From a virus: a DNA stretch of 64,000 bases. Shown here piece after piece: positions 1-64,000 of the stretch (position 1 is the stretch's first letter; each line of letters begins with the position of its first letter). The notes below the pieces were generated by a model that did no database searches, was not told where the DNA came from, and worked only from the letters and a program-made list of their open reading frames with translations. A program made the position numbers and the translations under genes. The stretch is taken from the IMG/VR virus record IMGVR_UViG_3300024518_003060, positions 7,358 to 71,357 of that record; one strand, written 5' to 3'.

Positions 1-681
1 TACTACTGTACCTTCGAGTATCTTTAAGAGCGCTTGTTGCACACCTTCTCCGCTAACGTCACGAGCAGTTCCGCCACGCGAGACCTTTGAGGCAATCTTA
101 TCCATTTCGTCGATATATATGATGCCCTTTTGCGCTCGCTGGATACTGTTTCCTGCGGCATCTAAGAGTCTAGCAAGAGCAACTTCCACATCCTCTCCAA
201 TATAACCTGCCTCTGTAAGACTTGTGGCGTCAACCGATGCGAAGGGGACTTCTAAGACCCTTGCAAGGGATTGAGCAAGCAAAGTTTTGCCTGTACCCGT
301 TGGGCCAATCAGCAATACATTACTTTTCTTAATCTCCACATCATCAGTGTCTTCCACGCTCATTATTCGCTTGAAGTGGTTATATACCGCCACTGATAGG
401 ACTTTTTTAGCTCGCTCTTGCCCTACAACCGTTTCATCTAGTTTTGCTTTAATTTCTGTTGGGGATAAAAGGTTATAATCTTCTTCAGCAGGTTCAAGAA
501 CTTTTGCGATTCGCCCCTCTTTGGCTGCTGATTTGGCAATAATTTCGTGACAAAGTATTATGCACTCATCGCAAATATTGGCAAGCACCGAAAGGCCAGT
601 TATAATCTTTTTTACTTCGTCGCTGGTTTTTCCACAAAAAGAGCAACTAATATAAGAACGTCTATCCACCAAATCACTCAT
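1..681 (-). CDS. clpX: ATP-dependent Clp protease ATPase subunit ClpX (3' end runs off the window; absent from the ORF track)
   Basis: Manual translation from ATG 681: [19 protein letters not shown]...ICDECI (C4 zinc domain), [33 protein letters not shown] (Walker A), [26 protein letters not shown] (Walker B), [26 protein letters not shown] upstream. Confidence 0.96.
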
Positions 682-741
682 AAATCACCCTCCTGGATCT
701 CACGACAGCAATGTTGTATAACACTTGTCGGTCTCTATAAA

Positions 742-749
742 TAAGTAGT
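742..749 (-). promoter_or_regulatory. Putative late promoter ACTACTTA upstream of clpX
   Basis: Same motif recurs in most intergenic gaps on the coding strand. Confidence 0.55.
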
Positions 750-795
750 CGTCAACAATGTTCAGAAATATAGTATTTTGAGGTTAAAAGGTTTT

Positions 796-826
796 AAGAA
801 AGCACCTCGCCCCAAATGGGGCGAGG
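796..826 (-). terminator. Probable intrinsic terminator
   Basis: Perfect 9-bp stem CCTCGCCCC/GGGGCGAGG (805-826), 4-nt loop, imperfect U-tract on the minus strand, just after the 854..1354 gene. Confidence 0.65.
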
Positions 827-853
827 AACTCAATGTTATTAATCTTGATCAAT

Positions 854-1354
854 TTAATCCGTGAAAGTAGCAATGCTTGCTGGATTCGCGTGTGTGGTGA
901 TCAGGTTGGCCTGAGTGGTCCAAAACCCTGCCTCGTTACAAGTAACCGTAACAGTATCGCCTGCGTCTCCACCAGAAGTGGCGCCGGTTTTATGCATAAA
1001 GACCTTATTCAATCCAGAAGCCTTGAGGACGACCTGGACCAGAAACTGATCGGCTGTAGTACTGAGTACAACCGCTTTGCCATAAAACTTATCGGCGGTT
1101 TGCGACAGTATGTGGTGATTGGCAGCGGCTCCTGCGATCAACATGAAGGTATAGTTTAGACCAACCTCTGCGTCTGGAAGCGTGATATCATGCGCTGAAC
1201 CGTGTGTCCAGTGGATAAGCGCTCCCGAATCGTTAGCAGTTAAAGTTTTTGCTGCGCTAACAGCCAACAACTGCCTTTTTAGAAATTTCAATTGATTTTT
1301 ATTTTCATTGATTAGGCTTTTAATTCTAGCCCAACCTACTCTTTTTGTTCCCAT
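854..1354 (-). CDS. Hypothetical virion protein, possible head decoration/fibre protein
   Basis: 166 aa, directly after the capsid gene; AKTLTANDSG...ITLPDAEVGLNYTF resembles beta-rich phage structural domains; SD GGGAGGG. Confidence 0.6.
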   Translation of the reverse strand: MGTKRVGWARIKSLINENKNQLKFLKRQLLAVSAAKTLTANDSGALIHWTHGSAHDITLPDAEVGLNYTFMLIAGAAANHHILSQTADKFYGKAVVLSTTADQFLVQVVLKASGLNKVFMHKTGATSGGDAGDTVTVTCNEAGFWTTQANLITTHANPASIATFTD

Positions 1355-1412
1355 AGTATTATCCCTCCCTTGGAATTACCATTTTAATCATGTCATTAAA
1401 ACATGGGTAGGA

Positions 1413-1420
1413 TAAGTAGT
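1413..1420 (-). promoter_or_regulatory. Putative late promoter ACTACTTA
   Basis: Recurrent motif, about 59 nt upstream of ATG 1354. Confidence 0.55.
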
Positions 1421-1458
1421 CTATAGGATAGTTTTCAATACAGCGCTTTTAAATTAGA

Positions 1459-1496
1459 CAAAAGAAAAGCCCTGGCTCAATTAAGGGCCAGGGCTT
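1459..1496 (-). terminator. Intrinsic terminator after major capsid gene
   Basis: Stem AAGCCCTGGC/GCCAGGGCTT (1467-1496) followed by TTCTTTTG on the minus strand. Confidence 0.8.
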
Positions 1497-1527
1497 ATCA
1501 CGATTGGTTACAATCAGTTAGCTAAAA

Positions 1528-3327
1528 TTAGCTAGTCGCACCTGCTTCACCGAGCATACCGCGAACAATGACAAGACCGTACATATCGGGTCGAACCATC
1601 TTCTTGGCATAACGGGTCATGACACCCTTACGAGGCACGAAGTCTTCCACACCAAAGATGGTGGGAGTAACTTGCAGTGGAACATAAGGAGAGTAAACAT
1701 AACCACTCTCAAGGAAGCTGCTTCCTTTACGACCTACGAGAACAAGATTTCGTGGGAAGTAAGGATCAACATAGACGTCGTAACGCTTACTCAAAGAACC
1801 AACTTGTTGGGTTCCAGCAGTACCTTTGCTATCGTCGTGAGTGACGTTAGCGCGGAATCCGCTTGTGAACTCAAGAATGTTGGCAACCTCCGGGGAAGTT
1901 ACAACAAAGTTGGCGCCGCCTCTCAGAGTCTTACGATGGATCTGAGCGGACACATCATTGATGGTCTCGCCAAGAGTCTCGTACCACTCAGAAACAGTAC
2001 CAGTAAAGTCAGGAGCAGCAGACGCTGCACCTTTCTCATTACCAGTCTTCTTATCTACAAACAAACCGGGGGAACGTGACCAGTAGTAAGTAGCGCCTGT
2101 AGAACCTTTAACAAGGTCTGTGAGGATCTCGCGATCAATTTCAAGAGCAATTTGCTCAGAAAGGATCGAAGTAAGCTCAACCTCGGCATCCAAGTTATGG
2201 TATGCGTTGAGGTCTTGACCAAGTTCTGGAGTCCACTTTGCTTTGAGCTTTTTAGTCATTGCGGTGACTGACACCGAATCGACCTTCAAGTTAATCTCGG
2301 GGATGTTTGACGTGTCTTCCAAGCCCCAGTCATCTTGACCAACAACAGCGCCGATAGCATTGCCACTTGACGCTTTACCGGCAGCACCAAAGTTATCAAC
2401 AATTGCGAAGCTTGCTGTGGTTTGAGGGCCTTTAAGTACTTCAGCACAAACATTAGCGGATACACCGTCAGCAGCAACAACAACCAAGACATCAGCACTA
2501 CCGCGATCTGCGGAAGCACCGATTGAAGAACTAAATTGTGTCAAACGACGAAGGTGATGCACCGAAGAACTATTCGAAATCTTCAAAGCTGTGAGGTCAT
2601 CGAAATTCATTCCAGTTCCATTAGTAGCACCAGTAAGGTGACTTTTTGGAATAGTACCAATAGCAAAGTTAGTAGTACCAGACGTAAACGCAGGATCATA
2701 CTGTAGAAGGCTATAAACTTTATCCAAGTGAGCCTGTGTGATACCAGATTGGTTAATGCCGCCGTCAAATGTAGCATCTTTATCTGCTCCATAAGAACCA
2801 GAATAAAGAATGGTCAAATGAGTTGACGTGTGTGACGCTGAAGGTGAGGAATAACCATTAGTTAGGTTATAAAATTGACCGGCGTTTGTTCCAACATCGC
2901 CAGTTAAATCGACACCACCAGTAACCGCCTGACCAACAACATCGCCACCGTAAAGTGACTTGCCAGCGCCGGGTCCAAGACCATCACGTTGGAACGTGAA
3001 ATCAAGGAAGAAGATGAGACCACTGGGTAGACTCATCGGTTGAACACTAACGAGATCGTTAGCGATCAAAGAACCAAAAACGCGGCGAACGATGGGGAAT
3101 GCAACGGATGCAAAACCTTCAACGTCACCACTGCTCATGGCAGTAGCAGCTTCGCGAAGAAGCTCTTTGGCTTGGTTTTCAAGCAATCGAGCCATAGTCG
3201 TGCGACTATGATCGGCTTCCAAACCCTCAAGAAGACCTGTTTTCTCCCATTTATTTAGTAGAGCAGCGCCTTCCTTACTCATATCGCGTGAAACGATACC
3301 TTCTGTAAGTTTTTGTAAAATGGACAT
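1528..3327 (-). CDS. gp23: Major capsid protein, T4 gp23-like
   Basis: LLENQ, FPIVRRVF, VSVQPMSLPSGLIFFLD, KKLKAKWTPELGQDLNAYHNLDAEVELTSILSEQIALEIDREI, GYVYSPYVPL, PRKGVMTRY are gp23-family motifs. Confidence 0.95.
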   Translation of the reverse strand: MSILQKLTEGIVSRDMSKEGAALLNKWEKTGLLEGLEADHSRTTMARLLENQAKELLREAATAMSSGDVEGFASVAFPIVRRVFGSLIANDLVSVQPMSLPSGLIFFLDFTFQRDGLGPGAGKSLYGGDVVGQAVTGGVDLTGDVGTNAGQFYNLTNGYSSPSASHTSTHLTILYSGSYGADKDATFDGGINQSGITQAHLDKVYSLLQYDPAFTSGTTNFAIGTIPKSHLTGATNGTGMNFDDLTALKISNSSSVHHLRRLTQFSSSIGASADRGSADVLVVVAADGVSANVCAEVLKGPQTTASFAIVDNFGAAGKASSGNAIGAVVGQDDWGLEDTSNIPEINLKVDSVSVTAMTKKLKAKWTPELGQDLNAYHNLDAEVELTSILSEQIALEIDREILTDLVKGSTGATYYWSRSPGLFVDKKTGNEKGAASAAPDFTGTVSEWYETLGETINDVSAQIHRKTLRGGANFVVTSPEVANILEFTSGFRANVTHDDSKGTAGTQQVGSLSKRYDVYVDPYFPRNLVLVGRKGSSFLESGYVYSPYVPLQVTPTIFGVEDFVPRKGVMTRYAKKMVRPDMYGLVIVRGMLGEAGATS

Positions 3328-3359
3328 TTTATTAACTCCTTTTTGTAATGTTTATTTAA

Positions 3360-4739
3360 TTATTTAAGTCCAGCGAGAGCTTTCATTCTCTCGGCAAAAG
3401 GATCATTATCCTTTCTTTTCTCCTCTTTACGAGGAAGGAATGCTGAAGAGCTACGAGTGACTACTTCGTTCAGTGATTCTGGAACTTTATGCCGATTGGC
3501 AGTTCCCACTGTACTTTGAAGAGTTTCAAAGATTACCTTTGCTTCTTCAACTGAATTGGTATTTTGTATAGCTTCAACAATTCTATCCTTTTGCCGCTCA
3601 TTCAGGGAGACACTATCTAAAATACGATTTTGATATAGTAACTTAGCATTTAGCAAATTACTTTCATTAAGCTCGTTTTTAAGCTTATTAATGATTGTGC
3701 CATACTTATCAACTTTTTTCTCTAATCGCTGGGCTTTGCCATTGAGTCTTTTTTGTTCTTTGATAAGGTTTTTGTTCTTTCTTTTGTTCTCGAAATGGAC
3801 TTCTCCTTCAAGATCGCCACTAGCGGACCGGCAATCCTTTGCGCTATGGGCAAAAGAGCCATCTGGGCATTTGTAATTCTTTGGTTCAGAATCGACTTCC
3901 GCCTCAAACAAATCTATTTCTTCATAGAGATCGTCATCTTCAAACATAGGCTTTGCTGTAGCGGCAGCGGCAGCGGCCCGACGGCGTTTTTGTTCGGCGC
4001 GCCACCTAATCTCGTCCACTTCAGCCTGTGTCACCTTCTCGGCGCTTCTTTGGAATTCACCGGCCCAGCCCTCAATCGCTCCCTCGGGACCGAAATCATA
4101 GGCGGGAGTGCGGCTCTCGTCTTCTTCTTCGTACAAACCGCCGTCTCCGTCGTCGTCTTCATCTATCAATTCAACGCCTTCTTGGGCCAATGCTGAATCG
4201 TAAATGTCTTCGTCGATAGTGAGTTCTTCGTCAAAAAGATTGAACTCTTCAGAAACAACGTCAAAGTCTTCATCAAGAGGATCGCCTTCTTCGAGGTCAA
4301 TAACCTCTAGTACGTCATCTTCTTCAAGGACGTCATCTTCAAAAAGCGGATTTCCTTCAAAAAGAATTTCTTCGGCTGCGGAAAATAAGTTTTCTTCTAG
4401 CTTGGTAAGGTTCAGATCAACATAATCTTTTTCGTTAGTGGTTTGTAGGAAAGGGAGTTGCTCAAGAATTGAAGTTACGTCGGCTGATGTTTCGCTTTCT
4501 TCTACGCCGCCTTCTCCTGTATCGCCTTCCATACCGCCCATTTCTGCCATAGGATCTCCGCCGCCTTCAGCGCCCATTCCGGCTAATTCTGCCATGGGAT
4601 CTTCCTGCTCAAGAATTTTATCAACAGTATCTTTTATCTCTTTTTGATATCTCTCTATAATGGCCTCTTGCGCGTTCTGCTGCGCGGCCTCTTTCAATTC
4701 TTTTGCATCGATAATGGCTTGTTCTAACATTGAAGACAT
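3360..4739 (-). CDS. Prohead core/scaffold protein (gp22-like position and composition)
   Basis: Very acidic, coiled-coil C-terminus (LNESNLLNAKLLY), ends RMKALAGLK, lies between protease and capsid genes. Confidence 0.75.
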   Translation of the reverse strand: MSSMLEQAIIDAKELKEAAQQNAQEAIIERYQKEIKDTVDKILEQEDPMAELAGMGAEGGGDPMAEMGGMEGDTGEGGVEESETSADVTSILEQLPFLQTTNEKDYVDLNLTKLEENLFSAAEEILFEGNPLFEDDVLEEDDVLEVIDLEEGDPLDEDFDVVSEEFNLFDEELTIDEDIYDSALAQEGVELIDEDDDGDGGLYEEEDESRTPAYDFGPEGAIEGWAGEFQRSAEKVTQAEVDEIRWRAEQKRRRAAAAAATAKPMFEDDDLYEEIDLFEAEVDSEPKNYKCPDGSFAHSAKDCRSASGDLEGEVHFENKRKNKNLIKEQKRLNGKAQRLEKKVDKYGTIINKLKNELNESNLLNAKLLYQNRILDSVSLNERQKDRIVEAIQNTNSVEEAKVIFETLQSTVGTANRHKVPESLNEVVTRSSSAFLPRKEEKRKDNDPFAERMKALAGLK

Positions 4740-4762
4740 AAATTAGCTCCTTTCGCTATGAC

Positions 4763-4770
4763 TAATTAGT
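4763..4770 (-). promoter_or_regulatory. Putative late promoter ACTAATTA for scaffold-capsid operon
   Basis: Recurrent motif, followed by SD AAAGGAG and ATG 4739. Confidence 0.6.
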
Positions 4771-4798
4771 TTAAAGTAACCATAAATACCATTTTTTA

Positions 4799-5026
4799 TT
4801 AGGGTTCTTTATAGGTGTTCCGTTGACGATGAAGTTTTTCGATCACTTTTCTTCTTCTTCGCCTTTCTTTTCTGCGCTTATCGGAGGGTTTTTCATAATA
4901 ACGATTTTCTAAGACCCTTTCTATAATGCGCTCTTTTTTTACTTTTTTGTTGAAGCGCCTGATGAGTCTATCGAGAGTTTCGTCTCTAAACTTTGGTCTG
5001 ACTTCTGCTCTCACTGCTCTAGACAT
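4799..5026 (-). CDS. rpsU: Phage-encoded ribosomal protein bS21
   Basis: 75 aa, basic; ETLDRLIRRFNKKV...I...RYYEKPSDKRR matches the bS21 pattern. Confidence 0.85.
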   Translation of the reverse strand: MSRAVRAEVRPKFRDETLDRLIRRFNKKVKKERIIERVLENRYYEKPSDKRRKERRRRRKVIEKLHRQRNTYKEP

Positions 5027-5034
5027 ATAAGCTC

Positions 5035-5445
5035 CTAAATCATATCCTTCCAGCTTCTTCCTGAGACGGCCATAATGCCACTCAGATCTACTCCAGCGTC
5101 ATTTGGATCTACGCCTGCGAGTGCGCCGCCTTGTCCCTGCGAATCAGGAGCGCCAGCTTGAGAAATCGGTTCGGTTCCTTCGAAAATGTCTGCTCCGAAG
5201 CCTGTGGCGTTCAGCATTTTTCGCTTTTGTTCTTTTAGTCTCCGCTGTTTTTCTTCGAGGATCTGTAGTCGCTGGGTGTCAAGTTCTCGGTTATCAACAA
5301 CTTTCTTCTCCACAATGACGTTGGAGTTTAGTCCTCTTACCACTTCCGAAATAACGTTGGAAAGGAGACCGCCTTCAAGAAGGACGTCTTTTATACATTC
5401 CTCTACAATAGGTTTTAAAACTCTCTTAAGATCTGATTTTTTCAT
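5035..5445 (-). CDS. Hypothetical head-module protein
   Basis: 136-aa ORF coupled in the operon; N-terminus MKKSDLKRVLKPIVEECIKDVLLE. Confidence 0.7.
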   Translation of the reverse strand: MKKSDLKRVLKPIVEECIKDVLLEGGLLSNVISEVVRGLNSNVIVEKKVVDNRELDTQRLQILEEKQRRLKEQKRKMLNATGFGADIFEGTEPISQAGAPDSQGQGGALAGVDPNDAGVDLSGIMAVSGRSWKDMI

Positions 5446-5448
5446 AGA

Positions 5449-6102
5449 TTATCCTAGTTTAATAGCGTTAAGGGCGCGATTGATACGGTCACCTCTTGTA
5501 AAGTGCCCGTTGACAATGCCTTGACTCTCGTTCATTTTGATGCTAATCGTTCCAGGCTCCAGCATATAAGCGCCAGGAGCAGATGGTTCGGAAACTGCGT
5601 CAAAACAAATCAATTGTAGGTCTGGTTGGACAACTTGAACAGAATCGCCAGAGTCATCTTTTCCTTCTTTGAGAGAGCCTAACGCTCTTGAGGAAAAACC
5701 AAACTTTACTCCGCTATCGTAAAGTCCACGCAATATTTTGCCAGAGGGCGTTTGTAGCACTTTAATGGTTCCGATGACGTCATCACCGTCCCACCAAATT
5801 CTTGTGACCATATGAGATGCGTTCTTCAAATTGATGACTGAATCATCAGGATGGTCGCATTCGCCAAGTGCTCTATTATCTTTAACAAGTTTCTGGTAAT
5901 TTTCGATTTCTCGTCTTAGGACGTCGAGGGGATAGGTTCTTCCGTTGCCATTTTTCGCGTCAGCTTGTTGAAGCTTTGCTGGAAACACAAGAAAGCCTTC
6001 AGTGACCATTCTTTTCTCAGATTCATTCAATAAATCTTGACAGCCACGGTCATCACATTTTAATTCAAAAAACTCTCTCAGTAAAACTTGACTCATTGTC
6101 AT
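5449..6102 (-). CDS. gp21: Prohead core protease, T4 gp21-like
   Basis: NGNGRTYP, ALGECDHP, NLKNASH, TPSGKI, GFSSRALGS, FDAVSEPSAPGA. Confidence 0.92.
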   Translation of the reverse strand: MTMSQVLLREFFELKCDDRGCQDLLNESEKRMVTEGFLVFPAKLQQADAKNGNGRTYPLDVLRREIENYQKLVKDNRALGECDHPDDSVINLKNASHMVTRIWWDGDDVIGTIKVLQTPSGKILRGLYDSGVKFGFSSRALGSLKEGKDDSGDSVQVVQPDLQLICFDAVSEPSAPGAYMLEPGTISIKMNESQGIVNGHFTRGDRINRALNAIKLG

Positions 6103-6188
6103 TCCTTGATTGCGGTCTCACTCCGCATGATATAAGATCCGCTACAACAGCGTCGAACTGGTTGAAGCTTCCATTTTTTAAAGAACAT
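6099..6188 (-). CDS. Small 29-aa Cys-Cys peptide (below the ORF-track cutoff)
   Basis: MFFKKWKLQPVRRCCSGSYIMRSETAIKE*; SD-like GAAGGTGA; start overlaps the upstream gene end; stop overlaps the protease start as ATGA. Confidence 0.6.
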   Translation of the reverse strand: MFFKKWKLQPVRRCCSGSYIMRSETAIKE

Positions 6189-6507
6189 TTTGATCACCTT
6201 CTTTTTTATGATAGACTTTGAAACCAAAGTCGTTTACCAAGACACTTATAAGATAACTTGTGCCTGAGCCTAAGCATCCTAAAATAAGTAAATTGGCTAA
6301 ATTATACTCAAATGTAAATAGTTCTGTGTATTTATTTATACAAAACAAAAAGATAGAAACCCAAAAGCCCATACACATAGGGCAATGAAATAACTTGCCA
6401 AAACCATTAAGCCATGTTCTCTCGGGGCGAATCTTGTTGAATATTGGTCCACAAACGAGAATTTGTGTAAGGCCATACGCAGCTAAAATAAAATAAACTA
6501 ATTCCAT
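6178..6507 (-). CDS. Small membrane protein with CPMC motif (DUF1360-like)
   Basis: Three hydrophobic segments; GKLFHCPMCMGFWV. Confidence 0.65.
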   Translation of the reverse strand: MELVYFILAAYGLTQILVCGPIFNKIRPERTWLNGFGKLFHCPMCMGFWVSIFLFCINKYTELFTFEYNLANLLILGCLGSGTSYLISVLVNDFGFKVYHKKEGDQNVL

Positions 6508-6509
6508 TT

Positions 6510-7064
6510 TTACTTGTTTACTTTTTCCTGGAACATACCAAAGGCGTTGTTGCCGCTGCCGCCAGTGGGAGAACTGCCATAATAGTTCGTTCCCTTGTGG
6601 GGGTCGTGGGGAACTTTACCAAGTTCTGTGGTTTCGTCGTCTGGCGGCTTCGTGAGTTCTTTTTCATAAGAATCCTGATAGTCGTCTACAATATCACCAA
6701 AGTGTAATTCATCTTTTAGAAACTTGGTGATCAAATAAATGGCAATATGAGTGGGATCAACCGCTGGTTGACTTACTTTGTCGGCCAACATTGTTCCCTG
6801 TAACGAACCAAAAACGTTTGAGGATCGAACAGAGCCGTGTTTACAAATTCCCTTTCTTGTGAGGAAGTCAAACAGGCGAGACTGGAGGGCATAAATGTGA
6901 TCCGCATATTCTTTTTTGGGAAACGTGAGGACACGATTTTCGTCAGGTGAAATCATGATATCGATATCTGGATGGTCAAGAATAACAATATCTCCAGCGA
7001 TATTCTTCTTGGCTTTTAGTCGTAGTTTGGCATCTATAGGATCATCAATTTTAATTTTAATCAT
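6510..7064 (-). CDS. Hypothetical protein
   Basis: 184-aa ORF in tight operon. Confidence 0.7.
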   Translation of the reverse strand: MIKIKIDDPIDAKLRLKAKKNIAGDIVILDHPDIDIMISPDENRVLTFPKKEYADHIYALQSRLFDFLTRKGICKHGSVRSSNVFGSLQGTMLADKVSQPAVDPTHIAIYLITKFLKDELHFGDIVDDYQDSYEKELTKPPDDETTELGKVPHDPHKGTNYYGSSPTGGSGNNAFGMFQEKVNK

Positions 7065-7881
7065 TGGTGGAGATCTCTTTTATTAATTGTTGAATCTGTG
7101 TGATCTTATATATAAATGTCTCATTTAGGGGACTTTTACTACTGCTCTTAAGAAACTCAAGAACTTTGCCATATTTTTCTTTCATACTAACGTCTTTTAG
7201 AACTTCTTTGTCTTTGGAATTGATTTCTAGTGTTTCAATTAGTCTGCCAATTTCGCGATCTAAGTAAATTTTAAATTCGAGGCCGTCATCTGAAAACGAT
7301 TTAATATATTTATTGAGAAGATCCTTCTGTTCCGATAAAAGAGTTTTGCTGTAGGTTTTGTTGAACCTCTTCACAAATGTATTAATAACTGAATTGTTTA
7401 TTTTTACTTCTTTCACGGGTTTGGAAGAATCTTCAGAAATCATATTGTTAATGATCTGTTCTTCTAGCAAAACTTTAGCCGTTGGCTTGAGTTCATCATT
7501 AAAAAGTTGACCGATACTTGCCAGAAACTTATAAGATGGAACAAAATTAGAAAAAACTGATTTTGAAATCTTTTTGTTAATCTGGGAGATGACATGGCTT
7601 TGCTCTTTGAACAATTCTCTCTTGTCAATCCCAAACCTGCTTGAGAGAGTTTCCTTAAGTAATTTTGAAGCAAACCTTTCGTTTACATTCTTAGTCTCGG
7701 CAAGTGTCTTATATAATACAAGATCTTTATAGAGGACGCTTCTCTTGTTGAAGTGTTTTTTCAATAAGGAGACCGCTATATCTCGCTTGTCCTTGCTTTC
7801 GTTGATCGTTTGCTTGATAACTTCTCTAATCAAAGCCTCGTAAATAAAACCAGTATTTCTTTTTTTGTTATGTTTATTCAT
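7057..7881 (-). CDS. Hypothetical head-module protein downstream of portal
   Basis: 274 aa, overlaps the portal stop; N-terminal KHNKKRNTGFIYE. Confidence 0.7.
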   Translation of the reverse strand: MNKHNKKRNTGFIYEALIREVIKQTINESKDKRDIAVSLLKKHFNKRSVLYKDLVLYKTLAETKNVNERFASKLLKETLSSRFGIDKRELFKEQSHVISQINKKISKSVFSNFVPSYKFLASIGQLFNDELKPTAKVLLEEQIINNMISEDSSKPVKEVKINNSVINTFVKRFNKTYSKTLLSEQKDLLNKYIKSFSDDGLEFKIYLDREIGRLIETLEINSKDKEVLKDVSMKEKYGKVLEFLKSSSKSPLNETFIYKITQIQQLIKEISTND

Positions 7882-9880
7882 CTTCTAATTGCTCCAGGTC
7901 ATCAAACAATTTTTTAACGCTTTCATTGACTTCAAAGAGTTTGCGCTCTTCATCTTCATAATTAGTATTTTTATTCTCAAAGATTCCTTTATTGAGACCT
8001 AATAATTCTGCGGCGTCTGATGAGAGGTGGTTAAAGACTTGTCTTTTTGGCAATCTTGCCATTTCATGTGAGGCTTCGGCCTTCCAGCTTCTTCTTCTAG
8101 CTCCGCGAGGTCTGTCATCACCTTTCTTGGGGGAATAAGCCTTTCCTTTTGATCTTCTAGTGATCGTGTCTCCAGTCTTGGCATCGCGCCATTTTTGTGG
8201 ATAGCCGTCGTCACGCTTACCAGGAGGGGTTCCCTCGGCGGGAGGAGCGGCTATCATGCCTTCGGGGGAACCGGCTTCTTCGGGTGCGCCTTCTGCTCCG
8301 CCTTCATCTGGTGCGCTTTCTAAGTCCATCTCACCTCCCATATCAGCGCCCATATCTCCGCCCATATCTCCGCCCATATCTCCGCCGAGGTCACCCATAC
8401 CTCCGCCTCCGCCACCGGCCATTCCGCCTTCGGGTGCGGCTCCAGCGTTTTCAAGCTCTTGAGCAACTTGTTTGTCGTAGAAAAGCTCTCGTTGGTTGCG
8501 AATATATTCTTCGTCAGAAAGCTCAAAGATATTTTCTGCGATCCATCGTTTGCTAAGGAAGCCTTCAGGAACTGAAGTCATCACATCAAACTTAGTTTTC
8601 CAGTGTTCCAGTTCTTGCATTTCCGCAATCTTTGATGGGTTGTTGAGTTTAAGCTGGAATTTCAAAAGATCTTCTCCTCTAAATCCCAGAACATATAAAT
8701 GGACAGCGGCAATCTTTTCGAGTTCTGCGAGAACGCATCTTTGTAGTCTGTCGATTGTTCTGGCAAAACGAATGTCTTTTTGAGCTAGGGTTCCTTTCTC
8801 TTCGGCACCTTCGCCATAAGTTAAATAAGCTTGGGGAATCTTTAAGCCAGAGAACATCTTGTCTCTTAGGTATTTTACGTCGTCGATATCGCCTGTATAG
8901 GAGCCGCCGTTAAGATTTTCAATTTTAGTTTGGACGCCGCCACGGATAGGTACATAATAATCTTCTTCAATTGACATTGGGTTGTATCGCAAGTCGACTT
9001 GGCCGCTTGCTGGGTCAATAACTTGATTTCTCTTCATTGAAGTCATGAATCGTTGCATAAACTGCTCGACTTCAGTGGGAGGGATGTTTCCAACATCAAC
9101 ATAAAATACTTTTCTTTCTGGAGAACGCACAATGCGGTAGGCCATCATTGCATCTTCAAGCAAAGTAAGCTGTCTCCAAATGCGGCGAACCGGATCCAGA
9201 ACAGACGTTCCGTAAGGGGCAAATTTGTCGTTGCCTAAGATTCTAAAGTGGGCGCACTGCCAGTTTTCGAAAGTAATACCGGCACTATTCCACTGAAATT
9301 GTACATAATTTGGATTTTGTTTGTCCTCGCCTTCAATTCTTTCTACTTCACGAGAGGGGAGGCCAATGACTTGTTTGATCCCGAGCTTTTCGTCGATGTC
9401 CAGGTACAAGTAAAAGTCGCCATACTTACACATCGTTCTCGCCCAACCAAATAAGTTGTAATTAATGTTCAAAACTTGATTAAAAAGGATTTTCAAGATG
9501 CCTTTGATTTCTTCGTTGGAGGATTTGACCGTTAACATGGTGTTGTAGACGTTAAAAGTGGTCATTTCATCAGAATAAATGTCCAAAGCAGAGGCGATCT
9601 CTGGCGTGAATTCCATTTGGTCAAAGTCGTTATATCTTTGAAGGCGGCTTTGGGTTTGCATCGCAAAACTGGAAAAGTTGTTGTAGGGATTATAGTCGTA
9701 TCTTTCAAACTTCTGCCCCATAACATCTTTGAAGGTATTGGCATACTTGTCCATCCTTCTTCGTCTAAGCTGACGAGTGCTTTGGGAGCGATAGTTAATG
9801 ATTGGGCCTGAAAATAACCTTGTTAATCTTTTAAACAGGGCTGATTCAGAGTTCTTGGTGTTTTTAGCTTGATCGGCCAT
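7874..9880 (-). CDS. gp20: Portal protein, T4 gp20-like, with long low-complexity C-terminus
   Basis: PEIASALDIY, QLTLLEDAMMAYRIVRSPERKVFYVDVGN, EEDYYVP, DIDDVKY, DIRFARTIDRLQ. Confidence 0.93.
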   Translation of the reverse strand: MADQAKNTKNSESALFKRLTRLFSGPIINYRSQSTRQLRRRRMDKYANTFKDVMGQKFERYDYNPYNNFSSFAMQTQSRLQRYNDFDQMEFTPEIASALDIYSDEMTTFNVYNTMLTVKSSNEEIKGILKILFNQVLNINYNLFGWARTMCKYGDFYLYLDIDEKLGIKQVIGLPSREVERIEGEDKQNPNYVQFQWNSAGITFENWQCAHFRILGNDKFAPYGTSVLDPVRRIWRQLTLLEDAMMAYRIVRSPERKVFYVDVGNIPPTEVEQFMQRFMTSMKRNQVIDPASGQVDLRYNPMSIEEDYYVPIRGGVQTKIENLNGGSYTGDIDDVKYLRDKMFSGLKIPQAYLTYGEGAEEKGTLAQKDIRFARTIDRLQRCVLAELEKIAAVHLYVLGFRGEDLLKFQLKLNNPSKIAEMQELEHWKTKFDVMTSVPEGFLSKRWIAENIFELSDEEYIRNQRELFYDKQVAQELENAGAAPEGGMAGGGGGGMGDLGGDMGGDMGGDMGADMGGEMDLESAPDEGGAEGAPEEAGSPEGMIAAPPAEGTPPGKRDDGYPQKWRDAKTGDTITRRSKGKAYSPKKGDDRPRGARRRSWKAEASHEMARLPKRQVFNHLSSDAAELLGLNKGIFENKNTNYEDEERKLFEVNESVKKLFDDLEQLEDE
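8337..8386. repeat. 12-bp tandem repeat (CCCATATCTCCG x4, one variant) encoding GGDM repeats in portal tail
   Basis: Units begin at 8337, 8349, 8361 and 8373. Confidence 0.9.
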
Positions 9881-9883
9881 TTT

Positions 9884-11461
9884 TTATCCTTTTATAATCC
9901 ATAAGTTTTCTTTGATTTTTTGTTGTTCGTCAAAGGCTCTTTCTACCATCGTTGATTTTTGCATACCTGGAATCTTTGTACTCAACTGAGTGTCTGATTT
10001 AATAATTGAATTCATAAATGCCTTTTTGTACTCAATTTCTTTTTTGTTTTCTATGATAGCAGTATCTCTAACCCAACAACCAATGGAAGCTGCCATAACT
10101 AAATCATCATTGTAGTTACGCTGTGCTTCGGGGCGACCATTTCTCCAGATGAACGTGTCTAGTTCGCTCGCTAATCTCGTAGAATAAATAGTTAATACTT
10201 TATTTCTAATAAATTCTTCGAACTTAGCGATAATCAAAGGTCGAGTTTTTTGTGACGTGGTGAACCCTGGAATAACTGAGGAATCTCCTTGCGCTGCGTA
10301 TTGTTCTACATAGCTATGAGTTCCTTTCCTGGAGAAGTAGATATTTTTGTATTCCTTCTCGATTAGTTTATCTAGAACATGAAAGCCAACAGAGTTGTTT
10401 TCAACAACAAGCATTGCTCCATTATATTCATTGCCAGTGGTGTACAGTATTTCTGAGAATAGATCAGGAGTTGGCTTGCCTTTGTACTCGCAAACGATTT
10501 CCATCGTTTCAAGATTAAAAACGTGGAAGGTGCTTGAGTCCATTCCGTCGCCTCTGGCTACATCTGCTACAAGCAAATAAGTGTTGCTGTCTGAAGGTTC
10601 TTTCCAAATCCAAGTGTTTCTATCAAAGCCGACTCTATATTTTGGTTCCATAACGGTGGCTTTGATTCTCACAATGTCGTCTGGATGGATTACGGTGTCA
10701 CCTGAAGTATTAAAGTTACATTCATACTCTTGGGCGATCTGTCTCTGGCTCATATTTTTTGTTTCAGTGTCGAACCATTCTTTATCTCTTTCTGGGTGTT
10801 GATCCCAGAATAGTCTCACTGGGTAGAATTCATTGTCTGCTGCTTCTGCATTAACGTATGTTTCGTGGAACCAGTCACCAACACCATTTGGCGTAGAAAT
10901 GGCGATGCAACGTCCACCAGTTGAGATTGTGGGGTAGAGGCCGGTCCAGAGGTCTTCAAGGCCCTCAATGTGTGCCGCCTCGTCTATAACGAGCAACGAA
11001 AGAGCCTCTGAACGTCCAGCGTCACCTGAAGTTGAAGAAGCTTTCACTTGACTTCCATTGGTTAGCTCGATACTGTTCTTGTTGTCGACAGCAAAATCAG
11101 AGATTCTTAGCCATTCTGGGAGATGTTTTAAAATAGTTTTGACTTTTTTGACCATGTTGGCTGCTGTGGCAAGCTTTGTGGCCACTATGAGAACGTTTTT
11201 GTCCCTATGGAAGAGACAGAGCCAAGCAACGTAAGCTGCTGTAATCGTTGAGATTCCAAGCTGCCTTGCCTTGAGTACTACAATAAAGCGATGCAGGTCA
11301 AGGTTTTCAACCAGTTCACTTTGAAAATCATATGTTTTAAACGGAATCAGGCCCTTGCCAGGGTGGGGAATTTTCGCATAAGTGTTAATAAAATAAACGG
11401 GCTTTTTGCCACACTTAACAATCTCTTTGATTATCTGTTCTTTGGTTAATTCGTAGGCCAT
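9884..11461 (-). CDS. terL: Terminase large subunit, T4 gp17-like
   Basis: LKARQLGIST (Walker A), LLVIDEAAH (Walker B), STPNG, QEYEC, ADVARG nuclease motif, DDLVMA. Confidence 0.95.
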   Translation of the reverse strand: MAYELTKEQIIKEIVKCGKKPVYFINTYAKIPHPGKGLIPFKTYDFQSELVENLDLHRFIVVLKARQLGISTITAAYVAWLCLFHRDKNVLIVATKLATAANMVKKVKTILKHLPEWLRISDFAVDNKNSIELTNGSQVKASSTSGDAGRSEALSLLVIDEAAHIEGLEDLWTGLYPTISTGGRCIAISTPNGVGDWFHETYVNAEAADNEFYPVRLFWDQHPERDKEWFDTETKNMSQRQIAQEYECNFNTSGDTVIHPDDIVRIKATVMEPKYRVGFDRNTWIWKEPSDSNTYLLVADVARGDGMDSSTFHVFNLETMEIVCEYKGKPTPDLFSEILYTTGNEYNGAMLVVENNSVGFHVLDKLIEKEYKNIYFSRKGTHSYVEQYAAQGDSSVIPGFTTSQKTRPLIIAKFEEFIRNKVLTIYSTRLASELDTFIWRNGRPEAQRNYNDDLVMAASIGCWVRDTAIIENKKEIEYKKAFMNSIIKSDTQLSTKIPGMQKSTMVERAFDEQQKIKENLWIIKG

Positions 11462-12009
11462 TAATCATTTTTTTTAGTAACGTTTTTAGGCTTTTTATCA
11501 CTCTTAAGATCAAGAAACTTCTTAAAGTCTTTATCAAGACGATCTTCAGAGGGATCTCCAACCGGCATAACATCTTTCAAACTACCAACTGTGTAAGTTT
11601 TCTGGCACTCAACCCAAGTACGAAGCTTGGACATATTTTGCATTAGAATGTTACAAGGGCCATCTGCCTTGAGATCTACAGTTTTGCCTGTGATCTTCTT
11701 GTATTCCTTCTTAAGAAACTTAACAATATCAGCATAAGTTTGTTCGATTTCTTGGTCAAGTTTTGTGTTGTGTACGTCTTTAAGCGGTAGCTCAGACTGA
11801 TAGGAAACAATCAGTTTGGGACCACTAAAACGGACCTTAAATCCATCAATGACTCGGGAATCGTTGAGGGCACAACCCTCTTCTCGTTTGAGGCCGACGG
11901 GCTTATCTTCTCCATCGACAACAAATCTTTTATCATGTGAACCATCGTAGGCATTTGCTGCCGCCTGATTAAGTCCTATTACAATATCATTTACAGTCAT
12001 AGTCGCCAT
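11461..12009 (-). CDS. Hypothetical protein
   Basis: 182 aa, stop overlaps the terL start. Confidence 0.7.
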   Translation of the reverse strand: MATMTVNDIVIGLNQAAANAYDGSHDKRFVVDGEDKPVGLKREEGCALNDSRVIDGFKVRFSGPKLIVSYQSELPLKDVHNTKLDQEIEQTYADIVKFLKKEYKKITGKTVDLKADGPCNILMQNMSKLRTWVECQKTYTVGSLKDVMPVGDPSEDRLDKDFKKFLDLKSDKKPKNVTKKND

Positions 12010-12408
12010 TTAATTTTGCTCCTTTTTAGGTCTCCAACCGTTTAACCATCTTTCTTCTCTATCTTCGATCCACTGAATGTAGCAATTAAAGCAGCATTCA
12101 TATTTATTCATGTAGAGATCGTCTCTTATTTTAAAAGAATAAGTCTCACAAGTGGGACAAACTCTTTTAGTTTCTTTAGTAATTAGATTTTTAGGTAGTA
12201 AAAAACCATCTTTCTCAGTTTTCTCACTTTCTTCTTCTCTTTTTCTTTTGTTTTCATAAAACTCTTTTGATTGAATGAGATATTCTTCTTCTTTTTCATC
12301 GTCCCAAAGTGACTTCGGATTCAAGATAGTTTCAGTGCCAAACTTTTTAGCAATGGCTTTTTCTATAGCCGCTATTTTGTTGAGGTCTTTGCTCACTTTA
12401 GGCTTCAA
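12010..12408 (-). CDS. Hypothetical zinc-finger protein
   Basis: CPTC...CCFNC motif near the C-terminus. Confidence 0.7.
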   Translation of the reverse strand: MKPKVSKDLNKIAAIEKAIAKKFGTETILNPKSLWDDEKEEEYLIQSKEFYENKRKREEESEKTEKDGFLLPKNLITKETKRVCPTCETYSFKIRDDLYMNKYECCFNCYIQWIEDREERWLNGWRPKKEQN

Positions 12409-13024
12409 AACTGATGGTTTCCCACTCGCCGTTCGCTACAATCTTTAAGAGGTGGGTATCCTCTTCATAAATCATAAGACCATTTATGGCAGAAGACGCA
12501 GTGGGTTTTGCGCCGCTGAGTACTCTCGGTAACATAAATCCTTGATCGCTAGAAGATAGTTCTAGGATTGCGTCATCGTTTGGTTCGGTTGTTCCAATGC
12601 CAACTTCACCAGTATCGTTGATCGCCATTTTTGGTGTTGCACTGGCATAGCGACCGTTGGTTGATGTTGAAAATACCATATTAACTGCGGAGGCAATATG
12701 AAGGTCGTTGTTGGATGGTGCCGTCGCATGGTAAATGGCAGAGTCAACGAAGCCGCCGTCTTGTCTGAAAATGATAATTGGGTTATCGCCTTCATTGTTG
12801 TTGTCCGTATCGGCTTCTAAAATAAGTGTAGCGTCAGTTGTTGCTGTGCTGATGTGTAGCAAGCCATCAGGAGAGTCTGTACCGATTCCGACTCTATCGT
12901 TGGATGCCGAAACATAAAGAGTACCAGCATCTATATCAACGGCGTCATCGCCGCTTCCTAAATCAATTTCGCCGTCAACTATTAAAGAACCAGTTATATT
13001 TGCGCTGCTGCCATATTCAGACAT
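12398..13024 (-). CDS. Tail fibre-like/virion protein (start reassigned to ATG 13024)
   Basis: Two VGIGT..P fibre motifs; AILELSSSDQGFMLPR; SD GGAGG before ATG 13024. The longer track ORF runs through a terminator. Confidence 0.7.
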   Translation of the reverse strand: MSEYGSSANITGSLIVDGEIDLGSGDDAVDIDAGTLYVSASNDRVGIGTDSPDGLLHISTATTDATLILEADTDNNNEGDNPIIIFRQDGGFVDSAIYHATAPSNNDLHIASAVNMVFSTSTNGRYASATPKMAINDTGEVGIGTTEPNDDAILELSSSDQGFMLPRVLSGAKPTASSAINGLMIYEEDTHLLKIVANGEWETISFEA

Positions 13025-13044
13025 TGTGTCCTCCGGTAATGTAT

Positions 13045-13067
13045 TATTATACCACAAGTTAATTAGG
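13045..13067 (-). promoter_or_regulatory. Putative promoters: CCTAATTA late motif and TGGTATAAT extended -10
   Basis: Minus strand GCCTAATTAACTTGTGGTATAAT between the terminator and the SD. Confidence 0.45.
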
Positions 13068-13072
13068 CTTTT

Positions 13073-13105
13073 AAAAAAAAAGGGAAGGGGTTTGACCCCC
13101 CTCCC
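13073..13105 (-). terminator. Intrinsic terminator after long fibre gene
   Basis: Minus strand GGGAGGGGGGTCAAACCCCTTCCC followed by T9. Confidence 0.88.
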
Positions 13106-13131
13106 AACAAACAATTAGACTAAAAAGTCAA

Positions 13132-15636
13132 TTACTTGTCAAGCTTCTCTTGGAGAGCTTTAATTTGAACAGATTGTTCTTGAATTGCTTTGACGAGAAC
13201 GGAAGTCAAGCGACCGTAATCTACACCAAGTAATCCATCATCATTACCATGAACAGCTTGAGGAATGACTTTCTTAAGATCTTGGGCTAAGAAGCCAAAG
13301 TCTTGAGAACCGTCTTTCTTCCAAGTAAAGTTAACAGCTTTGATAGAATTAACAGTCTTAAGTGCGTTGTTCATTTCAACAACATCAGTCTTAAGTCTTT
13401 CATCCGAATAAGTAACGAAAGCGGCTGCTCTGATTTTGTTCTTGGCGGAAGAGCCATCTTTAACATCAACAGCATAATCAGTAGCGGCGTCACCACCAAA
13501 ACGAGCAGTTTCGGTTCCCGATTGATAAAGAATTAAAGAATTCAAATCAGGTTCGTAAGCAATGTTGTGATTAACCGAGCCAGTACCATTAAGGATAAAG
13601 TCAGCGGCGGCTTGTTGGCCATCATTGTGCTCGAATATACCTGAGCCATCATAAAAAGCCAACTCAGTGCCGGAATTATTTAAAATGGAAAAAGCAGTAT
13701 CGGCGTTGTCGGTGCCCAATGTAAAGCTGAATCCGTCGCCGTCATCAGTACCTTGAGCATCAAAAGACATAAGGTTAGCAGCATTGAAAACAAGGTTAGC
13801 AGCAACATTTGCTGATTCGCCTTGACCTGCGGACAACGTAATATGATTTGCTCCAGTAGACTTAACGCTTTGGGCGCCAGCGCCTTGGACAACAAGTCGT
13901 GTAGCTGCGGAGTTAGTACCAATAGTAACAGCGTCGATAGCTCCACCATTGACATCAGCAGTACCAATGACAGTCGTTCCCGTGAACGTAACATTGCCAT
14001 TGCTAAGAGTCATCAAGTCAGTATCAGCAGCACAACCAATGGTTAAACCATTATCGACAGTAAGAGAGCGACCAGAAAGCGTAGTAGAAGCAGACAGCGC
14101 AGTACCAACATTAACTGTACCGGCGACGGTAAGTGTGTTGGCAGCAAGAGTCATAAGATCAGTATCAGCAGCACAGCCAATTGTGCCCCCAGTATCAGCC
14201 GTAAAAGAACGACCTTTAACTGTAGTAGAAGCAGACATCGCAGTACTAGCGTTAACTGTACCGGCAACGGTAAGCGTGTTGGCAGCAAGAGTCAGCAAGT
14301 CGGTGTCAGCAGCACAACCAATAGTTAAGCCAGTATCAACAGTAATAGAACGAGCAGAAATGCCTTGCGAAGCAGACATCGTTGTGCCAGCAGTAACAAA
14401 TGTTCCACCAGCAAAACTTCCACCAGAAACAGCACCAGAACCAGAAACTGTAGTAGCGTTAGCTGCTCCAGCAACGGTAAGCGTGTTAGCAGTAAGAGTC
14501 ATAAGATCAGCATCTGCAACGATTCCAACGGTTCCGCCGTTGTCAATCATCAATCCCTGGCCAGCAACGCGGCCTGAGCCAGATACTGTAGTGGAATTGG
14601 TGGCACCTGCAATGGTAAGAGTGTTGGCAGTAAGAGTCAGAAGATCAGTATCAGCAGCGCAACCAATAGTTAAGCCAGTATCAACGGTAAGCGAACGAGC
14701 AGAAATGCCTTGCGAAGCAGACATCGTTGTGCCAGCAGTAACAGTTGTGCCGAAAGAACCTGTCCCACCAGAAACACCAGCAGAAGCAGAAAGCGAAGTA
14801 GCGTTAGCTGCTCCAGCAACGGTAAGAGTGTTGGCGGTAAGAGTCAGAAGATCAGTATCAGCAGCGAGGCCGATTGTACCGCCAGTGTCAACAACCAACT
14901 TCATACCAGAAAGCTGGCCTGAACCAGAAACTGTAGTGGAATTGGTGGCACCTGCGACGGTAAGAGTGTTGGCAGTGAGCGTCATAAGATCGGTGTCAGC
15001 AGCACAACCAATTGTGCCACCAGTATCAGCCGTAAAAGAACGACCAGAGACCGTAGTAGAACCAGAAACGCTGCCAAAAGTAGAAGCACCAGTAGAAGTG
15101 ATTGCTCCGCAACCAATTGTACCAATAGTAGCAATATTTTTACTACCATCAAGTACGACGGCTTTACTTGCGGCGGCAGTACCAGCGACAACGCCATCAA
15201 TAAAGCCAGCTTCATCTTCACTTATTGAAGTAGAGCCGATTGTAAGAGTAGCATCATGAACGGTAAGATCGGTACAAAAAATTGACGAGGCGCTCATAAT
15301 AGAGGCTGTGAGTTGTTCAATTCCGTCGATGAATTTTTCAGCGTCAAGAACCAAAGCTTTACTAGCACCCGCTGTACCAATAGTGATACCATTAAGATAA
15401 TCTAATTCAGCCTCAACGAGTACAACGTTGCCAATGGTAAGGCTTGTTTCGCCAGTTATTGAACCGGCAGTTTCAATCCCTGAATTAAAAAAGAATGTGG
15501 TTTCGGTGGCGGTCGAACCGGACAGCCAAAACGCACCACTCATTTCTGGTCCAGCGCCGGTATCGCCAGCAGAACCAGTGTAGTGTTGTAGGTCAACATA
15601 ATCAGAGTATGAAGACACTTGTGAATAAACAGACAT
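13132..15636 (-). CDS. Tail fibre with internal repeats and C-terminal peptidase S74 intramolecular chaperone
   Basis: Thr/Ser/Gly/Ala-rich repeats; YSDERLKTDV...FTWK...GFLAQDL...VDYGRL plus a coiled coil. Confidence 0.88.
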   Translation of the reverse strand: MSVYSQVSSYSDYVDLQHYTGSAGDTGAGPEMSGAFWLSGSTATETTFFFNSGIETAGSITGETSLTIGNVVLVEAELDYLNGITIGTAGASKALVLDAEKFIDGIEQLTASIMSASSIFCTDLTVHDATLTIGSTSISEDEAGFIDGVVAGTAAASKAVVLDGSKNIATIGTIGCGAITSTGASTFGSVSGSTTVSGRSFTADTGGTIGCAADTDLMTLTANTLTVAGATNSTTVSGSGQLSGMKLVVDTGGTIGLAADTDLLTLTANTLTVAGAANATSLSASAGVSGGTGSFGTTVTAGTTMSASQGISARSLTVDTGLTIGCAADTDLLTLTANTLTIAGATNSTTVSGSGRVAGQGLMIDNGGTVGIVADADLMTLTANTLTVAGAANATTVSGSGAVSGGSFAGGTFVTAGTTMSASQGISARSITVDTGLTIGCAADTDLLTLAANTLTVAGTVNASTAMSASTTVKGRSFTADTGGTIGCAADTDLMTLAANTLTVAGTVNVGTALSASTTLSGRSLTVDNGLTIGCAADTDLMTLSNGNVTFTGTTVIGTADVNGGAIDAVTIGTNSAATRLVVQGAGAQSVKSTGANHITLSAGQGESANVAANLVFNAANLMSFDAQGTDDGDGFSFTLGTDNADTAFSILNNSGTELAFYDGSGIFEHNDGQQAAADFILNGTGSVNHNIAYEPDLNSLILYQSGTETARFGGDAATDYAVDVKDGSSAKNKIRAAAFVTYSDERLKTDVVEMNNALKTVNSIKAVNFTWKKDGSQDFGFLAQDLKKVIPQAVHGNDDGLLGVDYGRLTSVLVKAIQEQSVQIKALQEKLDK
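14000..15060. repeat. Seven imperfect repeats (TIGCAADTDLxTL core) inside the fibre gene
   Basis: Core copies at about 14021, 14162, 14303, 14510, 14648, 14855 and 14993; spacings 141, 141, 207, 138, 207, 138. Confidence 0.9.
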
Positions 15637-15687
15637 AGTATATTTCCCCCCATAGGAAATTCCTCTTTTATGAGGAATGTGTAGGGG

Positions 15688-15695
15688 TAATTAGT
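15688..15695 (-). promoter_or_regulatory. Putative late promoter ACTAATTA
   Basis: Recurrent motif about 52 nt upstream of ATG 15636, followed by a hairpin leader. Confidence 0.6.
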
Positions 15696-16490
15696 CTATG
15701 ATTGGCTTTCAGTACTGCGTTTTAGTGAAATAATTTCAGATTTTAATTCATCTATTTGAAGTTGTTGAGCTTTTATTCCCTCAATTAAAATTGGTACGAT
15801 TCGAGTGTAATCCATGCTAAGAGCTTTCTTTCCTTTCTCTTCCCACTCAACAATATTTGGAAGCTCTTTCCCTATTTCCTCTGCGATGAATCCGAAGTCT
15901 GAAGAATTATTTTCTTTCCAAGAGAAGGTTACACCTCTTACATTAGAAATGATCTGGAGAGGGTTCTGAATGGTCTCGACATTCTCTTTAAATCTAATTG
16001 AAGAGTAGGTCATGTATGCGTTTGCTTTGACTCTGCCAGCGGCTCCTGCTGTATCTGGCAATGTTATGGCGTGTGTTATATTGGCTCCTGTTGCGCCGAT
16101 CCCTAAATAGCCTGTGGAGTCGTCGTAACTTAAATTAGAAGCTCCCCCAAAGGCGCCGCCATTATTATATTGTATTTGAGTATCGGAGCCAGCGACAGAA
16201 GTTCCAAGCTGGCTTATATTAACATATTTAACGTTATTGCTATCGTCTACGTCAGCAATTAATACAAGATCGCTGGTGCTGACTGTAATTCCTGTACCAT
16301 CTGAGGCTGCTTTAATAAGGGAATCGTCACCACCGTAATCAATATTTAAAGTAACTGCACCTGAGTTGCCGCCGCCCGTTAGACCAGTGCCAGCAGTGAC
16401 GGCACTGATATCACCAGTGGCCTCTTCCTGAAGATCTACGATTATCTCTTCAAGTTTTGCTCTACTATAATTTCCAATCCCCCGTGCCAT
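15696..16490 (-). CDS. Short tail fibre/spike protein with S74-type chaperone domain
   Basis: GDISAVTAGTGLTGGG, GSDTQIQYNNGGAFGG, YSSIRFKENV...GFIAEE...MDYTRI. Confidence 0.82.
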   Translation of the reverse strand: MARGIGNYSRAKLEEIIVDLQEEATGDISAVTAGTGLTGGGNSGAVTLNIDYGGDDSLIKAASDGTGITVSTSDLVLIADVDDSNNVKYVNISQLGTSVAGSDTQIQYNNGGAFGGASNLSYDDSTGYLGIGATGANITHAITLPDTAGAAGRVKANAYMTYSSIRFKENVETIQNPLQIISNVRGVTFSWKENNSSDFGFIAEEIGKELPNIVEWEEKGKKALSMDYTRIVPILIEGIKAQQLQIDELKSEIISLKRSTESQS

Positions 16491-16497
16491 CGCATAA

Positions 16498-16944
16498 TTA
16501 CCTCTCTATTGCGTACATGACAGCAAGAGTCAAACCGATACCGGCCAGAATCCCGCCTGTGGCCCAAAGAGTAGAATAGTCATTCGTATTCAAAGCGATA
16601 GAACTGAGTCTTTCTATCTCTTGGTCCTTAATCTTAATTATAGCGCCGTACCTATTTTCGAGAGATTCATATGAAACTTTTTGGGAATCAATTAGTGCTT
16701 GAAGTCGAGCTTTCTCTTTATTTACTTGGAAGTTGATCTTAAGTTCGCACTCTTTTTCGAAGTACGATTTTTCTGCCAAGACCTCTGCGGCTGCGACTGA
16801 ATTGAAAAGGACTCCAGCAAAAGGGGCCTTCTCATTTTTTTTGATGCTGTGTACTTTTGGTCCTTCTTCTGGTGGTTCGGCCAAGACATAGCTTGGAAAG
16901 GCCAGCAAAAAGACCAGAAGGAAAGCGATTGTTTTATTCAACAT
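16498..16944 (-). CDS. Exported protein with signal peptide and C-terminal TM helix (spanin-like position)
   Basis: MLNKTIAFLLVFLLAFPSYVLA|E signal, coiled coil, C-terminal hydrophobic helix; overlaps the upstream gene. Confidence 0.55.
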   Translation of the reverse strand: MLNKTIAFLLVFLLAFPSYVLAEPPEEGPKVHSIKKNEKAPFAGVLFNSVAAAEVLAEKSYFEKECELKINFQVNKEKARLQALIDSQKVSYESLENRYGAIIKIKDQEIERLSSIALNTNDYSTLWATGGILAGIGLTLAVMYAIER

Positions 16945-17338
16945 TGTTAAACCCATATTTTTCAGCAATTAGTTTAGCTAACTCATCAGGATCATCATAA
17001 TACTTTTCAATAAGATCTTTAACCTCTTTTTTCTTTGAGGCTTCAAGTTCTTTATTGTCTTTCTTATATTCTTCTTCTAATTTAGAAATCAACTCATTGT
17101 ATTTCTTTGTGACTTCATCACGTTTTGCGATCTCCTCTTTGTGGGAGTCGTTGATTACCTTGATTTGACTTTCTAGACTTTCTTCTCGAATCTTAAGAAT
17201 CTCATGTGCCCTGTCTTTTTTGCCAAAGATGAACCACAATACTAAAGTGTACAAGATTACAGCCGGAATATACCAATAGTGCCTTATCCAAGTCCATATT
17301 TTTTTAAGGGTGGCTTTAATTGTCAACATAGTAAACAT
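16934..17338 (-). CDS. Membrane-anchored coiled-coil protein (i-spanin-like)
   Basis: One N-terminal TM helix (YWYIPAVILYTLVLWFIFG) followed by a charged coiled coil. Confidence 0.55.
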   Translation of the reverse strand: MFTMLTIKATLKKIWTWIRHYWYIPAVILYTLVLWFIFGKKDRAHEILKIREESLESQIKVINDSHKEEIAKRDEVTKKYNELISKLEEEYKKDNKELEASKKKEVKDLIEKYYDDPDELAKLIAEKYGFNNVE

Positions 17339-17339
17339 T

Positions 17340-17786
17340 TTAGTAATCGCTGTCATCCATGAGCTTGGTCAATTCTTCCATGACTCCATCAATTGTAATT
17401 TCTGGCTCTCTGTCAAGCTGACTATGTTTTTCAACAGTTGACTTTTCTTCGTCGCTCCAGCCAAATCGAGCGGTCCTTGCTTCGATCTCCTCATCGGTGA
17501 AGGGAAGACTCCAATCATATCTATCAATTGATGCTTTGATTTCCCTATCATCCAACAGATTTTGGGCAATGTAAGAAACATTATCAAAATCAATAGAGCC
17601 ATCACGGAGACGCTCCAAAAGTTCACTAGCGACAAGCGTTTCAAAATCCTGATGTGATTTTTCTTCATTGCCGTCGTCAAAGAACCTCAGAAAATCTTCT
17701 ATGGGTAACTCGTACTCATATCTACCTTCATTAATTGCTTTTCTATATTCACTGTTTACCAGTCTTCTAAGTTCTTGTAAATTCAT
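17340..17786 (-). CDS. Acidic hypothetical protein (start reassigned to ATG 17786)
   Basis: GGAG SD before MNLQELRRLV; avoids overlap with the holin-like gene. Confidence 0.65.
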   Translation of the reverse strand: MNLQELRRLVNSEYRKAINEGRYEYELPIEDFLRFFDDGNEEKSHQDFETLVASELLERLRDGSIDFDNVSYIAQNLLDDREIKASIDRYDWSLPFTDEEIEARTARFGWSDEEKSTVEKHSQLDREPEITIDGVMEELTKLMDDSDY

Positions 17787-17787
17787 A

Positions 17788-17979
17788 TTATGCTCCATGC
17801 CTCCAACGAGTTGCAATATCTGCCAAGCCTTGAATTCCGATGTAAGCAAGCGAAATTGCTACCCAATCGGATGAAGCAAGAGGCGTTGAGGGCATAAGCA
17901 TAAAGACGGTTGCCGTCGCCCATACCATCAGCTTTCTTGACAATAATTTATTTAATCCTTTATCTACTACTTCTTTCAT
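17788..17979 (-). CDS. Holin-like small membrane protein
   Basis: 63 aa, LSRKL followed by two TM helices and YIGIQGLAD; SD AAGGAG. Confidence 0.6.
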   Translation of the reverse strand: MKEVVDKGLNKLLSRKLMVWATATVFMLMPSTPLASSDWVAISLAYIGIQGLADIATRWRHGA

Positions 17980-17993
17980 AAAAATTCTCCTTT

Positions 17994-19193
17994 TTATTCT
18001 GCTTTGTAAGGCGTGTTTCTTCCTCTTAATGTTGCCGGTCCCTTCACTCCACGAGAAAATGGAACCTGTTTTGGGTTGTTAAGAAAGCGAAACTTTTGAT
18101 TAGCATTCATATTGGAATAGTGATTGTTTGTAAAATCTGTGCTGAATGGGAACTCTTCCTCATCAGTCTGATTCACCCAAGGATTCATATATTCAAAGCA
18201 GCCAATATCAAAGGTTCCTCCTGGTGGATTTCCCCACGGTCGCACAGTTCCAGTTATATCAACAACAATTCCATCATATGCCGTGCCAGCGTCTACTGCT
18301 ACGCTGCTCGCCTGTATATCGTAATTTGGCGCGATTGTGACGCTGCCTCCTACCGCTGTACCATCAACAAATCCCAAACTAGCATATGTTGTGAAAGCGG
18401 AATTGGAACCTGTAGCGGCGTTCGCTGAATCAGCTTTATTTTTGAAGGCATGCCCAGGAACAGTTGCTAGATTATAATCTTGGTCATCTGACGCTATTCC
18501 ATCCCCGGCTGTTGTCGAATAAACAATACAATTAATTACTTTTGATAACAACACTGTTGATTTGCTCGTGGTGCCTCTATTAATAATAGTAGAGAAGCTG
18601 GCTGTTCCAAAGTTCGAACTATCCTCGATAAGAGGCCAATCGAGCGATGTATTACTTGAAGTTATCAAGCAGTTGGAGATCTCCATATATCCACCATTGA
18701 TTATTGGCGAGGAAATGCCCGGTTCAAAAAACATTATGCATTGCTTAAGAGTAGTAGGTGTCGACACATCTGTATTAGTGATTCTGGAGCTACCAAGACT
18801 GGGTACATCATGTACAAAGCACCCGCTCATATGAAATTTATCGTAACCGGCGCCGAGATCTTGGAAAACGTCGGCGCTATAATTAGAAATTTCTAAACCA
18901 ATATATGTCGTGTTTGTGCTTGAAGGTTGGAATGCTCTGGTTCCATCGTTACCACCCAAGCCCGTGCCATATATTTTTGGGCGTCCGAGCCAACTTGCAG
19001 TATGCTTTATTACCATATTAGCAGCAGCAGGCCAAAGATTGCCTTCGTTATAATCACCTTCATCAATAATTTCAACAACATCGCCATCAGAAGTGGCAAC
19101 CCCTAAAGCTGAATTAATTGTTAATTTAGCTCCAGAGCCAGAGAGGCCGGTGTTGACATCAAGTCCGGTTTTAGAAACATAATATGTGGTCAT
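17994..19193 (-). CDS. Parallel beta-helix (pectin-lyase-fold-like) virion protein
   Basis: TYYVSKTGLD, TINSAL...GDVVEI..GDYNE, NCLI/NCIV rungs, SVAVDAG...DITGTVR...DIGCFEY. Confidence 0.65.
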   Translation of the reverse strand: MTTYYVSKTGLDVNTGLSGSGAKLTINSALGVATSDGDVVEIIDEGDYNEGNLWPAAANMVIKHTASWLGRPKIYGTGLGGNDGTRAFQPSSTNTTYIGLEISNYSADVFQDLGAGYDKFHMSGCFVHDVPSLGSSRITNTDVSTPTTLKQCIMFFEPGISSPIINGGYMEISNCLITSSNTSLDWPLIEDSSNFGTASFSTIINRGTTSKSTVLLSKVINCIVYSTTAGDGIASDDQDYNLATVPGHAFKNKADSANAATGSNSAFTTYASLGFVDGTAVGGSVTIAPNYDIQASSVAVDAGTAYDGIVVDITGTVRPWGNPPGGTFDIGCFEYMNPWVNQTDEEEFPFSTDFTNNHYSNMNANQKFRFLNNPKQVPFSRGVKGPATLRGRNTPYKAE

Positions 19194-19222
19194 AAGTGAG
19201 CTTTCCTAGAAAATCTTTAATA

Positions 19223-19230
19223 TAATTAGA
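19223..19230 (-). promoter_or_regulatory. Putative late promoter TCTAATTA
   Basis: Motif overlaps the stop of the upstream gene, 30 nt before ATG 19193. Confidence 0.5.
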
Positions 19231-22200
19231 TTTCTTGAACAAAAGCATACCCATTTTGCTTATCGATTGTTATTTGATTGTCTACGCAATCTTTGAGAGA
19301 ATCGAGGTGGGAGACTAGAATAATTGTTTTAAAGTAGTTTTTAATAATATCAAAGATTGAAACAAGTCCATCCATATTTTCAGCGTCTAATGCTGTTCCT
19401 GGCTCGTCCAAAATAAAAATATCGGACTTTGGCAAGCTTGACACTGAAAGAAGGGCAAGTCTTATTGCCATCGCTGCTATCGTCTTTTCTGCGCCGGAAC
19501 CAAGATCAAGCGGTCTTGGATCATATTTTGGATGCTGAATAAAGATGTTAAGCTTCCTGTTATCGGCCTCAAAAAAGATATTAAAGTCAACAACATTGGC
19601 CAAAATCTTGGCTATTTCAGTATTAATCACGGGAAGCTGCTTTTTGATGATGTCATAAGCAATTCCGTTTGAGTGGGCACAGTGCATAAACAAATCATAA
19701 GCAGTATATTCTTCATTAAGTGCAGAAAGTTCTTCTTTTTGCTCTTTAAGGGAGCGAATTTTCTCTTCAAGCGAGCCATGCTCTTTGTATAATCCCAAGA
19801 GTTTTTGCTGGCACTTGTCACTTTTGGTCTGCTTTGTGTCTATTTGCTCGCTAAGAACTGTAATATGATTTTGAAGTTGTTCTTTATTTTCAATGGCTTC
19901 TTTGTTTAGGTCATATTCTTCTTGTTGTTTATATAGGTCTTCCAACTCTTTTTCAAGTAGCAGTAGATCGTTTTTACACCCTTTTTGCTCTGAATCGAGC
20001 TTGAAGGTGTCTTTTTCGGTGTCATTCTTTTTCTCAAGAACTGCTTCATATTTCTCAAGATAAGAGGCAACCTTCTCTTGGTCAAGATTATCAAGTTCAT
20101 TGTTGGCTTTTATCTGATTTCTGCCAATTTCTTGAACAAGTTGAATTAAGCTGGGTAATTCTTGTTTTGCTGCGGAAGCATCCTTAATAAACTTGCAGCT
20201 TAGAAACTTTTCTCCGCATGGAACTTCATCCAATAAAGTAATCTTTTTTTCTGTTCGTTCTTTGAGTTTTTGAGTGTCATCGAGCTTCTTTTCGGTCTCT
20301 TCTAAAATGACAAGTTTCTCATCAATTTCAGATTTTTTGTTCTTGATGTCCCCTATATCAAAGACACCCAACAAGTCCTCAATTTTATCCAAAACTTCCC
20401 TATTTTCGACAAGTTTTACATCATAATCTTGTGAGGTGTTCTCAAGCTCTTCTTTGCGTTGTTCCTCTTCCTTGATTTTGGTTAAAATGCTGTCGATATT
20501 GATCATCTGAGTTGGGATTTCAGAGAATGTTTTTTCTGATTCTTCCTTTTCTCGAACCAATCCTTGAAGCTCTTTGTCTAATACTTCGCAAGTGGTCTTT
20601 TCTGAGATGGTTTCATTTTCAAGATACATTAACTGCTTTTCAGTTTCATAGATCTCGTCATTAAACTCTCTTCCCTCAAGCCTTTTCAGGGCACCTCTCA
20701 AATCGGTGGCGTCTTCTTTGGCAAGCTTAAACTTTTTATCAAATATCTCAAGATCTAAGAATTTTGCCAGGATTTCCTTTCTTTTGGTTGACCCCTCATT
20801 AATAAACTGTAAAGCTCCAAGTTGAGAACTTAGCGAAGTGATCAAAAAATCCTCTAAGGAACCGAAATGCTTACGAATTATGCTGTCGGTGTCGTTTCGC
20901 GTGAGACCATTTAAACTTGAGGTTTCGCCCGTGTCGCAATCTTCAACGCTGAATTCTACATCAGTTTTTGCTTCAAGAGTCTCTTCGCCTTTGAGCTTTT
21001 TAACGTACTTGTCGGATGTTCTTTCGATGGTGAACTTTTTGTTACCAATTGAAATTACTGCTCTGCCCATACAAGAATCTTTTGTCTGATTAATGATGTT
21101 TAGATTCTTTCTTTCGTTCTTGGATGTACTGTTAAATATAGTATAGAGTAGTCCATCGATTACGCTTGACTTGCCAGAATAGTTTTTACCAAACAAGCCG
21201 ACGACACCACCGAATTTATTAAAATTAATTTTGTTTCCCTCTCCGTAATTAAAGAGATTGTCCCACTCAAAGCTTTCTAGCTTCCAGTTGACATTTCTGT
21301 GTATTTCTTCGTTTTCTTCAATTTGAGAGTTGTACTTCTTGTTGAGTGAGAAGATGCGTTCAAGCATTTTTTCAGTGGGTTGATAGTCTTTAAGGTAATC
21401 TTTGATTAAGCTCTCTTGTACTGCTGAATCTCTTAGATTGTCCGACCTAATTCCATCTACCAAATTTAAGTCGCCGCTGCGTCTTCCTGCGGCATTATTG
21501 AGAAACGTTACGCGCTCTGGTTTGAAGCGATGCTTTGCTGCTTCAATAGCCTTCTTCATGTTATGTAAGGGAATGTTAGTTTTGGAAACTAAACGAACTC
21601 TTGCCCCAAGCGGGACTTCTATCTTTGATGGAATTCGGCCAGTCTTTGTTAAGACAATAGAAATAAAAGGCTTTGGGTTTTCAATCGTAATATGTTTTAC
21701 GGTAAACTTGTCCCTATCCTTGATGTCCCAAATCAAATATCCTTTGTCATTGGTCTCACCAAAGTTCTGTTGGATTGTACTGCCGCAGTATCGTATTCGG
21801 CCTTCTTTATCCAACGATTGGTTCGTTTTGTGTATGTCACCTAAGAAGGCGAAGTCGTGTCCTTCAAAGATTGAAAGTTCGTCTTCTCCGCTTTCCATAA
21901 TCCATCCCAAATCGGTTTGACAATTTGATATAGCTCCGTGATAAACAGCCACGTTAATCCTATCGGAAGTAGAAGGGCGAGACCAATTCCCACGATCAAA
22001 GACACTAAGTACATTAATAGTAATTTCTTTATCAAGGTTCACCTCACCAGACTTTTTAAGAAGATGTAGATTGGGTAGTTTTAGTGCTTTAACAATTGGA
22101 GTTATAGCGTCCTGCCTACTACTATTCTTTAGATTACCGTCATGGTTCCCTAATATTATATAGGTAGGAGCAACCCCCGAAAGACCTGTTAAGAATTCAG

Positions 22201-22384
22201 AACACAATTGAACGTACTCTGGTGAGATAAAAGTTTTCGAGTGGGCGATGTCCCCACAGTGAACAATATAATCTACTTTTTCTTTCTTGAGACTTTCAAA
22301 AAGTTTTTTAAAGACCTCTCTGTACTCGTTATGGTACTTTAAATTACGAATATGTGTGTCGCTAATGTGTGCTATTCTAGCCAT
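19226..22384 (-). CDS. Fused Mre11/SbcD nuclease - Rad50/SbcC ATPase (T4 gp47-gp46-like)
   Basis: N-terminal SDTH, GDIAH, GNHD, LGDIH phosphoesterase motifs; then GKNYSGKSS (Walker A), long coiled coil, GSGAEK signature, FILDEP, VSH. Confidence 0.92.
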   Translation of the reverse strand: MARIAHISDTHIRNLKYHNEYREVFKKLFESLKKEKVDYIVHCGDIAHSKTFISPEYVQLCSEFLTGLSGVAPTYIILGNHDGNLKNSSRQDAITPIVKALKLPNLHLLKKSGEVNLDKEITINVLSVFDRGNWSRPSTSDRINVAVYHGAISNCQTDLGWIMESGEDELSIFEGHDFAFLGDIHKTNQSLDKEGRIRYCGSTIQQNFGETNDKGYLIWDIKDRDKFTVKHITIENPKPFISIVLTKTGRIPSKIEVPLGARVRLVSKTNIPLHNMKKAIEAAKHRFKPERVTFLNNAAGRRSGDLNLVDGIRSDNLRDSAVQESLIKDYLKDYQPTEKMLERIFSLNKKYNSQIEENEEIHRNVNWKLESFEWDNLFNYGEGNKINFNKFGGVVGLFGKNYSGKSSVIDGLLYTIFNSTSKNERKNLNIINQTKDSCMGRAVISIGNKKFTIERTSDKYVKKLKGEETLEAKTDVEFSVEDCDTGETSSLNGLTRNDTDSIIRKHFGSLEDFLITSLSSQLGALQFINEGSTKRKEILAKFLDLEIFDKKFKLAKEDATDLRGALKRLEGREFNDEIYETEKQLMYLENETISEKTTCEVLDKELQGLVREKEESEKTFSEIPTQMINIDSILTKIKEEEQRKEELENTSQDYDVKLVENREVLDKIEDLLGVFDIGDIKNKKSEIDEKLVILEETEKKLDDTQKLKERTEKKITLLDEVPCGEKFLSCKFIKDASAAKQELPSLIQLVQEIGRNQIKANNELDNLDQEKVASYLEKYEAVLEKKNDTEKDTFKLDSEQKGCKNDLLLLEKELEDLYKQQEEYDLNKEAIENKEQLQNHITVLSEQIDTKQTKSDKCQQKLLGLYKEHGSLEEKIRSLKEQKEELSALNEEYTAYDLFMHCAHSNGIAYDIIKKQLPVINTEIAKILANVVDFNIFFEADNRKLNIFIQHPKYDPRPLDLGSGAEKTIAAMAIRLALLSVSSLPKSDIFILDEPGTALDAENMDGLVSIFDIIKNYFKTIILVSHLDSLKDCVDNQITIDKQNGYAFVQEI

Positions 22385-23306
22385 GTGTTCTCCATTGTAA
22401 ATTCATTAGATTTTCGAAAGTCATTGGTACGGAAGTTTCGATGAGTTCTTTTACTTTTCTTTTTGATATAGAACCAATGTCTTCAATTTCTGAGGTATTA
22501 ATATTATAAACCTCAAGTCCGTGTTGTAACAGGTTGGAAACAACTTTATAGGTTTTTTTCAATGCGTCTTGGTCGAAGCCTAAATAGATTTTGGGCTGAT
22601 GTGTGACGAGCTTTTGAAATAATTTGGAGTTAACGCCCAAAGTGGATCCCAAAACGGGAATACTGTTTCTTGATTTAATAGCGTCAAAGACACCCTCAAC
22701 GAGTACTACTGGTTTTGTCCAGTCTATCAGCAAGTCATTGAAGATAATCTTGTTGGATGGCACGGGGGGTTTTTTATATTTTAACCAGTCTCCACTGTAA
22801 CTGCGAGCAATAAAATAGTTACAGTCGCCAGCGGTGTTGAACGAGGGAAAGATGATTCTATTTTTATATTTTCCTTCTCGGCAATAACCAATTTTGTAAT
22901 ATACAATGTCTTCTTTCGACATTCCTCTGTTAGAAAGATATAGACGAGCTTCTTTGGCTGAGTAGGGTAGGCTTTTATTTGCCAAGCAAATGAACTCTTC
23001 TGGCAGTTTTACTGTTTGTTCGGCTTCTGTTTGCTTGTCCTCGAAGAAGGTTTCGGGTTCGGCCATATCAATTGATTGTGTCAACAGTGACCATTGATAT
23101 TTATCGTCTTTAGAAGCGAAGCGACTTACAAGATACTTAAGGCCACCTTTCGAATCGCAGACCCAACACTTAAAGACGTTCATTTTAATGTTAAGTGAAA
23201 GCTTTTTCTTGTGATGATCGCAGAAGGGGCACTTAAAGAGTAGTTCCTCTCTGCTTTTATAATAGCCACCAAGAAAATTTACAAAAATATCAACTTTTTC
23301 TTTCAT
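22377..23306 (-). CDS. DNA primase (DnaG/gp61-like), start reassigned to ATG 23306
   Basis: CPFC..H...CWVC zinc domain, RIIFP, YFIAR, VEGVFDA and FDQDA Toprim motifs. Confidence 0.88.
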   Translation of the reverse strand: MKEKVDIFVNFLGGYYKSREELLFKCPFCDHHKKKLSLNIKMNVFKCWVCDSKGGLKYLVSRFASKDDKYQWSLLTQSIDMAEPETFFEDKQTEAEQTVKLPEEFICLANKSLPYSAKEARLYLSNRGMSKEDIVYYKIGYCREGKYKNRIIFPSFNTAGDCNYFIARSYSGDWLKYKKPPVPSNKIIFNDLLIDWTKPVVLVEGVFDAIKSRNSIPVLGSTLGVNSKLFQKLVTHQPKIYLGFDQDALKKTYKVVSNLLQHGLEVYNINTSEIEDIGSISKRKVKELIETSVPMTFENLMNLQWRTHG

Positions 23307-23316
23307 CGTCACTAAT

Positions 23317-23345
23317 ACTATACACTGGTTTGGAGCCTTTGTCAA
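23317..23345 (-). promoter_or_regulatory. Host sigma70-type promoter for primase and Mre11-Rad50
   Basis: TTGACA (23345-23340), 17-nt spacer, TATAGT (23322-23317) preceded by TG. Confidence 0.8.
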
Positions 23346-23352
23346 GTATTAT

Positions 23353-23892
23353 TTACTGTTTATTATGTTCGGGGTTGAGATTTATAAGGCCAGCCTTTGC
23401 TATGACTATCGCATCGGCAATATCAAAGTACTTTGGCTTTGGATTACCATGACTTGTATATTCTACACTAAAAGAGGGTTCGTTGTCAAGTAACCATTTA
23501 ACAATTTCTTTTTTAGCCTTTGTGCCGCGACTTATTTTAATGCCGTTGAGCTTTCTGGCCTGTTGTGCTGTATAGTATTCGGGGATCTTGTCAAAAGTTG
23601 AATAGCAAATCCAAGAGATAATGCCATTAAATCTCTGGAGCGTTGCCATTGTTTTGGCTGTAGACCCTCCAGAGCCGAAGAAGGAGAAAGGCTTCTCAAT
23701 GAAGACCTTTTCTATTGGGTATTGTGCTTTAATTTCACAGAGGTTTTCTTTGATGAATCGCGCCTTATCGAAGACGGTAGCATACTTGTTCTTGTTTCGA
23801 GTGTCCCAGGCATTGGCGCGGATTACCTCTCCCGAGGCGTCAAGAACGCAGAATCCGGTTATACTGGTGCTAATATCGAGTCCTAAAATCAT
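23353..23892 (-). CDS. ruvC: RuvC-like Holliday junction resolvase
   Basis: ILGLDISTSITG, VFIE, DIADAIVIA: RNase H-fold acidic residues. Confidence 0.8.
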   Translation of the reverse strand: MILGLDISTSITGFCVLDASGEVIRANAWDTRNKNKYATVFDKARFIKENLCEIKAQYPIEKVFIEKPFSFFGSGGSTAKTMATLQRFNGIISWICYSTFDKIPEYYTAQQARKLNGIKISRGTKAKKEIVKWLLDNEPSFSVEYTSHGNPKPKYFDIADAIVIAKAGLINLNPEHNKQ

Positions 23893-23905
23893 TTTTATAA
23901 AATTC

Positions 23906-25126
23906 CTAAATGTCTAATTTAAGCTTGAAGGTGTAATCATCATTTTCTTTCTTTCTAACTGGTCGTGCCATATGGGCAATCGCAATTAAATTTTTGTTTG
24001 AGTCATATATCCCTACTTTACTAATAAAAGTTTGCTTTTCAAACGAAGCCGAATAGTTGCTGAAAGAAGAACTAACTACATTTTTAATCAAATGGTAGTT
24101 CGGCTGCGTAAAGGAAGAAGATGAGAAAGAGAAGGACTTTCCATCTCTTGTTGTCTTATCAATGAAGGTTGGATTGTTCGAATGATTAAGCTCACCTTTT
24201 TTTGCATGTGCAAACATTGTTAAAGTTGGAGTAATGGTAGTTCCTTTAAATTCTACCTCAAAACTTGCCGATGGTGTCAAGTCATCGTCAGCCAAACCAT
24301 CGTTACAGCCTACAGCAAAATTAACCCACATTGGTCTTTCTGTTGCTGTGCCCATATCATAAGTTGCTGGTGACAAATTCCAAGATCCTGTTAATAGCAA
24401 GAAGCCTTCATTGTATAAAACGACTCCTCCGATGGAGGCCGAACCTTGCGACTGAGCATAAGTAGAGCCGCTTGTTTGTACCAAAGTTCCATCTTGATAA
24501 ACATCTTCTAATGTTCCTATTTTACTACCAGAAATAAAATAATTTAACTTAACGGAGCCTTTTTTTATTTGCCTTCCGAAAAAGATTGAAGGAATGCTAA
24601 TCAAATTACAACGTTGCAAGGCTTTGTCTCCCAGCGAAGAAGAGAAAGAATAATGGCTATTCATGCTCGTGTAAAAGTTTAAAGTGTTTTTAAGAGCAAT
24701 AATATGAGAACCAGTTGAACTTGTTGTTCCGTGATTTGCTGCGAAAGGTTCACGAACAATTGATGAGCTTAAAGGGTAGCTTCCCGTTAGTGTGTCTCCA
24801 TATTGAAATTGGTTGTAGCTGGTTGTAGAAACGGTAGAAAAGGAGTCAAGATTGGAATCCTTCGTAATGAAAGGATAAATCTTAGACTTGATGCCTGTGC
24901 CTGTATCTGGATCATATGTGTGAGCATCAAAGTCTCTATCGATGTTCATCTCATAAAGACTGATGAAGCCAGAATCAATTTCTTTTACTTGATCGGTAAA
25001 TGCGCCACTATAAGCATTTTCAAGATTCAAGTAGACGCGAGCGCCTTTAACAGAGAATTTGAAAGAGGGATAGGACTTGGCGTAGTTGATAATCTTATCG
25101 TTCTTTCCGAACTTATAATAAGACAT
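23906..25126 (-). CDS. Baseplate/tail-associated structural protein
   Basis: C-terminal ISKVGIYDSNKNLIAIAHMARPVRK; paralogous to the neighbouring gene. Confidence 0.65.
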   Translation of the reverse strand: MSYYKFGKNDKIINYAKSYPSFKFSVKGARVYLNLENAYSGAFTDQVKEIDSGFISLYEMNIDRDFDAHTYDPDTGTGIKSKIYPFITKDSNLDSFSTVSTTSYNQFQYGDTLTGSYPLSSSIVREPFAANHGTTSSTGSHIIALKNTLNFYTSMNSHYSFSSSLGDKALQRCNLISIPSIFFGRQIKKGSVKLNYFISGSKIGTLEDVYQDGTLVQTSGSTYAQSQGSASIGGVVLYNEGFLLLTGSWNLSPATYDMGTATERPMWVNFAVGCNDGLADDDLTPSASFEVEFKGTTITPTLTMFAHAKKGELNHSNNPTFIDKTTRDGKSFSFSSSSFTQPNYHLIKNVVSSSFSNYSASFEKQTFISKVGIYDSNKNLIAIAHMARPVRKKENDDYTFKLKLDI

Positions 25127-25128
25127 TT

Positions 25129-26214
25129 TTAGTAATCCAGTCTGACTCTCAAAGTGATCTCGTTTGAAGGAGCCTTCTTGAGAGGCTCTGAGAGTTTAGC
25201 TGTGGCAAGCAATTCGTTGTCTGCCGAATACAAACCAACAGTAGTTATGTATGAAACCGGCTCTTCGAAAGCGTTATTGCCTTTGACAACAATTTTACTT
25301 GAGTCAAGATAAGTGGGGTTAGAACTGTAATTGTATTCGCCAGTGTTTGCGCGGCAGAAATACATTGTAGAATTTAATTCTGTTGTGTTGTTAAATTCAA
25401 TGTCATCAAACGCATAACGAACGCCATCGGCAATTTCTTTGATTGTTCCTGACCTAAATGATGAGGAGAGGGAGTTTGTAAGAGAAGCCGCCGGGGAGTC
25501 AAGTGCTACGCCGCCCATCGGCATTTGATTTTTTACAATTGAAGATGTCAAAACGATGACACCCGCTTGATAATAAATGTGACCAACAGAACTTGAGGCG
25601 TTGGCTGCGGCAGAGCTTGTGTAAATCAAGCCGTATTCGCCGGTTGGGGAATTTACTTTAAAAGATGTGGCTGCGCCATAATCGCCAAGTACGGTTTTGT
25701 GGATGCGGCCTCCCGTATTGAGCAAACCCACTGTTCCAGTGCAATTCATATAGAAAGTAAACCTAAAGCTACCTTTTTTAATTTCATCTTTTGTTAAGAG
25801 CCTTGAGAGGGTAATAAAATAACAAGAATCCATCTTATCACCATCAGTAAGGTCGCCATCACGATCAAATTGTTGAATGTTGCCAGAGATATCATAAGGA
25901 ACCAATACTTGGGCAAACTGATTATAAATGTTGACTTTCTTTGAGTTTTGCTCAGAAAGATCTCCGAGCGAATTTCCCTCGTAACCGCTCCCAGTGGCAT
26001 AACCCGCTGTAATATCAAAAATATGATTCGCGGAAGAACTCAGATAGGGATAGTCATAGACAGATTCAAACATTCCATGAGAAAAGGTTTTAATATTAGC
26101 ATCACCAGCATAAGTACCAGAAACAATTGTCCCTGTAACCGGAATTGCTTCGTGTAGCAAAGTTTTAGTTGTTGCTATGTCGTTTGATAAAAAAGTTTTA
26201 AATGTAGATGCCAT
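25129..26214 (-). CDS. Baseplate/tail-associated structural protein (paralog of 23906..25126)
   Basis: Shared IKKGS, GE.N.S.NPT and ITTVGLYSADNELLATAKLSEPLKK. Confidence 0.65.
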   Translation of the reverse strand: MASTFKTFLSNDIATTKTLLHEAIPVTGTIVSGTYAGDANIKTFSHGMFESVYDYPYLSSSANHIFDITAGYATGSGYEGNSLGDLSEQNSKKVNIYNQFAQVLVPYDISGNIQQFDRDGDLTDGDKMDSCYFITLSRLLTKDEIKKGSFRFTFYMNCTGTVGLLNTGGRIHKTVLGDYGAATSFKVNSPTGEYGLIYTSSAAANASSSVGHIYYQAGVIVLTSSIVKNQMPMGGVALDSPAASLTNSLSSSFRSGTIKEIADGVRYAFDDIEFNNTTELNSTMYFCRANTGEYNYSSNPTYLDSSKIVVKGNNAFEEPVSYITTVGLYSADNELLATAKLSEPLKKAPSNEITLRVRLDY

Positions 26215-26224
26215 TGTTTATTCC

Positions 26225-27145
26225 TTATGATTTCTTAATATATCTTACAGGTATATCAACTCTGTAACCCGTTGTTGCCCCTTGAACTTTAATAGTGGTG
26301 TCTATAAACTGAAAGTCCGTACCGGCTGGGTCCGCTGTATCAGTTCCAACTTGGTCAAACAAGAAAGTTGAAGTACGCAAACTAACAGAAGAAAGAACGC
26401 TAAATTCTAATTTTGTCCCTCTCGGGCCTTGAACAACGCTGTCGGTGGCGGTTGAGTCCACCAAGTTCGGAGGAAGGTTTGACACAAATGGAGTTGTTGA
26501 CAAATAATAGCTTGCTATGTTATCATCATCGATAAATGATGGATTAACAGTGACACCGTTGAGATCTATGATTGAGCCAAAACGATTGTCAAGTTCAACA
26601 ATATATTGATTTTCGGTTAGCTCGGCATCTAGATTGAAAACGGCGCTGATCTCATTTGTATCGAGGCCCTGGTCAAGTCTAAAATTTTGAGTACTTGTGT
26701 CAAAAGTAGGTCCATTCAGCCCATCAACATATTTGTTGTCCAATCCAGTCTTAAAAGAATCAATGGAATCTTGATCAACGAGAATGGCATGTGAGCCAGA
26801 GGCGATACTGGTTGTGTCCGAAGCTTGGAAGCCAATCTTCAAATTATTGAGATTGATAACCGGCAAGTAAAGAAGATTATTATTGGTTAAAGTCATCAGT
26901 TTAGACTTAAGGGAAGCAATATTATTAGTGAAGGCTTCAAGAACAGGCGTCTGAAGTATCTCCAAATCGTAATAGGCCGAACCCGAAGAGTGAGTGGAGT
27001 TGTAACTTCCGTAGTTGATTTCATCGTCACCAAACGTATATTTTGCGATCTTAAATGAACCGTCGCCACGAGACAGTCTCTGTCTACCAGCGTCAGTTAA
27101 TACCGCATCTAAAATAATATCGCCGGAATTGTCTAAAAAGGCCAT
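26225..27145 (-). CDS. Structural protein
   Basis: N-terminus MAFLD...VLTDAGRQRL...YTFGDDEINY; own promoter motif and SD. Confidence 0.65.
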   Translation of the reverse strand: MAFLDNSGDIILDAVLTDAGRQRLSRGDGSFKIAKYTFGDDEINYGSYNSTHSSGSAYYDLEILQTPVLEAFTNNIASLKSKLMTLTNNNLLYLPVINLNNLKIGFQASDTTSIASGSHAILVDQDSIDSFKTGLDNKYVDGLNGPTFDTSTQNFRLDQGLDTNEISAVFNLDAELTENQYIVELDNRFGSIIDLNGVTVNPSFIDDDNIASYYLSTTPFVSNLPPNLVDSTATDSVVQGPRGTKLEFSVLSSVSLRTSTFLFDQVGTDTADPAGTDFQFIDTTIKVQGATTGYRVDIPVRYIKKS

Positions 27146-27160
27146 GAAATAACTCCTTTA

Positions 27161-27168
27161 TAATTAGT
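27161..27168 (-). promoter_or_regulatory. Putative late promoter ACTAATTA
   Basis: ACTAATTATAAAGGAGTTATTTCATG: motif immediately before SD and start. Confidence 0.6.
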
Positions 27169-27192
27169 ATTTATCATTTGTTTTTACCTAAC

Positions 27193-30060
27193 TTAACTTT
27201 CTTCATAAGATTCATCGATGCTGGGACTCTTAAAATGTACGTTAACATCGAGCTTGCGGCCCGTTTGTTTTGATGTTATTCGTATTTTAAACTTTTTATC
27301 AAAAAGCTTTTCTTCCGAGTTGCCAAACGTCAAATCGCTCATCTTGTTAAGAACTTCATTCTTAGTACTTATCTCCTTTTCTGCTCCGAAATTATCAAAG
27401 CTTAAAAAGGATTGCTTTAAAGAAGGTTCTATCAATAAGTACTTTTTAAATGACTTATTGTCGATTTTCTTCTCATAATTATCATCTAAATATATTAATT
27501 CATTAAATAAAACTGGTTGCCCACCAGAAACGCCGACGTGAACTGAATCGGTTTCTGGTATGTCGTTGTGCGTGATCATTTTAAAATGGTACACTGGCGT
27601 GGGGTTTGAGGGCATTCCGTGGACATCAATGGTTCTAAAGATATAGTAATAGTCTTGATTGGGCTGGATGTCGCTAATAAGTGTTTTGTCGCCCAAAACG
27701 TCAATGGTGGATATCTTTGCATTTTTAAAATCTGCGTAAGTCTTTGGTCTTTCTGTGAGTCTAAATACTTCAAACTTGCCACCGTAGTCATCTGTTTTGT
27801 AAAAAATCTCAGTATTCTCAAGACCGCTGACAAAATCATCCTCTGTGAAGCCTTCTAGGTCTGTTCCTCTTTTTTCATAAGAAGCCGCGACCAACGAACT
27901 ATATTGTTTATTGCTCAACAGGCTGGTTACGGGGTACATAAAGGCTTCTCCCATTTGTATATTAAACCAAAAGCCAATTTTATCGCTAACGTTTTTGTAG
28001 GGAAAGAATTCAATGTTTGGGGGCATCGGAGGTGAATCTAAATTCACAGTAACTTCTGATTTCTTTGTGCCTTCGATTTCGGGGATGTTGTAATAGGGCA
28101 CTCGTAGTATTTTTACATCATAGTTATTTTCATAAAGCCAAGCATTGCCAGCATGAGAATCGGCATCCCCTCGCTTTAAATTGTTACCAATGGAAATTGT
28201 GTGTGCGTATATTTGATAATAATATCCTTCGCCATATTTAATTTGACTATCGATGTATTCTACGGCTTCTTGATCTGTATCGTTTGGTAACAAAAAAGTT
28301 TGAATTGGAGGCTTTTTTGAAAATTTGCTATATGCGCCCTTGAATTTTGCTATTTCATAATATAATATTTCTGAGTAGTTTTGCTTGTTTTGAAACACGC
28401 TGGCTGCTTTTAGTTTTATCATATTGATTAGCTTAGGGAGTATTGTTTCTGCTTTCGCTTTGCTCATACCAGACGTAACCTGATTGTTATTTTTTTCATT
28501 TCCATAAAAAACTAAAGGAAGCAAGTAATCCTTTAGGTTGAGGACGTTCCACCAGCCAGCTGCTGGATTGAAGCCGGTTTTTCCGGGGTCGGCGCCGAGC
28601 AGTTTTGCCACCTCTATAAAAGTTTCAAGGTCGATAGGTTGTTTGGAACTAACATATTGCATGAAGCCTGTGATGACTACTCCGCTTGGAAGGAGGCCGG
28701 TGGCTGCGGTCCAGGCGACCTGTGGTAAATCGACACTCAGTTGCAAGTCAGTGGTGCCCAATAGACTTTTTCCGGCGGGGCCAGTTCGAAATTCAATAAT
28801 TTCAAGGTCGTCGTGGTCATGCCAGAAAGGATTAAGTTTTTCGCCTGAAGCTCCTGGACGTGCAGACAACGTATATAAATTATAGTTGTTTGTGATCTTG
28901 TCTATATTGTCTTTAGCGTCGGGGTTGGCATTCATAAATGTCGTTGCCTTTAAGGCTGTTGCGATTGCAAATTGAAGATCATCATAATATTTTATTTGCT
29001 TGAAAAATTCGCGGAATGCTGTTCCCTGCTTTTGTGTTGGGATGCTAATTTTATTATAAAGCGGATAGGTGTCTTTCTGCTTTTCTATCAAAGAGTTGTG
29101 AGTTTTATAGAAGTCCGATGTTAAGACAATAAAACTGTTACGCTCAGTTTGAGGGGTTAATTCATCTATATATCTTTTCCAAGGTTGGATGCCGGGAGTC
29201 GGGTTAGTAAATTGGTTCATGATTCCGGTGCCAAAGCGCTTCAAGAAGGCAGACATAGAGTTTATGGTCCATGTAGACTTCCAGTTGGGATTGTTCTTAC
29301 CGGCTTCTGTTTGCTTCTGAATGCGTTGAAGGTCGAACAAGGCATAATAAAAATTTGGTATTGCTTTTTCGATATTATGGGTGCTGTCCGTAAACGCGCC
29401 TTTTAGTTTAAAGTTCTCATAGTCTGCCAAGTAAAAATTATAAACAGGTGTGACAGTAAGCTGGTTATCAAAGCCAAAGCCAGCGACAACAGTTTCATTG
29501 CCGTCGCCTCCCATTTTGGTCTCTGTGGTTATTAGGGGTCTTGATACTGAAAGATTGTGGCTTACAAAAGAGTAATCTGATGGAAGCATTCCTTTCTCAT
29601 TGTTCACAGAATTATAAGGCTGAAGATTTGTGGGTTCATTGATCCCAGTGTTGCTATCAGCCGCGAGTGAATCAGTAAAATAAACGCCGTCCTTAACTCC
29701 TTCGACCTGAGACACGGCAATAATGGCTTCGGAAGAAGGAGCAACTTCAAGATTGCTGTGTACCTTATTTTTTGTAACACTATAATTAAATGTCTGGGTT
29801 CTAAAAATGCTTGTCTGCTGGGATTCAAACCAGTTATCATAATTTTTTTGCTGCCCTTCAATGCCAACTCCCAACTTAGCCTCTACGACCCAAAAGGGAT
29901 TGGCCGGATCAACTAAGTTAATTGATGATTTAGTAAGATTGCCATCGTCTCTAAACAAAACTATTTTTCCAACAGAATCAATAACGGATTTGTTTTTAGC
30001 CAATGCAGGTGGGTTATTGACTGGTTTTTCCTGTCCTTTAGTGGGTTTGCCTTTAGCCAA
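27193..30060 (-). CDS. Large hypothetical virion protein (C-terminal FnIII-like segments possible)
   Basis: 955 aa, TTG start with GAGG SD; YIDSQIKYGEGYYYQIYA and IQPNQDYYYIFRTIDVHG resemble FnIII strands. Confidence 0.65.
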   Translation of the reverse strand: MAKGKPTKGQEKPVNNPPALAKNKSVIDSVGKIVLFRDDGNLTKSSINLVDPANPFWVVEAKLGVGIEGQQKNYDNWFESQQTSIFRTQTFNYSVTKNKVHSNLEVAPSSEAIIAVSQVEGVKDGVYFTDSLAADSNTGINEPTNLQPYNSVNNEKGMLPSDYSFVSHNLSVSRPLITTETKMGGDGNETVVAGFGFDNQLTVTPVYNFYLADYENFKLKGAFTDSTHNIEKAIPNFYYALFDLQRIQKQTEAGKNNPNWKSTWTINSMSAFLKRFGTGIMNQFTNPTPGIQPWKRYIDELTPQTERNSFIVLTSDFYKTHNSLIEKQKDTYPLYNKISIPTQKQGTAFREFFKQIKYYDDLQFAIATALKATTFMNANPDAKDNIDKITNNYNLYTLSARPGASGEKLNPFWHDHDDLEIIEFRTGPAGKSLLGTTDLQLSVDLPQVAWTAATGLLPSGVVITGFMQYVSSKQPIDLETFIEVAKLLGADPGKTGFNPAAGWWNVLNLKDYLLPLVFYGNEKNNNQVTSGMSKAKAETILPKLINMIKLKAASVFQNKQNYSEILYYEIAKFKGAYSKFSKKPPIQTFLLPNDTDQEAVEYIDSQIKYGEGYYYQIYAHTISIGNNLKRGDADSHAGNAWLYENNYDVKILRVPYYNIPEIEGTKKSEVTVNLDSPPMPPNIEFFPYKNVSDKIGFWFNIQMGEAFMYPVTSLLSNKQYSSLVAASYEKRGTDLEGFTEDDFVSGLENTEIFYKTDDYGGKFEVFRLTERPKTYADFKNAKISTIDVLGDKTLISDIQPNQDYYYIFRTIDVHGMPSNPTPVYHFKMITHNDIPETDSVHVGVSGGQPVLFNELIYLDDNYEKKIDNKSFKKYLLIEPSLKQSFLSFDNFGAEKEISTKNEVLNKMSDLTFGNSEEKLFDKKFKIRITSKQTGRKLDVNVHFKSPSIDESYEES

Positions 30061-30074
30061 AATAAAACCTCATT

Positions 30075-30434
30075 TTAATAACGTCGATCCGATTCGGGGA
30101 TAGGCCCCTTTGTGTCTGTCGGCAGCTTGCGTCTTTCAGTCTTGGAATCGATTGTTTTAAGCCTCTCTTCTTCGGTGGTGAGAGGGCTTGCGGCGTTGTG
30201 CTCGGCAATTTGGCGTTCGCGTTCGGCAGCGTGTTTTTTTGCTTTTGCCTTTTTGGCGGCCTTGCGAGCTTCGATGTCGGCGGCTTTCTTAGCCTTTTCG
30301 GCCTTGAGGCCAGCGTATTCTTTGGCCATAACTTTAACGTCAATTAGCGGTTCTTCGCCAAAAGAGATGTCTTCCACAAACTTTGTACCTACGAACTTGC
30401 TAAACCCTGATATATCTGATAAATTAATTGCCAT
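30075..30434 (-). CDS. Hypothetical Lys/Ala-rich protein
   Basis: 119 aa, SD AGGTGA; KAEKAKKAADIEARKAAKKAKAKK tract. Confidence 0.65.
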   Translation of the reverse strand: MAINLSDISGFSKFVGTKFVEDISFGEEPLIDVKVMAKEYAGLKAEKAKKAADIEARKAAKKAKAKKHAAERERQIAEHNAASPLTTEEERLKTIDSKTERRKLPTDTKGPIPESDRRY

Positions 30435-30447
30435 GCTTCACCTTTGA

Positions 30448-33400
30448 TTAAACAATGCCCCTAGTGATTAGTTGACTACCAAGCTTATTAACGGTAGATA
30501 GGGTCGTACTTCCATTATTAATTAGAAAATACTTATTAAAATTTTGATAAAAGAGTAGTTCCCTTCTAATGTCGTTGTCGGCTACGAAAGGAGACTTGTG
30601 ATTAGTTATTCGACACAACAAAGACTTGCCGTCTGGTATCTGATTGATGGCCGGTAGCGTGAGCTTCTTCCATTTAGAGGAAACAAGAGCCACATTATCT
30701 ACGTTCATCATTGTTTTGGCTTGCGGCGAGCCGGGAAAGGATGGGTCAAATTTTTCAAAATCGCTCAAGTAGTCTATTCTAACCAAGTTCAAAAATGTAA
30801 AGAAGTATTCAGCAAATCTATTCGCGAACAGTTGCGAGCTTTCTTGGCCAAAGAGAGAATCAAAAACGCTCTTAAAGTTGCGGTTATTAGCGACATTTTC
30901 CGAAAGGCCGGTTTCGCTCCAACCTGGAACCTGTTTATAAAGAATGAGTGCCATAATTTGAGCAGCAACCTTCGAGCCATCAGCAGAACTTATAAACGGA
31001 GGGGAGCTTAGATTCTCAGTGGTGAACTCACCTTCTGAATAATTGTTAACATAAGATAAGAAATAATTGGTAAGAACGTTTGTTGTTGAAGATTTTGTAT
31101 CTATGTCAACGGCGCCTTTTGAGGTCTCGTTTCCATCGGTCACTTCGACGCCTTTTGATGTTTCAACTTTGTCCTGAATGTTCATTCCGTAATCAGATAT
31201 AAGAGTTTGATTTCTTTCAGCTTTTATAAGATCATTGATTTTTAATTTTGACCTTGCAAGGTCATGTCCGTTTTTGGCGCTGTTGTTTAAAACATACTTG
31301 GTAAAAGGCGTATTGACCTCTTCTTGGTTGTAAGAAAAGATATTATCTTTGTCCATCTTGGCAAGCTTGTTTTTCTTAAATAACAAAAGTGAATGTAGTG
31401 TGTTAGTCCAGTTATTTTCATCTACTGGGCTTCGCAGTCGTTTTGGTAATACAACTCCCTGATCATATAATGGCAAGAACGAATATCCATTATCGCTTAT
31501 ATGTGCTTCATTAGGGAGTTGATCTTCCTTCAGCGCGTCCGAGCTATAGTATTTTCGGAGGATTGCTTCCATTGTTAAGCGGAAAGGAATAGCTCCAAAC
31601 TGTTTCAGAGAACCTTTCCCAGTTTCGGGCAGTCTAGGCAAGTCAAAAACAGCAGCATAATCAAATCCATGATTGGTTTTCCTAACTGTATAAGGAAAGC
31701 GTTTCTTGGCTGTGATTTTTCTCAAGTTGGCGTTTGTGTTCGATGGCGCTTTTGATGAATTTAAGGCGTTGTTTCCGCTTGCTACTTTTGAATGATTGTT
31801 CGCAGATAAGCCAGTAACAATATAAGATAAATCGTTTCGTAGCGATACTAGAGTGTCATAGACAACAGTGATACCTTCTAAAGAAATGTTTTCGTCATCA
31901 CTTAAAGAGGAAGCGGCGCGGACGGCATCATTAAATATTGTATCGCTGATCTTTGCGGTGGATTTTTGAGAATTTAATAGCAACGCTAAAATGTTTGTTC
32001 CGAGTAAAACCTCAAGACTCCCCAATGTGCCGTTTGCCCACGAAATAGAATCTTGATTATATTGTAAATCATAATCAGAAATGGTTTCTAATATGGTTTT
32101 TGGGACAACAAACTTCTTTCCGCCGAATCCTTCTTGCGTGTTCTGAGGCATTAAATCTAAAAAATTGCCCTTTATATAGGGGCTGCCAGATGTATTTAAA
32201 ATACTTTTGTTCTTCGGCTGATTCGTGACCAGGGTGATAAGTTGCTTTAAACCAAGAGTTTTGCCCTGACCCTCAATGGCAACATTAACTAATCCTAGTG
32301 CTTCGTTCAAAAGGGCATAGATGGGATCAATTAATGTAACTTCAATCTCATAGGAATAGTCCGTATCAAAATTCTTGTTTTTGTCAAGATCTGAAAAGGT
32401 ATAAAATTCCAGAAGGCTGACTTCAGACAAATCAAAGTCTTCTGTATTAAGCGGAACGGGATTTAAATAACCAAGAGCGCTCGGGGAATTATTGTCAATG
32501 GTTTTGTTATCGCGGCCTTTGAGTGCGGGATAAACCCCTTGACTGTCTACAAAAGAGGAATCATAAATAAGTTTGGTTTCATTTGGGCCTTTTCTAAAAA
32601 TTTTAAATTTTGAGGCTTCGCTTAAAATGTTCTTAACAACATCTCTAAATATATCATCAAACGAAGATGCGGCGTTGTTGGTAGCGTCGGCCAGTTTATC
32701 AAGCATTGCCGGTAGGATTCCGTGTACCCTAAAAAGCTTCATGTAGTCAATTCCAAAAAATCCACTTACGTCGCCGTCTTTGTTAACGCTTAGGAAACAT
32801 TCAGAAAATATTGAAAGGCCATCAAGACTATATTTCTTATTATTGGAACTGCCATACTTAGTTGGGTTCAAATCAAGAAACTCACCGAATGTCGAAAAAT
32901 CAATTTTGGTGTCCTTAACCTGTTTGATGGGCCTTAGATCTACCACTTTTCTATTCTGAACAAAGTGAATGTCCAAGAATGGATGTAGCTCTTCGCCGTG
33001 AGTTCCACCGGCCATATACCTTCCATCTGTTTTGTGAACGTCGCCAAACCAAGCAGACCCCTTAATATCATTAAACTTTTCTTCTCGCTGGAGGTTTGCT
33101 TCGGAGGTTGATGCTGTAGAAGATTGGTTGTCGGCAACAGTAAAAACCGTTCCAACGGTTTGAGCTTTTGAGTTACTTACAATTGTTTCAAAGGTGGGAG
33201 AACCAATAATAAAATCATACTCGCTGTCTTCGAATCCTGCCACCTCTTCAAAAGTTGACGTATCTTCAACCGTGAAGTCTCCAAAATTATATGAAATATC
33301 CACTTCAAAGTCCTTTAAGGATGGAAGGGCAAGCAAGTAAATATAAGATGGATTTTCGCCATCCAATTCAAAAGTAAAATTATATGGTACTTCAAAGTAC

Positions 33401-34107
33401 TTTTTGCCATTAGGAAACTGTTTCTCGTATTTTTGAAACACCTGAAATATTCCAACAGAATTCGCATCTTCTGCATCACTGTTTATAATCTGCCCCCTTA
33501 TAACATCGCTAATACTAATATTTTTTGTGATGAGATCGCTAACAGTCGTATTCATTTTGTTTTGAAAATAAGAATCTTGTTGTCCAAATTGTTGTAAGAT
33601 CCCGAAAACATTATCAACAAAAGCAGAATTCGCTTGTGAATTTGGTTTTTTATAAAGTGCGAAAATATCAAAAGTTAGACTCTTATTGAAATCATCATCA
33701 TCTACAATACTTTTGAATGTGGCGACGTCGGCAACGTTAAAAACGATTTTTGATTGAACATGAACAAACGTCTTTTCCTCGGTGTTGCTTTCTTTACTAT
33801 AGCCAGAAAGTATCGAAGCTTTTTTAGCAGTCCCTGGAATCGGAATCGGTTTTTCAGTCCCTAGAATCGGGCGGCCACGTTCATCATATTCAATACTACC
33901 ATAAGTCCCTGGAATCGGGTTCCCACGTTTATCATATTCAATATCACCATATTTAACTTGCGTATAGTAGTCGCTCTCATTTATATAAGGTGACATGTCT
34001 CCCTTAAGTTGTTTTCGGGGGGAAGCCTTGTCTATCGTAATTTTATTAAAATATACTTTGGGGAGGAAGCTTTCGCCTATTCCATAGTTTTTGTATTCAA
34101 AGGGCAT
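30448..34107 (-). CDS. Large hypothetical virion protein
   Basis: 1219-aa ORF coupled (TAATG) to the upstream gene in the baseplate operon. Confidence 0.7.
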   Translation of the reverse strand: MPFEYKNYGIGESFLPKVYFNKITIDKASPRKQLKGDMSPYINESDYYTQVKYGDIEYDKRGNPIPGTYGSIEYDERGRPILGTEKPIPIPGTAKKASILSGYSKESNTEEKTFVHVQSKIVFNVADVATFKSIVDDDDFNKSLTFDIFALYKKPNSQANSAFVDNVFGILQQFGQQDSYFQNKMNTTVSDLITKNISISDVIRGQIINSDAEDANSVGIFQVFQKYEKQFPNGKKYFEVPYNFTFELDGENPSYIYLLALPSLKDFEVDISYNFGDFTVEDTSTFEEVAGFEDSEYDFIIGSPTFETIVSNSKAQTVGTVFTVADNQSSTASTSEANLQREEKFNDIKGSAWFGDVHKTDGRYMAGGTHGEELHPFLDIHFVQNRKVVDLRPIKQVKDTKIDFSTFGEFLDLNPTKYGSSNNKKYSLDGLSIFSECFLSVNKDGDVSGFFGIDYMKLFRVHGILPAMLDKLADATNNAASSFDDIFRDVVKNILSEASKFKIFRKGPNETKLIYDSSFVDSQGVYPALKGRDNKTIDNNSPSALGYLNPVPLNTEDFDLSEVSLLEFYTFSDLDKNKNFDTDYSYEIEVTLIDPIYALLNEALGLVNVAIEGQGKTLGLKQLITLVTNQPKNKSILNTSGSPYIKGNFLDLMPQNTQEGFGGKKFVVPKTILETISDYDLQYNQDSISWANGTLGSLEVLLGTNILALLLNSQKSTAKISDTIFNDAVRAASSLSDDENISLEGITVVYDTLVSLRNDLSYIVTGLSANNHSKVASGNNALNSSKAPSNTNANLRKITAKKRFPYTVRKTNHGFDYAAVFDLPRLPETGKGSLKQFGAIPFRLTMEAILRKYYSSDALKEDQLPNEAHISDNGYSFLPLYDQGVVLPKRLRSPVDENNWTNTLHSLLLFKKNKLAKMDKDNIFSYNQEEVNTPFTKYVLNNSAKNGHDLARSKLKINDLIKAERNQTLISDYGMNIQDKVETSKGVEVTDGNETSKGAVDIDTKSSTTNVLTNYFLSYVNNYSEGEFTTENLSSPPFISSADGSKVAAQIMALILYKQVPGWSETGLSENVANNRNFKSVFDSLFGQESSQLFANRFAEYFFTFLNLVRIDYLSDFEKFDPSFPGSPQAKTMMNVDNVALVSSKWKKLTLPAINQIPDGKSLLCRITNHKSPFVADNDIRRELLFYQNFNKYFLINNGSTTLSTVNKLGSQLITRGIV
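33829..33951. repeat. 48-bp tandem duplication plus partial third copy
   Basis: 33856-33903 and 33904-33951 encode YGSIEYDERGRPILGT and YGDIEYDKRGNPIPGT. Confidence 0.85.
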
Positions 34108-35147
34108 TATTTGTCACCTGGATCATTTGCTATTTGGTTGTTATAAATATTAACATGGGCCAATTCTTGCTTTTCTTCTGGACATTTAAACGTCTTATCT
34201 GTAAAGATATTTTTAACTTTGTCCTTTTTATGTTTCATCGCCTCACAATAATATGTGTCATCTATTTGGTTATCCAGCTTTAAATTGAAGAAGTATTCAA
34301 CATTAGAAGAGTTGGTTTCTTTATCCTCTTCTGTAAAATAAAGCTTCTTGAGTTTTGTTTTGGGGACATTTTCCTCGTCGGTATTTGTGTCCGTGACCAA
34401 TTCAGTAACGATTTCATATACTTCAATGTCAAAATTTTCCTTTTTAAACAGGGTGTTTCCCTCTTCGAGTTTAATAAACGCACGTTTCTTATCATACGTC
34501 ATCGCTGTCCCGTCGTCAAAAGAAAAGAAAGAGTCAAACAGTTCATCATCTTGAGAAATGTTTTTTACTTGTGGTTTGGCGCCTATATCAAAAAGTGTAA
34601 TTTCATTTTGAACAATGACTTCTACTTGCGGAATAAAATCAGCAGATCCGCTTTTATTATTGAAATATCCTGAGCCGCTGACGCCTATCATGCTTGCTGA
34701 TAAAATAGAACCTGTAATCATCTGAAGGTTGTAATATGGAGCCTTATTGGTATTTGGACCAGAATTGCCCAGCGGTGACTGGAGCATATATTGGTTGGTC
34801 GGAGACTCAATGACCTCAATGTTATAAGAGGGATCTGAAATCTTTGGCTTGATGCCTGGAAAGATCTCGTCTAAAATATTTGGATTCTTAGTAAATACTG
34901 TGGTCTCGGCCCCTTCAAACTTGGTTTGTCCCTCAAATCGAGGAGTCTCATCTAAGATACGAACCTCAATATCATTTTGAAGTTCTTCCACTTGCGAGGC
35001 GCCAACAGCACATCTACTGTCATATACGATGTCATCATCAAAAAAAGCATAATAAGCTGGGTTAAACTTGCCAAGGCTTATAAGATACTTGCCATAAGGG
35101 GTTATCTTAATCTTAAAAACTTCTTCTTTTGGATCTAAAAATCTCAT
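34107..35147 (-). CDS. Structural protein, N-terminal paralog of 26225..27145
   Basis: MRFLD...ITPYGKYLISLG.F...YAFFDDDIVY. Confidence 0.65.
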   Translation of the reverse strand: MRFLDPKEEVFKIKITPYGKYLISLGKFNPAYYAFFDDDIVYDSRCAVGASQVEELQNDIEVRILDETPRFEGQTKFEGAETTVFTKNPNILDEIFPGIKPKISDPSYNIEVIESPTNQYMLQSPLGNSGPNTNKAPYYNLQMITGSILSASMIGVSGSGYFNNKSGSADFIPQVEVIVQNEITLFDIGAKPQVKNISQDDELFDSFFSFDDGTAMTYDKKRAFIKLEEGNTLFKKENFDIEVYEIVTELVTDTNTDEENVPKTKLKKLYFTEEDKETNSSNVEYFFNLKLDNQIDDTYYCEAMKHKKDKVKNIFTDKTFKCPEEKQELAHVNIYNNQIANDPGDK

Positions 35148-38100
35148 CTCTTCTTGTCCTTATTTGTATCGGCGGCAGCAATAATAGCAAGAGTATCCGA
35201 TAAATTAATACTTAATGGCAATTGTTCTCCGGTCTCAGGAGATATTGGAAGATTAACCCTTCCCATCGAAGGGGCAGACAACTCTTGAGTCTTACCGGCT
35301 CGGGGCGATAGCGGCGGCGTTTCCAGTCGATTGGCCGGTAGTGTGGTTTCGCGGTTCAGTGTGACCGTGGAACGATTGTCTATTTCTGTTCCCGGTGTTA
35401 ATGTCTTTCTAGAAAAAGTGGGAGTTACGGGTGGGGGTACAAATTTTGGAAACGATTTTATTGGGATTGCTTTACCAAAATTAACCTTACAGTCGATTTT
35501 CGCCAATTCTACCAAACTAAAGTAATCGAAGGGCCAGTTGAAACTATAATCTGGAATTGACGTAATTTCTGCGCCTGCTCGTCCAGAAGCAAAGTTAAAT
35601 TTAAATCGCTTATCGTCTCGCGAGTCTGCTGTTTTCGCATAGTAATTAAATGCTCCGCGTTGTTTCGCTTTAAAAACGCTCCATTGGATGTTCTCTGGTA
35701 GAGATTCGAGCATTGACGTGCCGTTCTCTGGAGAAGGTCTGAAAATATTTATCGGAAGACTGGCTCTGCTTTTTTGCATCGATGTGCCAAGATCCGGTGG
35801 TAAATTCTGCCAGATATTTGCCAAATCCTGCTGAGATAGTGTAGCAGAAAACTCAAAAATAAATATGGCGAATGGAGCAATGGTTTTGTTTGTAATGAAA
35901 TCCATCTTCGGTGGCAAAATAAATTTCTTCATTTTCTCTACCATGTTAATAATATCTTGTGATGGCATGTGTTTTGCGCCTGTTGCTTTAACGAACGCCT
36001 CTATACCGGAATTGATGCCGCCTGTCTCTATTATTTTTTCAGCAATATCAATGGTCTTTCTATCAATGGCAAATCTTGTAAAATTAGCTCCTTCTCTGGT
36101 TGGATCGCCTAAAACATGAGGAATGGCGACGATTGCCTCAAAGATTTCTTTTTGTTGGGCAACTTCGCCAAGGCGTACTGGTGTCTTTTTAAAGCCCATT
36201 GCGTCGGCTAAAGATTTAGCACTTGTACTGTCGCTATCTTGAACTTGTATAAAAATGCCCTCGGAACTTGCTGTTGGCAGTGTCCCAAACTGGTGCCACA
36301 TTCCTTGAGCAACCGCTCCAGAACCAATAAGTGGCAGTGAATAAAGCGAATCTTTAAAATTCAAAATAGGAGTTTCCCACTTTGGTTGAATTATCATTTG
36401 ACTTGACTGTCTTGAGGTGTCCACTTCTGTGGGGTTTCCAAAAGCATCAAACTTCACGCCATATTGTTTTGCCACTTGAAGATAGTTTAGGGTTGCTGAG
36501 ATTTCCATTTGTGAATCTGTATAATTACCAGTGACAAAGCTGCCGCCGCTTTTAATTTGGCCTGCGGTACATACCCTACCAAAACTTGAACTTATCAGAG
36601 GCACAATTTCGTCAATTGTAAATTTATCAGTTCTTGATGGAACAAACTTAAGCTCTACTTCCGCATATCCATCATAATACGGCGGCGTGTGTGAAGAATA
36701 AGAAGCAGAAGAGTGTCTCTTCGTGTTACCAGAGTTTGTTATATTGAGCATAACGTCGCGCATTAAATAATCATCTGAATATACAGGCGGCCCGAACGAT
36801 GAACCATAGACATCTATACTGGCTGTTCTCTGATACATAGCAAGATTTGGGGGATTCACAATGTATGAGGCAGAAGTTAGTGAAGCTCTATCACCGAAAG
36901 GAGATCTTGAAAAATCTTTAATTTGTTTGACGCTCGACGCCTTTCCATTGGAAATGGAAACTTTCATAACATATTCTTCGTTTTCCACAAAGTTGCCAAA
37001 GTCGCCGTCGTCGTCCGGTAAAGATGCGATAGTCGCTAATCGACCGGCGGGTTTGAAAAAATCAATTGTGGCAGCTAGAAAGTTATTCATTGCCAATTTG
37101 TATGTGCTCCGCGCTGACCCAAGCAGCGAACAAGTTAAATCAAATTGGGCGACAGGATGGGGTTCTTGGTCATAAATAGTTACCCTGGCCAATTCTTCTT
37201 CTGGCCTTAGTATCGCTTCGAAGGGAACTCTAAAACCAAATGGATTGTGTTCGTCGAGATCAGAGGAGCCAATTCGAGGTATATCTTTCATAAAAGTATT
37301 TTCAGCGACTTGGCCAGCGGCGCCTGAGATTTTCATCGGAGAGGTAAGAATCGGATAGTCTACGGCCATACCAGATTTAATACTGTTGTAAAGAACGCCT
37401 GGGGCAAAAAGACACTGATAGAGGGGCCTTGAGATCATAAGGGCGCCTCGGTCATTTGATACGCCAATTTTGCCCGCCAAAGATCGCCAGTCCTTAAAAT
37501 ATTCATTATAGTCTTCATAAAACATTTTTGCTAACTTGATCGTATGAAGTGCCGGATAAAGATCGTTATACGGTAAGAATTTTAAAATCGCATCGCACTC
37601 GAACTCAAGACTTGTTGCTTTGTTTTCGCTTTTAAGATCTTTTCCTACTATTTTAAAAGCCTTCATAAAATCTGAGTGTAGGTAATTGATAATAAAGCCA
37701 TCTTCTGCCTCGCTATTAAAGATTGCTCCCGTGAGGGAGAGCGAAGCAGTATTTACTGCTAAGAAATTGCCACCTTTTTGATTTACATAATAATCCATAT
37801 GCTCAGAGATTCTAAATTCGGGCAGGATACCGAAACCTTTACCCGCTCTCATGGCCTCGTCGACATAATCATTGTAAGTATCATAAAAGGGGTTTATATT
37901 CTGTGCGTTTCTTGAGGCAAAGGAGCTAGAGATTCCCGCCTCCCATTTGGTATCTCCGACAATATAATATTTAAGAGAGCCGCCCAAGATTGAAGGTTCG
38001 ATGATTCTTCTATTGTAAAGCGGAGCGAGAGGGCCGAATTCACGGGTGATTCCATCAGAATCCACAAACGAGTAAGGCCCAGTAAATTGTGCATAGTCGT

Positions 38101-41100
38101 TTTGCAAAATGCCGTCTTGACCTTTTCCGTTTGTTGCAAGTGATACAGTTGTAGTGTCTCGCGGAGTACTTTGGTTATCCAATACAAAACTAGATGATGT
38201 AAAGCCTAATCTTCCGTCCAAAGGCCAAATGCTGGCCGCTGTTTGTAAATTTATGTTTGGAACATACGGAAGAAAGTGAGTGGAGTCAGTTTTGTTGCCC
38301 TCGTCAGATCTTGTTTGGCGGTCATCTCGCCAAAAGTTATTTCTAAAGGCGGTTCTTTTGCGTGTATCTGCCAAGTAAGCGAACTTTTCTCTTGGATGGA
38401 TTGATTCTTGGACGGTTATATTATTAACTTTGTTAATTGGGTTTGTCTCTTGCGAAATAGACTCATCTGTAATAAGGGTCGCCAATGTATTATAAGCCAA
38501 CTTTCTTTCTGGATAGTTGGTAAGAAACTCAATCGACGGGTGAATGTTCAAATCCAGGCCATTTCCTACCTTCTGGGAGAATTTTACAAAATTGTTGAGA
38601 TAAGATTGTTCGAATACAACTCTTGTTTCTCCGCCTCCACCAGTTGATGTTTGGATATCCAAGTCAAAAGTGATTGGTTTGTGTTTTGATACGACAGCCG
38701 GTTCAATAGATGAAGTTATTCCCCTTCCAAGCTTAACTCGGCCTCTTGCGTCAGCAGGTAAACGGCTTTGAGTAAGGAAGCTGATTCTATTTTGGCTTCT
38801 CAGTTTTCTTGTTATTGGGTGAGCGTCTTTTCTATAGAGTTTCCAGTTTGCTCCGCCCCAAGGGCCTTGTCGATGGAGAAGAAGAGAATTTAGTGTCGGT
38901 GACAGTTGTTCGTCACCAAGATCCCAAAGTTTAATAAAGCCGCCTTCTGCGGTGTCCGTATCCATGGTGCCGTTTGTGGTTCCGTCTGGTGCGCCCCAGT
39001 TTATATAATTAAGAAATGATAAATCAGTAGGATAACCCAAAGTATTAGAACTTGCGGTGATAGGGTCATAAATGTTCGTATTCATTCCTGCGAAGTCTGT
39101 CGGCTGGTAGGCTTTACTTGCGCCATCGGCGTATGCTTTTGTCGCACCAAACGTCTGACTGGACCCATCGCGATATGAAACAAAGTCACTCGAACTTATG
39201 AAGGTAAGATCAGTAGAGGCAAAGCTGGCGTTTGAGAAGTTTCGCTTTTCAAACCCATACAAAGCTGAACCAGTGTAGCCGCTTATAAGGCTTGAGGTAA
39301 TCCAAGCGTATTGTGCGTCCGTTTGCGGTATTTGATGACGAACATAATAGTTGTCATGGGAAGCTGTATTGTTTACAATACCATCTGCGCCATTTTCATC
39401 AGTTGAATATTTAAGTTGGCTTCTCGTGTTTCTGTGATTCTTTTGGTACGAGCCTGTGCTGTCGTAACCTTCTTCGGAAATAGAGCCGCTGCCGCCGGGA
39501 TAGGTTTTGCCCGCTTGTTCATAAGATTCTTCTCTAAACCAGTCACTATAATAGCCAAACTTCAAACAATGATTCGTGAGAAGTTCTTGTAGCGGAAGTC
39601 TAACATCAAGATTTCGCCAAGGCATTGCATTATAGACGCTATATTCTCCAGAATAAACGTCCAAGAAACCTTCGCTCATTGTTGAGGGGTCACCAGGAGC
39701 AGAAAATCTATTTACAAAAATGAACTTATTGCTTCCAGTTAGAGTACGATTCGGTAACTCATATTCGTATGCTCCAGAAAAATAGTAAACAACATTGCTT
39801 GCTGTCAATAAAGTTCCACCAGCGTCTACAAGAAATCTATTGTTTTCGCGGCGGCCTGTAGTGGTGACTATTTCATAATCTTTATAATAGTTGCCAAGGG
39901 CTTGTGAGCCAGTAGAAGACTGAATATTCCTAATGTTTACAGGGCGTTTGGCTGTTTCGTCTCTATAATAGGTTGCCCTTGGCAGATCAGCATTAAAAGT
40001 TAATGCGTCATCGTGTGCTGGATCAAATACAGTAAACTGGCGGAAACTGCTGCTTACTCTGTAACCTTCGGCACGGTCTAGTATATTGTCGCTTCCTGTA
40101 TTAATGTTCTGATGTCGATATTGTTTGCCTCCGACGTGTCTTTCGGTAAATGGACCTTGAGCCGGAATCTCTTTATCATATCCATAAGAGTCGTTATGAA
40201 CGTTTACAATAGAGGAGAACTCGAAATTTCCTCCTCCGGTTGTGCCAGATACGACATTGAAGGGTGCGGCATAAGAACCAACGGAAGAACTCAGATATGA
40301 ATCCTCGGGTTCTCCGTCTACTTCAAGGAAGTCAACGCTTGTATTTACTGTTTTCTTTAAGTCTAAAGCGTTGTCGTCTGTACAAACAAAGCTTGCGCTC
40401 TCTGGATTTCTGATATCTAGTCCCGATTTTTCAGTGAGGAACTGCCTAAGGAGAGGATTTATCAAGTCAAGATTTTTGTTTCTTGTGAAGTTTGTTCCAC
40501 CCTTTAGAACTGGAGTTAGCTCAACCTTATACTTATATGGTCTCGCAAAGTTCCTAATTGCATAAGTTGATCCTTCGTAAGATCCTGCGGCGCCACTTAA
40601 GTTAATAACGGATGCATTATTCAGGTTGTTTTCGACGTCTAAGATCGTTTGTCTGTTTGAGTCGACACTTGTATTGCCGGAACCGGAAACGTCCCTTTCT
40701 GCTCGCTTTTGCCACCAATTACAACTTTCATCTTGAGTCGTTGGAATCGGGGCATGTCCGGTTCTATAATTGTAAAGGCCCTCGCGGATACCCAAAATAT
40801 GTCCTGTCGGGTCAGTTTGCCTAAATTCCATTGTTGGGAACTTGTGATCGTATTTGTTACGGTTAAAAATATATTCTTCAATTATCGGACGAATCAAATT
40901 CTCGGCATCAAGAGTGACGGCAGAAGCCGGGATTAAATTGGCGAGCATTATATTCAAGCCTGAGTCAAGCCATCTGTAATAATCAATGTATTTTTCAACT
41001 TTTGGTGTGTTGGAAACATTTTCAAAGAAAAGTTGTCTCAGTTTGCTTAGGCTTTTGTACTCAGTTCTAAATTCGTTTACGGGATCACCAACCATAGAAC

Positions 41101-44100
41101 CAAAATCAGCGACAGTGCTGAAGAATTTGAGCATTTCTTCGCTGACGGTCTGATACATACTCTTTTCAAAGGTCATCAAATAACTTGTGGGTCGAGTGCT
41201 TCTTGTGAAAGTCACATCGTCAGAATCTCTAATAGTGACCATATCATGAGAATTTATAAATTCAGGTAATTGAGTTCTAGCATTGTAGATACTCTTCTTG
41301 GCAAAGGTTCTTGTGGAGCTTGTGAGGAAATTTTCGCCTCGGGCTGAGTGTTGTCGGTTTAAAACATCGCTGAGAGTTCCAAATCTGTTGTCGGTTGCGC
41401 TTCCGCTTGACAGATCGATTACATCAAATTGGCCTGATGTGTTAGAACTTGACAAATTGGTAAAGTTCCAGTTTAAAGCAAGGGTTTCTATTTTTGGTAC
41501 GCGAACGTGACTACCGCTGGATTGAAACAAATAAGTGTTTTGATAAGGATTTCCAATACCAAAGTTCTCAAAATCAAAATTGTGTCGCTTTACATCATCA
41601 AATGTAAGGGCGGTAAGCCAAAACCTACAATCTGTTATATAAGCGTTCGAGCGTGTTACTAGAGAACCTGTTACGTCATCTCTCAAAGCTCCAACGAAAA
41701 CACGCTTTGGAGTGGTCATAACGGTCTGTCCATAAGCCTTTGAAATACTTGAACTTACAGCAAAACTATTTCTTACATCGTCCAGAACTGAGTTTACACC
41801 GTAAAGTGTCACGTCGTAGTTTAAGCTTCCACTTGAGCCACTGACTAGATCAAACTGGCCATCCTTTGATGGCTTGACTGTAACAGCCAAATTCCATTTG
41901 GTGTTGTCAAAAATATCTTCAAAATATGATGAAGTTATTGTTGGTAAATAACTTGTGCCATCAGTTGGTTCAAGTTTAAAATAGCCTCGTTTATCAAAGT
42001 CGTTGTCTCTTACGATTTTTACGACGAAGCCTGTTCTGTCATTCGCTGGGACTGTCAGATCGTTTTCTGCCGCATTTATATCAACAGAGCGAATACCAAA
42101 GATAGAGGCTTCTTTGTCGGTAACAAAGTCTTGAATTCTATAACTCTTGGTTCTGTCTGCCGAACGCATCATTGAATTGTACTCGCCTTCAGTTCCAATA
42201 ACTGGAAAGATGGCTTGCGATTCAATGGTGAAACCAAAACCACTTGCTTCAAGTCCAGTTGTGGTGGCACTTGCTGTTATATAAGAAGTGGTGTTAGAAT
42301 CTGTTTGATATTGGTAAACCGTTGCACCAGCAGAAGCTGTCAGTGTAAGGTCAACATAATTTTTATTTTCAACGATTGCTTTGTAGTTGTCTCGGAACTC
42401 ATAAACCGCATCAGTAGCGTAGTGACGAATTTTGTAGATTTCGTCGTCTACGCCAAAGCATCTGAGCATGTTGCGGAATGCTTTCTCAGTTCCCTTTGAC
42501 TTGTTGATGTAAACCAAGTTGTTGTAAAGGTTTCTATAGATCGTATTTTTGATGTCATAAAGCTTTTCTTGAAACAATTTGGTGTCGCTTCTGTTGCGAA
42601 AGAACTCAAAGAAAGATGCATCCGAGAATAGATCTGGAATGTAAGGGAATCCCATACCCTGTAACATTCGGTTATTAAAGAAGAAAGGCTTGTCAAAGTT
42701 GCTCAGTGAGCCGCTTGAATAACTAATCTCTTTAAGTTTTGTTAGATTTTCAATTTGGTTTGATACTGTATCGAAATAATTTGAGATTATCTGCGTTAGG
42801 TTTTTAAGAGGCGGCTCAGTTTTTTCATTGTCTGTTTCTGTAATCCAGCCAGGAATACTGTTATAGACTGAATTGGGATTTTGATAATCATGTTCTTTGC
42901 CAATGTTTGTTTTCTTGCCGATTAAATCTTGAACCTCTGGGTGAAAGCTGTAAAGAATTGGATCTTCAAATTCACTTGAAGCTTTACCAGACAAAATAAT
43001 AGCAGAACCAGTAGAACGAGAAGAGGTACTCGAATAGCCCTCCCACAATCCATTTGAAATTCTACCAGAGTAATCTAAAACTGTAGCATCAACAGAAGCT
43101 GTTAGCGTGATTCCCTCATTGAATTTAAAATAGATACCTAAATCTGTGTTTGCGTCATCAGTGTTTGTTCCTCCGCCGACAGGTTCAATATACTGTCTAC
43201 CAATTTGCTGGGCGTTTCGGTTGGTCTTCCAAAACCTCACCTCATCAAGAGAACCAGAAAACTTTGACCAGCCTCGCAAGCCGTAATCATTTGAGGCTAT
43301 TGTATAAGGGGCAGCTAAAGCGCCAACAGTTGCCACGGTTGTGCCGCTAACATATCCTATTGTGTCTCCGCTTTCTGTATAGCGGTCGTTGTGTTTACCA
43401 TCAACAAATAAATCAAGCACAGTATCGCTGCCGCTAGTTTTGGCCGTTACGGCATAATGATGCCACTCGCCATCTGCTATGGAAGCAGTTGTAAGCGTTG
43501 AGGCTCCTAAATACTTATTGAGAATGGTAGAACCAGAACCATATCCAACAAAAAATGCCTGATCTGAACTATTACCGATAGTACCAGTTGTAACCAAAGC
43601 CACGGCAAATCTACCAAAACTGTCGTCGCCTTCCGTGGTCCCAGTGACGTGAGCATCAAAAATGAACTCAAAATATTCTTGATTAGGAGCAGCATAGGCA
43701 TCTTTCTTAAGCCAAAATTCTACTGTATTGCCATCGGTTCCGCCGATTTTTAAGTTACTTTCGCGATTCTTGCTTGTATCATAGACGTTGGCGTAACCGT
43801 CGCTGAAATCTCCAGAAGAGTCGTTAATGTCCTTATTTTTCTTCCTCTTGCTAGTGTTTGGTCCACCTTTGGTCAGGATATATTCGTTGTCGCCTGAAGA
43901 CGGGTAGAAATATGTGCCTTCTGCTCCGGTTGAGGCAGGTGCGATTACGAAGTTTGCAAAACCGTTTGTTCGTGGATATTCTTTGTCGAAAACATAAAGG
44001 TCAATGCCAGACGAACTTAATTCCCATTGGATCTTCTCTTTCAAAGAGCCGTCGTAAGGGTACGTTCTGTAGATTCTCTCGATGGCATCGGTGTAGTATT

Positions 44101-44287
44101 TCTCAGCAGAACCGAATTTGGCGAAGTTTTTTGGTTTGGAATAATCGGTATGAGTGCGAAGCTTGTCCCTTAACTTATAGTAAGTTTCAAGATACTCAGA
44201 AGATTCAATCTCGTCAGCAAGTTTATTAAGAGAACCGCTTGACATTGTTGAAGAATCTAAATTATTAAATAATTCTTTTAAGCTCAT
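35144..44287 (-). CDS. Giant baseplate protein (gp7/P2 gpI-like wedge motif, LamG domains)
   Basis: 3047 aa; TVEFWLK, ADGEWHHYAV, LFVDG, FSGSLDEVRFW (LamG); YINKSKGTEKAFRNMLRCFG wedge-type motif. Confidence 0.75.
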   Translation of the reverse strand: MSLKELFNNLDSSTMSSGSLNKLADEIESSEYLETYYKLRDKLRTHTDYSKPKNFAKFGSAEKYYTDAIERIYRTYPYDGSLKEKIQWELSSSGIDLYVFDKEYPRTNGFANFVIAPASTGAEGTYFYPSSGDNEYILTKGGPNTSKRKKNKDINDSSGDFSDGYANVYDTSKNRESNLKIGGTDGNTVEFWLKKDAYAAPNQEYFEFIFDAHVTGTTEGDDSFGRFAVALVTTGTIGNSSDQAFFVGYGSGSTILNKYLGASTLTTASIADGEWHHYAVTAKTSGSDTVLDLFVDGKHNDRYTESGDTIGYVSGTTVATVGALAAPYTIASNDYGLRGWSKFSGSLDEVRFWKTNRNAQQIGRQYIEPVGGGTNTDDANTDLGIYFKFNEGITLTASVDATVLDYSGRISNGLWEGYSSTSSRSTGSAIILSGKASSEFEDPILYSFHPEVQDLIGKKTNIGKEHDYQNPNSVYNSIPGWITETDNEKTEPPLKNLTQIISNYFDTVSNQIENLTKLKEISYSSGSLSNFDKPFFFNNRMLQGMGFPYIPDLFSDASFFEFFRNRSDTKLFQEKLYDIKNTIYRNLYNNLVYINKSKGTEKAFRNMLRCFGVDDEIYKIRHYATDAVYEFRDNYKAIVENKNYVDLTLTASAGATVYQYQTDSNTTSYITASATTTGLEASGFGFTIESQAIFPVIGTEGEYNSMMRSADRTKSYRIQDFVTDKEASIFGIRSVDINAAENDLTVPANDRTGFVVKIVRDNDFDKRGYFKLEPTDGTSYLPTITSSYFEDIFDNTKWNLAVTVKPSKDGQFDLVSGSSGSLNYDVTLYGVNSVLDDVRNSFAVSSSISKAYGQTVMTTPKRVFVGALRDDVTGSLVTRSNAYITDCRFWLTALTFDDVKRHNFDFENFGIGNPYQNTYLFQSSGSHVRVPKIETLALNWNFTNLSSSNTSGQFDVIDLSSGSATDNRFGTLSDVLNRQHSARGENFLTSSTRTFAKKSIYNARTQLPEFINSHDMVTIRDSDDVTFTRSTRPTSYLMTFEKSMYQTVSEEMLKFFSTVADFGSMVGDPVNEFRTEYKSLSKLRQLFFENVSNTPKVEKYIDYYRWLDSGLNIMLANLIPASAVTLDAENLIRPIIEEYIFNRNKYDHKFPTMEFRQTDPTGHILGIREGLYNYRTGHAPIPTTQDESCNWWQKRAERDVSGSGNTSVDSNRQTILDVENNLNNASVINLSGAAGSYEGSTYAIRNFARPYKYKVELTPVLKGGTNFTRNKNLDLINPLLRQFLTEKSGLDIRNPESASFVCTDDNALDLKKTVNTSVDFLEVDGEPEDSYLSSSVGSYAAPFNVVSGTTGGGNFEFSSIVNVHNDSYGYDKEIPAQGPFTERHVGGKQYRHQNINTGSDNILDRAEGYRVSSSFRQFTVFDPAHDDALTFNADLPRATYYRDETAKRPVNIRNIQSSTGSQALGNYYKDYEIVTTTGRRENNRFLVDAGGTLLTASNVVYYFSGAYEYELPNRTLTGSNKFIFVNRFSAPGDPSTMSEGFLDVYSGEYSVYNAMPWRNLDVRLPLQELLTNHCLKFGYYSDWFREESYEQAGKTYPGGSGSISEEGYDSTGSYQKNHRNTRSQLKYSTDENGADGIVNNTASHDNYYVRHQIPQTDAQYAWITSSLISGYTGSALYGFEKRNFSNASFASTDLTFISSSDFVSYRDGSSQTFGATKAYADGASKAYQPTDFAGMNTNIYDPITASSNTLGYPTDLSFLNYINWGAPDGTTNGTMDTDTAEGGFIKLWDLGDEQLSPTLNSLLLHRQGPWGGANWKLYRKDAHPITRKLRSQNRISFLTQSRLPADARGRVKLGRGITSSIEPAVVSKHKPITFDLDIQTSTGGGGETRVVFEQSYLNNFVKFSQKVGNGLDLNIHPSIEFLTNYPERKLAYNTLATLITDESISQETNPINKVNNITVQESIHPREKFAYLADTRKRTAFRNNFWRDDRQTRSDEGNKTDSTHFLPYVPNINLQTAASIWPLDGRLGFTSSSFVLDNQSTPRDTTTVSLATNGKGQDGILQNDYAQFTGPYSFVDSDGITREFGPLAPLYNRRIIEPSILGGSLKYYIVGDTKWEAGISSSFASRNAQNINPFYDTYNDYVDEAMRAGKGFGILPEFRISEHMDYYVNQKGGNFLAVNTASLSLTGAIFNSEAEDGFIINYLHSDFMKAFKIVGKDLKSENKATSLEFECDAILKFLPYNDLYPALHTIKLAKMFYEDYNEYFKDWRSLAGKIGVSNDRGALMISRPLYQCLFAPGVLYNSIKSGMAVDYPILTSPMKISGAAGQVAENTFMKDIPRIGSSDLDEHNPFGFRVPFEAILRPEEELARVTIYDQEPHPVAQFDLTCSLLGSARSTYKLAMNNFLAATIDFFKPAGRLATIASLPDDDGDFGNFVENEEYVMKVSISNGKASSVKQIKDFSRSPFGDRASLTSASYIVNPPNLAMYQRTASIDVYGSSFGPPVYSDDYLMRDVMLNITNSGNTKRHSSASYSSHTPPYYDGYAEVELKFVPSRTDKFTIDEIVPLISSSFGRVCTAGQIKSGGSFVTGNYTDSQMEISATLNYLQVAKQYGVKFDAFGNPTEVDTSRQSSQMIIQPKWETPILNFKDSLYSLPLIGSGAVAQGMWHQFGTLPTASSEGIFIQVQDSDSTSAKSLADAMGFKKTPVRLGEVAQQKEIFEAIVAIPHVLGDPTREGANFTRFAIDRKTIDIAEKIIETGGINSGIEAFVKATGAKHMPSQDIINMVEKMKKFILPPKMDFITNKTIAPFAIFIFEFSATLSQQDLANIWQNLPPDLGTSMQKSRASLPINIFRPSPENGTSMLESLPENIQWSVFKAKQRGAFNYYAKTADSRDDKRFKFNFASGRAGAEITSIPDYSFNWPFDYFSLVELAKIDCKVNFGKAIPIKSFPKFVPPPVTPTFSRKTLTPGTEIDNRSTVTLNRETTLPANRLETPPLSPRAGKTQELSAPSMGRVNLPISPETGEQLPLSINLSDTLAIIAAADTNKDKKR

Positions 44288-45774
44288 ACTATCCTAAATC
44301 TAAAGTTTTCAGGCTGTTCCACATAGCTTCCATTGATCAAATATGTAAATTTGATTTGATAAGTGAAGCCAGCCTCAAGCATACCCATGTCAAAGTCAAA
44401 GTAACTTCCGCTTACATCATACGATAATCTTGTGTGGTTCGTCGAACCTGTGCCATAATCGGCAACAATCCAATTATCATTGGCACGGACGATTTTGTAA
44501 TATACATTGTCAATTATAGAGGTGTCAATATTTTGAGACGCCACTGTATAATTGTTGGGACTCCAATCTTTCTTACGAGCGAACAGTCTGAACCTAGCAT
44601 TTTCGTTTATAGAGTAGTTCGGTCTCAAGTTCGTAATCTTGGAAATATATCGTTGATCGAAGTTATAATCTTCGCTGTCAAATGTATTTACGTCAACGGC
44701 AGTTCCTGTGTGATATTCAGTACTTGTGCTTCCGCTGTGCCATACATCAAAAATGGTTGTAATGGCCGAGGAAGTATAAGCGAATGAACAGGAATAAATA
44801 CCTGTTTCCACATGAGAAGCAGTCGTGTTTATGTCTAAAGTTGTTACCGTGCCTCCGCCTACTGAAAGTCCAATTTTGGAACCAGTTGGAGCAGTGTTAG
44901 CCAATGTGCCCGAATAAACGCTGACGAGTAAGCCGCCTGTTCCGACTCCCGGTATATCTTTCAGTTGGCCCCTTGAAATATTATATAAGTAAAGCTTCAT
45001 CAGATTGTCAGAAGCTGGAATAAGGGAAGAGCTTAGGTAGAAGCTGCCTCTATTATCTTTTTTGCTGCTGTCCCATCGGGCCTCAATCACTGGTCTCTTA
45101 AAATAATATTGTGAACCTCTCGCGAAGAACTTTTTGGTATAATAAGAGGAGGAAGCGTCTTCGTTACTGCTTGTTAGAAATACGCCTACGCCATAATTTG
45201 TTCTCTGGCCCATATCTACAGCCGTCAAACTATTGGCGCTTGAACTAATCCATTGCTCGACGAGAGGCGAGATGTCAACCTCAAGATTTTCAAAACCAGT
45301 GTCAAAAGATTGGGAGAAAGAGGAAGACAAGTCATCCCAATAATCTCCGCCGCCAGCGGTCCACAGGATTCCGTCGCTGGCTGAGAGCCAGTTTGAAGCG
45401 TCAATGTCAGAATATTCTTCCATATCGAGGCCGTTGCCCTCGTCCCAAGAACGAGAAACTGCTGATGCGACAAGTGTAAAGTTTTTTGGCGTTGTTTGGA
45501 CGTGTTCCGCATCGTACAGTCTCAAATAAAAGGATACGCTGCCAGAAGCAGGTATAGTTCCAGCCGTTCTGTCTGTGGAAATTGTGTCTGTATTAAATTG
45601 GACCAAGAGTCTTGAAAACTCAGAGGAAGAAGTATTTGCTTGGGCGTAGATAGAAAAGATTTCCATCACATCAGATTGACCCATGTTACCACTGACGCCT
45701 CTTGTATCCAAGTTTGCCTTAAAAGCATTCGTAATGGTGTTATCTTTTGTCGCGTAATACTTTTTAATGGCCAT
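44284..45774 (-). CDS. Baseplate-associated structural protein
   Basis: 496 aa, Ser/Thr/Gly-rich; SRLLVQF, SRSWDEGNG; coupled to the gp6-like gene. Confidence 0.65.
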   Translation of the reverse strand: MAIKKYYATKDNTITNAFKANLDTRGVSGNMGQSDVMEIFSIYAQANTSSSEFSRLLVQFNTDTISTDRTAGTIPASGSVSFYLRLYDAEHVQTTPKNFTLVASAVSRSWDEGNGLDMEEYSDIDASNWLSASDGILWTAGGGDYWDDLSSSFSQSFDTGFENLEVDISPLVEQWISSSANSLTAVDMGQRTNYGVGVFLTSSNEDASSSYYTKKFFARGSQYYFKRPVIEARWDSSKKDNRGSFYLSSSLIPASDNLMKLYLYNISRGQLKDIPGVGTGGLLVSVYSGTLANTAPTGSKIGLSVGGGTVTTLDINTTASHVETGIYSCSFAYTSSAITTIFDVWHSGSTSTEYHTGTAVDVNTFDSEDYNFDQRYISKITNLRPNYSINENARFRLFARKKDWSPNNYTVASQNIDTSIIDNVYYKIVRANDNWIVADYGTGSTNHTRLSYDVSGSYFDFDMGMLEAGFTYQIKFTYLINGSYVEQPENFRFRIV

Positions 45775-47573
45775 TATTTAATAGTCCCCAAGATGTTCTT
45801 ATTTGGATATTTTAGCTCAAAAATTATGTCACTTGTGGGTGCGATTACAGTGCCGTCAGCACTCAAAAACTCATCGATTGTCATCGAAGGGTCAGCATAA
45901 TCACTCCCCGTCTGGATAAATAGTTCTACATCCATAACATCGAGAACCGTTCCGACGTTTTTAAGAACCCCAAAGATATCAGTAATTAAGATAGGTTCTC
46001 CCAATTCAAAGAATCTGTTGTCAAAAAAGTTTTGGATTGCTCGGTTTGCATCATCGAGGACCAAATATTTGTTTACGTCGGGCATACCCTTGGCAACATA
46101 TTTAACGCCGAAGTTTACTATTTTTGCATCTAAAATATCAATTGTATCATTGATCATCTTATATTGATTTAACCAAGTTTTTAAATTTTGCTTGATTGTA
46201 TTGTTAGTTTTTACAAGTTTGCTGTCGCTATCTTCAGAAATGACATATAAATTCATGTTTCTTTGATTGTAGGAGTTTGGGTCTTCCATAATGGCCGCTC
46301 GCTTAATTGCGCCGAACTTCGAAGGCATGTTATAAACGATGCTTATATAGTCTTGCTTGGTCACTGCCCGGTTTTGAGTGGCAAAATTTGCTCGGGCGCG
46401 GATTCTAACTTCGTCGGAGGTCGGCAATGAGATATCGCCAACAATTGCCTCTTCGTTGTTTACCTCAAGAGAAGAGCGAACTTCATTAATTTGTGCCTGA
46501 GACAGAGATTCTGGAGAATTAAACCTCAGAAGAGCGTTTTGGACTGTTGTGATCGTGTTGGCTGATGTATTGACGTTATCTGTTGTGTTCAAGCGAAACG
46601 TAACCAGCAGTGTAGTATTTGATGGTGCCACTCCCAGCTTGTCTGTTTTATTTAGTACGCTTGGGTCAAATGATTCGTCGATAATGTGTTCTTTGCCGAA
46701 GACATTCAAGATTACATTCGAGGGGTCAAGATATTTTGTTTCTGTTTCTTCTGAACCTCCGCCAAACTGTATATAAGTATGGAGAGCATCCTTTTCAACG
46801 GAGAAGCGTCTACTAACAGCTATTGGTTTTAGAATGTTTTTAACAGTATTTCTATCATCGTTGTTGTTAACTACTGGTAAGTAAATAACATTTTGAGTAA
46901 GGTGATCCACTTCATAGTAGCGATTACCATTGCTGTCCTCGATAGAAAGAATCTCTGCGATGTCGCCAGTTTCTAATTCAAACTTGGGGAATTTAGTGTA
47001 TTCGCCAACATCGATGGTTTCAATGCCAATCTCGCCAGAAACGACTTGAGCGTTGGCCTTAATCGCATATTTTGTTGGTGCGCCAGTTTCAGAATCAACT
47101 TGGGCAACCACTTTTGCAAGATTAGAATCAGCAAAGTTGATGTCCTCAATTAAAGTAAAGGAAGTGTTGTTGGTAGAAGAAAAGGTGCTGCCTCTTTTGA
47201 CGATTGGCATATAATTTGTATCAGGTGCTACGGTATTGCTTTCTGTTGGGACCAAAATATAAAGCGTGACGGTGCCATAGGAAGATGGATTTGTTTGTAG
47301 TTTGTAGCCCAGCGTTCTGGCTAATTTTACGACGTTGTTGTATTCGATGGCAGTTGACATAAAGGATTCATTCGCCTGATAATCGAGATAAAAGGAAAGA
47401 ATATCGCCAACATAGGCTACAGTATCAATCATCAACGCTCCGAATGACGGCTGCGAGAAGTCCTTAACATGATCAGGATAATATCTTTTTGCGTAACTGA
47501 TCAGGTCGTCACGGATTGAATTAAAGTCTCTACTTGTGTAGTTTATTGACGGTTTTTTTGAATTAGTTGACAT
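45774..47573 (-). CDS. gp6: Baseplate wedge subunit, T4 gp6-like
   Basis: YTSRDFNSIR, AYVGDILSFYLDYQANESF, LARTLGYK, FATQNRAVTKQDY. Confidence 0.9.
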   Translation of the reverse strand: MSTNSKKPSINYTSRDFNSIRDDLISYAKRYYPDHVKDFSQPSFGALMIDTVAYVGDILSFYLDYQANESFMSTAIEYNNVVKLARTLGYKLQTNPSSYGTVTLYILVPTESNTVAPDTNYMPIVKRGSTFSSTNNTSFTLIEDINFADSNLAKVVAQVDSETGAPTKYAIKANAQVVSGEIGIETIDVGEYTKFPKFELETGDIAEILSIEDSNGNRYYEVDHLTQNVIYLPVVNNNDDRNTVKNILKPIAVSRRFSVEKDALHTYIQFGGGSEETETKYLDPSNVILNVFGKEHIIDESFDPSVLNKTDKLGVAPSNTTLLVTFRLNTTDNVNTSANTITTVQNALLRFNSPESLSQAQINEVRSSLEVNNEEAIVGDISLPTSDEVRIRARANFATQNRAVTKQDYISIVYNMPSKFGAIKRAAIMEDPNSYNQRNMNLYVISEDSDSKLVKTNNTIKQNLKTWLNQYKMINDTIDILDAKIVNFGVKYVAKGMPDVNKYLVLDDANRAIQNFFDNRFFELGEPILITDIFGVLKNVGTVLDVMDVELFIQTGSDYADPSMTIDEFLSADGTVIAPTSDIIFELKYPNKNILGTIK

Positions 47574-47577
47574 TTTT

Positions 47578-47988
47578 TTATAACCCTGTAGTGATGTCTT
47601 CTATGAACAAACTATCATATATGTTCAAATTAGTGATTGCATAACTTATTTCAATCGCCAAGATGTTTGAATCCATAGAAGAATTGGCACTGCTTTCTCG
47701 TTCCGAATTTAAGAACTTCACGTCCATTATATTAACAATTGGTAAATAACGCTCCACCTGTTCATTCAGTTTTGCCTGAAAGGAACGAAACAGGTTTTTA
47801 GAATAATTCTCAAATAAATATCGTCTCACGCCGACCCCAAATAAAGGATTCATTATGCGCTCGCCGGGGGATGTAAGTACAATCATTTTCAAACTTTGCT
47901 TCGTGTTTTCTCGCAAATTTTGAGTTAAAGCATAGAATCCGTCTTTCGGGGAAGCGTGTAATGGTACCTTTGGTGTAAATCCTGGCAT
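47578..47988 (-). CDS. gp25: Baseplate wedge/sheath initiator, gp25-like
   Basis: KQSLKMIVLTSPGERIMNPLFGVGVRRYLFE. Confidence 0.9.
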   Translation of the reverse strand: MPGFTPKVPLHASPKDGFYALTQNLRENTKQSLKMIVLTSPGERIMNPLFGVGVRRYLFENYSKNLFRSFQAKLNEQVERYLPIVNIMDVKFLNSERESSANSSMDSNILAIEISYAITNLNIYDSLFIEDITTGL

Positions 47989-48044
47989 ACTATAATTATT
48001 TCATTTCTCTTTTATTCACAATCTTTTTACTAAATACTCAAAAG

Positions 48045-51000
48045 TCAAAACGGTTTTAAAATTTTCGCCAAGAAACCTACGGGTGTTATCGGACCTGGGT
48101 AAAACCAAGGAGTTCTCCAAGTGGGATCAGCAAAGTTAGCCAGCGCTTGTATGAGAATTGGCAACGATGCGGCAAGGAGAGGGGGCCAATCAATCCCTCC
48201 GTCGTCAATGTCACTGGAAAATGGAGAATCAGCCGTTGCATCAGAATCTGTTTGTGAACTATCTGAGGACGAACTTGCCACGCCAATTTGACTCAAGATT
48301 GTATTGATCGTTGGGTCAAAGATTGTCGTTAGTTTTTTTCCATAAGCTCCAATGAGGGCTTCTTTCATGTTCACCAAAACCAAATCATTAAACATAGCGG
48401 GATCTAAGGCACCTTTTAACAGATTTTTGTAAAGGAGACTCATTAATGGATTGCTGGCGAGGTCTTTGACCATATCGCCGTTATGGTAATCTATCATTTT
48501 TTTGTACAAAACCTTAAAATCTTCCAAAGGGTTGAATTTATAATCATCTAAGAAATTCTTCTCAAAAGAAATAAGCGGAATTACAATTTTCAATCTGTTT
48601 ACAGTTTTGCCTTCGGTCTCGCCATATATAAAAACCTTTTCGTTGAAAAGAGTTCTTACTTGTTCAAAAAATTGTTCAGTCGACAACGAGGGGCCTACAT
48701 TGTGACGGAACACATCGTTTGATATAACGTTAAATAGGTTTTGAGCAATTGGGTCCGAAGAGTCAAGAACAAGGCACAGGCGTTGGCCAACAGCAGCTTT
48801 CTCAAGAAATGTCGCTACATCATTGTTTATCAGAAGCGTGTTGGCCTCGACGACTTTTGGGTCTGCTGGTGCTCTATCAAAGGGATCATAATAATATCTC
48901 TTAAAATCTTTCAAAGAGATCTTTCCTTGAGTTCTTAAATAGTTGTCTTTGTAGTCTTGATATATATCATTGGGGTTCAAAGTAAAATCATTTGAGCCTT
49001 GATCGGCATTTGACAATTGAGCTTCGGGGGGCAAAGGAAGCGGCGCTTTTAAAATTTTCTTCCAATCTGTTTTGTCAAGGTCATCTTGATTGGGTTCGGC
49101 TCTCCATGTTGAAGTAAGAAAATTCATGGGCCGAGCAGAAAATTCTTCTTCTTTGGTTTTTGTTTTATTGTTTTCTTCGTAAACCACAGTTTCGAATTGT
49201 TTTGCTTCGCCAAACGTTTGTCTTATGTCAACATAATTTTGTATAATGAAACCATTATAGAGCTTGCCATCTTTTTCAGTGTCGATCCTATAAACAGGAC
49301 TGTCGGTGTAATTGTAAGTTCCATCTTCGGCAGATTGATATACGTGAAGCGGTCGGATCTTGCCTTGAGAATAAATCGGCAAAGGGGTCGATACACCAAA
49401 CAAATCCTTAATTGAATCAAATGTCGTTAGAAATTTTTCTGACTTACTGGTCGATAAGCCAAGTGACATTCGTTTTTGCATTTTCTTCATTATGGTTCCG
49501 TAGTACCTATCAACATAATATGTAATAATATCACTGGTCGGTGGCTCATTAACGGGCTTTTGGCCATCAAGAAGCTGTTGGTACTTATAAATCTTCTGGA
49601 GGTCTCTCTCATAGTTCACAGAGAGGTTATTTGTTTTTACAAGGGCGTTGTTAAAGGCGTTCTGAACACTAGACATAATGATCAACTTGTTTTCTTCTTT
49701 ATTTAACGAAAAAAGTTGTTTTTGCTCAAGGCCCACAACCAAAGAAAAGTAAAAATTCAACATTTGTTGAACGATTACGGTATTAAAAAGTGTCTGGTAT
49801 AAGGACGACAGCTTTGCGATCTGAAACGAATCTGGTGAGGAGCCAAATTCGATATAGCACTGGATGTTTTTTCGAATGACCTTGAAATCTTCAAAGATTT
49901 CAGGTGCAGAAATAAGGCCGCCGTCTGTGTAGAATTTTTTTGAATCCTCGCCCTCCGAAAAAATAGTTTTGGCGGCGTTGTCTTTAAAGGGAATCATAGA
50001 AAACACCTCGTCATCAAACGCAATAAGTCCGTCAACGAGTCTGGAGACTACGCCGGAAAAGACATTTTGAAAAATGCTTCTTACAAAAACACTTGAGGCT
50101 CCAACATCCCCCAGCGTACCGTCCAGAAAAAAGTTGACACGGGCTTCTAAAGAAGCTGCGAAATCTGGAGAGACCATATCTTTTTGATCTGTCAAAATCC
50201 CATAAAGCTTTAACAAAATGTTGTCTTTTGCCGTTCTTTCATCGTCGGTGGCGCTTTCATTCAGTGTCAAATAGAAAGAGTCTAATGTGTCAGACTCGCT
50301 TGCTTGTGCTTTTGGGTCGTACTTGTCAGCATTGAAAAGCAAGTCGTGAACTGTTTTTTCAGTATCCACATACTCGGCAATCTTTTTGTGTTCAATGATT
50401 ATTTTCAAATCGCCTTCAGCATATTTGGAAGCAGTATCGACCATTAAAGTAGAAATTGATTTTTTTTCAAAATCTAATGGTATGCCTTCCCAGATATTTA
50501 ATTTCCAATCCTTAATGGCAGCACCCTTGTTAAGAAAAATATAGTAATATATTTCATCATTTATACCAAATTTAAGTCTATAGTATTTTAGATTGTCCTC
50601 GTTGGCATCTTGTGTTATTGTGAAGCCAGAACTATTGAATAAAAGCTTTTTGTTTATTACATCCGTTAAGAGGTCTTCAATGACGGTGGGTTTTTCGTCG
50701 TTGGAGAGGGCATCCTTGTCACCGTTCAAGAACTTACCAAATTTAGAATCACTTATGTCTCCTCCCTTATCGGTAAGATTTAATCCCATTTTTGCGAGCG
50801 GATTGTCAAAACTTTGGTTTAAGATTGTTGGTTTAAACTTGCCGATGTCACTATTGAATTTTCTGTTTGTGTTTTTTAAATAGCTAGTCATCAATTTATC
50901 CTGAGCTTCCAAAGAAGTCTCTGAATAGTGGTCGTCAAATACAACGGGGCCTCTATAACCTTGTTTACAATATAGTTGAGGGCCAAGATTCTTAATTTTG

Positions 51001-54000
51001 TTTTCGTCGAACATTGAAAGCAAGTCTAGAAGCTTTTTGGCGGCGGCATCAGATTCACCTTTGGCTTGATCTTTTGCTGACTGATCGTCTAAAAATCTTC
51101 TAAGGTTATCAATATAGTTTGCGTTGGGATCTTCGCAGACGTCCAAATATTCAAGCATTGCTTCTTTCATCTCTTTCAATTTAAGTTCAAGCAGATCTTG
51201 ATCGATAAGCTGGCTCAATTTCACTAAAAGTTCAATGACTATATTATCAGTGGAGGGTAGGCCGCAGCGTTCCAAAATGCCTCGGACAATTTCGAAATCT
51301 GGATCGTTCGTGTTTGATGGATTTTTAAATAGCTTGGCCTGGGTGAAGAAATTAACTTCGCTTGCAAAAGCAGTGAAAAAGCATTTTATTTCTGCCGCAC
51401 TTGCGTTTGGGAACAAGCTTGCTCCAATTGCTGACATAGCATCTTGAGGGCTATTAAAATTATTTCCCGTGGAATCGATGACGTTTTGAAGCGGATCGTT
51501 AGAACCAATGAGAGCGGCAGCAGCGCCGTCAAGCCTATCGAGGGCATCAGGATTACCATTCATTTGTTTATCAGTCCCGCTTTTGGCCGCGTCTGCCATG
51601 CCTTTTAAAATTGCCAGCATGGCTTGTTCTTTCGCTTGGCCTATAAGCACACTTATAAAAGCATTATGACTAAGAGGCGGAGTAGTGGCAGAATACCAGC
51701 CAAAACTTGGAATTTTGTTGACTTTGCTAAGACTTTTTTGTTGACTTCTGTAAACCTTGAGATCATCGTTTGAGTAGGGTTTCCCAGGTTTAAATGAATC
51801 TCGTAGCTTTTTGTTATTTTTGCTTACTAAGGTGAAAAGATGGTCAAAGTCAAGTTTTGTCTTTTTGGATTCTTGATCGACCTTCGGCAGCGTTTTTATC
51901 CACTTGGTTTTCGCTTTCTCCTGTATATCTCTCAACTTTTCCCACTCGTCCCATGCTTTCTCGTGCGCCAGACTTGCGTCTTTGTACGCTTGGTTAGAAA
52001 AGTCTGGTTCGCCATCGCCTTTATCAGTTTTTTGAAGCAGTTTGATTGCTTTTGCTTGGAGCTTGGCTGCGTGCCCGGAGGCTTTATTCATCGCTTTGGT
52101 TGCTTTATCGTATTCCAATTCTTCTGGTGATTTTGGTTTCTTGGGTTCTTCTTCTTTCTTTTCCTCAACAGGTGCCGCAAGCGGAAGAGTTTTTAAGGCG
52201 AAATTCACCACACTTCTTCTTATCGCAAGCGTGATGAAGTCTTCAGGGGCGAAATCTGGGCGTTTGCTGATTTCAACGAGTCCTTCGTTGTTTAATTCAG
52301 GACTGTTCCTATATTGCGGATTATTGTTTACAATGGTAGAAAAGACTTTTGCCTTTTGTTCCTCGGGAATCATTGTGATATAAGGAAAATCTTCAGGGAT
52401 ATATTTCGCGATGGTTGGCAATGGTGTTGCCTCATCAATAAAGTTGAATGTTTCAGGATCGTCTAATTTTGCCGCATTGTAAAAAAAACTAAAAGGAGCG
52501 TACATGGCCATTTGAAGCGGATCATAAAACGGTGTATTTTTCACGCTTATTAAGACACAATCAATAATTTCACTAACTTCGAGCGACTCTATATATGCTT
52601 GAAAAATAATCTTTTTTACTTGATCTTCGGGGACAATACTTGCCAGATCCTGTTTGGCAAAACTTGAAACTCCGGCAACGTCAACCCTATTATAAAACTG
52701 ATTATATGATGATGCTATAGTTTTTCCACCAGAGTGCTTAAGAGATTTGAGCGAACTTTTTAACGAAGGGTCACCAGCAAATTTGGTTTTGGATTTTTGC
52801 TTCTTATGAGCGGTAGCGATTTCCTCTTGAGTTGGCGGCGGCGAACCCAATGAAAATGGGGAGGATTCATCTTCTTCTTCCTCTTCCTCCGCATTGCCCC
52901 CAATAAAGCAATTTATATAATTCAAAACGCAAATAGCGTTGTTCAGTGTGATGTTTGTATTCAAGAGCGTTTTTAGCTCTCCACTCTTCAGGGTTATATT
53001 GTTGCCGTCAACTAGGGCTAAAAATTCCAAATCAGCAAATAGCTCATCTTCATCACCTTTGAAAACAAAAGTAACGGTTGAATGCGACCCCAAACCATTG
53101 TCTTTCACAATTTTCTTAAATATATCTTTAAGGGTTTTAGAATTTTCAAGCAAGAGTTCTGGAACGTCCAAGGGAAGAAGGCCCTTATTTTTCTTAGACT
53201 TTTTGACTTGTTTAATATACTTTTTAACTGAATCAAGACCTTTTTGAAAGTTTTTGACCGAGAAGCTCTTTCTGACGCCAGTGGGAACCTTTGGAGGCTC
53301 AGTGAATCCTGTAATGTCCGCCAGAGATAGAGCAGTGCTTGCGCCGAAGACATCAAAAAACACTCTTATGAACAATGTAGCTGATTTATTGTCTGGGTTT
53401 GGTTTGAGTTTAAATCCAGGTTGAAGAAATAAGAAATAATTATCTTTTATACCTAAATCTTTGTGCTCGATTAGATGCGCCTTAACATCGTAAGGGAGGT
53501 GGGAAAATCCCGTCTCTAGGTCTTCTTCAAAAAGACCGTGTGAAACAAAGCTCACTATGGTGTCTGTTACAAGTTTTGCTCTAAGTTTTTGATATTTTAA
53601 TGAGGTGATTAACTTATCATAATTTATTGGGAAGTCCGCCGATTCAACTTTAAAGTTACTGCTTAAGATGAGTTCTTTTTTCTTTAGATCAGTTTGTAAG
53701 GCAAAAACCTTGGAAAAGAAACCATTTTTATATTGGGTAGTTTTTTCCCACCAGTTTGTGACGCCGTGATTTATATCAAAAAAGCCGTCAGGGGGTTCAG
53801 GAATTTCGTAAGCTGCGTATTGGTCTTTTAGAAATTCGTGGCTTGGCATAGCCGTCGAGTCCAAGAATGGCTTGTACTTAAAGTTGATATTTTCAACAAA
53901 ACTGTCGATATATTCAGGAAGCAAAAGGTTATCTACCTGATGTCCGAGGATTGAAGTTGTTTTGTCCTTGGCCTTCAGATAAATCGGATTATTGAAGGTT

Positions 54001-54143
54001 TGGGCCAAAAGTGAATCTGGTTTCAATGGTGTTTCATTGACCACAGCCTCAGTATAGATCTTAACCGCTTTGTGATAAAGGCTTCTGGCGCCCACTTTCA
54101 CTAAAGACTTGTTATACTTTTCAAAAAAGTCGTTTTCGCTCAT
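48045..54143 (-). CDS. Very large hypothetical protein (2032 aa), likely virion-associated
   Basis: Uninterrupted ORF between gp5-like and gp25 genes; charged and helical in character; no recognisable motif. Confidence 0.7.
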   Translation of the reverse strand: MSENDFFEKYNKSLVKVGARSLYHKAVKIYTEAVVNETPLKPDSLLAQTFNNPIYLKAKDKTTSILGHQVDNLLLPEYIDSFVENINFKYKPFLDSTAMPSHEFLKDQYAAYEIPEPPDGFFDINHGVTNWWEKTTQYKNGFFSKVFALQTDLKKKELILSSNFKVESADFPINYDKLITSLKYQKLRAKLVTDTIVSFVSHGLFEEDLETGFSHLPYDVKAHLIEHKDLGIKDNYFLFLQPGFKLKPNPDNKSATLFIRVFFDVFGASTALSLADITGFTEPPKVPTGVRKSFSVKNFQKGLDSVKKYIKQVKKSKKNKGLLPLDVPELLLENSKTLKDIFKKIVKDNGLGSHSTVTFVFKGDEDELFADLEFLALVDGNNITLKSGELKTLLNTNITLNNAICVLNYINCFIGGNAEEEEEEDESSPFSLGSPPPTQEEIATAHKKQKSKTKFAGDPSLKSSLKSLKHSGGKTIASSYNQFYNRVDVAGVSSFAKQDLASIVPEDQVKKIIFQAYIESLEVSEIIDCVLISVKNTPFYDPLQMAMYAPFSFFYNAAKLDDPETFNFIDEATPLPTIAKYIPEDFPYITMIPEEQKAKVFSTIVNNNPQYRNSPELNNEGLVEISKRPDFAPEDFITLAIRRSVVNFALKTLPLAAPVEEKKEEEPKKPKSPEELEYDKATKAMNKASGHAAKLQAKAIKLLQKTDKGDGEPDFSNQAYKDASLAHEKAWDEWEKLRDIQEKAKTKWIKTLPKVDQESKKTKLDFDHLFTLVSKNNKKLRDSFKPGKPYSNDDLKVYRSQQKSLSKVNKIPSFGWYSATTPPLSHNAFISVLIGQAKEQAMLAILKGMADAAKSGTDKQMNGNPDALDRLDGAAAALIGSNDPLQNVIDSTGNNFNSPQDAMSAIGASLFPNASAAEIKCFFTAFASEVNFFTQAKLFKNPSNTNDPDFEIVRGILERCGLPSTDNIVIELLVKLSQLIDQDLLELKLKEMKEAMLEYLDVCEDPNANYIDNLRRFLDDQSAKDQAKGESDAAAKKLLDLLSMFDENKIKNLGPQLYCKQGYRGPVVFDDHYSETSLEAQDKLMTSYLKNTNRKFNSDIGKFKPTILNQSFDNPLAKMGLNLTDKGGDISDSKFGKFLNGDKDALSNDEKPTVIEDLLTDVINKKLLFNSSGFTITQDANEDNLKYYRLKFGINDEIYYYIFLNKGAAIKDWKLNIWEGIPLDFEKKSISTLMVDTASKYAEGDLKIIIEHKKIAEYVDTEKTVHDLLFNADKYDPKAQASESDTLDSFYLTLNESATDDERTAKDNILLKLYGILTDQKDMVSPDFAASLEARVNFFLDGTLGDVGASSVFVRSIFQNVFSGVVSRLVDGLIAFDDEVFSMIPFKDNAAKTIFSEGEDSKKFYTDGGLISAPEIFEDFKVIRKNIQCYIEFGSSPDSFQIAKLSSLYQTLFNTVIVQQMLNFYFSLVVGLEQKQLFSLNKEENKLIIMSSVQNAFNNALVKTNNLSVNYERDLQKIYKYQQLLDGQKPVNEPPTSDIITYYVDRYYGTIMKKMQKRMSLGLSTSKSEKFLTTFDSIKDLFGVSTPLPIYSQGKIRPLHVYQSAEDGTYNYTDSPVYRIDTEKDGKLYNGFIIQNYVDIRQTFGEAKQFETVVYEENNKTKTKEEEFSARPMNFLTSTWRAEPNQDDLDKTDWKKILKAPLPLPPEAQLSNADQGSNDFTLNPNDIYQDYKDNYLRTQGKISLKDFKRYYYDPFDRAPADPKVVEANTLLINNDVATFLEKAAVGQRLCLVLDSSDPIAQNLFNVISNDVFRHNVGPSLSTEQFFEQVRTLFNEKVFIYGETEGKTVNRLKIVIPLISFEKNFLDDYKFNPLEDFKVLYKKMIDYHNGDMVKDLASNPLMSLLYKNLLKGALDPAMFNDLVLVNMKEALIGAYGKKLTTIFDPTINTILSQIGVASSSSDSSQTDSDATADSPFSSDIDDGGIDWPPLLAASLPILIQALANFADPTWRTPWFYPGPITPVGFLAKILKPF

Positions 54144-55075
54144 TAGTTTACCTTGTTTAAACTGCTAAGGATGCAAGCACCATGTTCTGAGGGTTCTAAA
54201 TATAAATTTTTCCATTTTAACAGATCCTTGTTGCGTTGTTCACAGTCCTTAAAAGTGTTATTAGTGATTATTTCAGACGTTTGTGTGCCTACCTTTATCA
54301 ACCTTTCATTCTGAAGAATATTCATCATTTCAGGATAGCCAAGAACAGGAGAAAGTAGATCCCCGTGATTGTGTTCCATTACTTCCATATTAAATAAATT
54401 TTGTTGCTTTACGAAAGTGTGAAGAGCATCTGACACCCATTCTACTTGTTTGGCGAGCGACTTGAGCGCTTCGTAAAGGTTATTTCCCTTTACCATTTGC
54501 TGAAGATCTGAATCATCATTGCCTGCGATTATCTCAACGCCGCCGTTGCTCAGTTCAGAAGTGGCGCCAGTAGATATTGAGGCTTTACGACCAGTAATCA
54601 ATTTAATACTCTTTGTCCCGTCAAGTGTTAGGTAGTCAGTGCCAATATAAATGTTGGCTTGGTCGCCTGGGTCTGATATACTTCCTTCGGCAATTTCAGC
54701 GGAAGCAAGATTCATGCTGGTTCCAAGGATTATCTGGGAGGCATCTGAATAGAAGTTATTGCCAACGTAAGGGATGTCTTCGCCGGTTTCGGGGTCTATG
54801 GCGGTGATGTTTTTTAGGGCAGCGCCGTGGCCAGCGGTGATAAAAATTTGGTCACTATTGGGTGCAGAACCACTGCTTAGAATTGCGATACTCGAATTAA
54901 GATATTTTCCAACAACTTTAGAGTTAGCGGGTCTGGTCACGTCGACAGTCGATTCTAGTTTTGGAGAACCTAAAACACCAGATGAAGCGGCGGCGTCTCC
55001 TGCTGATGTTCCTTCTAGTGTTGGCTTTGATCTGGTCTCAGATAATTTTTCTACCCCAAATGGACTTTTTGACAT
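54143..55075 (-). CDS. Possible baseplate spike-related protein
   Basis: Beta-strand-rich middle, QMVKGNNL, late HNH (HxH) motif; follows the gp5-like gene. Confidence 0.45.
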   Translation of the reverse strand: MSKSPFGVEKLSETRSKPTLEGTSAGDAAASSGVLGSPKLESTVDVTRPANSKVVGKYLNSSIAILSSGSAPNSDQIFITAGHGAALKNITAIDPETGEDIPYVGNNFYSDASQIILGTSMNLASAEIAEGSISDPGDQANIYIGTDYLTLDGTKSIKLITGRKASISTGATSELSNGGVEIIAGNDDSDLQQMVKGNNLYEALKSLAKQVEWVSDALHTFVKQQNLFNMEVMEHNHGDLLSPVLGYPEMMNILQNERLIKVGTQTSEIITNNTFKDCEQRNKDLLKWKNLYLEPSEHGACILSSLNKVN

Positions 55076-57447
55076 TACGAATAAATCTCCTCATTTAAGA
55101 TGTTTTTGCCGCCGTTGATGAGGGCAAGATTGTATGTCCAGGCATAAAAAATAAAATTCATGCCGCTGATCCCGCCGGTAAGTTGGCCGAGGGATTGAAT
55201 TGTTGACTTGTTACAATCGTGTGATTCTATTTCGTCGTCGAATGCTGCCAATCTATATTTGACTTTGGTGATCGACATAAGAAACTTGATTAATTTTTGC
55301 ATTGATTGAAGTGCCGCCTTCGTACCTAACTTATGGCAATTATAAATATTATCGTCTTTGATTAATACACAATTTGGTTTAGCAATGTCAGACCTTTCGC
55401 TTGTAATTGGAAAATCTGTGCCTGGGCCGAAGCCAAAGGCTATGTTTATTGAGGCTAAACTTACTGGTGTATCGTATCTCAAGGCGCAAGCAGCGTCAAT
55501 CAACTGAATAATTTGGCCGGTATGAGTTACAATAAAATGAGGAATTTTCTTGCCAAGGGCAATCATTGAGTGAATGGAGTTCTTAAAGTAATATTCGTCA
55601 TCCAAGTTATTTCCAAGGGTTTGAACGGTTATGTGAGATACTTGATTGCGATTTCTGTAGACGCTTGCGGTATAGCGTTCCTTTCTGTGTAACAGGCCGA
55701 GACCTTTATTGTTTCTATCAAACCACCTTTTGTTGTCCTTTGGAAAACCTGACGCTCCGTCGAACCTAACAATCTTAAAGGGGCAGTTGATCTTTAGATC
55801 GGCAAACTTTATATTATTTACTCCTTTGTGGGAGTTGGCTAAAAATTGTAAGTCATCACCTGAAATGTTAGAATCACAAAATTGCCTGACCATTTTCTTC
55901 TGAGCATCAACGTGAATTGCGTAGTCGCTATAAGGCGGATAATTTGAATGGCATTCGTCGGGTGTTGATGGCGGCGCTTTTGGCTCTGGACCTTGAGGGT
56001 TTGGAGGTGGCTCTGGAATGGAATCAGAGAATTTCGATTTGCCGGGGTCGGCAATCATCTTTACCATCAGCCAATCTTGAAACGTTACAGCGTCTTCTGG
56101 ATATACAATGGTGTCGACGCTGCTGTCCTTGTCCTCAGTTTTCTTCCCCTTCAATTCAGCGGCCTTAAAGGGCGTGGCTGTCATTTCTGCGAATGCTGCT
56201 GGAAAAATAAGGTCAATTCTATCTTTATTGTCAGTAAAATACCCTGTTATTTTTTTGTGGTCTTCGGCAGAAAGCTGGTTTACCCCTGAAGGTTTTATTT
56301 CCAATTGAGAAACATTAACGATATGATGGTAAAGATCCCTAATAAAAAATTGCATTGCGACTGTTGGCTCTATTAAGTGAGAATGGTTCAAGTCTTTATA
56401 AGAATCAGACAGAACTTTGGCCTCAGTTAATGCAGCTTTGGATTCATTAAAGCGATCTCTGCTTATTCTAAACATTCCAAAATTATCTTTTACTGATTTG
56501 ACAGAAATTGCGGTGTTGCCGCCGACAGATAAGCCTGCGGGAACTTGACCCGAGACTTGGTACATTAAGCCCCAAATAAGAGGTGTCCAAAAATTAGTAG
56601 CATGAGCAGCGCCATAAAAGGATAGGCCAGGAGTCTTAGCGAATTCGTCAACTTGATAATGCAAGTCATAAGCAAGATTTCCCTCCGACCAATACTTTTT
56701 GATTCTCTCCATATTTAACATCTCTATACCATACAAATATTTAATATAAAGCTCTCTGTACATGCCTTCATTGTTGTTCTTTTTTGGTACAGCTTCTTCG
56801 GTGATTGTGACGTTTCCAGCAACACTTGTATTGTTGTTAGAAATGGTTTTAAGACTCATAAGAAGCTTGCATTTAAACGCATCAGAGGCATCTTTACCTC
56901 CTTTGTCTGTCATAGAAGTTAACGACAAAGAGGATTTAGTGTTGTTAATATAAAGACCTCCCCCTTGTTTATCCATAATCTTTATAGTTATTTTATCGCC
57001 CACATGCAACGGTTTCTTAGATAACTCTTCGGTGCTCGCAAAGAACACTGGGAACATAGCTTCAATGACTTTTTTATCTTTATTGGAAGGGCTTAAAATA
57101 CTTTTCGGGAGGCTTCGATCCGTGTGTATCTCGGGAATAAGAACTCGGCAAGCCTTTGGTTTAAACTTAGAAGTTGTCTTCACTGATTTCTCAAAGGCTA
57201 ATTGTGGTCTACCAGTGGCCATCAATCTTGCTGTTTCTTCGTCGCTTAAAATTTGTAAGCAAATCCCGTTAAGTTCACGGTTTACCATGGTATGTTTGGG
57301 ATTTAGACTTTTCTTGAACATTTTTTTGAATTGATCAAGAAAAGTATCAAAAGTTATGTCAGTTGTAACTTGGCGATGTTCTGCCACTATAGGGTTCAGG
57401 ACGCCGGGGGCAATATTATTTATACTTAGTTTATTTTTATCCGTCAC
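55075..57447 (-). CDS. gp5-like hub protein with degenerate cell-wall-hydrolase-like domains
   Basis: CRVLIPEIH...LHVGDKITI (OB-like); C-terminal PHFIVTHTGQIIQLID...SINI resembles Amidase_2. Confidence 0.5.
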   Translation of the reverse strand: MTDKNKLSINNIAPGVLNPIVAEHRQVTTDITFDTFLDQFKKMFKKSLNPKHTMVNRELNGICLQILSDEETARLMATGRPQLAFEKSVKTTSKFKPKACRVLIPEIHTDRSLPKSILSPSNKDKKVIEAMFPVFFASTEELSKKPLHVGDKITIKIMDKQGGGLYINNTKSSLSLTSMTDKGGKDASDAFKCKLLMSLKTISNNNTSVAGNVTITEEAVPKKNNNEGMYRELYIKYLYGIEMLNMERIKKYWSEGNLAYDLHYQVDEFAKTPGLSFYGAAHATNFWTPLIWGLMYQVSGQVPAGLSVGGNTAISVKSVKDNFGMFRISRDRFNESKAALTEAKVLSDSYKDLNHSHLIEPTVAMQFFIRDLYHHIVNVSQLEIKPSGVNQLSAEDHKKITGYFTDNKDRIDLIFPAAFAEMTATPFKAAELKGKKTEDKDSSVDTIVYPEDAVTFQDWLMVKMIADPGKSKFSDSIPEPPPNPQGPEPKAPPSTPDECHSNYPPYSDYAIHVDAQKKMVRQFCDSNISGDDLQFLANSHKGVNNIKFADLKINCPFKIVRFDGASGFPKDNKRWFDRNNKGLGLLHRKERYTASVYRNRNQVSHITVQTLGNNLDDEYYFKNSIHSMIALGKKIPHFIVTHTGQIIQLIDAACALRYDTPVSLASINIAFGFGPGTDFPITSERSDIAKPNCVLIKDDNIYNCHKLGTKAALQSMQKLIKFLMSITKVKYRLAAFDDEIESHDCNKSTIQSLGQLTGGISGMNFIFYAWTYNLALINGGKNILNEEIYS

Positions 57448-57751
57448 TATTTGCTTCGCCCTGAATTATATCGAACAAATCATTTTTGTCTTTGTCATCT
57501 AAACTAAGTGAGTTATCTTGTTTCTTGGAAAGAATCGAGGTCAACTTAACCAGTTGTTCGTTTGATCTTTGAAGCGTTTCAACATATTTTGAGGCTATAA
57601 ACCCCAAATCTTTATGCGTTTCGGTGGTTCCGGCATTGTTTATTTCTAAAAGGAGGTCAGAAAGAAGAGCAGATGTAACGTCTCTGTCGTTTCGGATATT
57701 TTTAATAGCTTCTTTGATATAAGATTCTAATTTGCTTAGTTGTTGTCCCAT
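57437..57751 (-). CDS. Hypothetical protein
   Basis: 104-aa helical ORF overlapping both neighbours. Confidence 0.7.
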   Translation of the reverse strand: MGQQLSKLESYIKEAIKNIRNDRDVTSALLSDLLLEINNAGTTETHKDLGFIASKYVETLQRSNEQLVKLTSILSKKQDNSLSLDDKDKNDLFDIIQGEANSDG

Positions 57752-58437
57752 TCTTTTTTAAACTCTCTATAGCGTTTTCTTATCTTGTTTAAGGAGCTTA
57801 CGACCTGTTTTGTGTTGAGGCCCGTAATCTCCCTGATATATAGGTATATAGCTTTTTTATTAAAAATTTCTATGTTTTCGGAGTCTTCGAATAGGATTTG
57901 AATGGCTTGAATTGTTTTTTTCTCGTTCGCTCTCAGTGGCATCTCTAGCCAGTGGTCGACTTCTCGCTTCAAGTGACCAAGAAACTCGAATTTGTTTCTT
58001 TCTTCGATGTATGTATTATGCACCACAAGATTGGAATTTAAATCACTAACTTTGCTTTTGCTCGAAGTCGAGCTTATATAATAATCTTCTAGGTGGATTT
58101 CTCTTTTAGCCTTCTTGCTTGTCTTTTTTACCTGAGCAATAAACCAATTCTTTGAGACAACGCTGAAATAAGTGAAAGCTTTTGATCCTTTACTCGCATC
58201 AAACTTGCTCAGAACAGTTATGAGCCAATTCTTGCAGTCTTCTCGAAGAGAATCAATGTTTGGTAGATTGGTGAACTTATAGGTGAAGACTATCTTGTCT
58301 ACCATCTCATCAAAAACTGGTCCTATAAATTCTTTATAAAGTTGATTTCTTACTTTAAGGTCGTCAGTGCTGCAATAGTCAATTATTGCTTGCTCATGGA
58401 CCTTTGTAAAGTAGTGGTTTTTACGCTTCCTCGCCAT
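57736..58437 (-). CDS. Late-transcription sigma factor, T4 gp55-like
   Basis: NHYFT..., KFDASKGSKAFTYFSVVSKNWFI resembles sigma region 2 of gp55-type factors; C-terminal HTH-like YIREITGLNTKQV. Confidence 0.65.
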   Translation of the reverse strand: MARKRKNHYFTKVHEQAIIDYCSTDDLKVRNQLYKEFIGPVFDEMVDKIVFTYKFTNLPNIDSLREDCKNWLITVLSKFDASKGSKAFTYFSVVSKNWFIAQVKKTSKKAKREIHLEDYYISSTSSKSKVSDLNSNLVVHNTYIEERNKFEFLGHLKREVDHWLEMPLRANEKKTIQAIQILFEDSENIEIFNKKAIYLYIREITGLNTKQVVSSLNKIRKRYREFKKEWDNN

Positions 58438-58756
58438 CTAATTCCTCTATTTCTTCGCCTTCTTCGTCCAATCCTTCTTCGCTTGGTTCTTCTTCGATTT
58501 GAAGCACAAAATTCCTAAAATTATGACTTTCCTCTACAATATTCTTTGAGTGGGTTAAAAGATTTTTTAAAGTCTCATCGCCATAAAAGGTTTCTAAGCT
58601 GTAGATAACGCTTATGTGTTCCTCGTATTCTTCCAAGCGAACAACAAAATCCTCTAGCATCTCTTGAAAATTGATAAAACGGCTAATAAGTCGTATAATA
58701 TACCAAATAAACAGGCAGTTTACCAAAACAGAAAACATTAATAAAAATTCAATCAT
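58421..58756 (-). CDS. Hypothetical membrane-anchored protein
   Basis: N-terminal TM helix, acidic tail. Confidence 0.65.
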   Translation of the reverse strand: MIEFLLMFSVLVNCLFIWYIIRLISRFINFQEMLEDFVVRLEEYEEHISVIYSLETFYGDETLKNLLTHSKNIVEESHNFRNFVLQIEEEPSEEGLDEEGEEIEELDGEEA

Positions 58757-59001
58757 CGCTTGTCATCAAGCTCCTTTCTTTCTTGCTTAAGTTCTTCTCT
58801 CGCATTCTCGATAAATTCTTTAGTTACGTCGCCAGTGCGACTCTTTACCGTGCGCTTCTTCGCAAGATTTGTAAACAATGTCGGAACTCTTCTAATGTCG
58901 CCACTTTCACATGAATCACACTTCTCGTGTTCTTCTGTCATTCCATGGGAAACTTTAAACTGATCTTCGCAGGTCAAACATTCATAGATATAAATTGGCA
59001 C
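58753..59001 (-). CDS. FmdB-family zinc-ribbon protein
   Basis: MPIYIYECLTC...CDSCES. Confidence 0.8.
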   Translation of the reverse strand: MPIYIYECLTCEDQFKVSHGMTEEHEKCDSCESGDIRRVPTLFTNLAKKRTVKSRTGDVTKEFIENAREELKQERKELDDKR

Positions 59002-59002
59002 T

Positions 59003-59212
59003 CTACCCTTCTACGTTCTTGAACTGTTCAGTTGTCTCTTCATTGAATTTAACGAGTGGCGGGTTCATTACAATGAGACCATCGTCAGACAATTTAAACT
59101 TAAACTCCTTCAGTACTGGTACAATATCGCTTTGTTCCATAAGGCTTTTCTGTAGTGCCATCATCAGCGCACCAACAGATTGATCTGTTAATTTCATTTC
59201 TTTTTTAGACAT
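59003..59212 (-). CDS. Hypothetical protein
   Basis: 69-aa ORF in operon with SD GGAG. Confidence 0.65.
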   Translation of the reverse strand: MSKKEMKLTDQSVGALMMALQKSLMEQSDIVPVLKEFKFKLSDDGLIVMNPPLVKFNEETTEQFKNVEG

Positions 59213-59213
59213 T

Positions 59214-59516
59214 TTATATCTCCTCTATTCTTTTTGTTTTGTCGCATATAAGTAAATCATAGTGGGGTTTATCATTCATCAATAATTCGTGATGCTTTGC
59301 TCCCCATCTTTCAAGTTGTGTTCTAGTTGCCAAGGTCCAGTCAATTCCTGTTACGGCCCCTCTGGCAGTCCAATAAACAATATTGTTGCCAGCATCATAG
59401 AGTTTGTTCACTTTCTCTATGTTTTCTCTTATCGGTTCAGCGGTTTCGTAGTCAAGACCTTTGGCTATAGTACATATTGTACCATCAATGTCAACAAAAA
59501 TTAATTTATTTTTCAT
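59214..59516 (-). CDS. Small HAD-superfamily phosphatase (polysaccharide-locus type)
   Basis: FVDIDGTI, YWTARG, KP..D..ICDK. Confidence 0.8.
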   Translation of the reverse strand: MKNKLIFVDIDGTICTIAKGLDYETAEPIRENIEKVNKLYDAGNNIVYWTARGAVTGIDWTLATRTQLERWGAKHHELLMNDKPHYDLLICDKTKRIEEI

Positions 59517-60504
59517 TATTTACACGATTTATTCCAGAAATCTTACACATTTCGTTCCAATCTGAGTCATACATCATTTGAGCAAGCTGTTTCAGGTCAA
59601 CTTTTGGCTTCCATCCTAAAATCTCTTGAGCCTTGGAACTGTCGCCTAAAAGATACGGAACTTCGTTGGGCCTAAAGAATCGTTCGTCGATTTCAACATG
59701 CTTTTCTATGCTTAATCCAGCAATATCAAAAACGTGTTCAAGGAAATCTTTGACGGAATGGACTTGGCCTGTGGCTATAACGTAATCGTCAGGTTTTTCT
59801 TGTTGTAACATCAACCACATGGCTTCTACATAGTCTCCAGCAAAGCCCCAATCCCTTTTTGCGTCCAAATTACCCAAATAAAGTTTATCTTGTAAACCTG
59901 CTTTAATTTTAACTGCGGCTTGGGTAATCTTTCTTGTGACGAAAGTTTCGCCTCTTCGTGGTGATTCGTGGTTAAACAAAATACCAGAAGAGGCATGAAC
60001 TCCATAACCTTCACGATAATTTCTTGTGAGGTGATGAGCAAAAACTTTCGCGCAAGCGTAAGGAGAAACTGGTTTTAGGGCTGACTCTTCGTCAAATGGG
60101 TAATTCCAGTTGTCTCCAAACATCTCTGAGGAGGATGCCTGATAAAATTTACTTTTCGGAACAACTTCTTTGAGGGCGTTAAGAAGATGTAAGGTTCCCA
60201 AGGCGATTGAACTAACCGTTTCTTCAGTAGTTGAAAAGGAAACCTTTACATGGGATTGCGCTCCTAAATTGTAAATTTCATCAGGCTTGTGTTTTATTAA
60301 AAGTTGCCAAGTGCGGCTACAGTCGTTTAAATTGTAATATTCTACAATAAAGTTGGGGTCATTAAAGAGGTGATTGATTCGGTTTGTGGATATTTCTGAG
60401 CTTCTTCGTTTCAATCCGATAACGCGATAGCCTTTGGACAAGAGAAATTCAGCAAGATACGAGCCATCTTGACCCGTAACGCCTGTGATTAAGGCTGTTT
60501 TCAT
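59506..60504 (-). CDS. gmd: GDP-mannose 4,6-dehydratase
   Basis: ALITGVTGQDGSYLAEFLL, AQSHV, YQASSSE, SPYACAK, LFNHESPRRGETFVTRKI, RDWG. Confidence 0.96.
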   Translation of the reverse strand: MKTALITGVTGQDGSYLAEFLLSKGYRVIGLKRRSSEISTNRINHLFNDPNFIVEYYNLNDCSRTWQLLIKHKPDEIYNLGAQSHVKVSFSTTEETVSSIALGTLHLLNALKEVVPKSKFYQASSSEMFGDNWNYPFDEESALKPVSPYACAKVFAHHLTRNYREGYGVHASSGILFNHESPRRGETFVTRKITQAAVKIKAGLQDKLYLGNLDAKRDWGFAGDYVEAMWLMLQQEKPDDYVIATGQVHSVKDFLEHVFDIAGLSIEKHVEIDERFFRPNEVPYLLGDSSKAQEILGWKPKVDLKQLAQMMYDSDWNEMCKISGINRVNNEK

Positions 60505-61445
60505 TTGACGCCTCTAACTTTTGGATAATTCTCTAGAAACCAATCGCAAGTTTCTCGCATGGCTTCCTTGAAATCGGTATAGTTTTCATTTTTCCAGCCC
60601 AATTCTACAAATTTAGAATTGTCAGAGGGCTTTCTGAATTGGCCGTTGCCGACTGTATCATCCCAAATTACTTCTATGTTGTGGTCTAATAACTCGCAAA
60701 CCATATCAGCAATTGCCGCAATGGAATATTCGTTAGGATTGCCAACATTCATTGGGTGTTCTTCGTTAAGATTATTAAAAGCAAAAATAATAACTTTGGC
60801 CAGGTCATCTGAGAAAGTAAATTCTCGTAGAGATTTGCCATTGCCCCATAACTTGACAGGCTCATTCTTTCTTTTTGCCTCGAACACTTTTCTAATGACT
60901 GATGGGATGACGTGACTCTCTGTTAGGTGAAAGTTGTCGTGTTTGCCAAAGAGATTGTTAGGAATGATATTTACAAAATTACAGCCATATTGGTTTCTGT
61001 ATGCTCGGGATTGGACATCGATCATTCGCTTGGAGTAGCCATAGCCCATATTGATCCAATGCGGTTCACCATTGTGGATAGTTTCCTCTTTTAAGGGGTA
61101 TTCTGCCTTGTCGGGATATACACAGGTGCTTAACGTGGAAAGAAGCTTTTCAACACCAAACTTTTGCGAAATATCAATAATATTTGTGTTCATTAAAATG
61201 TTCTGCGTGAAGTGCGTTCCGAGTGCATCCATGTTTCCTTTCATCCCACTGACTTTGGCAGCTAAGTGAATAACATATTTTGGCTTATAATATTCGAAAA
61301 TGCGCTCAACCTCAGAATATTTTGTGAGGTTGCAGTCTTTGGTGCTTAAATAGTGAGCGTCTGGCATGACTTTTTGTAGAGCGCGACCGACCATTCCTGT
61401 TCCGCCTGTAACCAGAACGTCTTCTTGACAGCTTAAAATATCCAT
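60501..61445 (-). CDS. fcl: GDP-4-keto-6-deoxymannose epimerase/reductase (GDP-L-fucose synthase family)
   Basis: VTGGTGMVG, IHLAAKV, LSTCVYP, YGYSK, SHVIP, WGNGKSLREF. Confidence 0.9.
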   Translation of the reverse strand: MDILSCQEDVLVTGGTGMVGRALQKVMPDAHYLSTKDCNLTKYSEVERIFEYYKPKYVIHLAAKVSGMKGNMDALGTHFTQNILMNTNIIDISQKFGVEKLLSTLSTCVYPDKAEYPLKEETIHNGEPHWINMGYGYSKRMIDVQSRAYRNQYGCNFVNIIPNNLFGKHDNFHLTESHVIPSVIRKVFEAKRKNEPVKLWGNGKSLREFTFSDDLAKVIIFAFNNLNEEHPMNVGNPNEYSIAAIADMVCELLDHNIEVIWDDTVGNGQFRKPSDNSKFVELGWKNENYTDFKEAMRETCDWFLENYPKVRGVK

Positions 61446-62705
61446 TTAAATTTCCTCATCTGGATAAACTAGAAATTGTGGGCACGGTACAATGAGTTTG
61501 CCTCCAGCGTGAACAAAATCTTTTTCTCTCTTTGCAAACTCTTTTATGAAGTGCCAAGGAAGTATCAAGAGATAGTCAGGATTTGCTTCTCTCATCTCTG
61601 CTTCTGATTTAATTGGGATATCTGTTCCTGCTGTCTTTAGGTCAAACTTGTAGGGTGATTTCTCAGCAATGGCGTCAATATAAGTGTTATCAAGTCCGTA
61701 CCATTGAAGCAAAGTATTTCCTTTTGTAGAGGCGCCATAACCCCAAATCTTCTTTCCTTTGAGTTTTTCTTGTTTGATAAAATTGACAGTGTGTTTTTTA
61801 AGTTCGCAGATCTCTTCGTAGAATCGCTCATATGTTTCTGGCTTATCAAGATTGAGAGATTTTTCATATTCCAATAGAGAGGCGACGCGGAAGTCTGCGA
61901 CATCGCGTTCTTGTTTGCATCTGAAGTTTGATTTGTCGGATTCCTTTTTCATCGCAAAAATTCGGAAGCTGCCACCATTCACGTCGTTTAAGGTACAATC
62001 AACAATATCAAGTCCCGCTTGATCAAAAAGATATTTAAGGGAACTCAGGGAATAATAGCAGATGTGTTCATGACAAATGTTGTCGAAGGCAAGTTGTTTG
62101 AGCATTAAAGGAGTATAACTAAGCTGTAATACCCAAATGCCATCGTCATCTAAGATTTCTTTTACGTCGTTTGCGAAAGTCAGCGGATCGTCAAGATCGT
62201 AGAACATAGCAATCGTTGTGATAATCTTTGGCTTGTTATTGCCGTAAGCTGTCTTTTTGTACACATCTGCGCTAAAGAAATCTCTTACAGCGACGTCTGC
62301 TCTTTTAGCCGCTTCTTTGGTGAAGGACTCGTCGGCAGGGTCAATGCCAACTTTAATTAAATGTTCTGGAATAAACTCAAACATTGTACCATCGTTACAG
62401 GCAATATCTAAGAAAACGTCGCCCGGTTTGGTGGGGACTGATTCTAAGCAAACGTCAACAACGTCTTTTAGTTTTCTACGCATTGTGCTGTTTATACCAG
62501 AACGATACCAATATTTGCCATACATTTTATCTAGGGGGATCGGTTCGTCAAGTTGTAAAAGGCCAGATTCTTCACAAAGCATCATTTTTAAAGAGCCTTT
62601 GCCAAATCGCGCTTCTTCGTCTTCAGCGATGAAGTCCGACATATGAAGTTCGCCAAGGTCGAATACACATTTTGTTTCTTTTCCAGATAATCTACATTTT
62701 GACAT
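61446..62705 (-). CDS. SAM-dependent NDP-hexose C-methyltransferase
   Basis: YWYRSG, LDIACNDGT, FDNICHEHICYYS, NGGSFR, GYGASTKGNTLL, LILPWHF, GGKLIVPCP. Confidence 0.88.
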   Translation of the reverse strand: MSKCRLSGKETKCVFDLGELHMSDFIAEDEEARFGKGSLKMMLCEESGLLQLDEPIPLDKMYGKYWYRSGINSTMRRKLKDVVDVCLESVPTKPGDVFLDIACNDGTMFEFIPEHLIKVGIDPADESFTKEAAKRADVAVRDFFSADVYKKTAYGNNKPKIITTIAMFYDLDDPLTFANDVKEILDDDGIWVLQLSYTPLMLKQLAFDNICHEHICYYSLSSLKYLFDQAGLDIVDCTLNDVNGGSFRIFAMKKESDKSNFRCKQERDVADFRVASLLEYEKSLNLDKPETYERFYEEICELKKHTVNFIKQEKLKGKKIWGYGASTKGNTLLQWYGLDNTYIDAIAEKSPYKFDLKTAGTDIPIKSEAEMREANPDYLLILPWHFIKEFAKREKDFVHAGGKLIVPCPQFLVYPDEEI

Positions 62706-62707
62706 GA

Positions 62708-63529
62708 TTAATTGCCCCTCAATGAAAGTCTTTTCTTTAGTTCGCTTCCCATTACTATTCTTGGTTCGCTGTGGCCAAGAGCAAGCTCAATATTTCTGAT
62801 GCCTTTGACAAGTTTGATCAAGCCGTGCGGCTCAACAGAAGCCATTTGGTCGCTTCCCCACATTGTTCGATCCAAAGTGATGTGTCTTTCTATCCACTCC
62901 ACTCCCATTGGGACTGTAGCAAAAGTTGTAATAAGGCCAAATTCGTGGCCGCTGTAGCCGATTGCTGCGGAGTGGCCATACTTTTTCTTCAGATAGTGTA
63001 TATAATTTAAATTTAGTTCGCCTACGTTTGAAGGATAACTGGAGTTTGTATGGAAAATAACGTCTGGCTTGCCAACGTCGACGGCTGCTTCAATTTCTTT
63101 TTCGACGCTCATTCCTGTAGAAATCAAAAGGGTGTCGCAGTTGTCTCGGGCATATTTTAATAGGTCATGTTTCGTAATCAGAGCCGAAGGAATCTTGCTA
63201 ACGTCAGCATAGTTTTTCATAAAGTCCACAGAGGGTTCGTCCCATACCGAAGCAAACCATTTGATTCCGACCTTTTCGCAATAAAGGGCTATTTCATCGT
63301 ATTCTTTTTTCTCAAACTCAATCTTGTGCTTGTAATCGATATATGTCATATCGCCCCAAGGGGTTGATCTCATTACGTTTTTTTGTTTTTCTGGCACACA
63401 CAGTTCAGGTGTTCGCTTTTGAAACTTCACATAATCACAGCCTGCCACTTTGGCGACGTCAATGAGTTGTTTGGTGGTTTCTAAGGAACCGTTATGGTTT
63501 ATGCCTATTTCAGCTATTATTTTTATCAT
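62708..63529 (-). CDS. neuB: Nonulosonic acid synthase (NeuB/SpsE family), short form
   Basis: IIAEIGINHNG, VKFQKR, KIPSA, ISTGMS, GYSGHE, IERHITLDRTMWGSDQ. Confidence 0.9.
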   Translation of the reverse strand: MIKIIAEIGINHNGSLETTKQLIDVAKVAGCDYVKFQKRTPELCVPEKQKNVMRSTPWGDMTYIDYKHKIEFEKKEYDEIALYCEKVGIKWFASVWDEPSVDFMKNYADVSKIPSALITKHDLLKYARDNCDTLLISTGMSVEKEIEAAVDVGKPDVIFHTNSSYPSNVGELNLNYIHYLKKKYGHSAAIGYSGHEFGLITTFATVPMGVEWIERHITLDRTMWGSDQMASVEPHGLIKLVKGIRNIELALGHSEPRIVMGSELKKRLSLRGN

Positions 63530-64000
63530 AAAATTTATTTAAATCTTCTAACGTGTCGACATCAACGATGTTTCTTACCTTGTAAAAGATTGTTTTATCA
63601 TTATACATATTATTATTAAGTTTGTTAAGTTCTCCAACCTTAAAAATGCTAACAAAGTGACTCAATTCAAAACATTTGGGGTAGTCTTGCCTTCTGTATA
63701 GGTCGTGCGGTGTCAATTGTTTGCCTTTAAGTCCGTCTTCTATCATACACAAAAATGGACTAATTTTTAAATCTTTTTTGCACAAAAGGGATCGCGAAGA
63801 ATGTTTTCTAAACAACGAGATTGCTTCTTCAACCTCTTCCCAAGTTCTCTCTGGGTAAGTCAAATAGAGCATGGTTATCGTTTCTGTTTCGTGTAAACTA
63901 AACTTTTTAACGACGTCCTTCATCACATCTTTTATGGAAGTATCATCCTGAGCGAGAGATTCCTCTCTCGGAAGAACCTTTAGATCTTTGTCCTTGGCTT
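63510..64000 (-). CDS. neuA: Acylneuraminate cytidylyltransferase (5' end outside window)
   Basis: Frame stays open to the window end: ...PREESLAQDDTSIKDV..., LYLTYPER, RRQD, VDVDTLEDL. Confidence 0.8.
   Translation of the reverse strand, partial: AKDKDLKVLPREESLAQDDTSIKDVMKDVVKKFSLHETETITMLYLTYPERTWEEVEEAISLFRKHSSRSLLCKKDLKISPFLCMIEDGLKGKQLTPHDLYRRQDYPKCFELSHFVSIFKVGELNKLNNNMYNDKTIFYKVRNIVDVDTLEDLNKFYDKNNS

Follow-up and report, generated by a model that had tools for sequence, protein, structure and literature searches.

A cooperative Ser/Thr tripeptide in outer tail proteins of Far-T4 phages as a candidate O-glycosylation acceptor motif

A 64,000-nucleotide stretch of marine phage DNA (positions 7,358 to 71,357 of IMG/VR record IMGVR_UViG_3300024518_003060; hereafter the window) encodes virion proteins that carry many copies of the tripeptide [S/T]-[G/A/S]-[S/T]. 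An initial annotation proposed that this tripeptide is a sequon through which a phage glycosyltransferase coats exposed virion surfaces with unusual sugars, which raises the question of whether the motif exceeds what composition alone would give and, if so, what reads it. The phage is T4-like and carries markers of the Far-T4 group (Pfam Gp23, Portal_T4, Terminase_6N and GPW_gp25, together with a gp6-like gene), a group defined in PMC4360716 (partial text). The best matches of its capsid protein are to LR756508 (52%), Flavobacterium phage immuto (46%), Microcystis phage Mel-JY01 (46%) and Rhodothermus phage RM378 (43%). All features given with coordinates below lie on the minus strand.

Overlapping matches were counted in 44 ORFs of the window and compared with 1000 composition-preserving shuffles of each. 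The tripeptide is over-represented in six of them: a giant baseplate-region protein of 3047 aa (35144-44287; 59 sites against 22.7 expected, z 7.8), a 406-aa protein (23906-25126; 17 against 5.2, z 5.5), a 496-aa virion structural protein (44284-45774; 18 against 6.4, z 5.0), a 346-aa protein (34107-35147; 4 against 0.7, p 0.004), a tail-fibre-like protein of 238 aa (12398-13114; 7 against 2.2, p 0.006) and a 361-aa protein (25129-26214; 10 against 4.2, p 0.011). The enrichment over composition is thus real, and the hand counts first given were close to ours: about 16 had been claimed for the 496-aa protein, about 15 for the 406-aa protein, 'dozens' for the 3047-aa protein, about 1 for Mre11-Rad50 and about 2 for terminase (recounted as 1 and 2), and about 6-7 for a 2032-aa protein (recounted as 8). 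The reported cluster ITGSILSASMIGVSGSG...KSGS is present in the 346-aa protein, as four sites tightly grouped at residues 145-168. The further claim that the motif is concentrated in structural proteins holds for the six ORFs that beat their shuffles and fails for the 834-aa tail fibre (13132-15636; a PHROG tail fibre with a C-terminal Peptidase_S74 chaperone domain, PF13884), whose high count is due to composition alone (20 against 17.9, p 0.34). Other large structural ORFs without an excess are those of 955 aa (0 against 3.6), 1219 aa (5 against 6.2) and 2032 aa (8 against 6.2) and the major capsid protein (8 against 5.4). The 834-aa fibre, a 264-aa fibre, the 955-aa and 1219-aa proteins and the capsid protein are all presumably outer proteins, and their lack of excess speaks against an acceptor motif.

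The signal depends on residue order: in the 3047-aa protein [ST][GA][ST] occurs 39 times against 13.3 expected, compared with 22 for the permuted [GA][ST][ST] and 23 for [ST][ST][GA]. Local low complexity is ruled out as the cause, since z stays at 4-6 after shuffling inside 10- and 20-aa blocks. SSS is likewise enriched (z 3.5-3.8), partly as a homopolymer effect. Writing H for S/T and g for G/A, H-g-H reaches in the enriched sets 1.51-1.85 times what a first-order Markov model predicts, and the one-sided forms, x-g-H and H-g-x, stay under that prediction (0.48-0.81); non-enriched structural proteins show H-g-H at 1.02 of expectation. A simple Gly-Ser/Thr turn preference would not produce this combination of two-sided excess and one-sided deficit and is rejected. 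An origin as a DNA word is likewise rejected by the 62 distinct nonamers among 72 sites and by ordinary codon use. Self-BLAST reveals no internal repeats in the 3047-aa protein, and hidden homology between carriers is not the explanation, as all-against-all BLAST pairs only the 406-aa and 361-aa proteins (22% identity, E 1e-11) and hhalign finds no kinship between the 496-aa and 406-aa families (probability 0.2%). That unrelated families are enriched points to a factor acting in trans. Two results speak against an acceptor motif: under a strict Markov null only 7 of 427 Far-T4 ORFs of at least 300 aa are individually significant at p<0.01 (0 of 458 in controls), and motif avoidance in non-target proteins is not above that in controls. 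The flanks are hydrophobic; written phi-[S/T]-[G>A(>S)]-[S>T]-phi (phi, hydrophobic), the tripeptide is a unit under selection at the protein level.

This unit appears to occupy loops and the edges of strands in beta-sandwich domains of outer parts of the Far-T4 tail, namely the sheath insertion, proteins of the baseplate periphery and small fibre-like proteins. The enrichment in virion proteins is confined, in the sheath, to a non-core insertion (aa 129-797), which holds 24 of 24 sites, with none in the Pfam core (853-1140). The 496-aa protein, encoded directly downstream of the gp6-like gene, is modelled as all-beta, with a CBM/jelly-roll-like N-terminal part and FN3/Ig-like sandwiches (AF2, pLDDT 86.1, pTM 0.83); Foldseek matches the model to a CBM (8wab, TMt 0.68), to MG/Ig-type structures and to FN3-type virion proteins in BFVD. 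Its 54 motif residues are divided in the model between coil (35), strand (15) and helix (4). Strand-edge placement is not a distinctive hallmark here: a strand boundary is no more than two residues away from 15 of the 18 site centres, but the same holds for 72% of all residues. The 3047-aa protein contains a concanavalin-like LamG_3 domain (aa 182-362, PF13385, E 6.7e-10) that includes 7 of its 59 sites, and a sequence search of this domain against solved structures gave nothing usable. Sites are densest in the 406-aa protein (4.2 per 100 aa), which has no PHROG or Pfam match and an AF2 model too poor for use (pLDDT 59.6); it is a paralogue of the 361-aa protein, and this family numbers four to five copies in Mel-JY01, with paralogues also in immuto. 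The 238-aa protein matches PHROG tail-fibre families (E 3e-8). The baseplate wedge genes that anchor the module, gp6-like (45774-47573) and gp25-like (47578-47988), both identified by PHROG and Pfam, provide internal negative controls, with family ratios of 0.76 (87 against 114.6) and 0.42 respectively.

Beyond the window, the genome-wide Markov ratio is 1.25-1.34 in six of seven Far-T4 genomes (the present contig, the relatives G001 and G002, immuto, RM378 and Mel-JY01). The seventh, LR756508, gives only a weak signal (1.12) though it possesses the glycosyltransferase GT4a described below. All seven controls (T4, T5, phiKZ, Syn9, Sf-FS3, HTVC008M and LR756511) lie at 0.89-1.10, and in T4 itself 25 structural proteins contain 62 sites against 58.6 expected; a general trait of T4-type or beta-rich tail proteins is therefore rejected. 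The hosts of Far-T4 phages span Rhodothermus, Flavobacterium and Microcystis, a diversity that argues for a phage-encoded acceptor.

The nucleotide-sugar cluster that had been noted at 59214-64000 is borne out by Pfam and NCBIfam matches. It encodes a HAD-like phosphatase (59214-59516; Pfam), a GDP-mannose 4,6-dehydratase (GMD; 59506-60504; Pfam, and NCBIfam gmd at 444 bits, above the cut-off of 415), a GDP-fucose-synthase-like epimerase/reductase (60501-61445; Pfam, with Fcl at 218.8 bits, below the cut-off of 500), a sugar C-methyltransferase (61446-62705; Pfam), a NeuB-family nonulosonic-acid synthase (62708-63529; PF03102, E 4e-63, with NeuB_NnaB at 201.9 bits and PseI at 146.8 bits, both below the NCBIfam cut-offs) and the C-terminal part of a NeuA/PseF-like cytidylyltransferase (63510-64000). 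The contig ends at window position 64000 inside this cytidylyltransferase gene, the 5' end of which is lost; the fragment aligns over 160 aa, at 54% identity, with residues 55-214 of a 214-aa CTP_transf_3 protein at a related locus, L248. The window holds no glycosyltransferase, as first remarked, and neither does the whole 71,357-bp contig, but the search suggested beyond position 64000 finds such genes just past the corresponding point in syntenic relatives. The order in L248 is GT4a, GT4b, GT2, GT11, radical-SAM, GT10, a PF01973 ulosonic-acid-transferase-like gene, NeuA, NeuB, HAD, C-methyltransferase, epimerase and GMD, which places the glycosyltransferases about 8-10 kb past the point where the window stops.

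GT4a heads this variable sugar island, which adjoins the baseplate module on the same strand and is bounded on its other side by PhoH or a nuclease. It is present in seven of seven large clade relatives (55-63% identity) and in only 7 of 50,697 phage records, all Far-T4 and not including LR756511, and a search of six control phages (T4, T5, phiKZ, Syn9, HTVC008M and Sf-FS3) found none. An adjacent paralogue, GT4b, usually accompanies it, both retaining E-x7-E; RM378 displays the motif signal, but GT4b was not found there at 1e-8. Comparison with the PDB returns only generic GT4 enzymes for GT4a, including chlorovirus B736L, and no match for GT4b. Of the tested genomes, only those of the Far-T4 lineage combine the motif excess with a conserved GT4 gene; as this co-occurrence is within one clade, it represents a single evolutionary event and not independent replication. 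In 6 of 80 related NeuB loci, the four closest included, the gene for the PF01973 protein immediately precedes NeuA. The protein's match in L248 exceeds the cut-off (47.8 against 34.6 bits) but covers profile positions 126-170 only; it has no PDB or NCBIfam match, and Atlas groups it with WaaZ-type relatives in clusters of PF01973. A scan of 184 ORFs from G001 and G002 showed no initiating phosphoglycosyltransferase, flippase, polymerase or oligosaccharyltransferase.

The leading reading, plausible if somewhat short of probable, is that [S/T]-[G/A/S]-[S/T] is an O-glycosylation acceptor motif. The motif's statistics, cooperativity and conservation, its restriction to the lineage, the gene content and the synteny are observed; protein as the substrate of the GT4 enzymes, their recognition of the motif and the attachment of any sugar are inferred. 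The logic of the motif would resemble that of N-X-S/T, with a pair of hydroxyls pointing to the same side of an extended stretch and an obligatorily small residue between them. Cytoplasmic GT4a, usually with GT4b, would attach the initial sugar to virion proteins during or after folding, and strain-variable glycosyltransferases and nucleotide-sugar enzymes of the same island would extend it, the sugars supplied in this phage being a GDP-6-deoxyhexose, possibly C-methylated, and a CMP-nonulosonic acid; the outcome would be a glycan coat on the tail. More tentatively still, the whole Far-T4 lineage may share a virion O-glycosylation code, in which phi-[S/T]-[G/A]-[S/T]-phi on beta-sandwich loops is a true O-sequon, an O-linked equivalent of N-X-S/T, read in the cytoplasm by the conserved GT4 pair, and the strain-variable island extends the product, giving a sugar-coated tail. 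Such a variable coat, here of C-methylated 6-deoxyhexose and nonulosonic acid, would cover the sheath surface, baseplate rim and small fibres, and would be specified by the constant motif in the proteins together with an exchangeable cassette of genes. DNA is unlikely to be the acceptor, as fdPreQ1 replaces dG in immuto with no mention of glycosyl in the accessible part of the source (PMC10516641), and the ORFs scanned in G001 and G002 yielded no thymidylate-synthase-type match. A literature search, mainly outside subscription journals, returned no report of Far-T4 virion glycosylation or of the tripeptide.

What stands of the sequon as first proposed is thus the motif excess, the sugar genes and the glycosyltransferases of relatives, whereas its fibre part fails the shuffle test and its sites prove largely fixed in position. 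All 78 of 78 full-length homologues of the 496-aa protein are enriched; S77-G-S, S248-S-S, Y-S288-G-S/T, T356-G-S/T and G-T442-G-S are invariant or nearly so, and 886 of the family's 1105 motif instances occupy 25 alignment columns. When conserved columns are masked, the two best-aligned families show no residual excess (ratio 0.90 for the 496-aa and 1.05 for the 361-aa family). Family-wide enrichment is seen for the 3047-aa protein (n=58; 1554 sites against 508 expected), the 361-aa protein (166 against 55.5) and the 406-aa protein (n=24; 212 against 48.2), in the last of which LLTGS246 is found in 24 of 24 and FISGS199 in 23 of 24 homologues. The cluster sites of the 346-aa protein are poorly conserved (0-3 of 12 homologues), yet its family is still enriched (29 against 9.4).

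Such positional fixation makes a purely structural motif nearly as likely as an acceptor motif, and we accord it a substantial chance. The tripeptide would then be a recurrent strand-edge, turn or bulge device of Far-T4 tail beta-sandwich domains, its small residue facing the core or making a turn and its hydroxyls capping backbone groups or facing solvent, with the sugar island used elsewhere, such as in host-envelope remodelling. Besides the conserved, in part invariant, positions and the missing residual excess, this would suit the hydrophobic flanks, as in amphipathic strands, and the exchange of S for N or G at some third positions, which is typical of turns. Whether a site has S or T is as constant as in other conserved S/T columns, as for any structural column; S-to-T exchangeability, considered as a sign of selection for the hydroxyl only, did not discriminate. 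The enriched proteins are also predicted from models to be all-beta, and the enriched families of immuto, Mel-JY01 and RM378 are partly homologous to those of the window, so that part of the replication across genomes is shared ancestry. A structural device sits less easily, however, with the lack of excess in the T4 baseplate, fibre and Ig-like Hoc proteins, with FN3-rich cyanophage giants that only attain Markov expectation, and with one-sided G-[ST] or [ST]-G forms that are not enriched. The middle residue is replaced differently from site to site (G only, A/C or A/Q/K), the A/C position being compatible with a structural role but the variation as a whole indicating no single structural environment, and the excess extends over families unrelated by BLAST or hhalign yet is confined to one phage lineage.

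It is improbable that the reader is something other than a glycosyltransferase, whether another Ser/Thr modification (phosphorylation, acylation) or a binding surface, with paired hydroxyls touching, for example, host polysaccharide or neighbouring subunits. A requirement for hydroxyls on both sides of a small residue would suit any enzyme or ligand that recognises an extended stretch, carbohydrate-binding folds of CBM-like and LamG-like type occur among the carriers, and one relative has a weak kinase-like match below the Pfam cut-off; but no conserved kinase or acyltransferase was seen in the scanned ORFs of G001 and G002, the sites spread over whole proteins with no single patch, and no lineage-specific enzyme other than GT4a, usually with GT4b beside it, accompanies the motif. 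That the excess is due to chance, to composition or to the motif having been picked after the sequence was read is very unlikely and largely refuted. The 834-aa fibre count does reflect composition alone, and the [GAS] version is inflated by runs of SSS, but global shuffles leave z at 5-8 and local shuffles of 10 aa leave it at 4-6, and the signal recurs outside the original reading in immuto, RM378, Mel-JY01, G001 and G002 and is absent in seven controls.

Should the tripeptide prove to be a sugar acceptor, O-glycosylation of phage particles would have its first short sequence rule. Abundant, mostly uncultured marine and freshwater myoviruses would coat their tails with sugars from their own gene island, which would bear on host recognition, resistance to proteases and grazing, and stickiness to organic matter, and the 'auxiliary' sugar genes of viromes could be read as virion-building and not host-remodelling. 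Three cultured members, immuto, RM378 and Mel-JY01, allow a direct test. A purely structural motif would still be unusual, as a lineage-specific cooperative tripeptide common to unrelated protein families, and would leave the conserved Far-T4 GT4 enzymes without a known substrate.

O-glycosylation of mycobacteriophage virions has reportedly been described by Freeman and co-workers in Cell Host Microbe in 2023. The glycans are located on C-terminal extensions of capsid and tail-tube subunits (PMC12619734, partial text). Both there and here the glycosyltransferases are phage-encoded and virion structural proteins are the shown or proposed sugar carriers; unlike in mycobacteriophages, the candidate tripeptide is scattered in folded beta-sandwich tail and baseplate proteins, is known from sequence alone and is not enriched in the capsid protein. 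Flagellin glycosylation islands, which deal in nonulosonic acids, contain a NeuB/PseI-type synthase, a CMP-transferase and a Maf transferase of PF01973. The window resembles them in its NeuB-family synthase and NeuA/PseF-like cytidylyltransferase, in the PF01973 gene beside NeuA in relatives and in the many candidate Ser/Thr sites on presumably exposed parts of structural proteins. It differs in that the PF01973 gene lies outside the window and the NeuB and PseI scores stay below cut-off, and the structural neighbours of the PF01973-like protein also include WaaZ-type Kdo transferases, which act on glycans and not on proteins. Flagellin sites are not known to have a tripeptide sequon.

The autotransporter heptosyltransferases (Aah of AIDA-I, and TibC) are cytoplasmic enzymes that modify many serines of a folded, beta-rich surface protein. 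The proposed system would be like them in reading a short strand-loop-strand element, and is unlike them in enzyme family and sugar, no homologue having been seen here. The parallel with N-X-S/T is an analogy only: the three-residue logic of an acceptor at i and a hydroxyl at i+2 on the same face of an extended peptide is similar, but the linkage would be O- and not N-, and the middle residue must be small. Serine-rich-repeat (SRR) adhesins are glycosylated by the GT4 pair GtfA/GtfB, of which GtfB is non-catalytic. Two adjacent GT4-fold paralogues are common to both systems, and the acceptor serines of the adhesins, like those of the candidate phage motif, are split by a small residue (S-A/V/T-S); an SdgA-type model gave only a faint match (22.3 bits against a cut-off of 800). 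Whereas SRR regions are disordered, low-complexity repeats, the candidate phage sites lie in folded sandwiches, and unlike GtfB, both phage GT4s keep E-x7-E.

The tripeptide [ST][GAS][ST] occurs in excess in a subset of the proteins encoded in the window. Comparison of its count with 1000 shuffles of each protein showed enrichment in six of the 44 translated ORFs, all on the minus strand, namely those of 3047 aa (35144-44287; 59 sites against 22.7 expected), 496 aa (44284-45774; 18 against 6.4), 406 aa (23906-25126; 17 against 5.2), 361 aa (25129-26214; 10 against 4.2), 346 aa (34107-35147; 4 against 0.7) and 238 aa (12398-13114; 7 against 2.2). The hand counts of the initial annotation are near the recomputed values, and the concentration in structural proteins that it described holds for these ORFs but not for the 834-aa fibre (13132-15636; 20 against 17.9 in shuffles), whose high raw count arises because Ser, Thr, Gly and Ala make up half of its residues. 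The scarcity it had noted in Mre11-Rad50 (1 against 2.4), terminase (2 against 1.7) and the 2032-aa protein (8 against 6.2) is borne out, these counts lying near chance, and shuffles reveal no excess in the capsid protein (8 against 5.4), a 1219-aa protein (5 against 6.2) or a 955-aa protein (0 against 3.6). The last of these, a tail-module protein lacking any PHROG or Pfam match (27193-30060), is in this respect the opposite of its neighbours. Two giant ORFs, of 2032 aa (48045-54143) and 3047 aa, flank the gp25 and gp6 wedge genes; only the latter has the motif excess, and the versions found in relatives are larger still (3718 aa in G001, a large Far-T4 relative).

The signal depends on residue order. 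The stricter form [ST][GA][ST] is found 39 times against 13.3 in the 3047-aa protein and 10 times against 2.4 in the 406-aa protein, while in both the permuted forms [GA][ST][ST] and [ST][ST][GA] stay close to expectation; no enrichment is seen for [ST]x[ST] when the middle residue is larger. Shuffling inside blocks of 10 or 20 residues leaves z at 4-6, the flanks at -1 and +3 are hydrophobic, and Ser is preferred at the third position. If H denotes S/T and g denotes G/A, H-g-H reaches 1.5- to 1.85-fold its first-order Markov expectation whereas the one-sided x-g-H and H-g-x do not attain theirs (0.48-0.81), which indicates a real tripeptide unit needing both hydroxyls and rules out a Gly-Ser turn dipeptide as the unit. 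The Markov ratio of H-g-H is 1.02 in non-enriched structural proteins and 0.63 in the gp6 family. A cause at the DNA level is excluded by the 62 different nonamers across 72 sites and by ordinary codon use. No internal repeats were found in the carriers, the only homology among them is that of the 406/361-aa paralogue pair, and profile comparison shows no relationship between the 496-aa and 406-aa families.

Among 439 IMG/VR relatives of the 496-aa protein 80 loci were kept, and after removal of two sequences below 400 aa the motif was enriched in all 78 full-length homologues, with [ST][GA][ST] totalling 911 against 263 and the permuted controls 327 and 308. The excess is 3- to 4.4-fold in the 406-, 361-, 346-, 3047- and 496-aa families and absent from the gp6-like, gp25-like and 306-aa families. 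The RuvC-like resolvase family (23353-23892 and 24 homologues) contains no [ST][GA][ST] against 9.4 expected over 24 sequences, together with 47 instances of [ST][ST][GA], probably a single family motif that every member retains by descent. Site positions are mostly fixed, 886 of 1105 instances in 67 distinct 496-aa homologues falling in 25 columns, several of them invariant. Once conserved columns are masked, the residual excess is nil in the 496-aa (0.90) and 361-aa (1.05) families and persists in the 406-aa (2.3) and giant (2.0) families, for which the alignments are poorer. Motif Ser/Thr are slightly more conserved than other Ser/Thr (0.68 versus 0.57, p 0.03), and the choice of S or T at motif sites is fixed as much as in other conserved columns.

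An AlphaFold2 model of the 496-aa protein from 57 sequences is confident and all-beta (pLDDT 86), with a predicted CBM/jelly-roll-like part and FN3/Ig-like sandwiches; its 54 motif residues divide into 35 in coil, 15 in strand and 4 in helix. Fifteen of the 18 sites lie at most two residues from a strand boundary, a location that is not distinctive since 72% of all residues are equally near. The predicted model of the 406-aa protein is poor. In the tail sheath (1148 aa), whose gene is on this contig immediately beyond the window, every one of the 24 sites falls inside an insertion at aa 129-797, with 17 against 8.0 in aa 129-340, and the conserved Pfam sheath core has none (1.4 expected).

Most of a 71,357-bp viral contig falls inside the window, and the contig stops at window position 64000; every gene in the window is on the minus strand. 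Matches in Pfam and PHROGs include a T4-type capsid protein (1528-3327, minus strand), portal, large terminase, prohead protease, gp25-like and gp6-like baseplate wedge proteins, two fibres carrying S74 chaperone domains, an Mre11-Rad50 fusion, a primase and the RuvC-like resolvase; for the majority of tail and baseplate ORFs these databases give no family. The fusion joins SbcD-like Mre11 and SbcC-like Rad50 in one 1052-aa ORF (19226-22384; PHROG 100 at aa 1-265, PHROG 77 at aa 181-1046). A 425-aa ClpX-type AAA+ unfoldase with zf-C4_ClpX and AAA domains occupies window 1-681 and continues beyond it (contig 6761-8038, locus L371), adjoined just upstream of the window by a 94-aa ORF of tandem EPVA repeats (L371:6338-6622; AEPVAEPVAEPVA...). 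Clp protease genes are also present in G001 (two) and in G002, a second large relative, as are Cpn60 chaperonins in both and an FKBP isomerase in G001; together these genes make up a proteostasis repertoire that is sizeable for a phage.

In a set of 50,697 phage records the capsid protein comes closest to that of LR756508, an uncultured huge phage (52%), followed by those of Flavobacterium phage immuto and Microcystis phage Mel-JY01 (46% each) and of Rhodothermus phage RM378 (43%); this corresponds to the 'Far-T4' group of Roux et al. (PMC4360716). When all ORFs of 150 aa or more are pooled, the ratio of H-g-H to its summed per-protein Markov expectation is 1.25 for the contig itself, 1.30 for G001, 1.34 for G002, 1.28 for immuto, 1.25 for RM378, 1.33 for Mel-JY01 and 1.12 for LR756508, against 0.89 (T4), 0.99 (phiKZ), 1.02 (Syn9), 1.04 (LR756511), 1.06 (Sf-FS3), 1.06 (HTVC008M) and 1.10 (T5) in controls. 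The Mel-JY01 value leaves out two ORFs because their permuted controls are equally high; these (locus L161; record 635-3049, 805 aa, and 9444-9983, 180 aa) are of extreme Ser/Thr/Gly/Ala low complexity, the first having [ST][GA][ST] 114 against 34 with permuted forms as high, and are possibly mucin-like fibres. T4 shows no excess, either in 25 structural proteins (62 against 58.6) or in the whole genome (ratio 0.94), and the raw ratios of 1.3-1.46 in marine cyano- and pelagimyoviruses result from their dipeptide content. Taken singly, ORFs of 300 aa or longer exceed the Markov null (p<0.01) in 7 of 427 cases in Far-T4 phages versus 0 of 458 in controls. The enriched ORFs of immuto (85576-89373, 97614-100775 and 135031-136149), Mel-JY01 and RM378 are in part homologous to the window carriers and in part not, the immuto tail spike (56 against 20.8) being an example of the latter.

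The initial annotation saw no glycosyltransferase in the window, and none was found on the whole contig. In the near-complete G001 (185 kb) and G002 (176 kb), PhoH and the baseplate module flank a sugar island encoded on the same strand. The island encodes GT4 (423 aa), GT4-like (421 aa), GT2, GT10-like, DegT and FdtA-like proteins, an epimerase and a methyltransferase in G001, whereas in G002 this GT4 pair leads into another set of genes. GT4a, the first gene of the island, has 55-63% identity in seven of seven large relatives, and GT4b 44-50% in the six aligned; the two are distant paralogues that both keep E-x7-E. Within one clade motif enrichment accompanies glycosyltransferase genes, a co-occurrence that the initial annotation had put forward as a check: GT4a is present in immuto, RM378, LR756508 and, split into two ORFs, Mel-JY01, and was not found in Sf-FS3, T4, Syn9, HTVC008M, phiKZ or T5. 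Of the 50,697 phage records only 7 match it, each a Far-T4 phage and each among the closest capsid-protein relatives of the window. GT4a, usually with adjacent GT4b (L113:250-2784 in G001; L124:4939-8005 in G002; 49128-51883 in immuto), thereby characterizes the Far-T4 phages. The annotation of immuto has the same layout, with two glycosyltransferases, further glycosyltransferases, transaminases, a 'pilin glycosylation protein' and an epimerase. Among the 184 ORFs scanned in G001 and G002, a set that leaves out short, very long and border-crossing ORFs, none was seen to belong to an initiating phosphoglycosyltransferase, flippase, polymerase or oligosaccharyltransferase family. The sugar-gene content presumably resembles that of flagellin nonulosonic-acid islands, and we take the GT4 pair to be comparable to GtfA/GtfB of serine-rich adhesins.

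The tripeptide is a genuine sequence feature, specific to this lineage and not described before in the literature covered, and a putative link to the conserved glycosyltransferase gene is plausible. Tentatively, and at close to an even chance, we read it as a putative glycan acceptor motif (sequon): it is cooperative, spans unrelated virion protein families and is limited to the one lineage that also owns the conserved GT4 enzyme, whose retention across hosts of three phyla argues for a phage-encoded substrate, and the sugar island lies next to tail genes. DNA is an unlikely substrate, since in immuto fdPreQ1 replaces dG and the accessible text of that report does not contain the word glycosyl (PMC10516641). 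Virion glycosylation by phage glycosyltransferases is established in mycobacteriophages, on C-terminal extensions of capsid and tail-tube proteins (accessible text of PMC12619734). In the literature covered, mostly outside subscription journals and with supplements excluded, neither glycosylated virions of Far-T4 phages nor this tripeptide turned up, and the word glycosyl is absent from the accessible text of the Far-T4 paper (PMC4360716). Against an acceptor role, however, certain outer proteins have no excess, LR756508 gives a weak signal, proteins outside the target set show no avoidance of the motif and the carriers all belong to one clade. Site positions are moreover fixed, like structural residues, and certain substitutions are turn-like, so that a purely structural motif is nearly as likely. 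The two-hydroxyl unit might instead serve another ligand or modification, which we regard as improbable, and an excess that is simply an artefact is hardly credible. The putative link between the tripeptide and the glycosyltransferase gene is directly testable, as three Far-T4 phages are in culture, namely vB_FspM_immuto with Flavobacterium sp. LMO8 as its host, RM378 and Mel-JY01.

For NeuB (62708-63529), near the contig end, 80 loci were kept from 135 IMG/VR relatives; in 14 of the 80, GT4a and GT4b are both present within 10 kb. The best syntenic locus, L248, encodes in order GT4a, GT4b, an unknown protein, GT2, GT11, a second unknown, a DegT fragment, a radical-SAM/B12 enzyme, GT10-like, PF01973 (MptE-like), CTP_transf_3, NeuB, HAD, a C-methyltransferase and an epimerase, with GMD further on, and so supplies in a relative (GT4a, GT4b, GT2, GT11 and GT10-like) the glycosyltransferases that were to be sought beyond position 64000. 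The last ORF of the window is the C-terminal part of an L248-type CTP_transf_3 cytidylyltransferase (54% identity over 160 aa). The PF01973 gene lies directly upstream of NeuA in six of the 80 loci, among them the four whose NeuB is most similar. The Atlas assigns its product to viral clusters of PF01973, to which WaaZ-type Kdo transferases, among others, are structurally related, making it a candidate ulosonic-acid transferase, the acceptor of which could be glycan or protein. The radical-SAM/B12-binding enzyme of L248 (671 aa; L248:5609-7621), situated in the island between the GT11 and GT10-like genes, suggests together with the C-methyltransferase of the window unusual methylated or otherwise tailored sugars.
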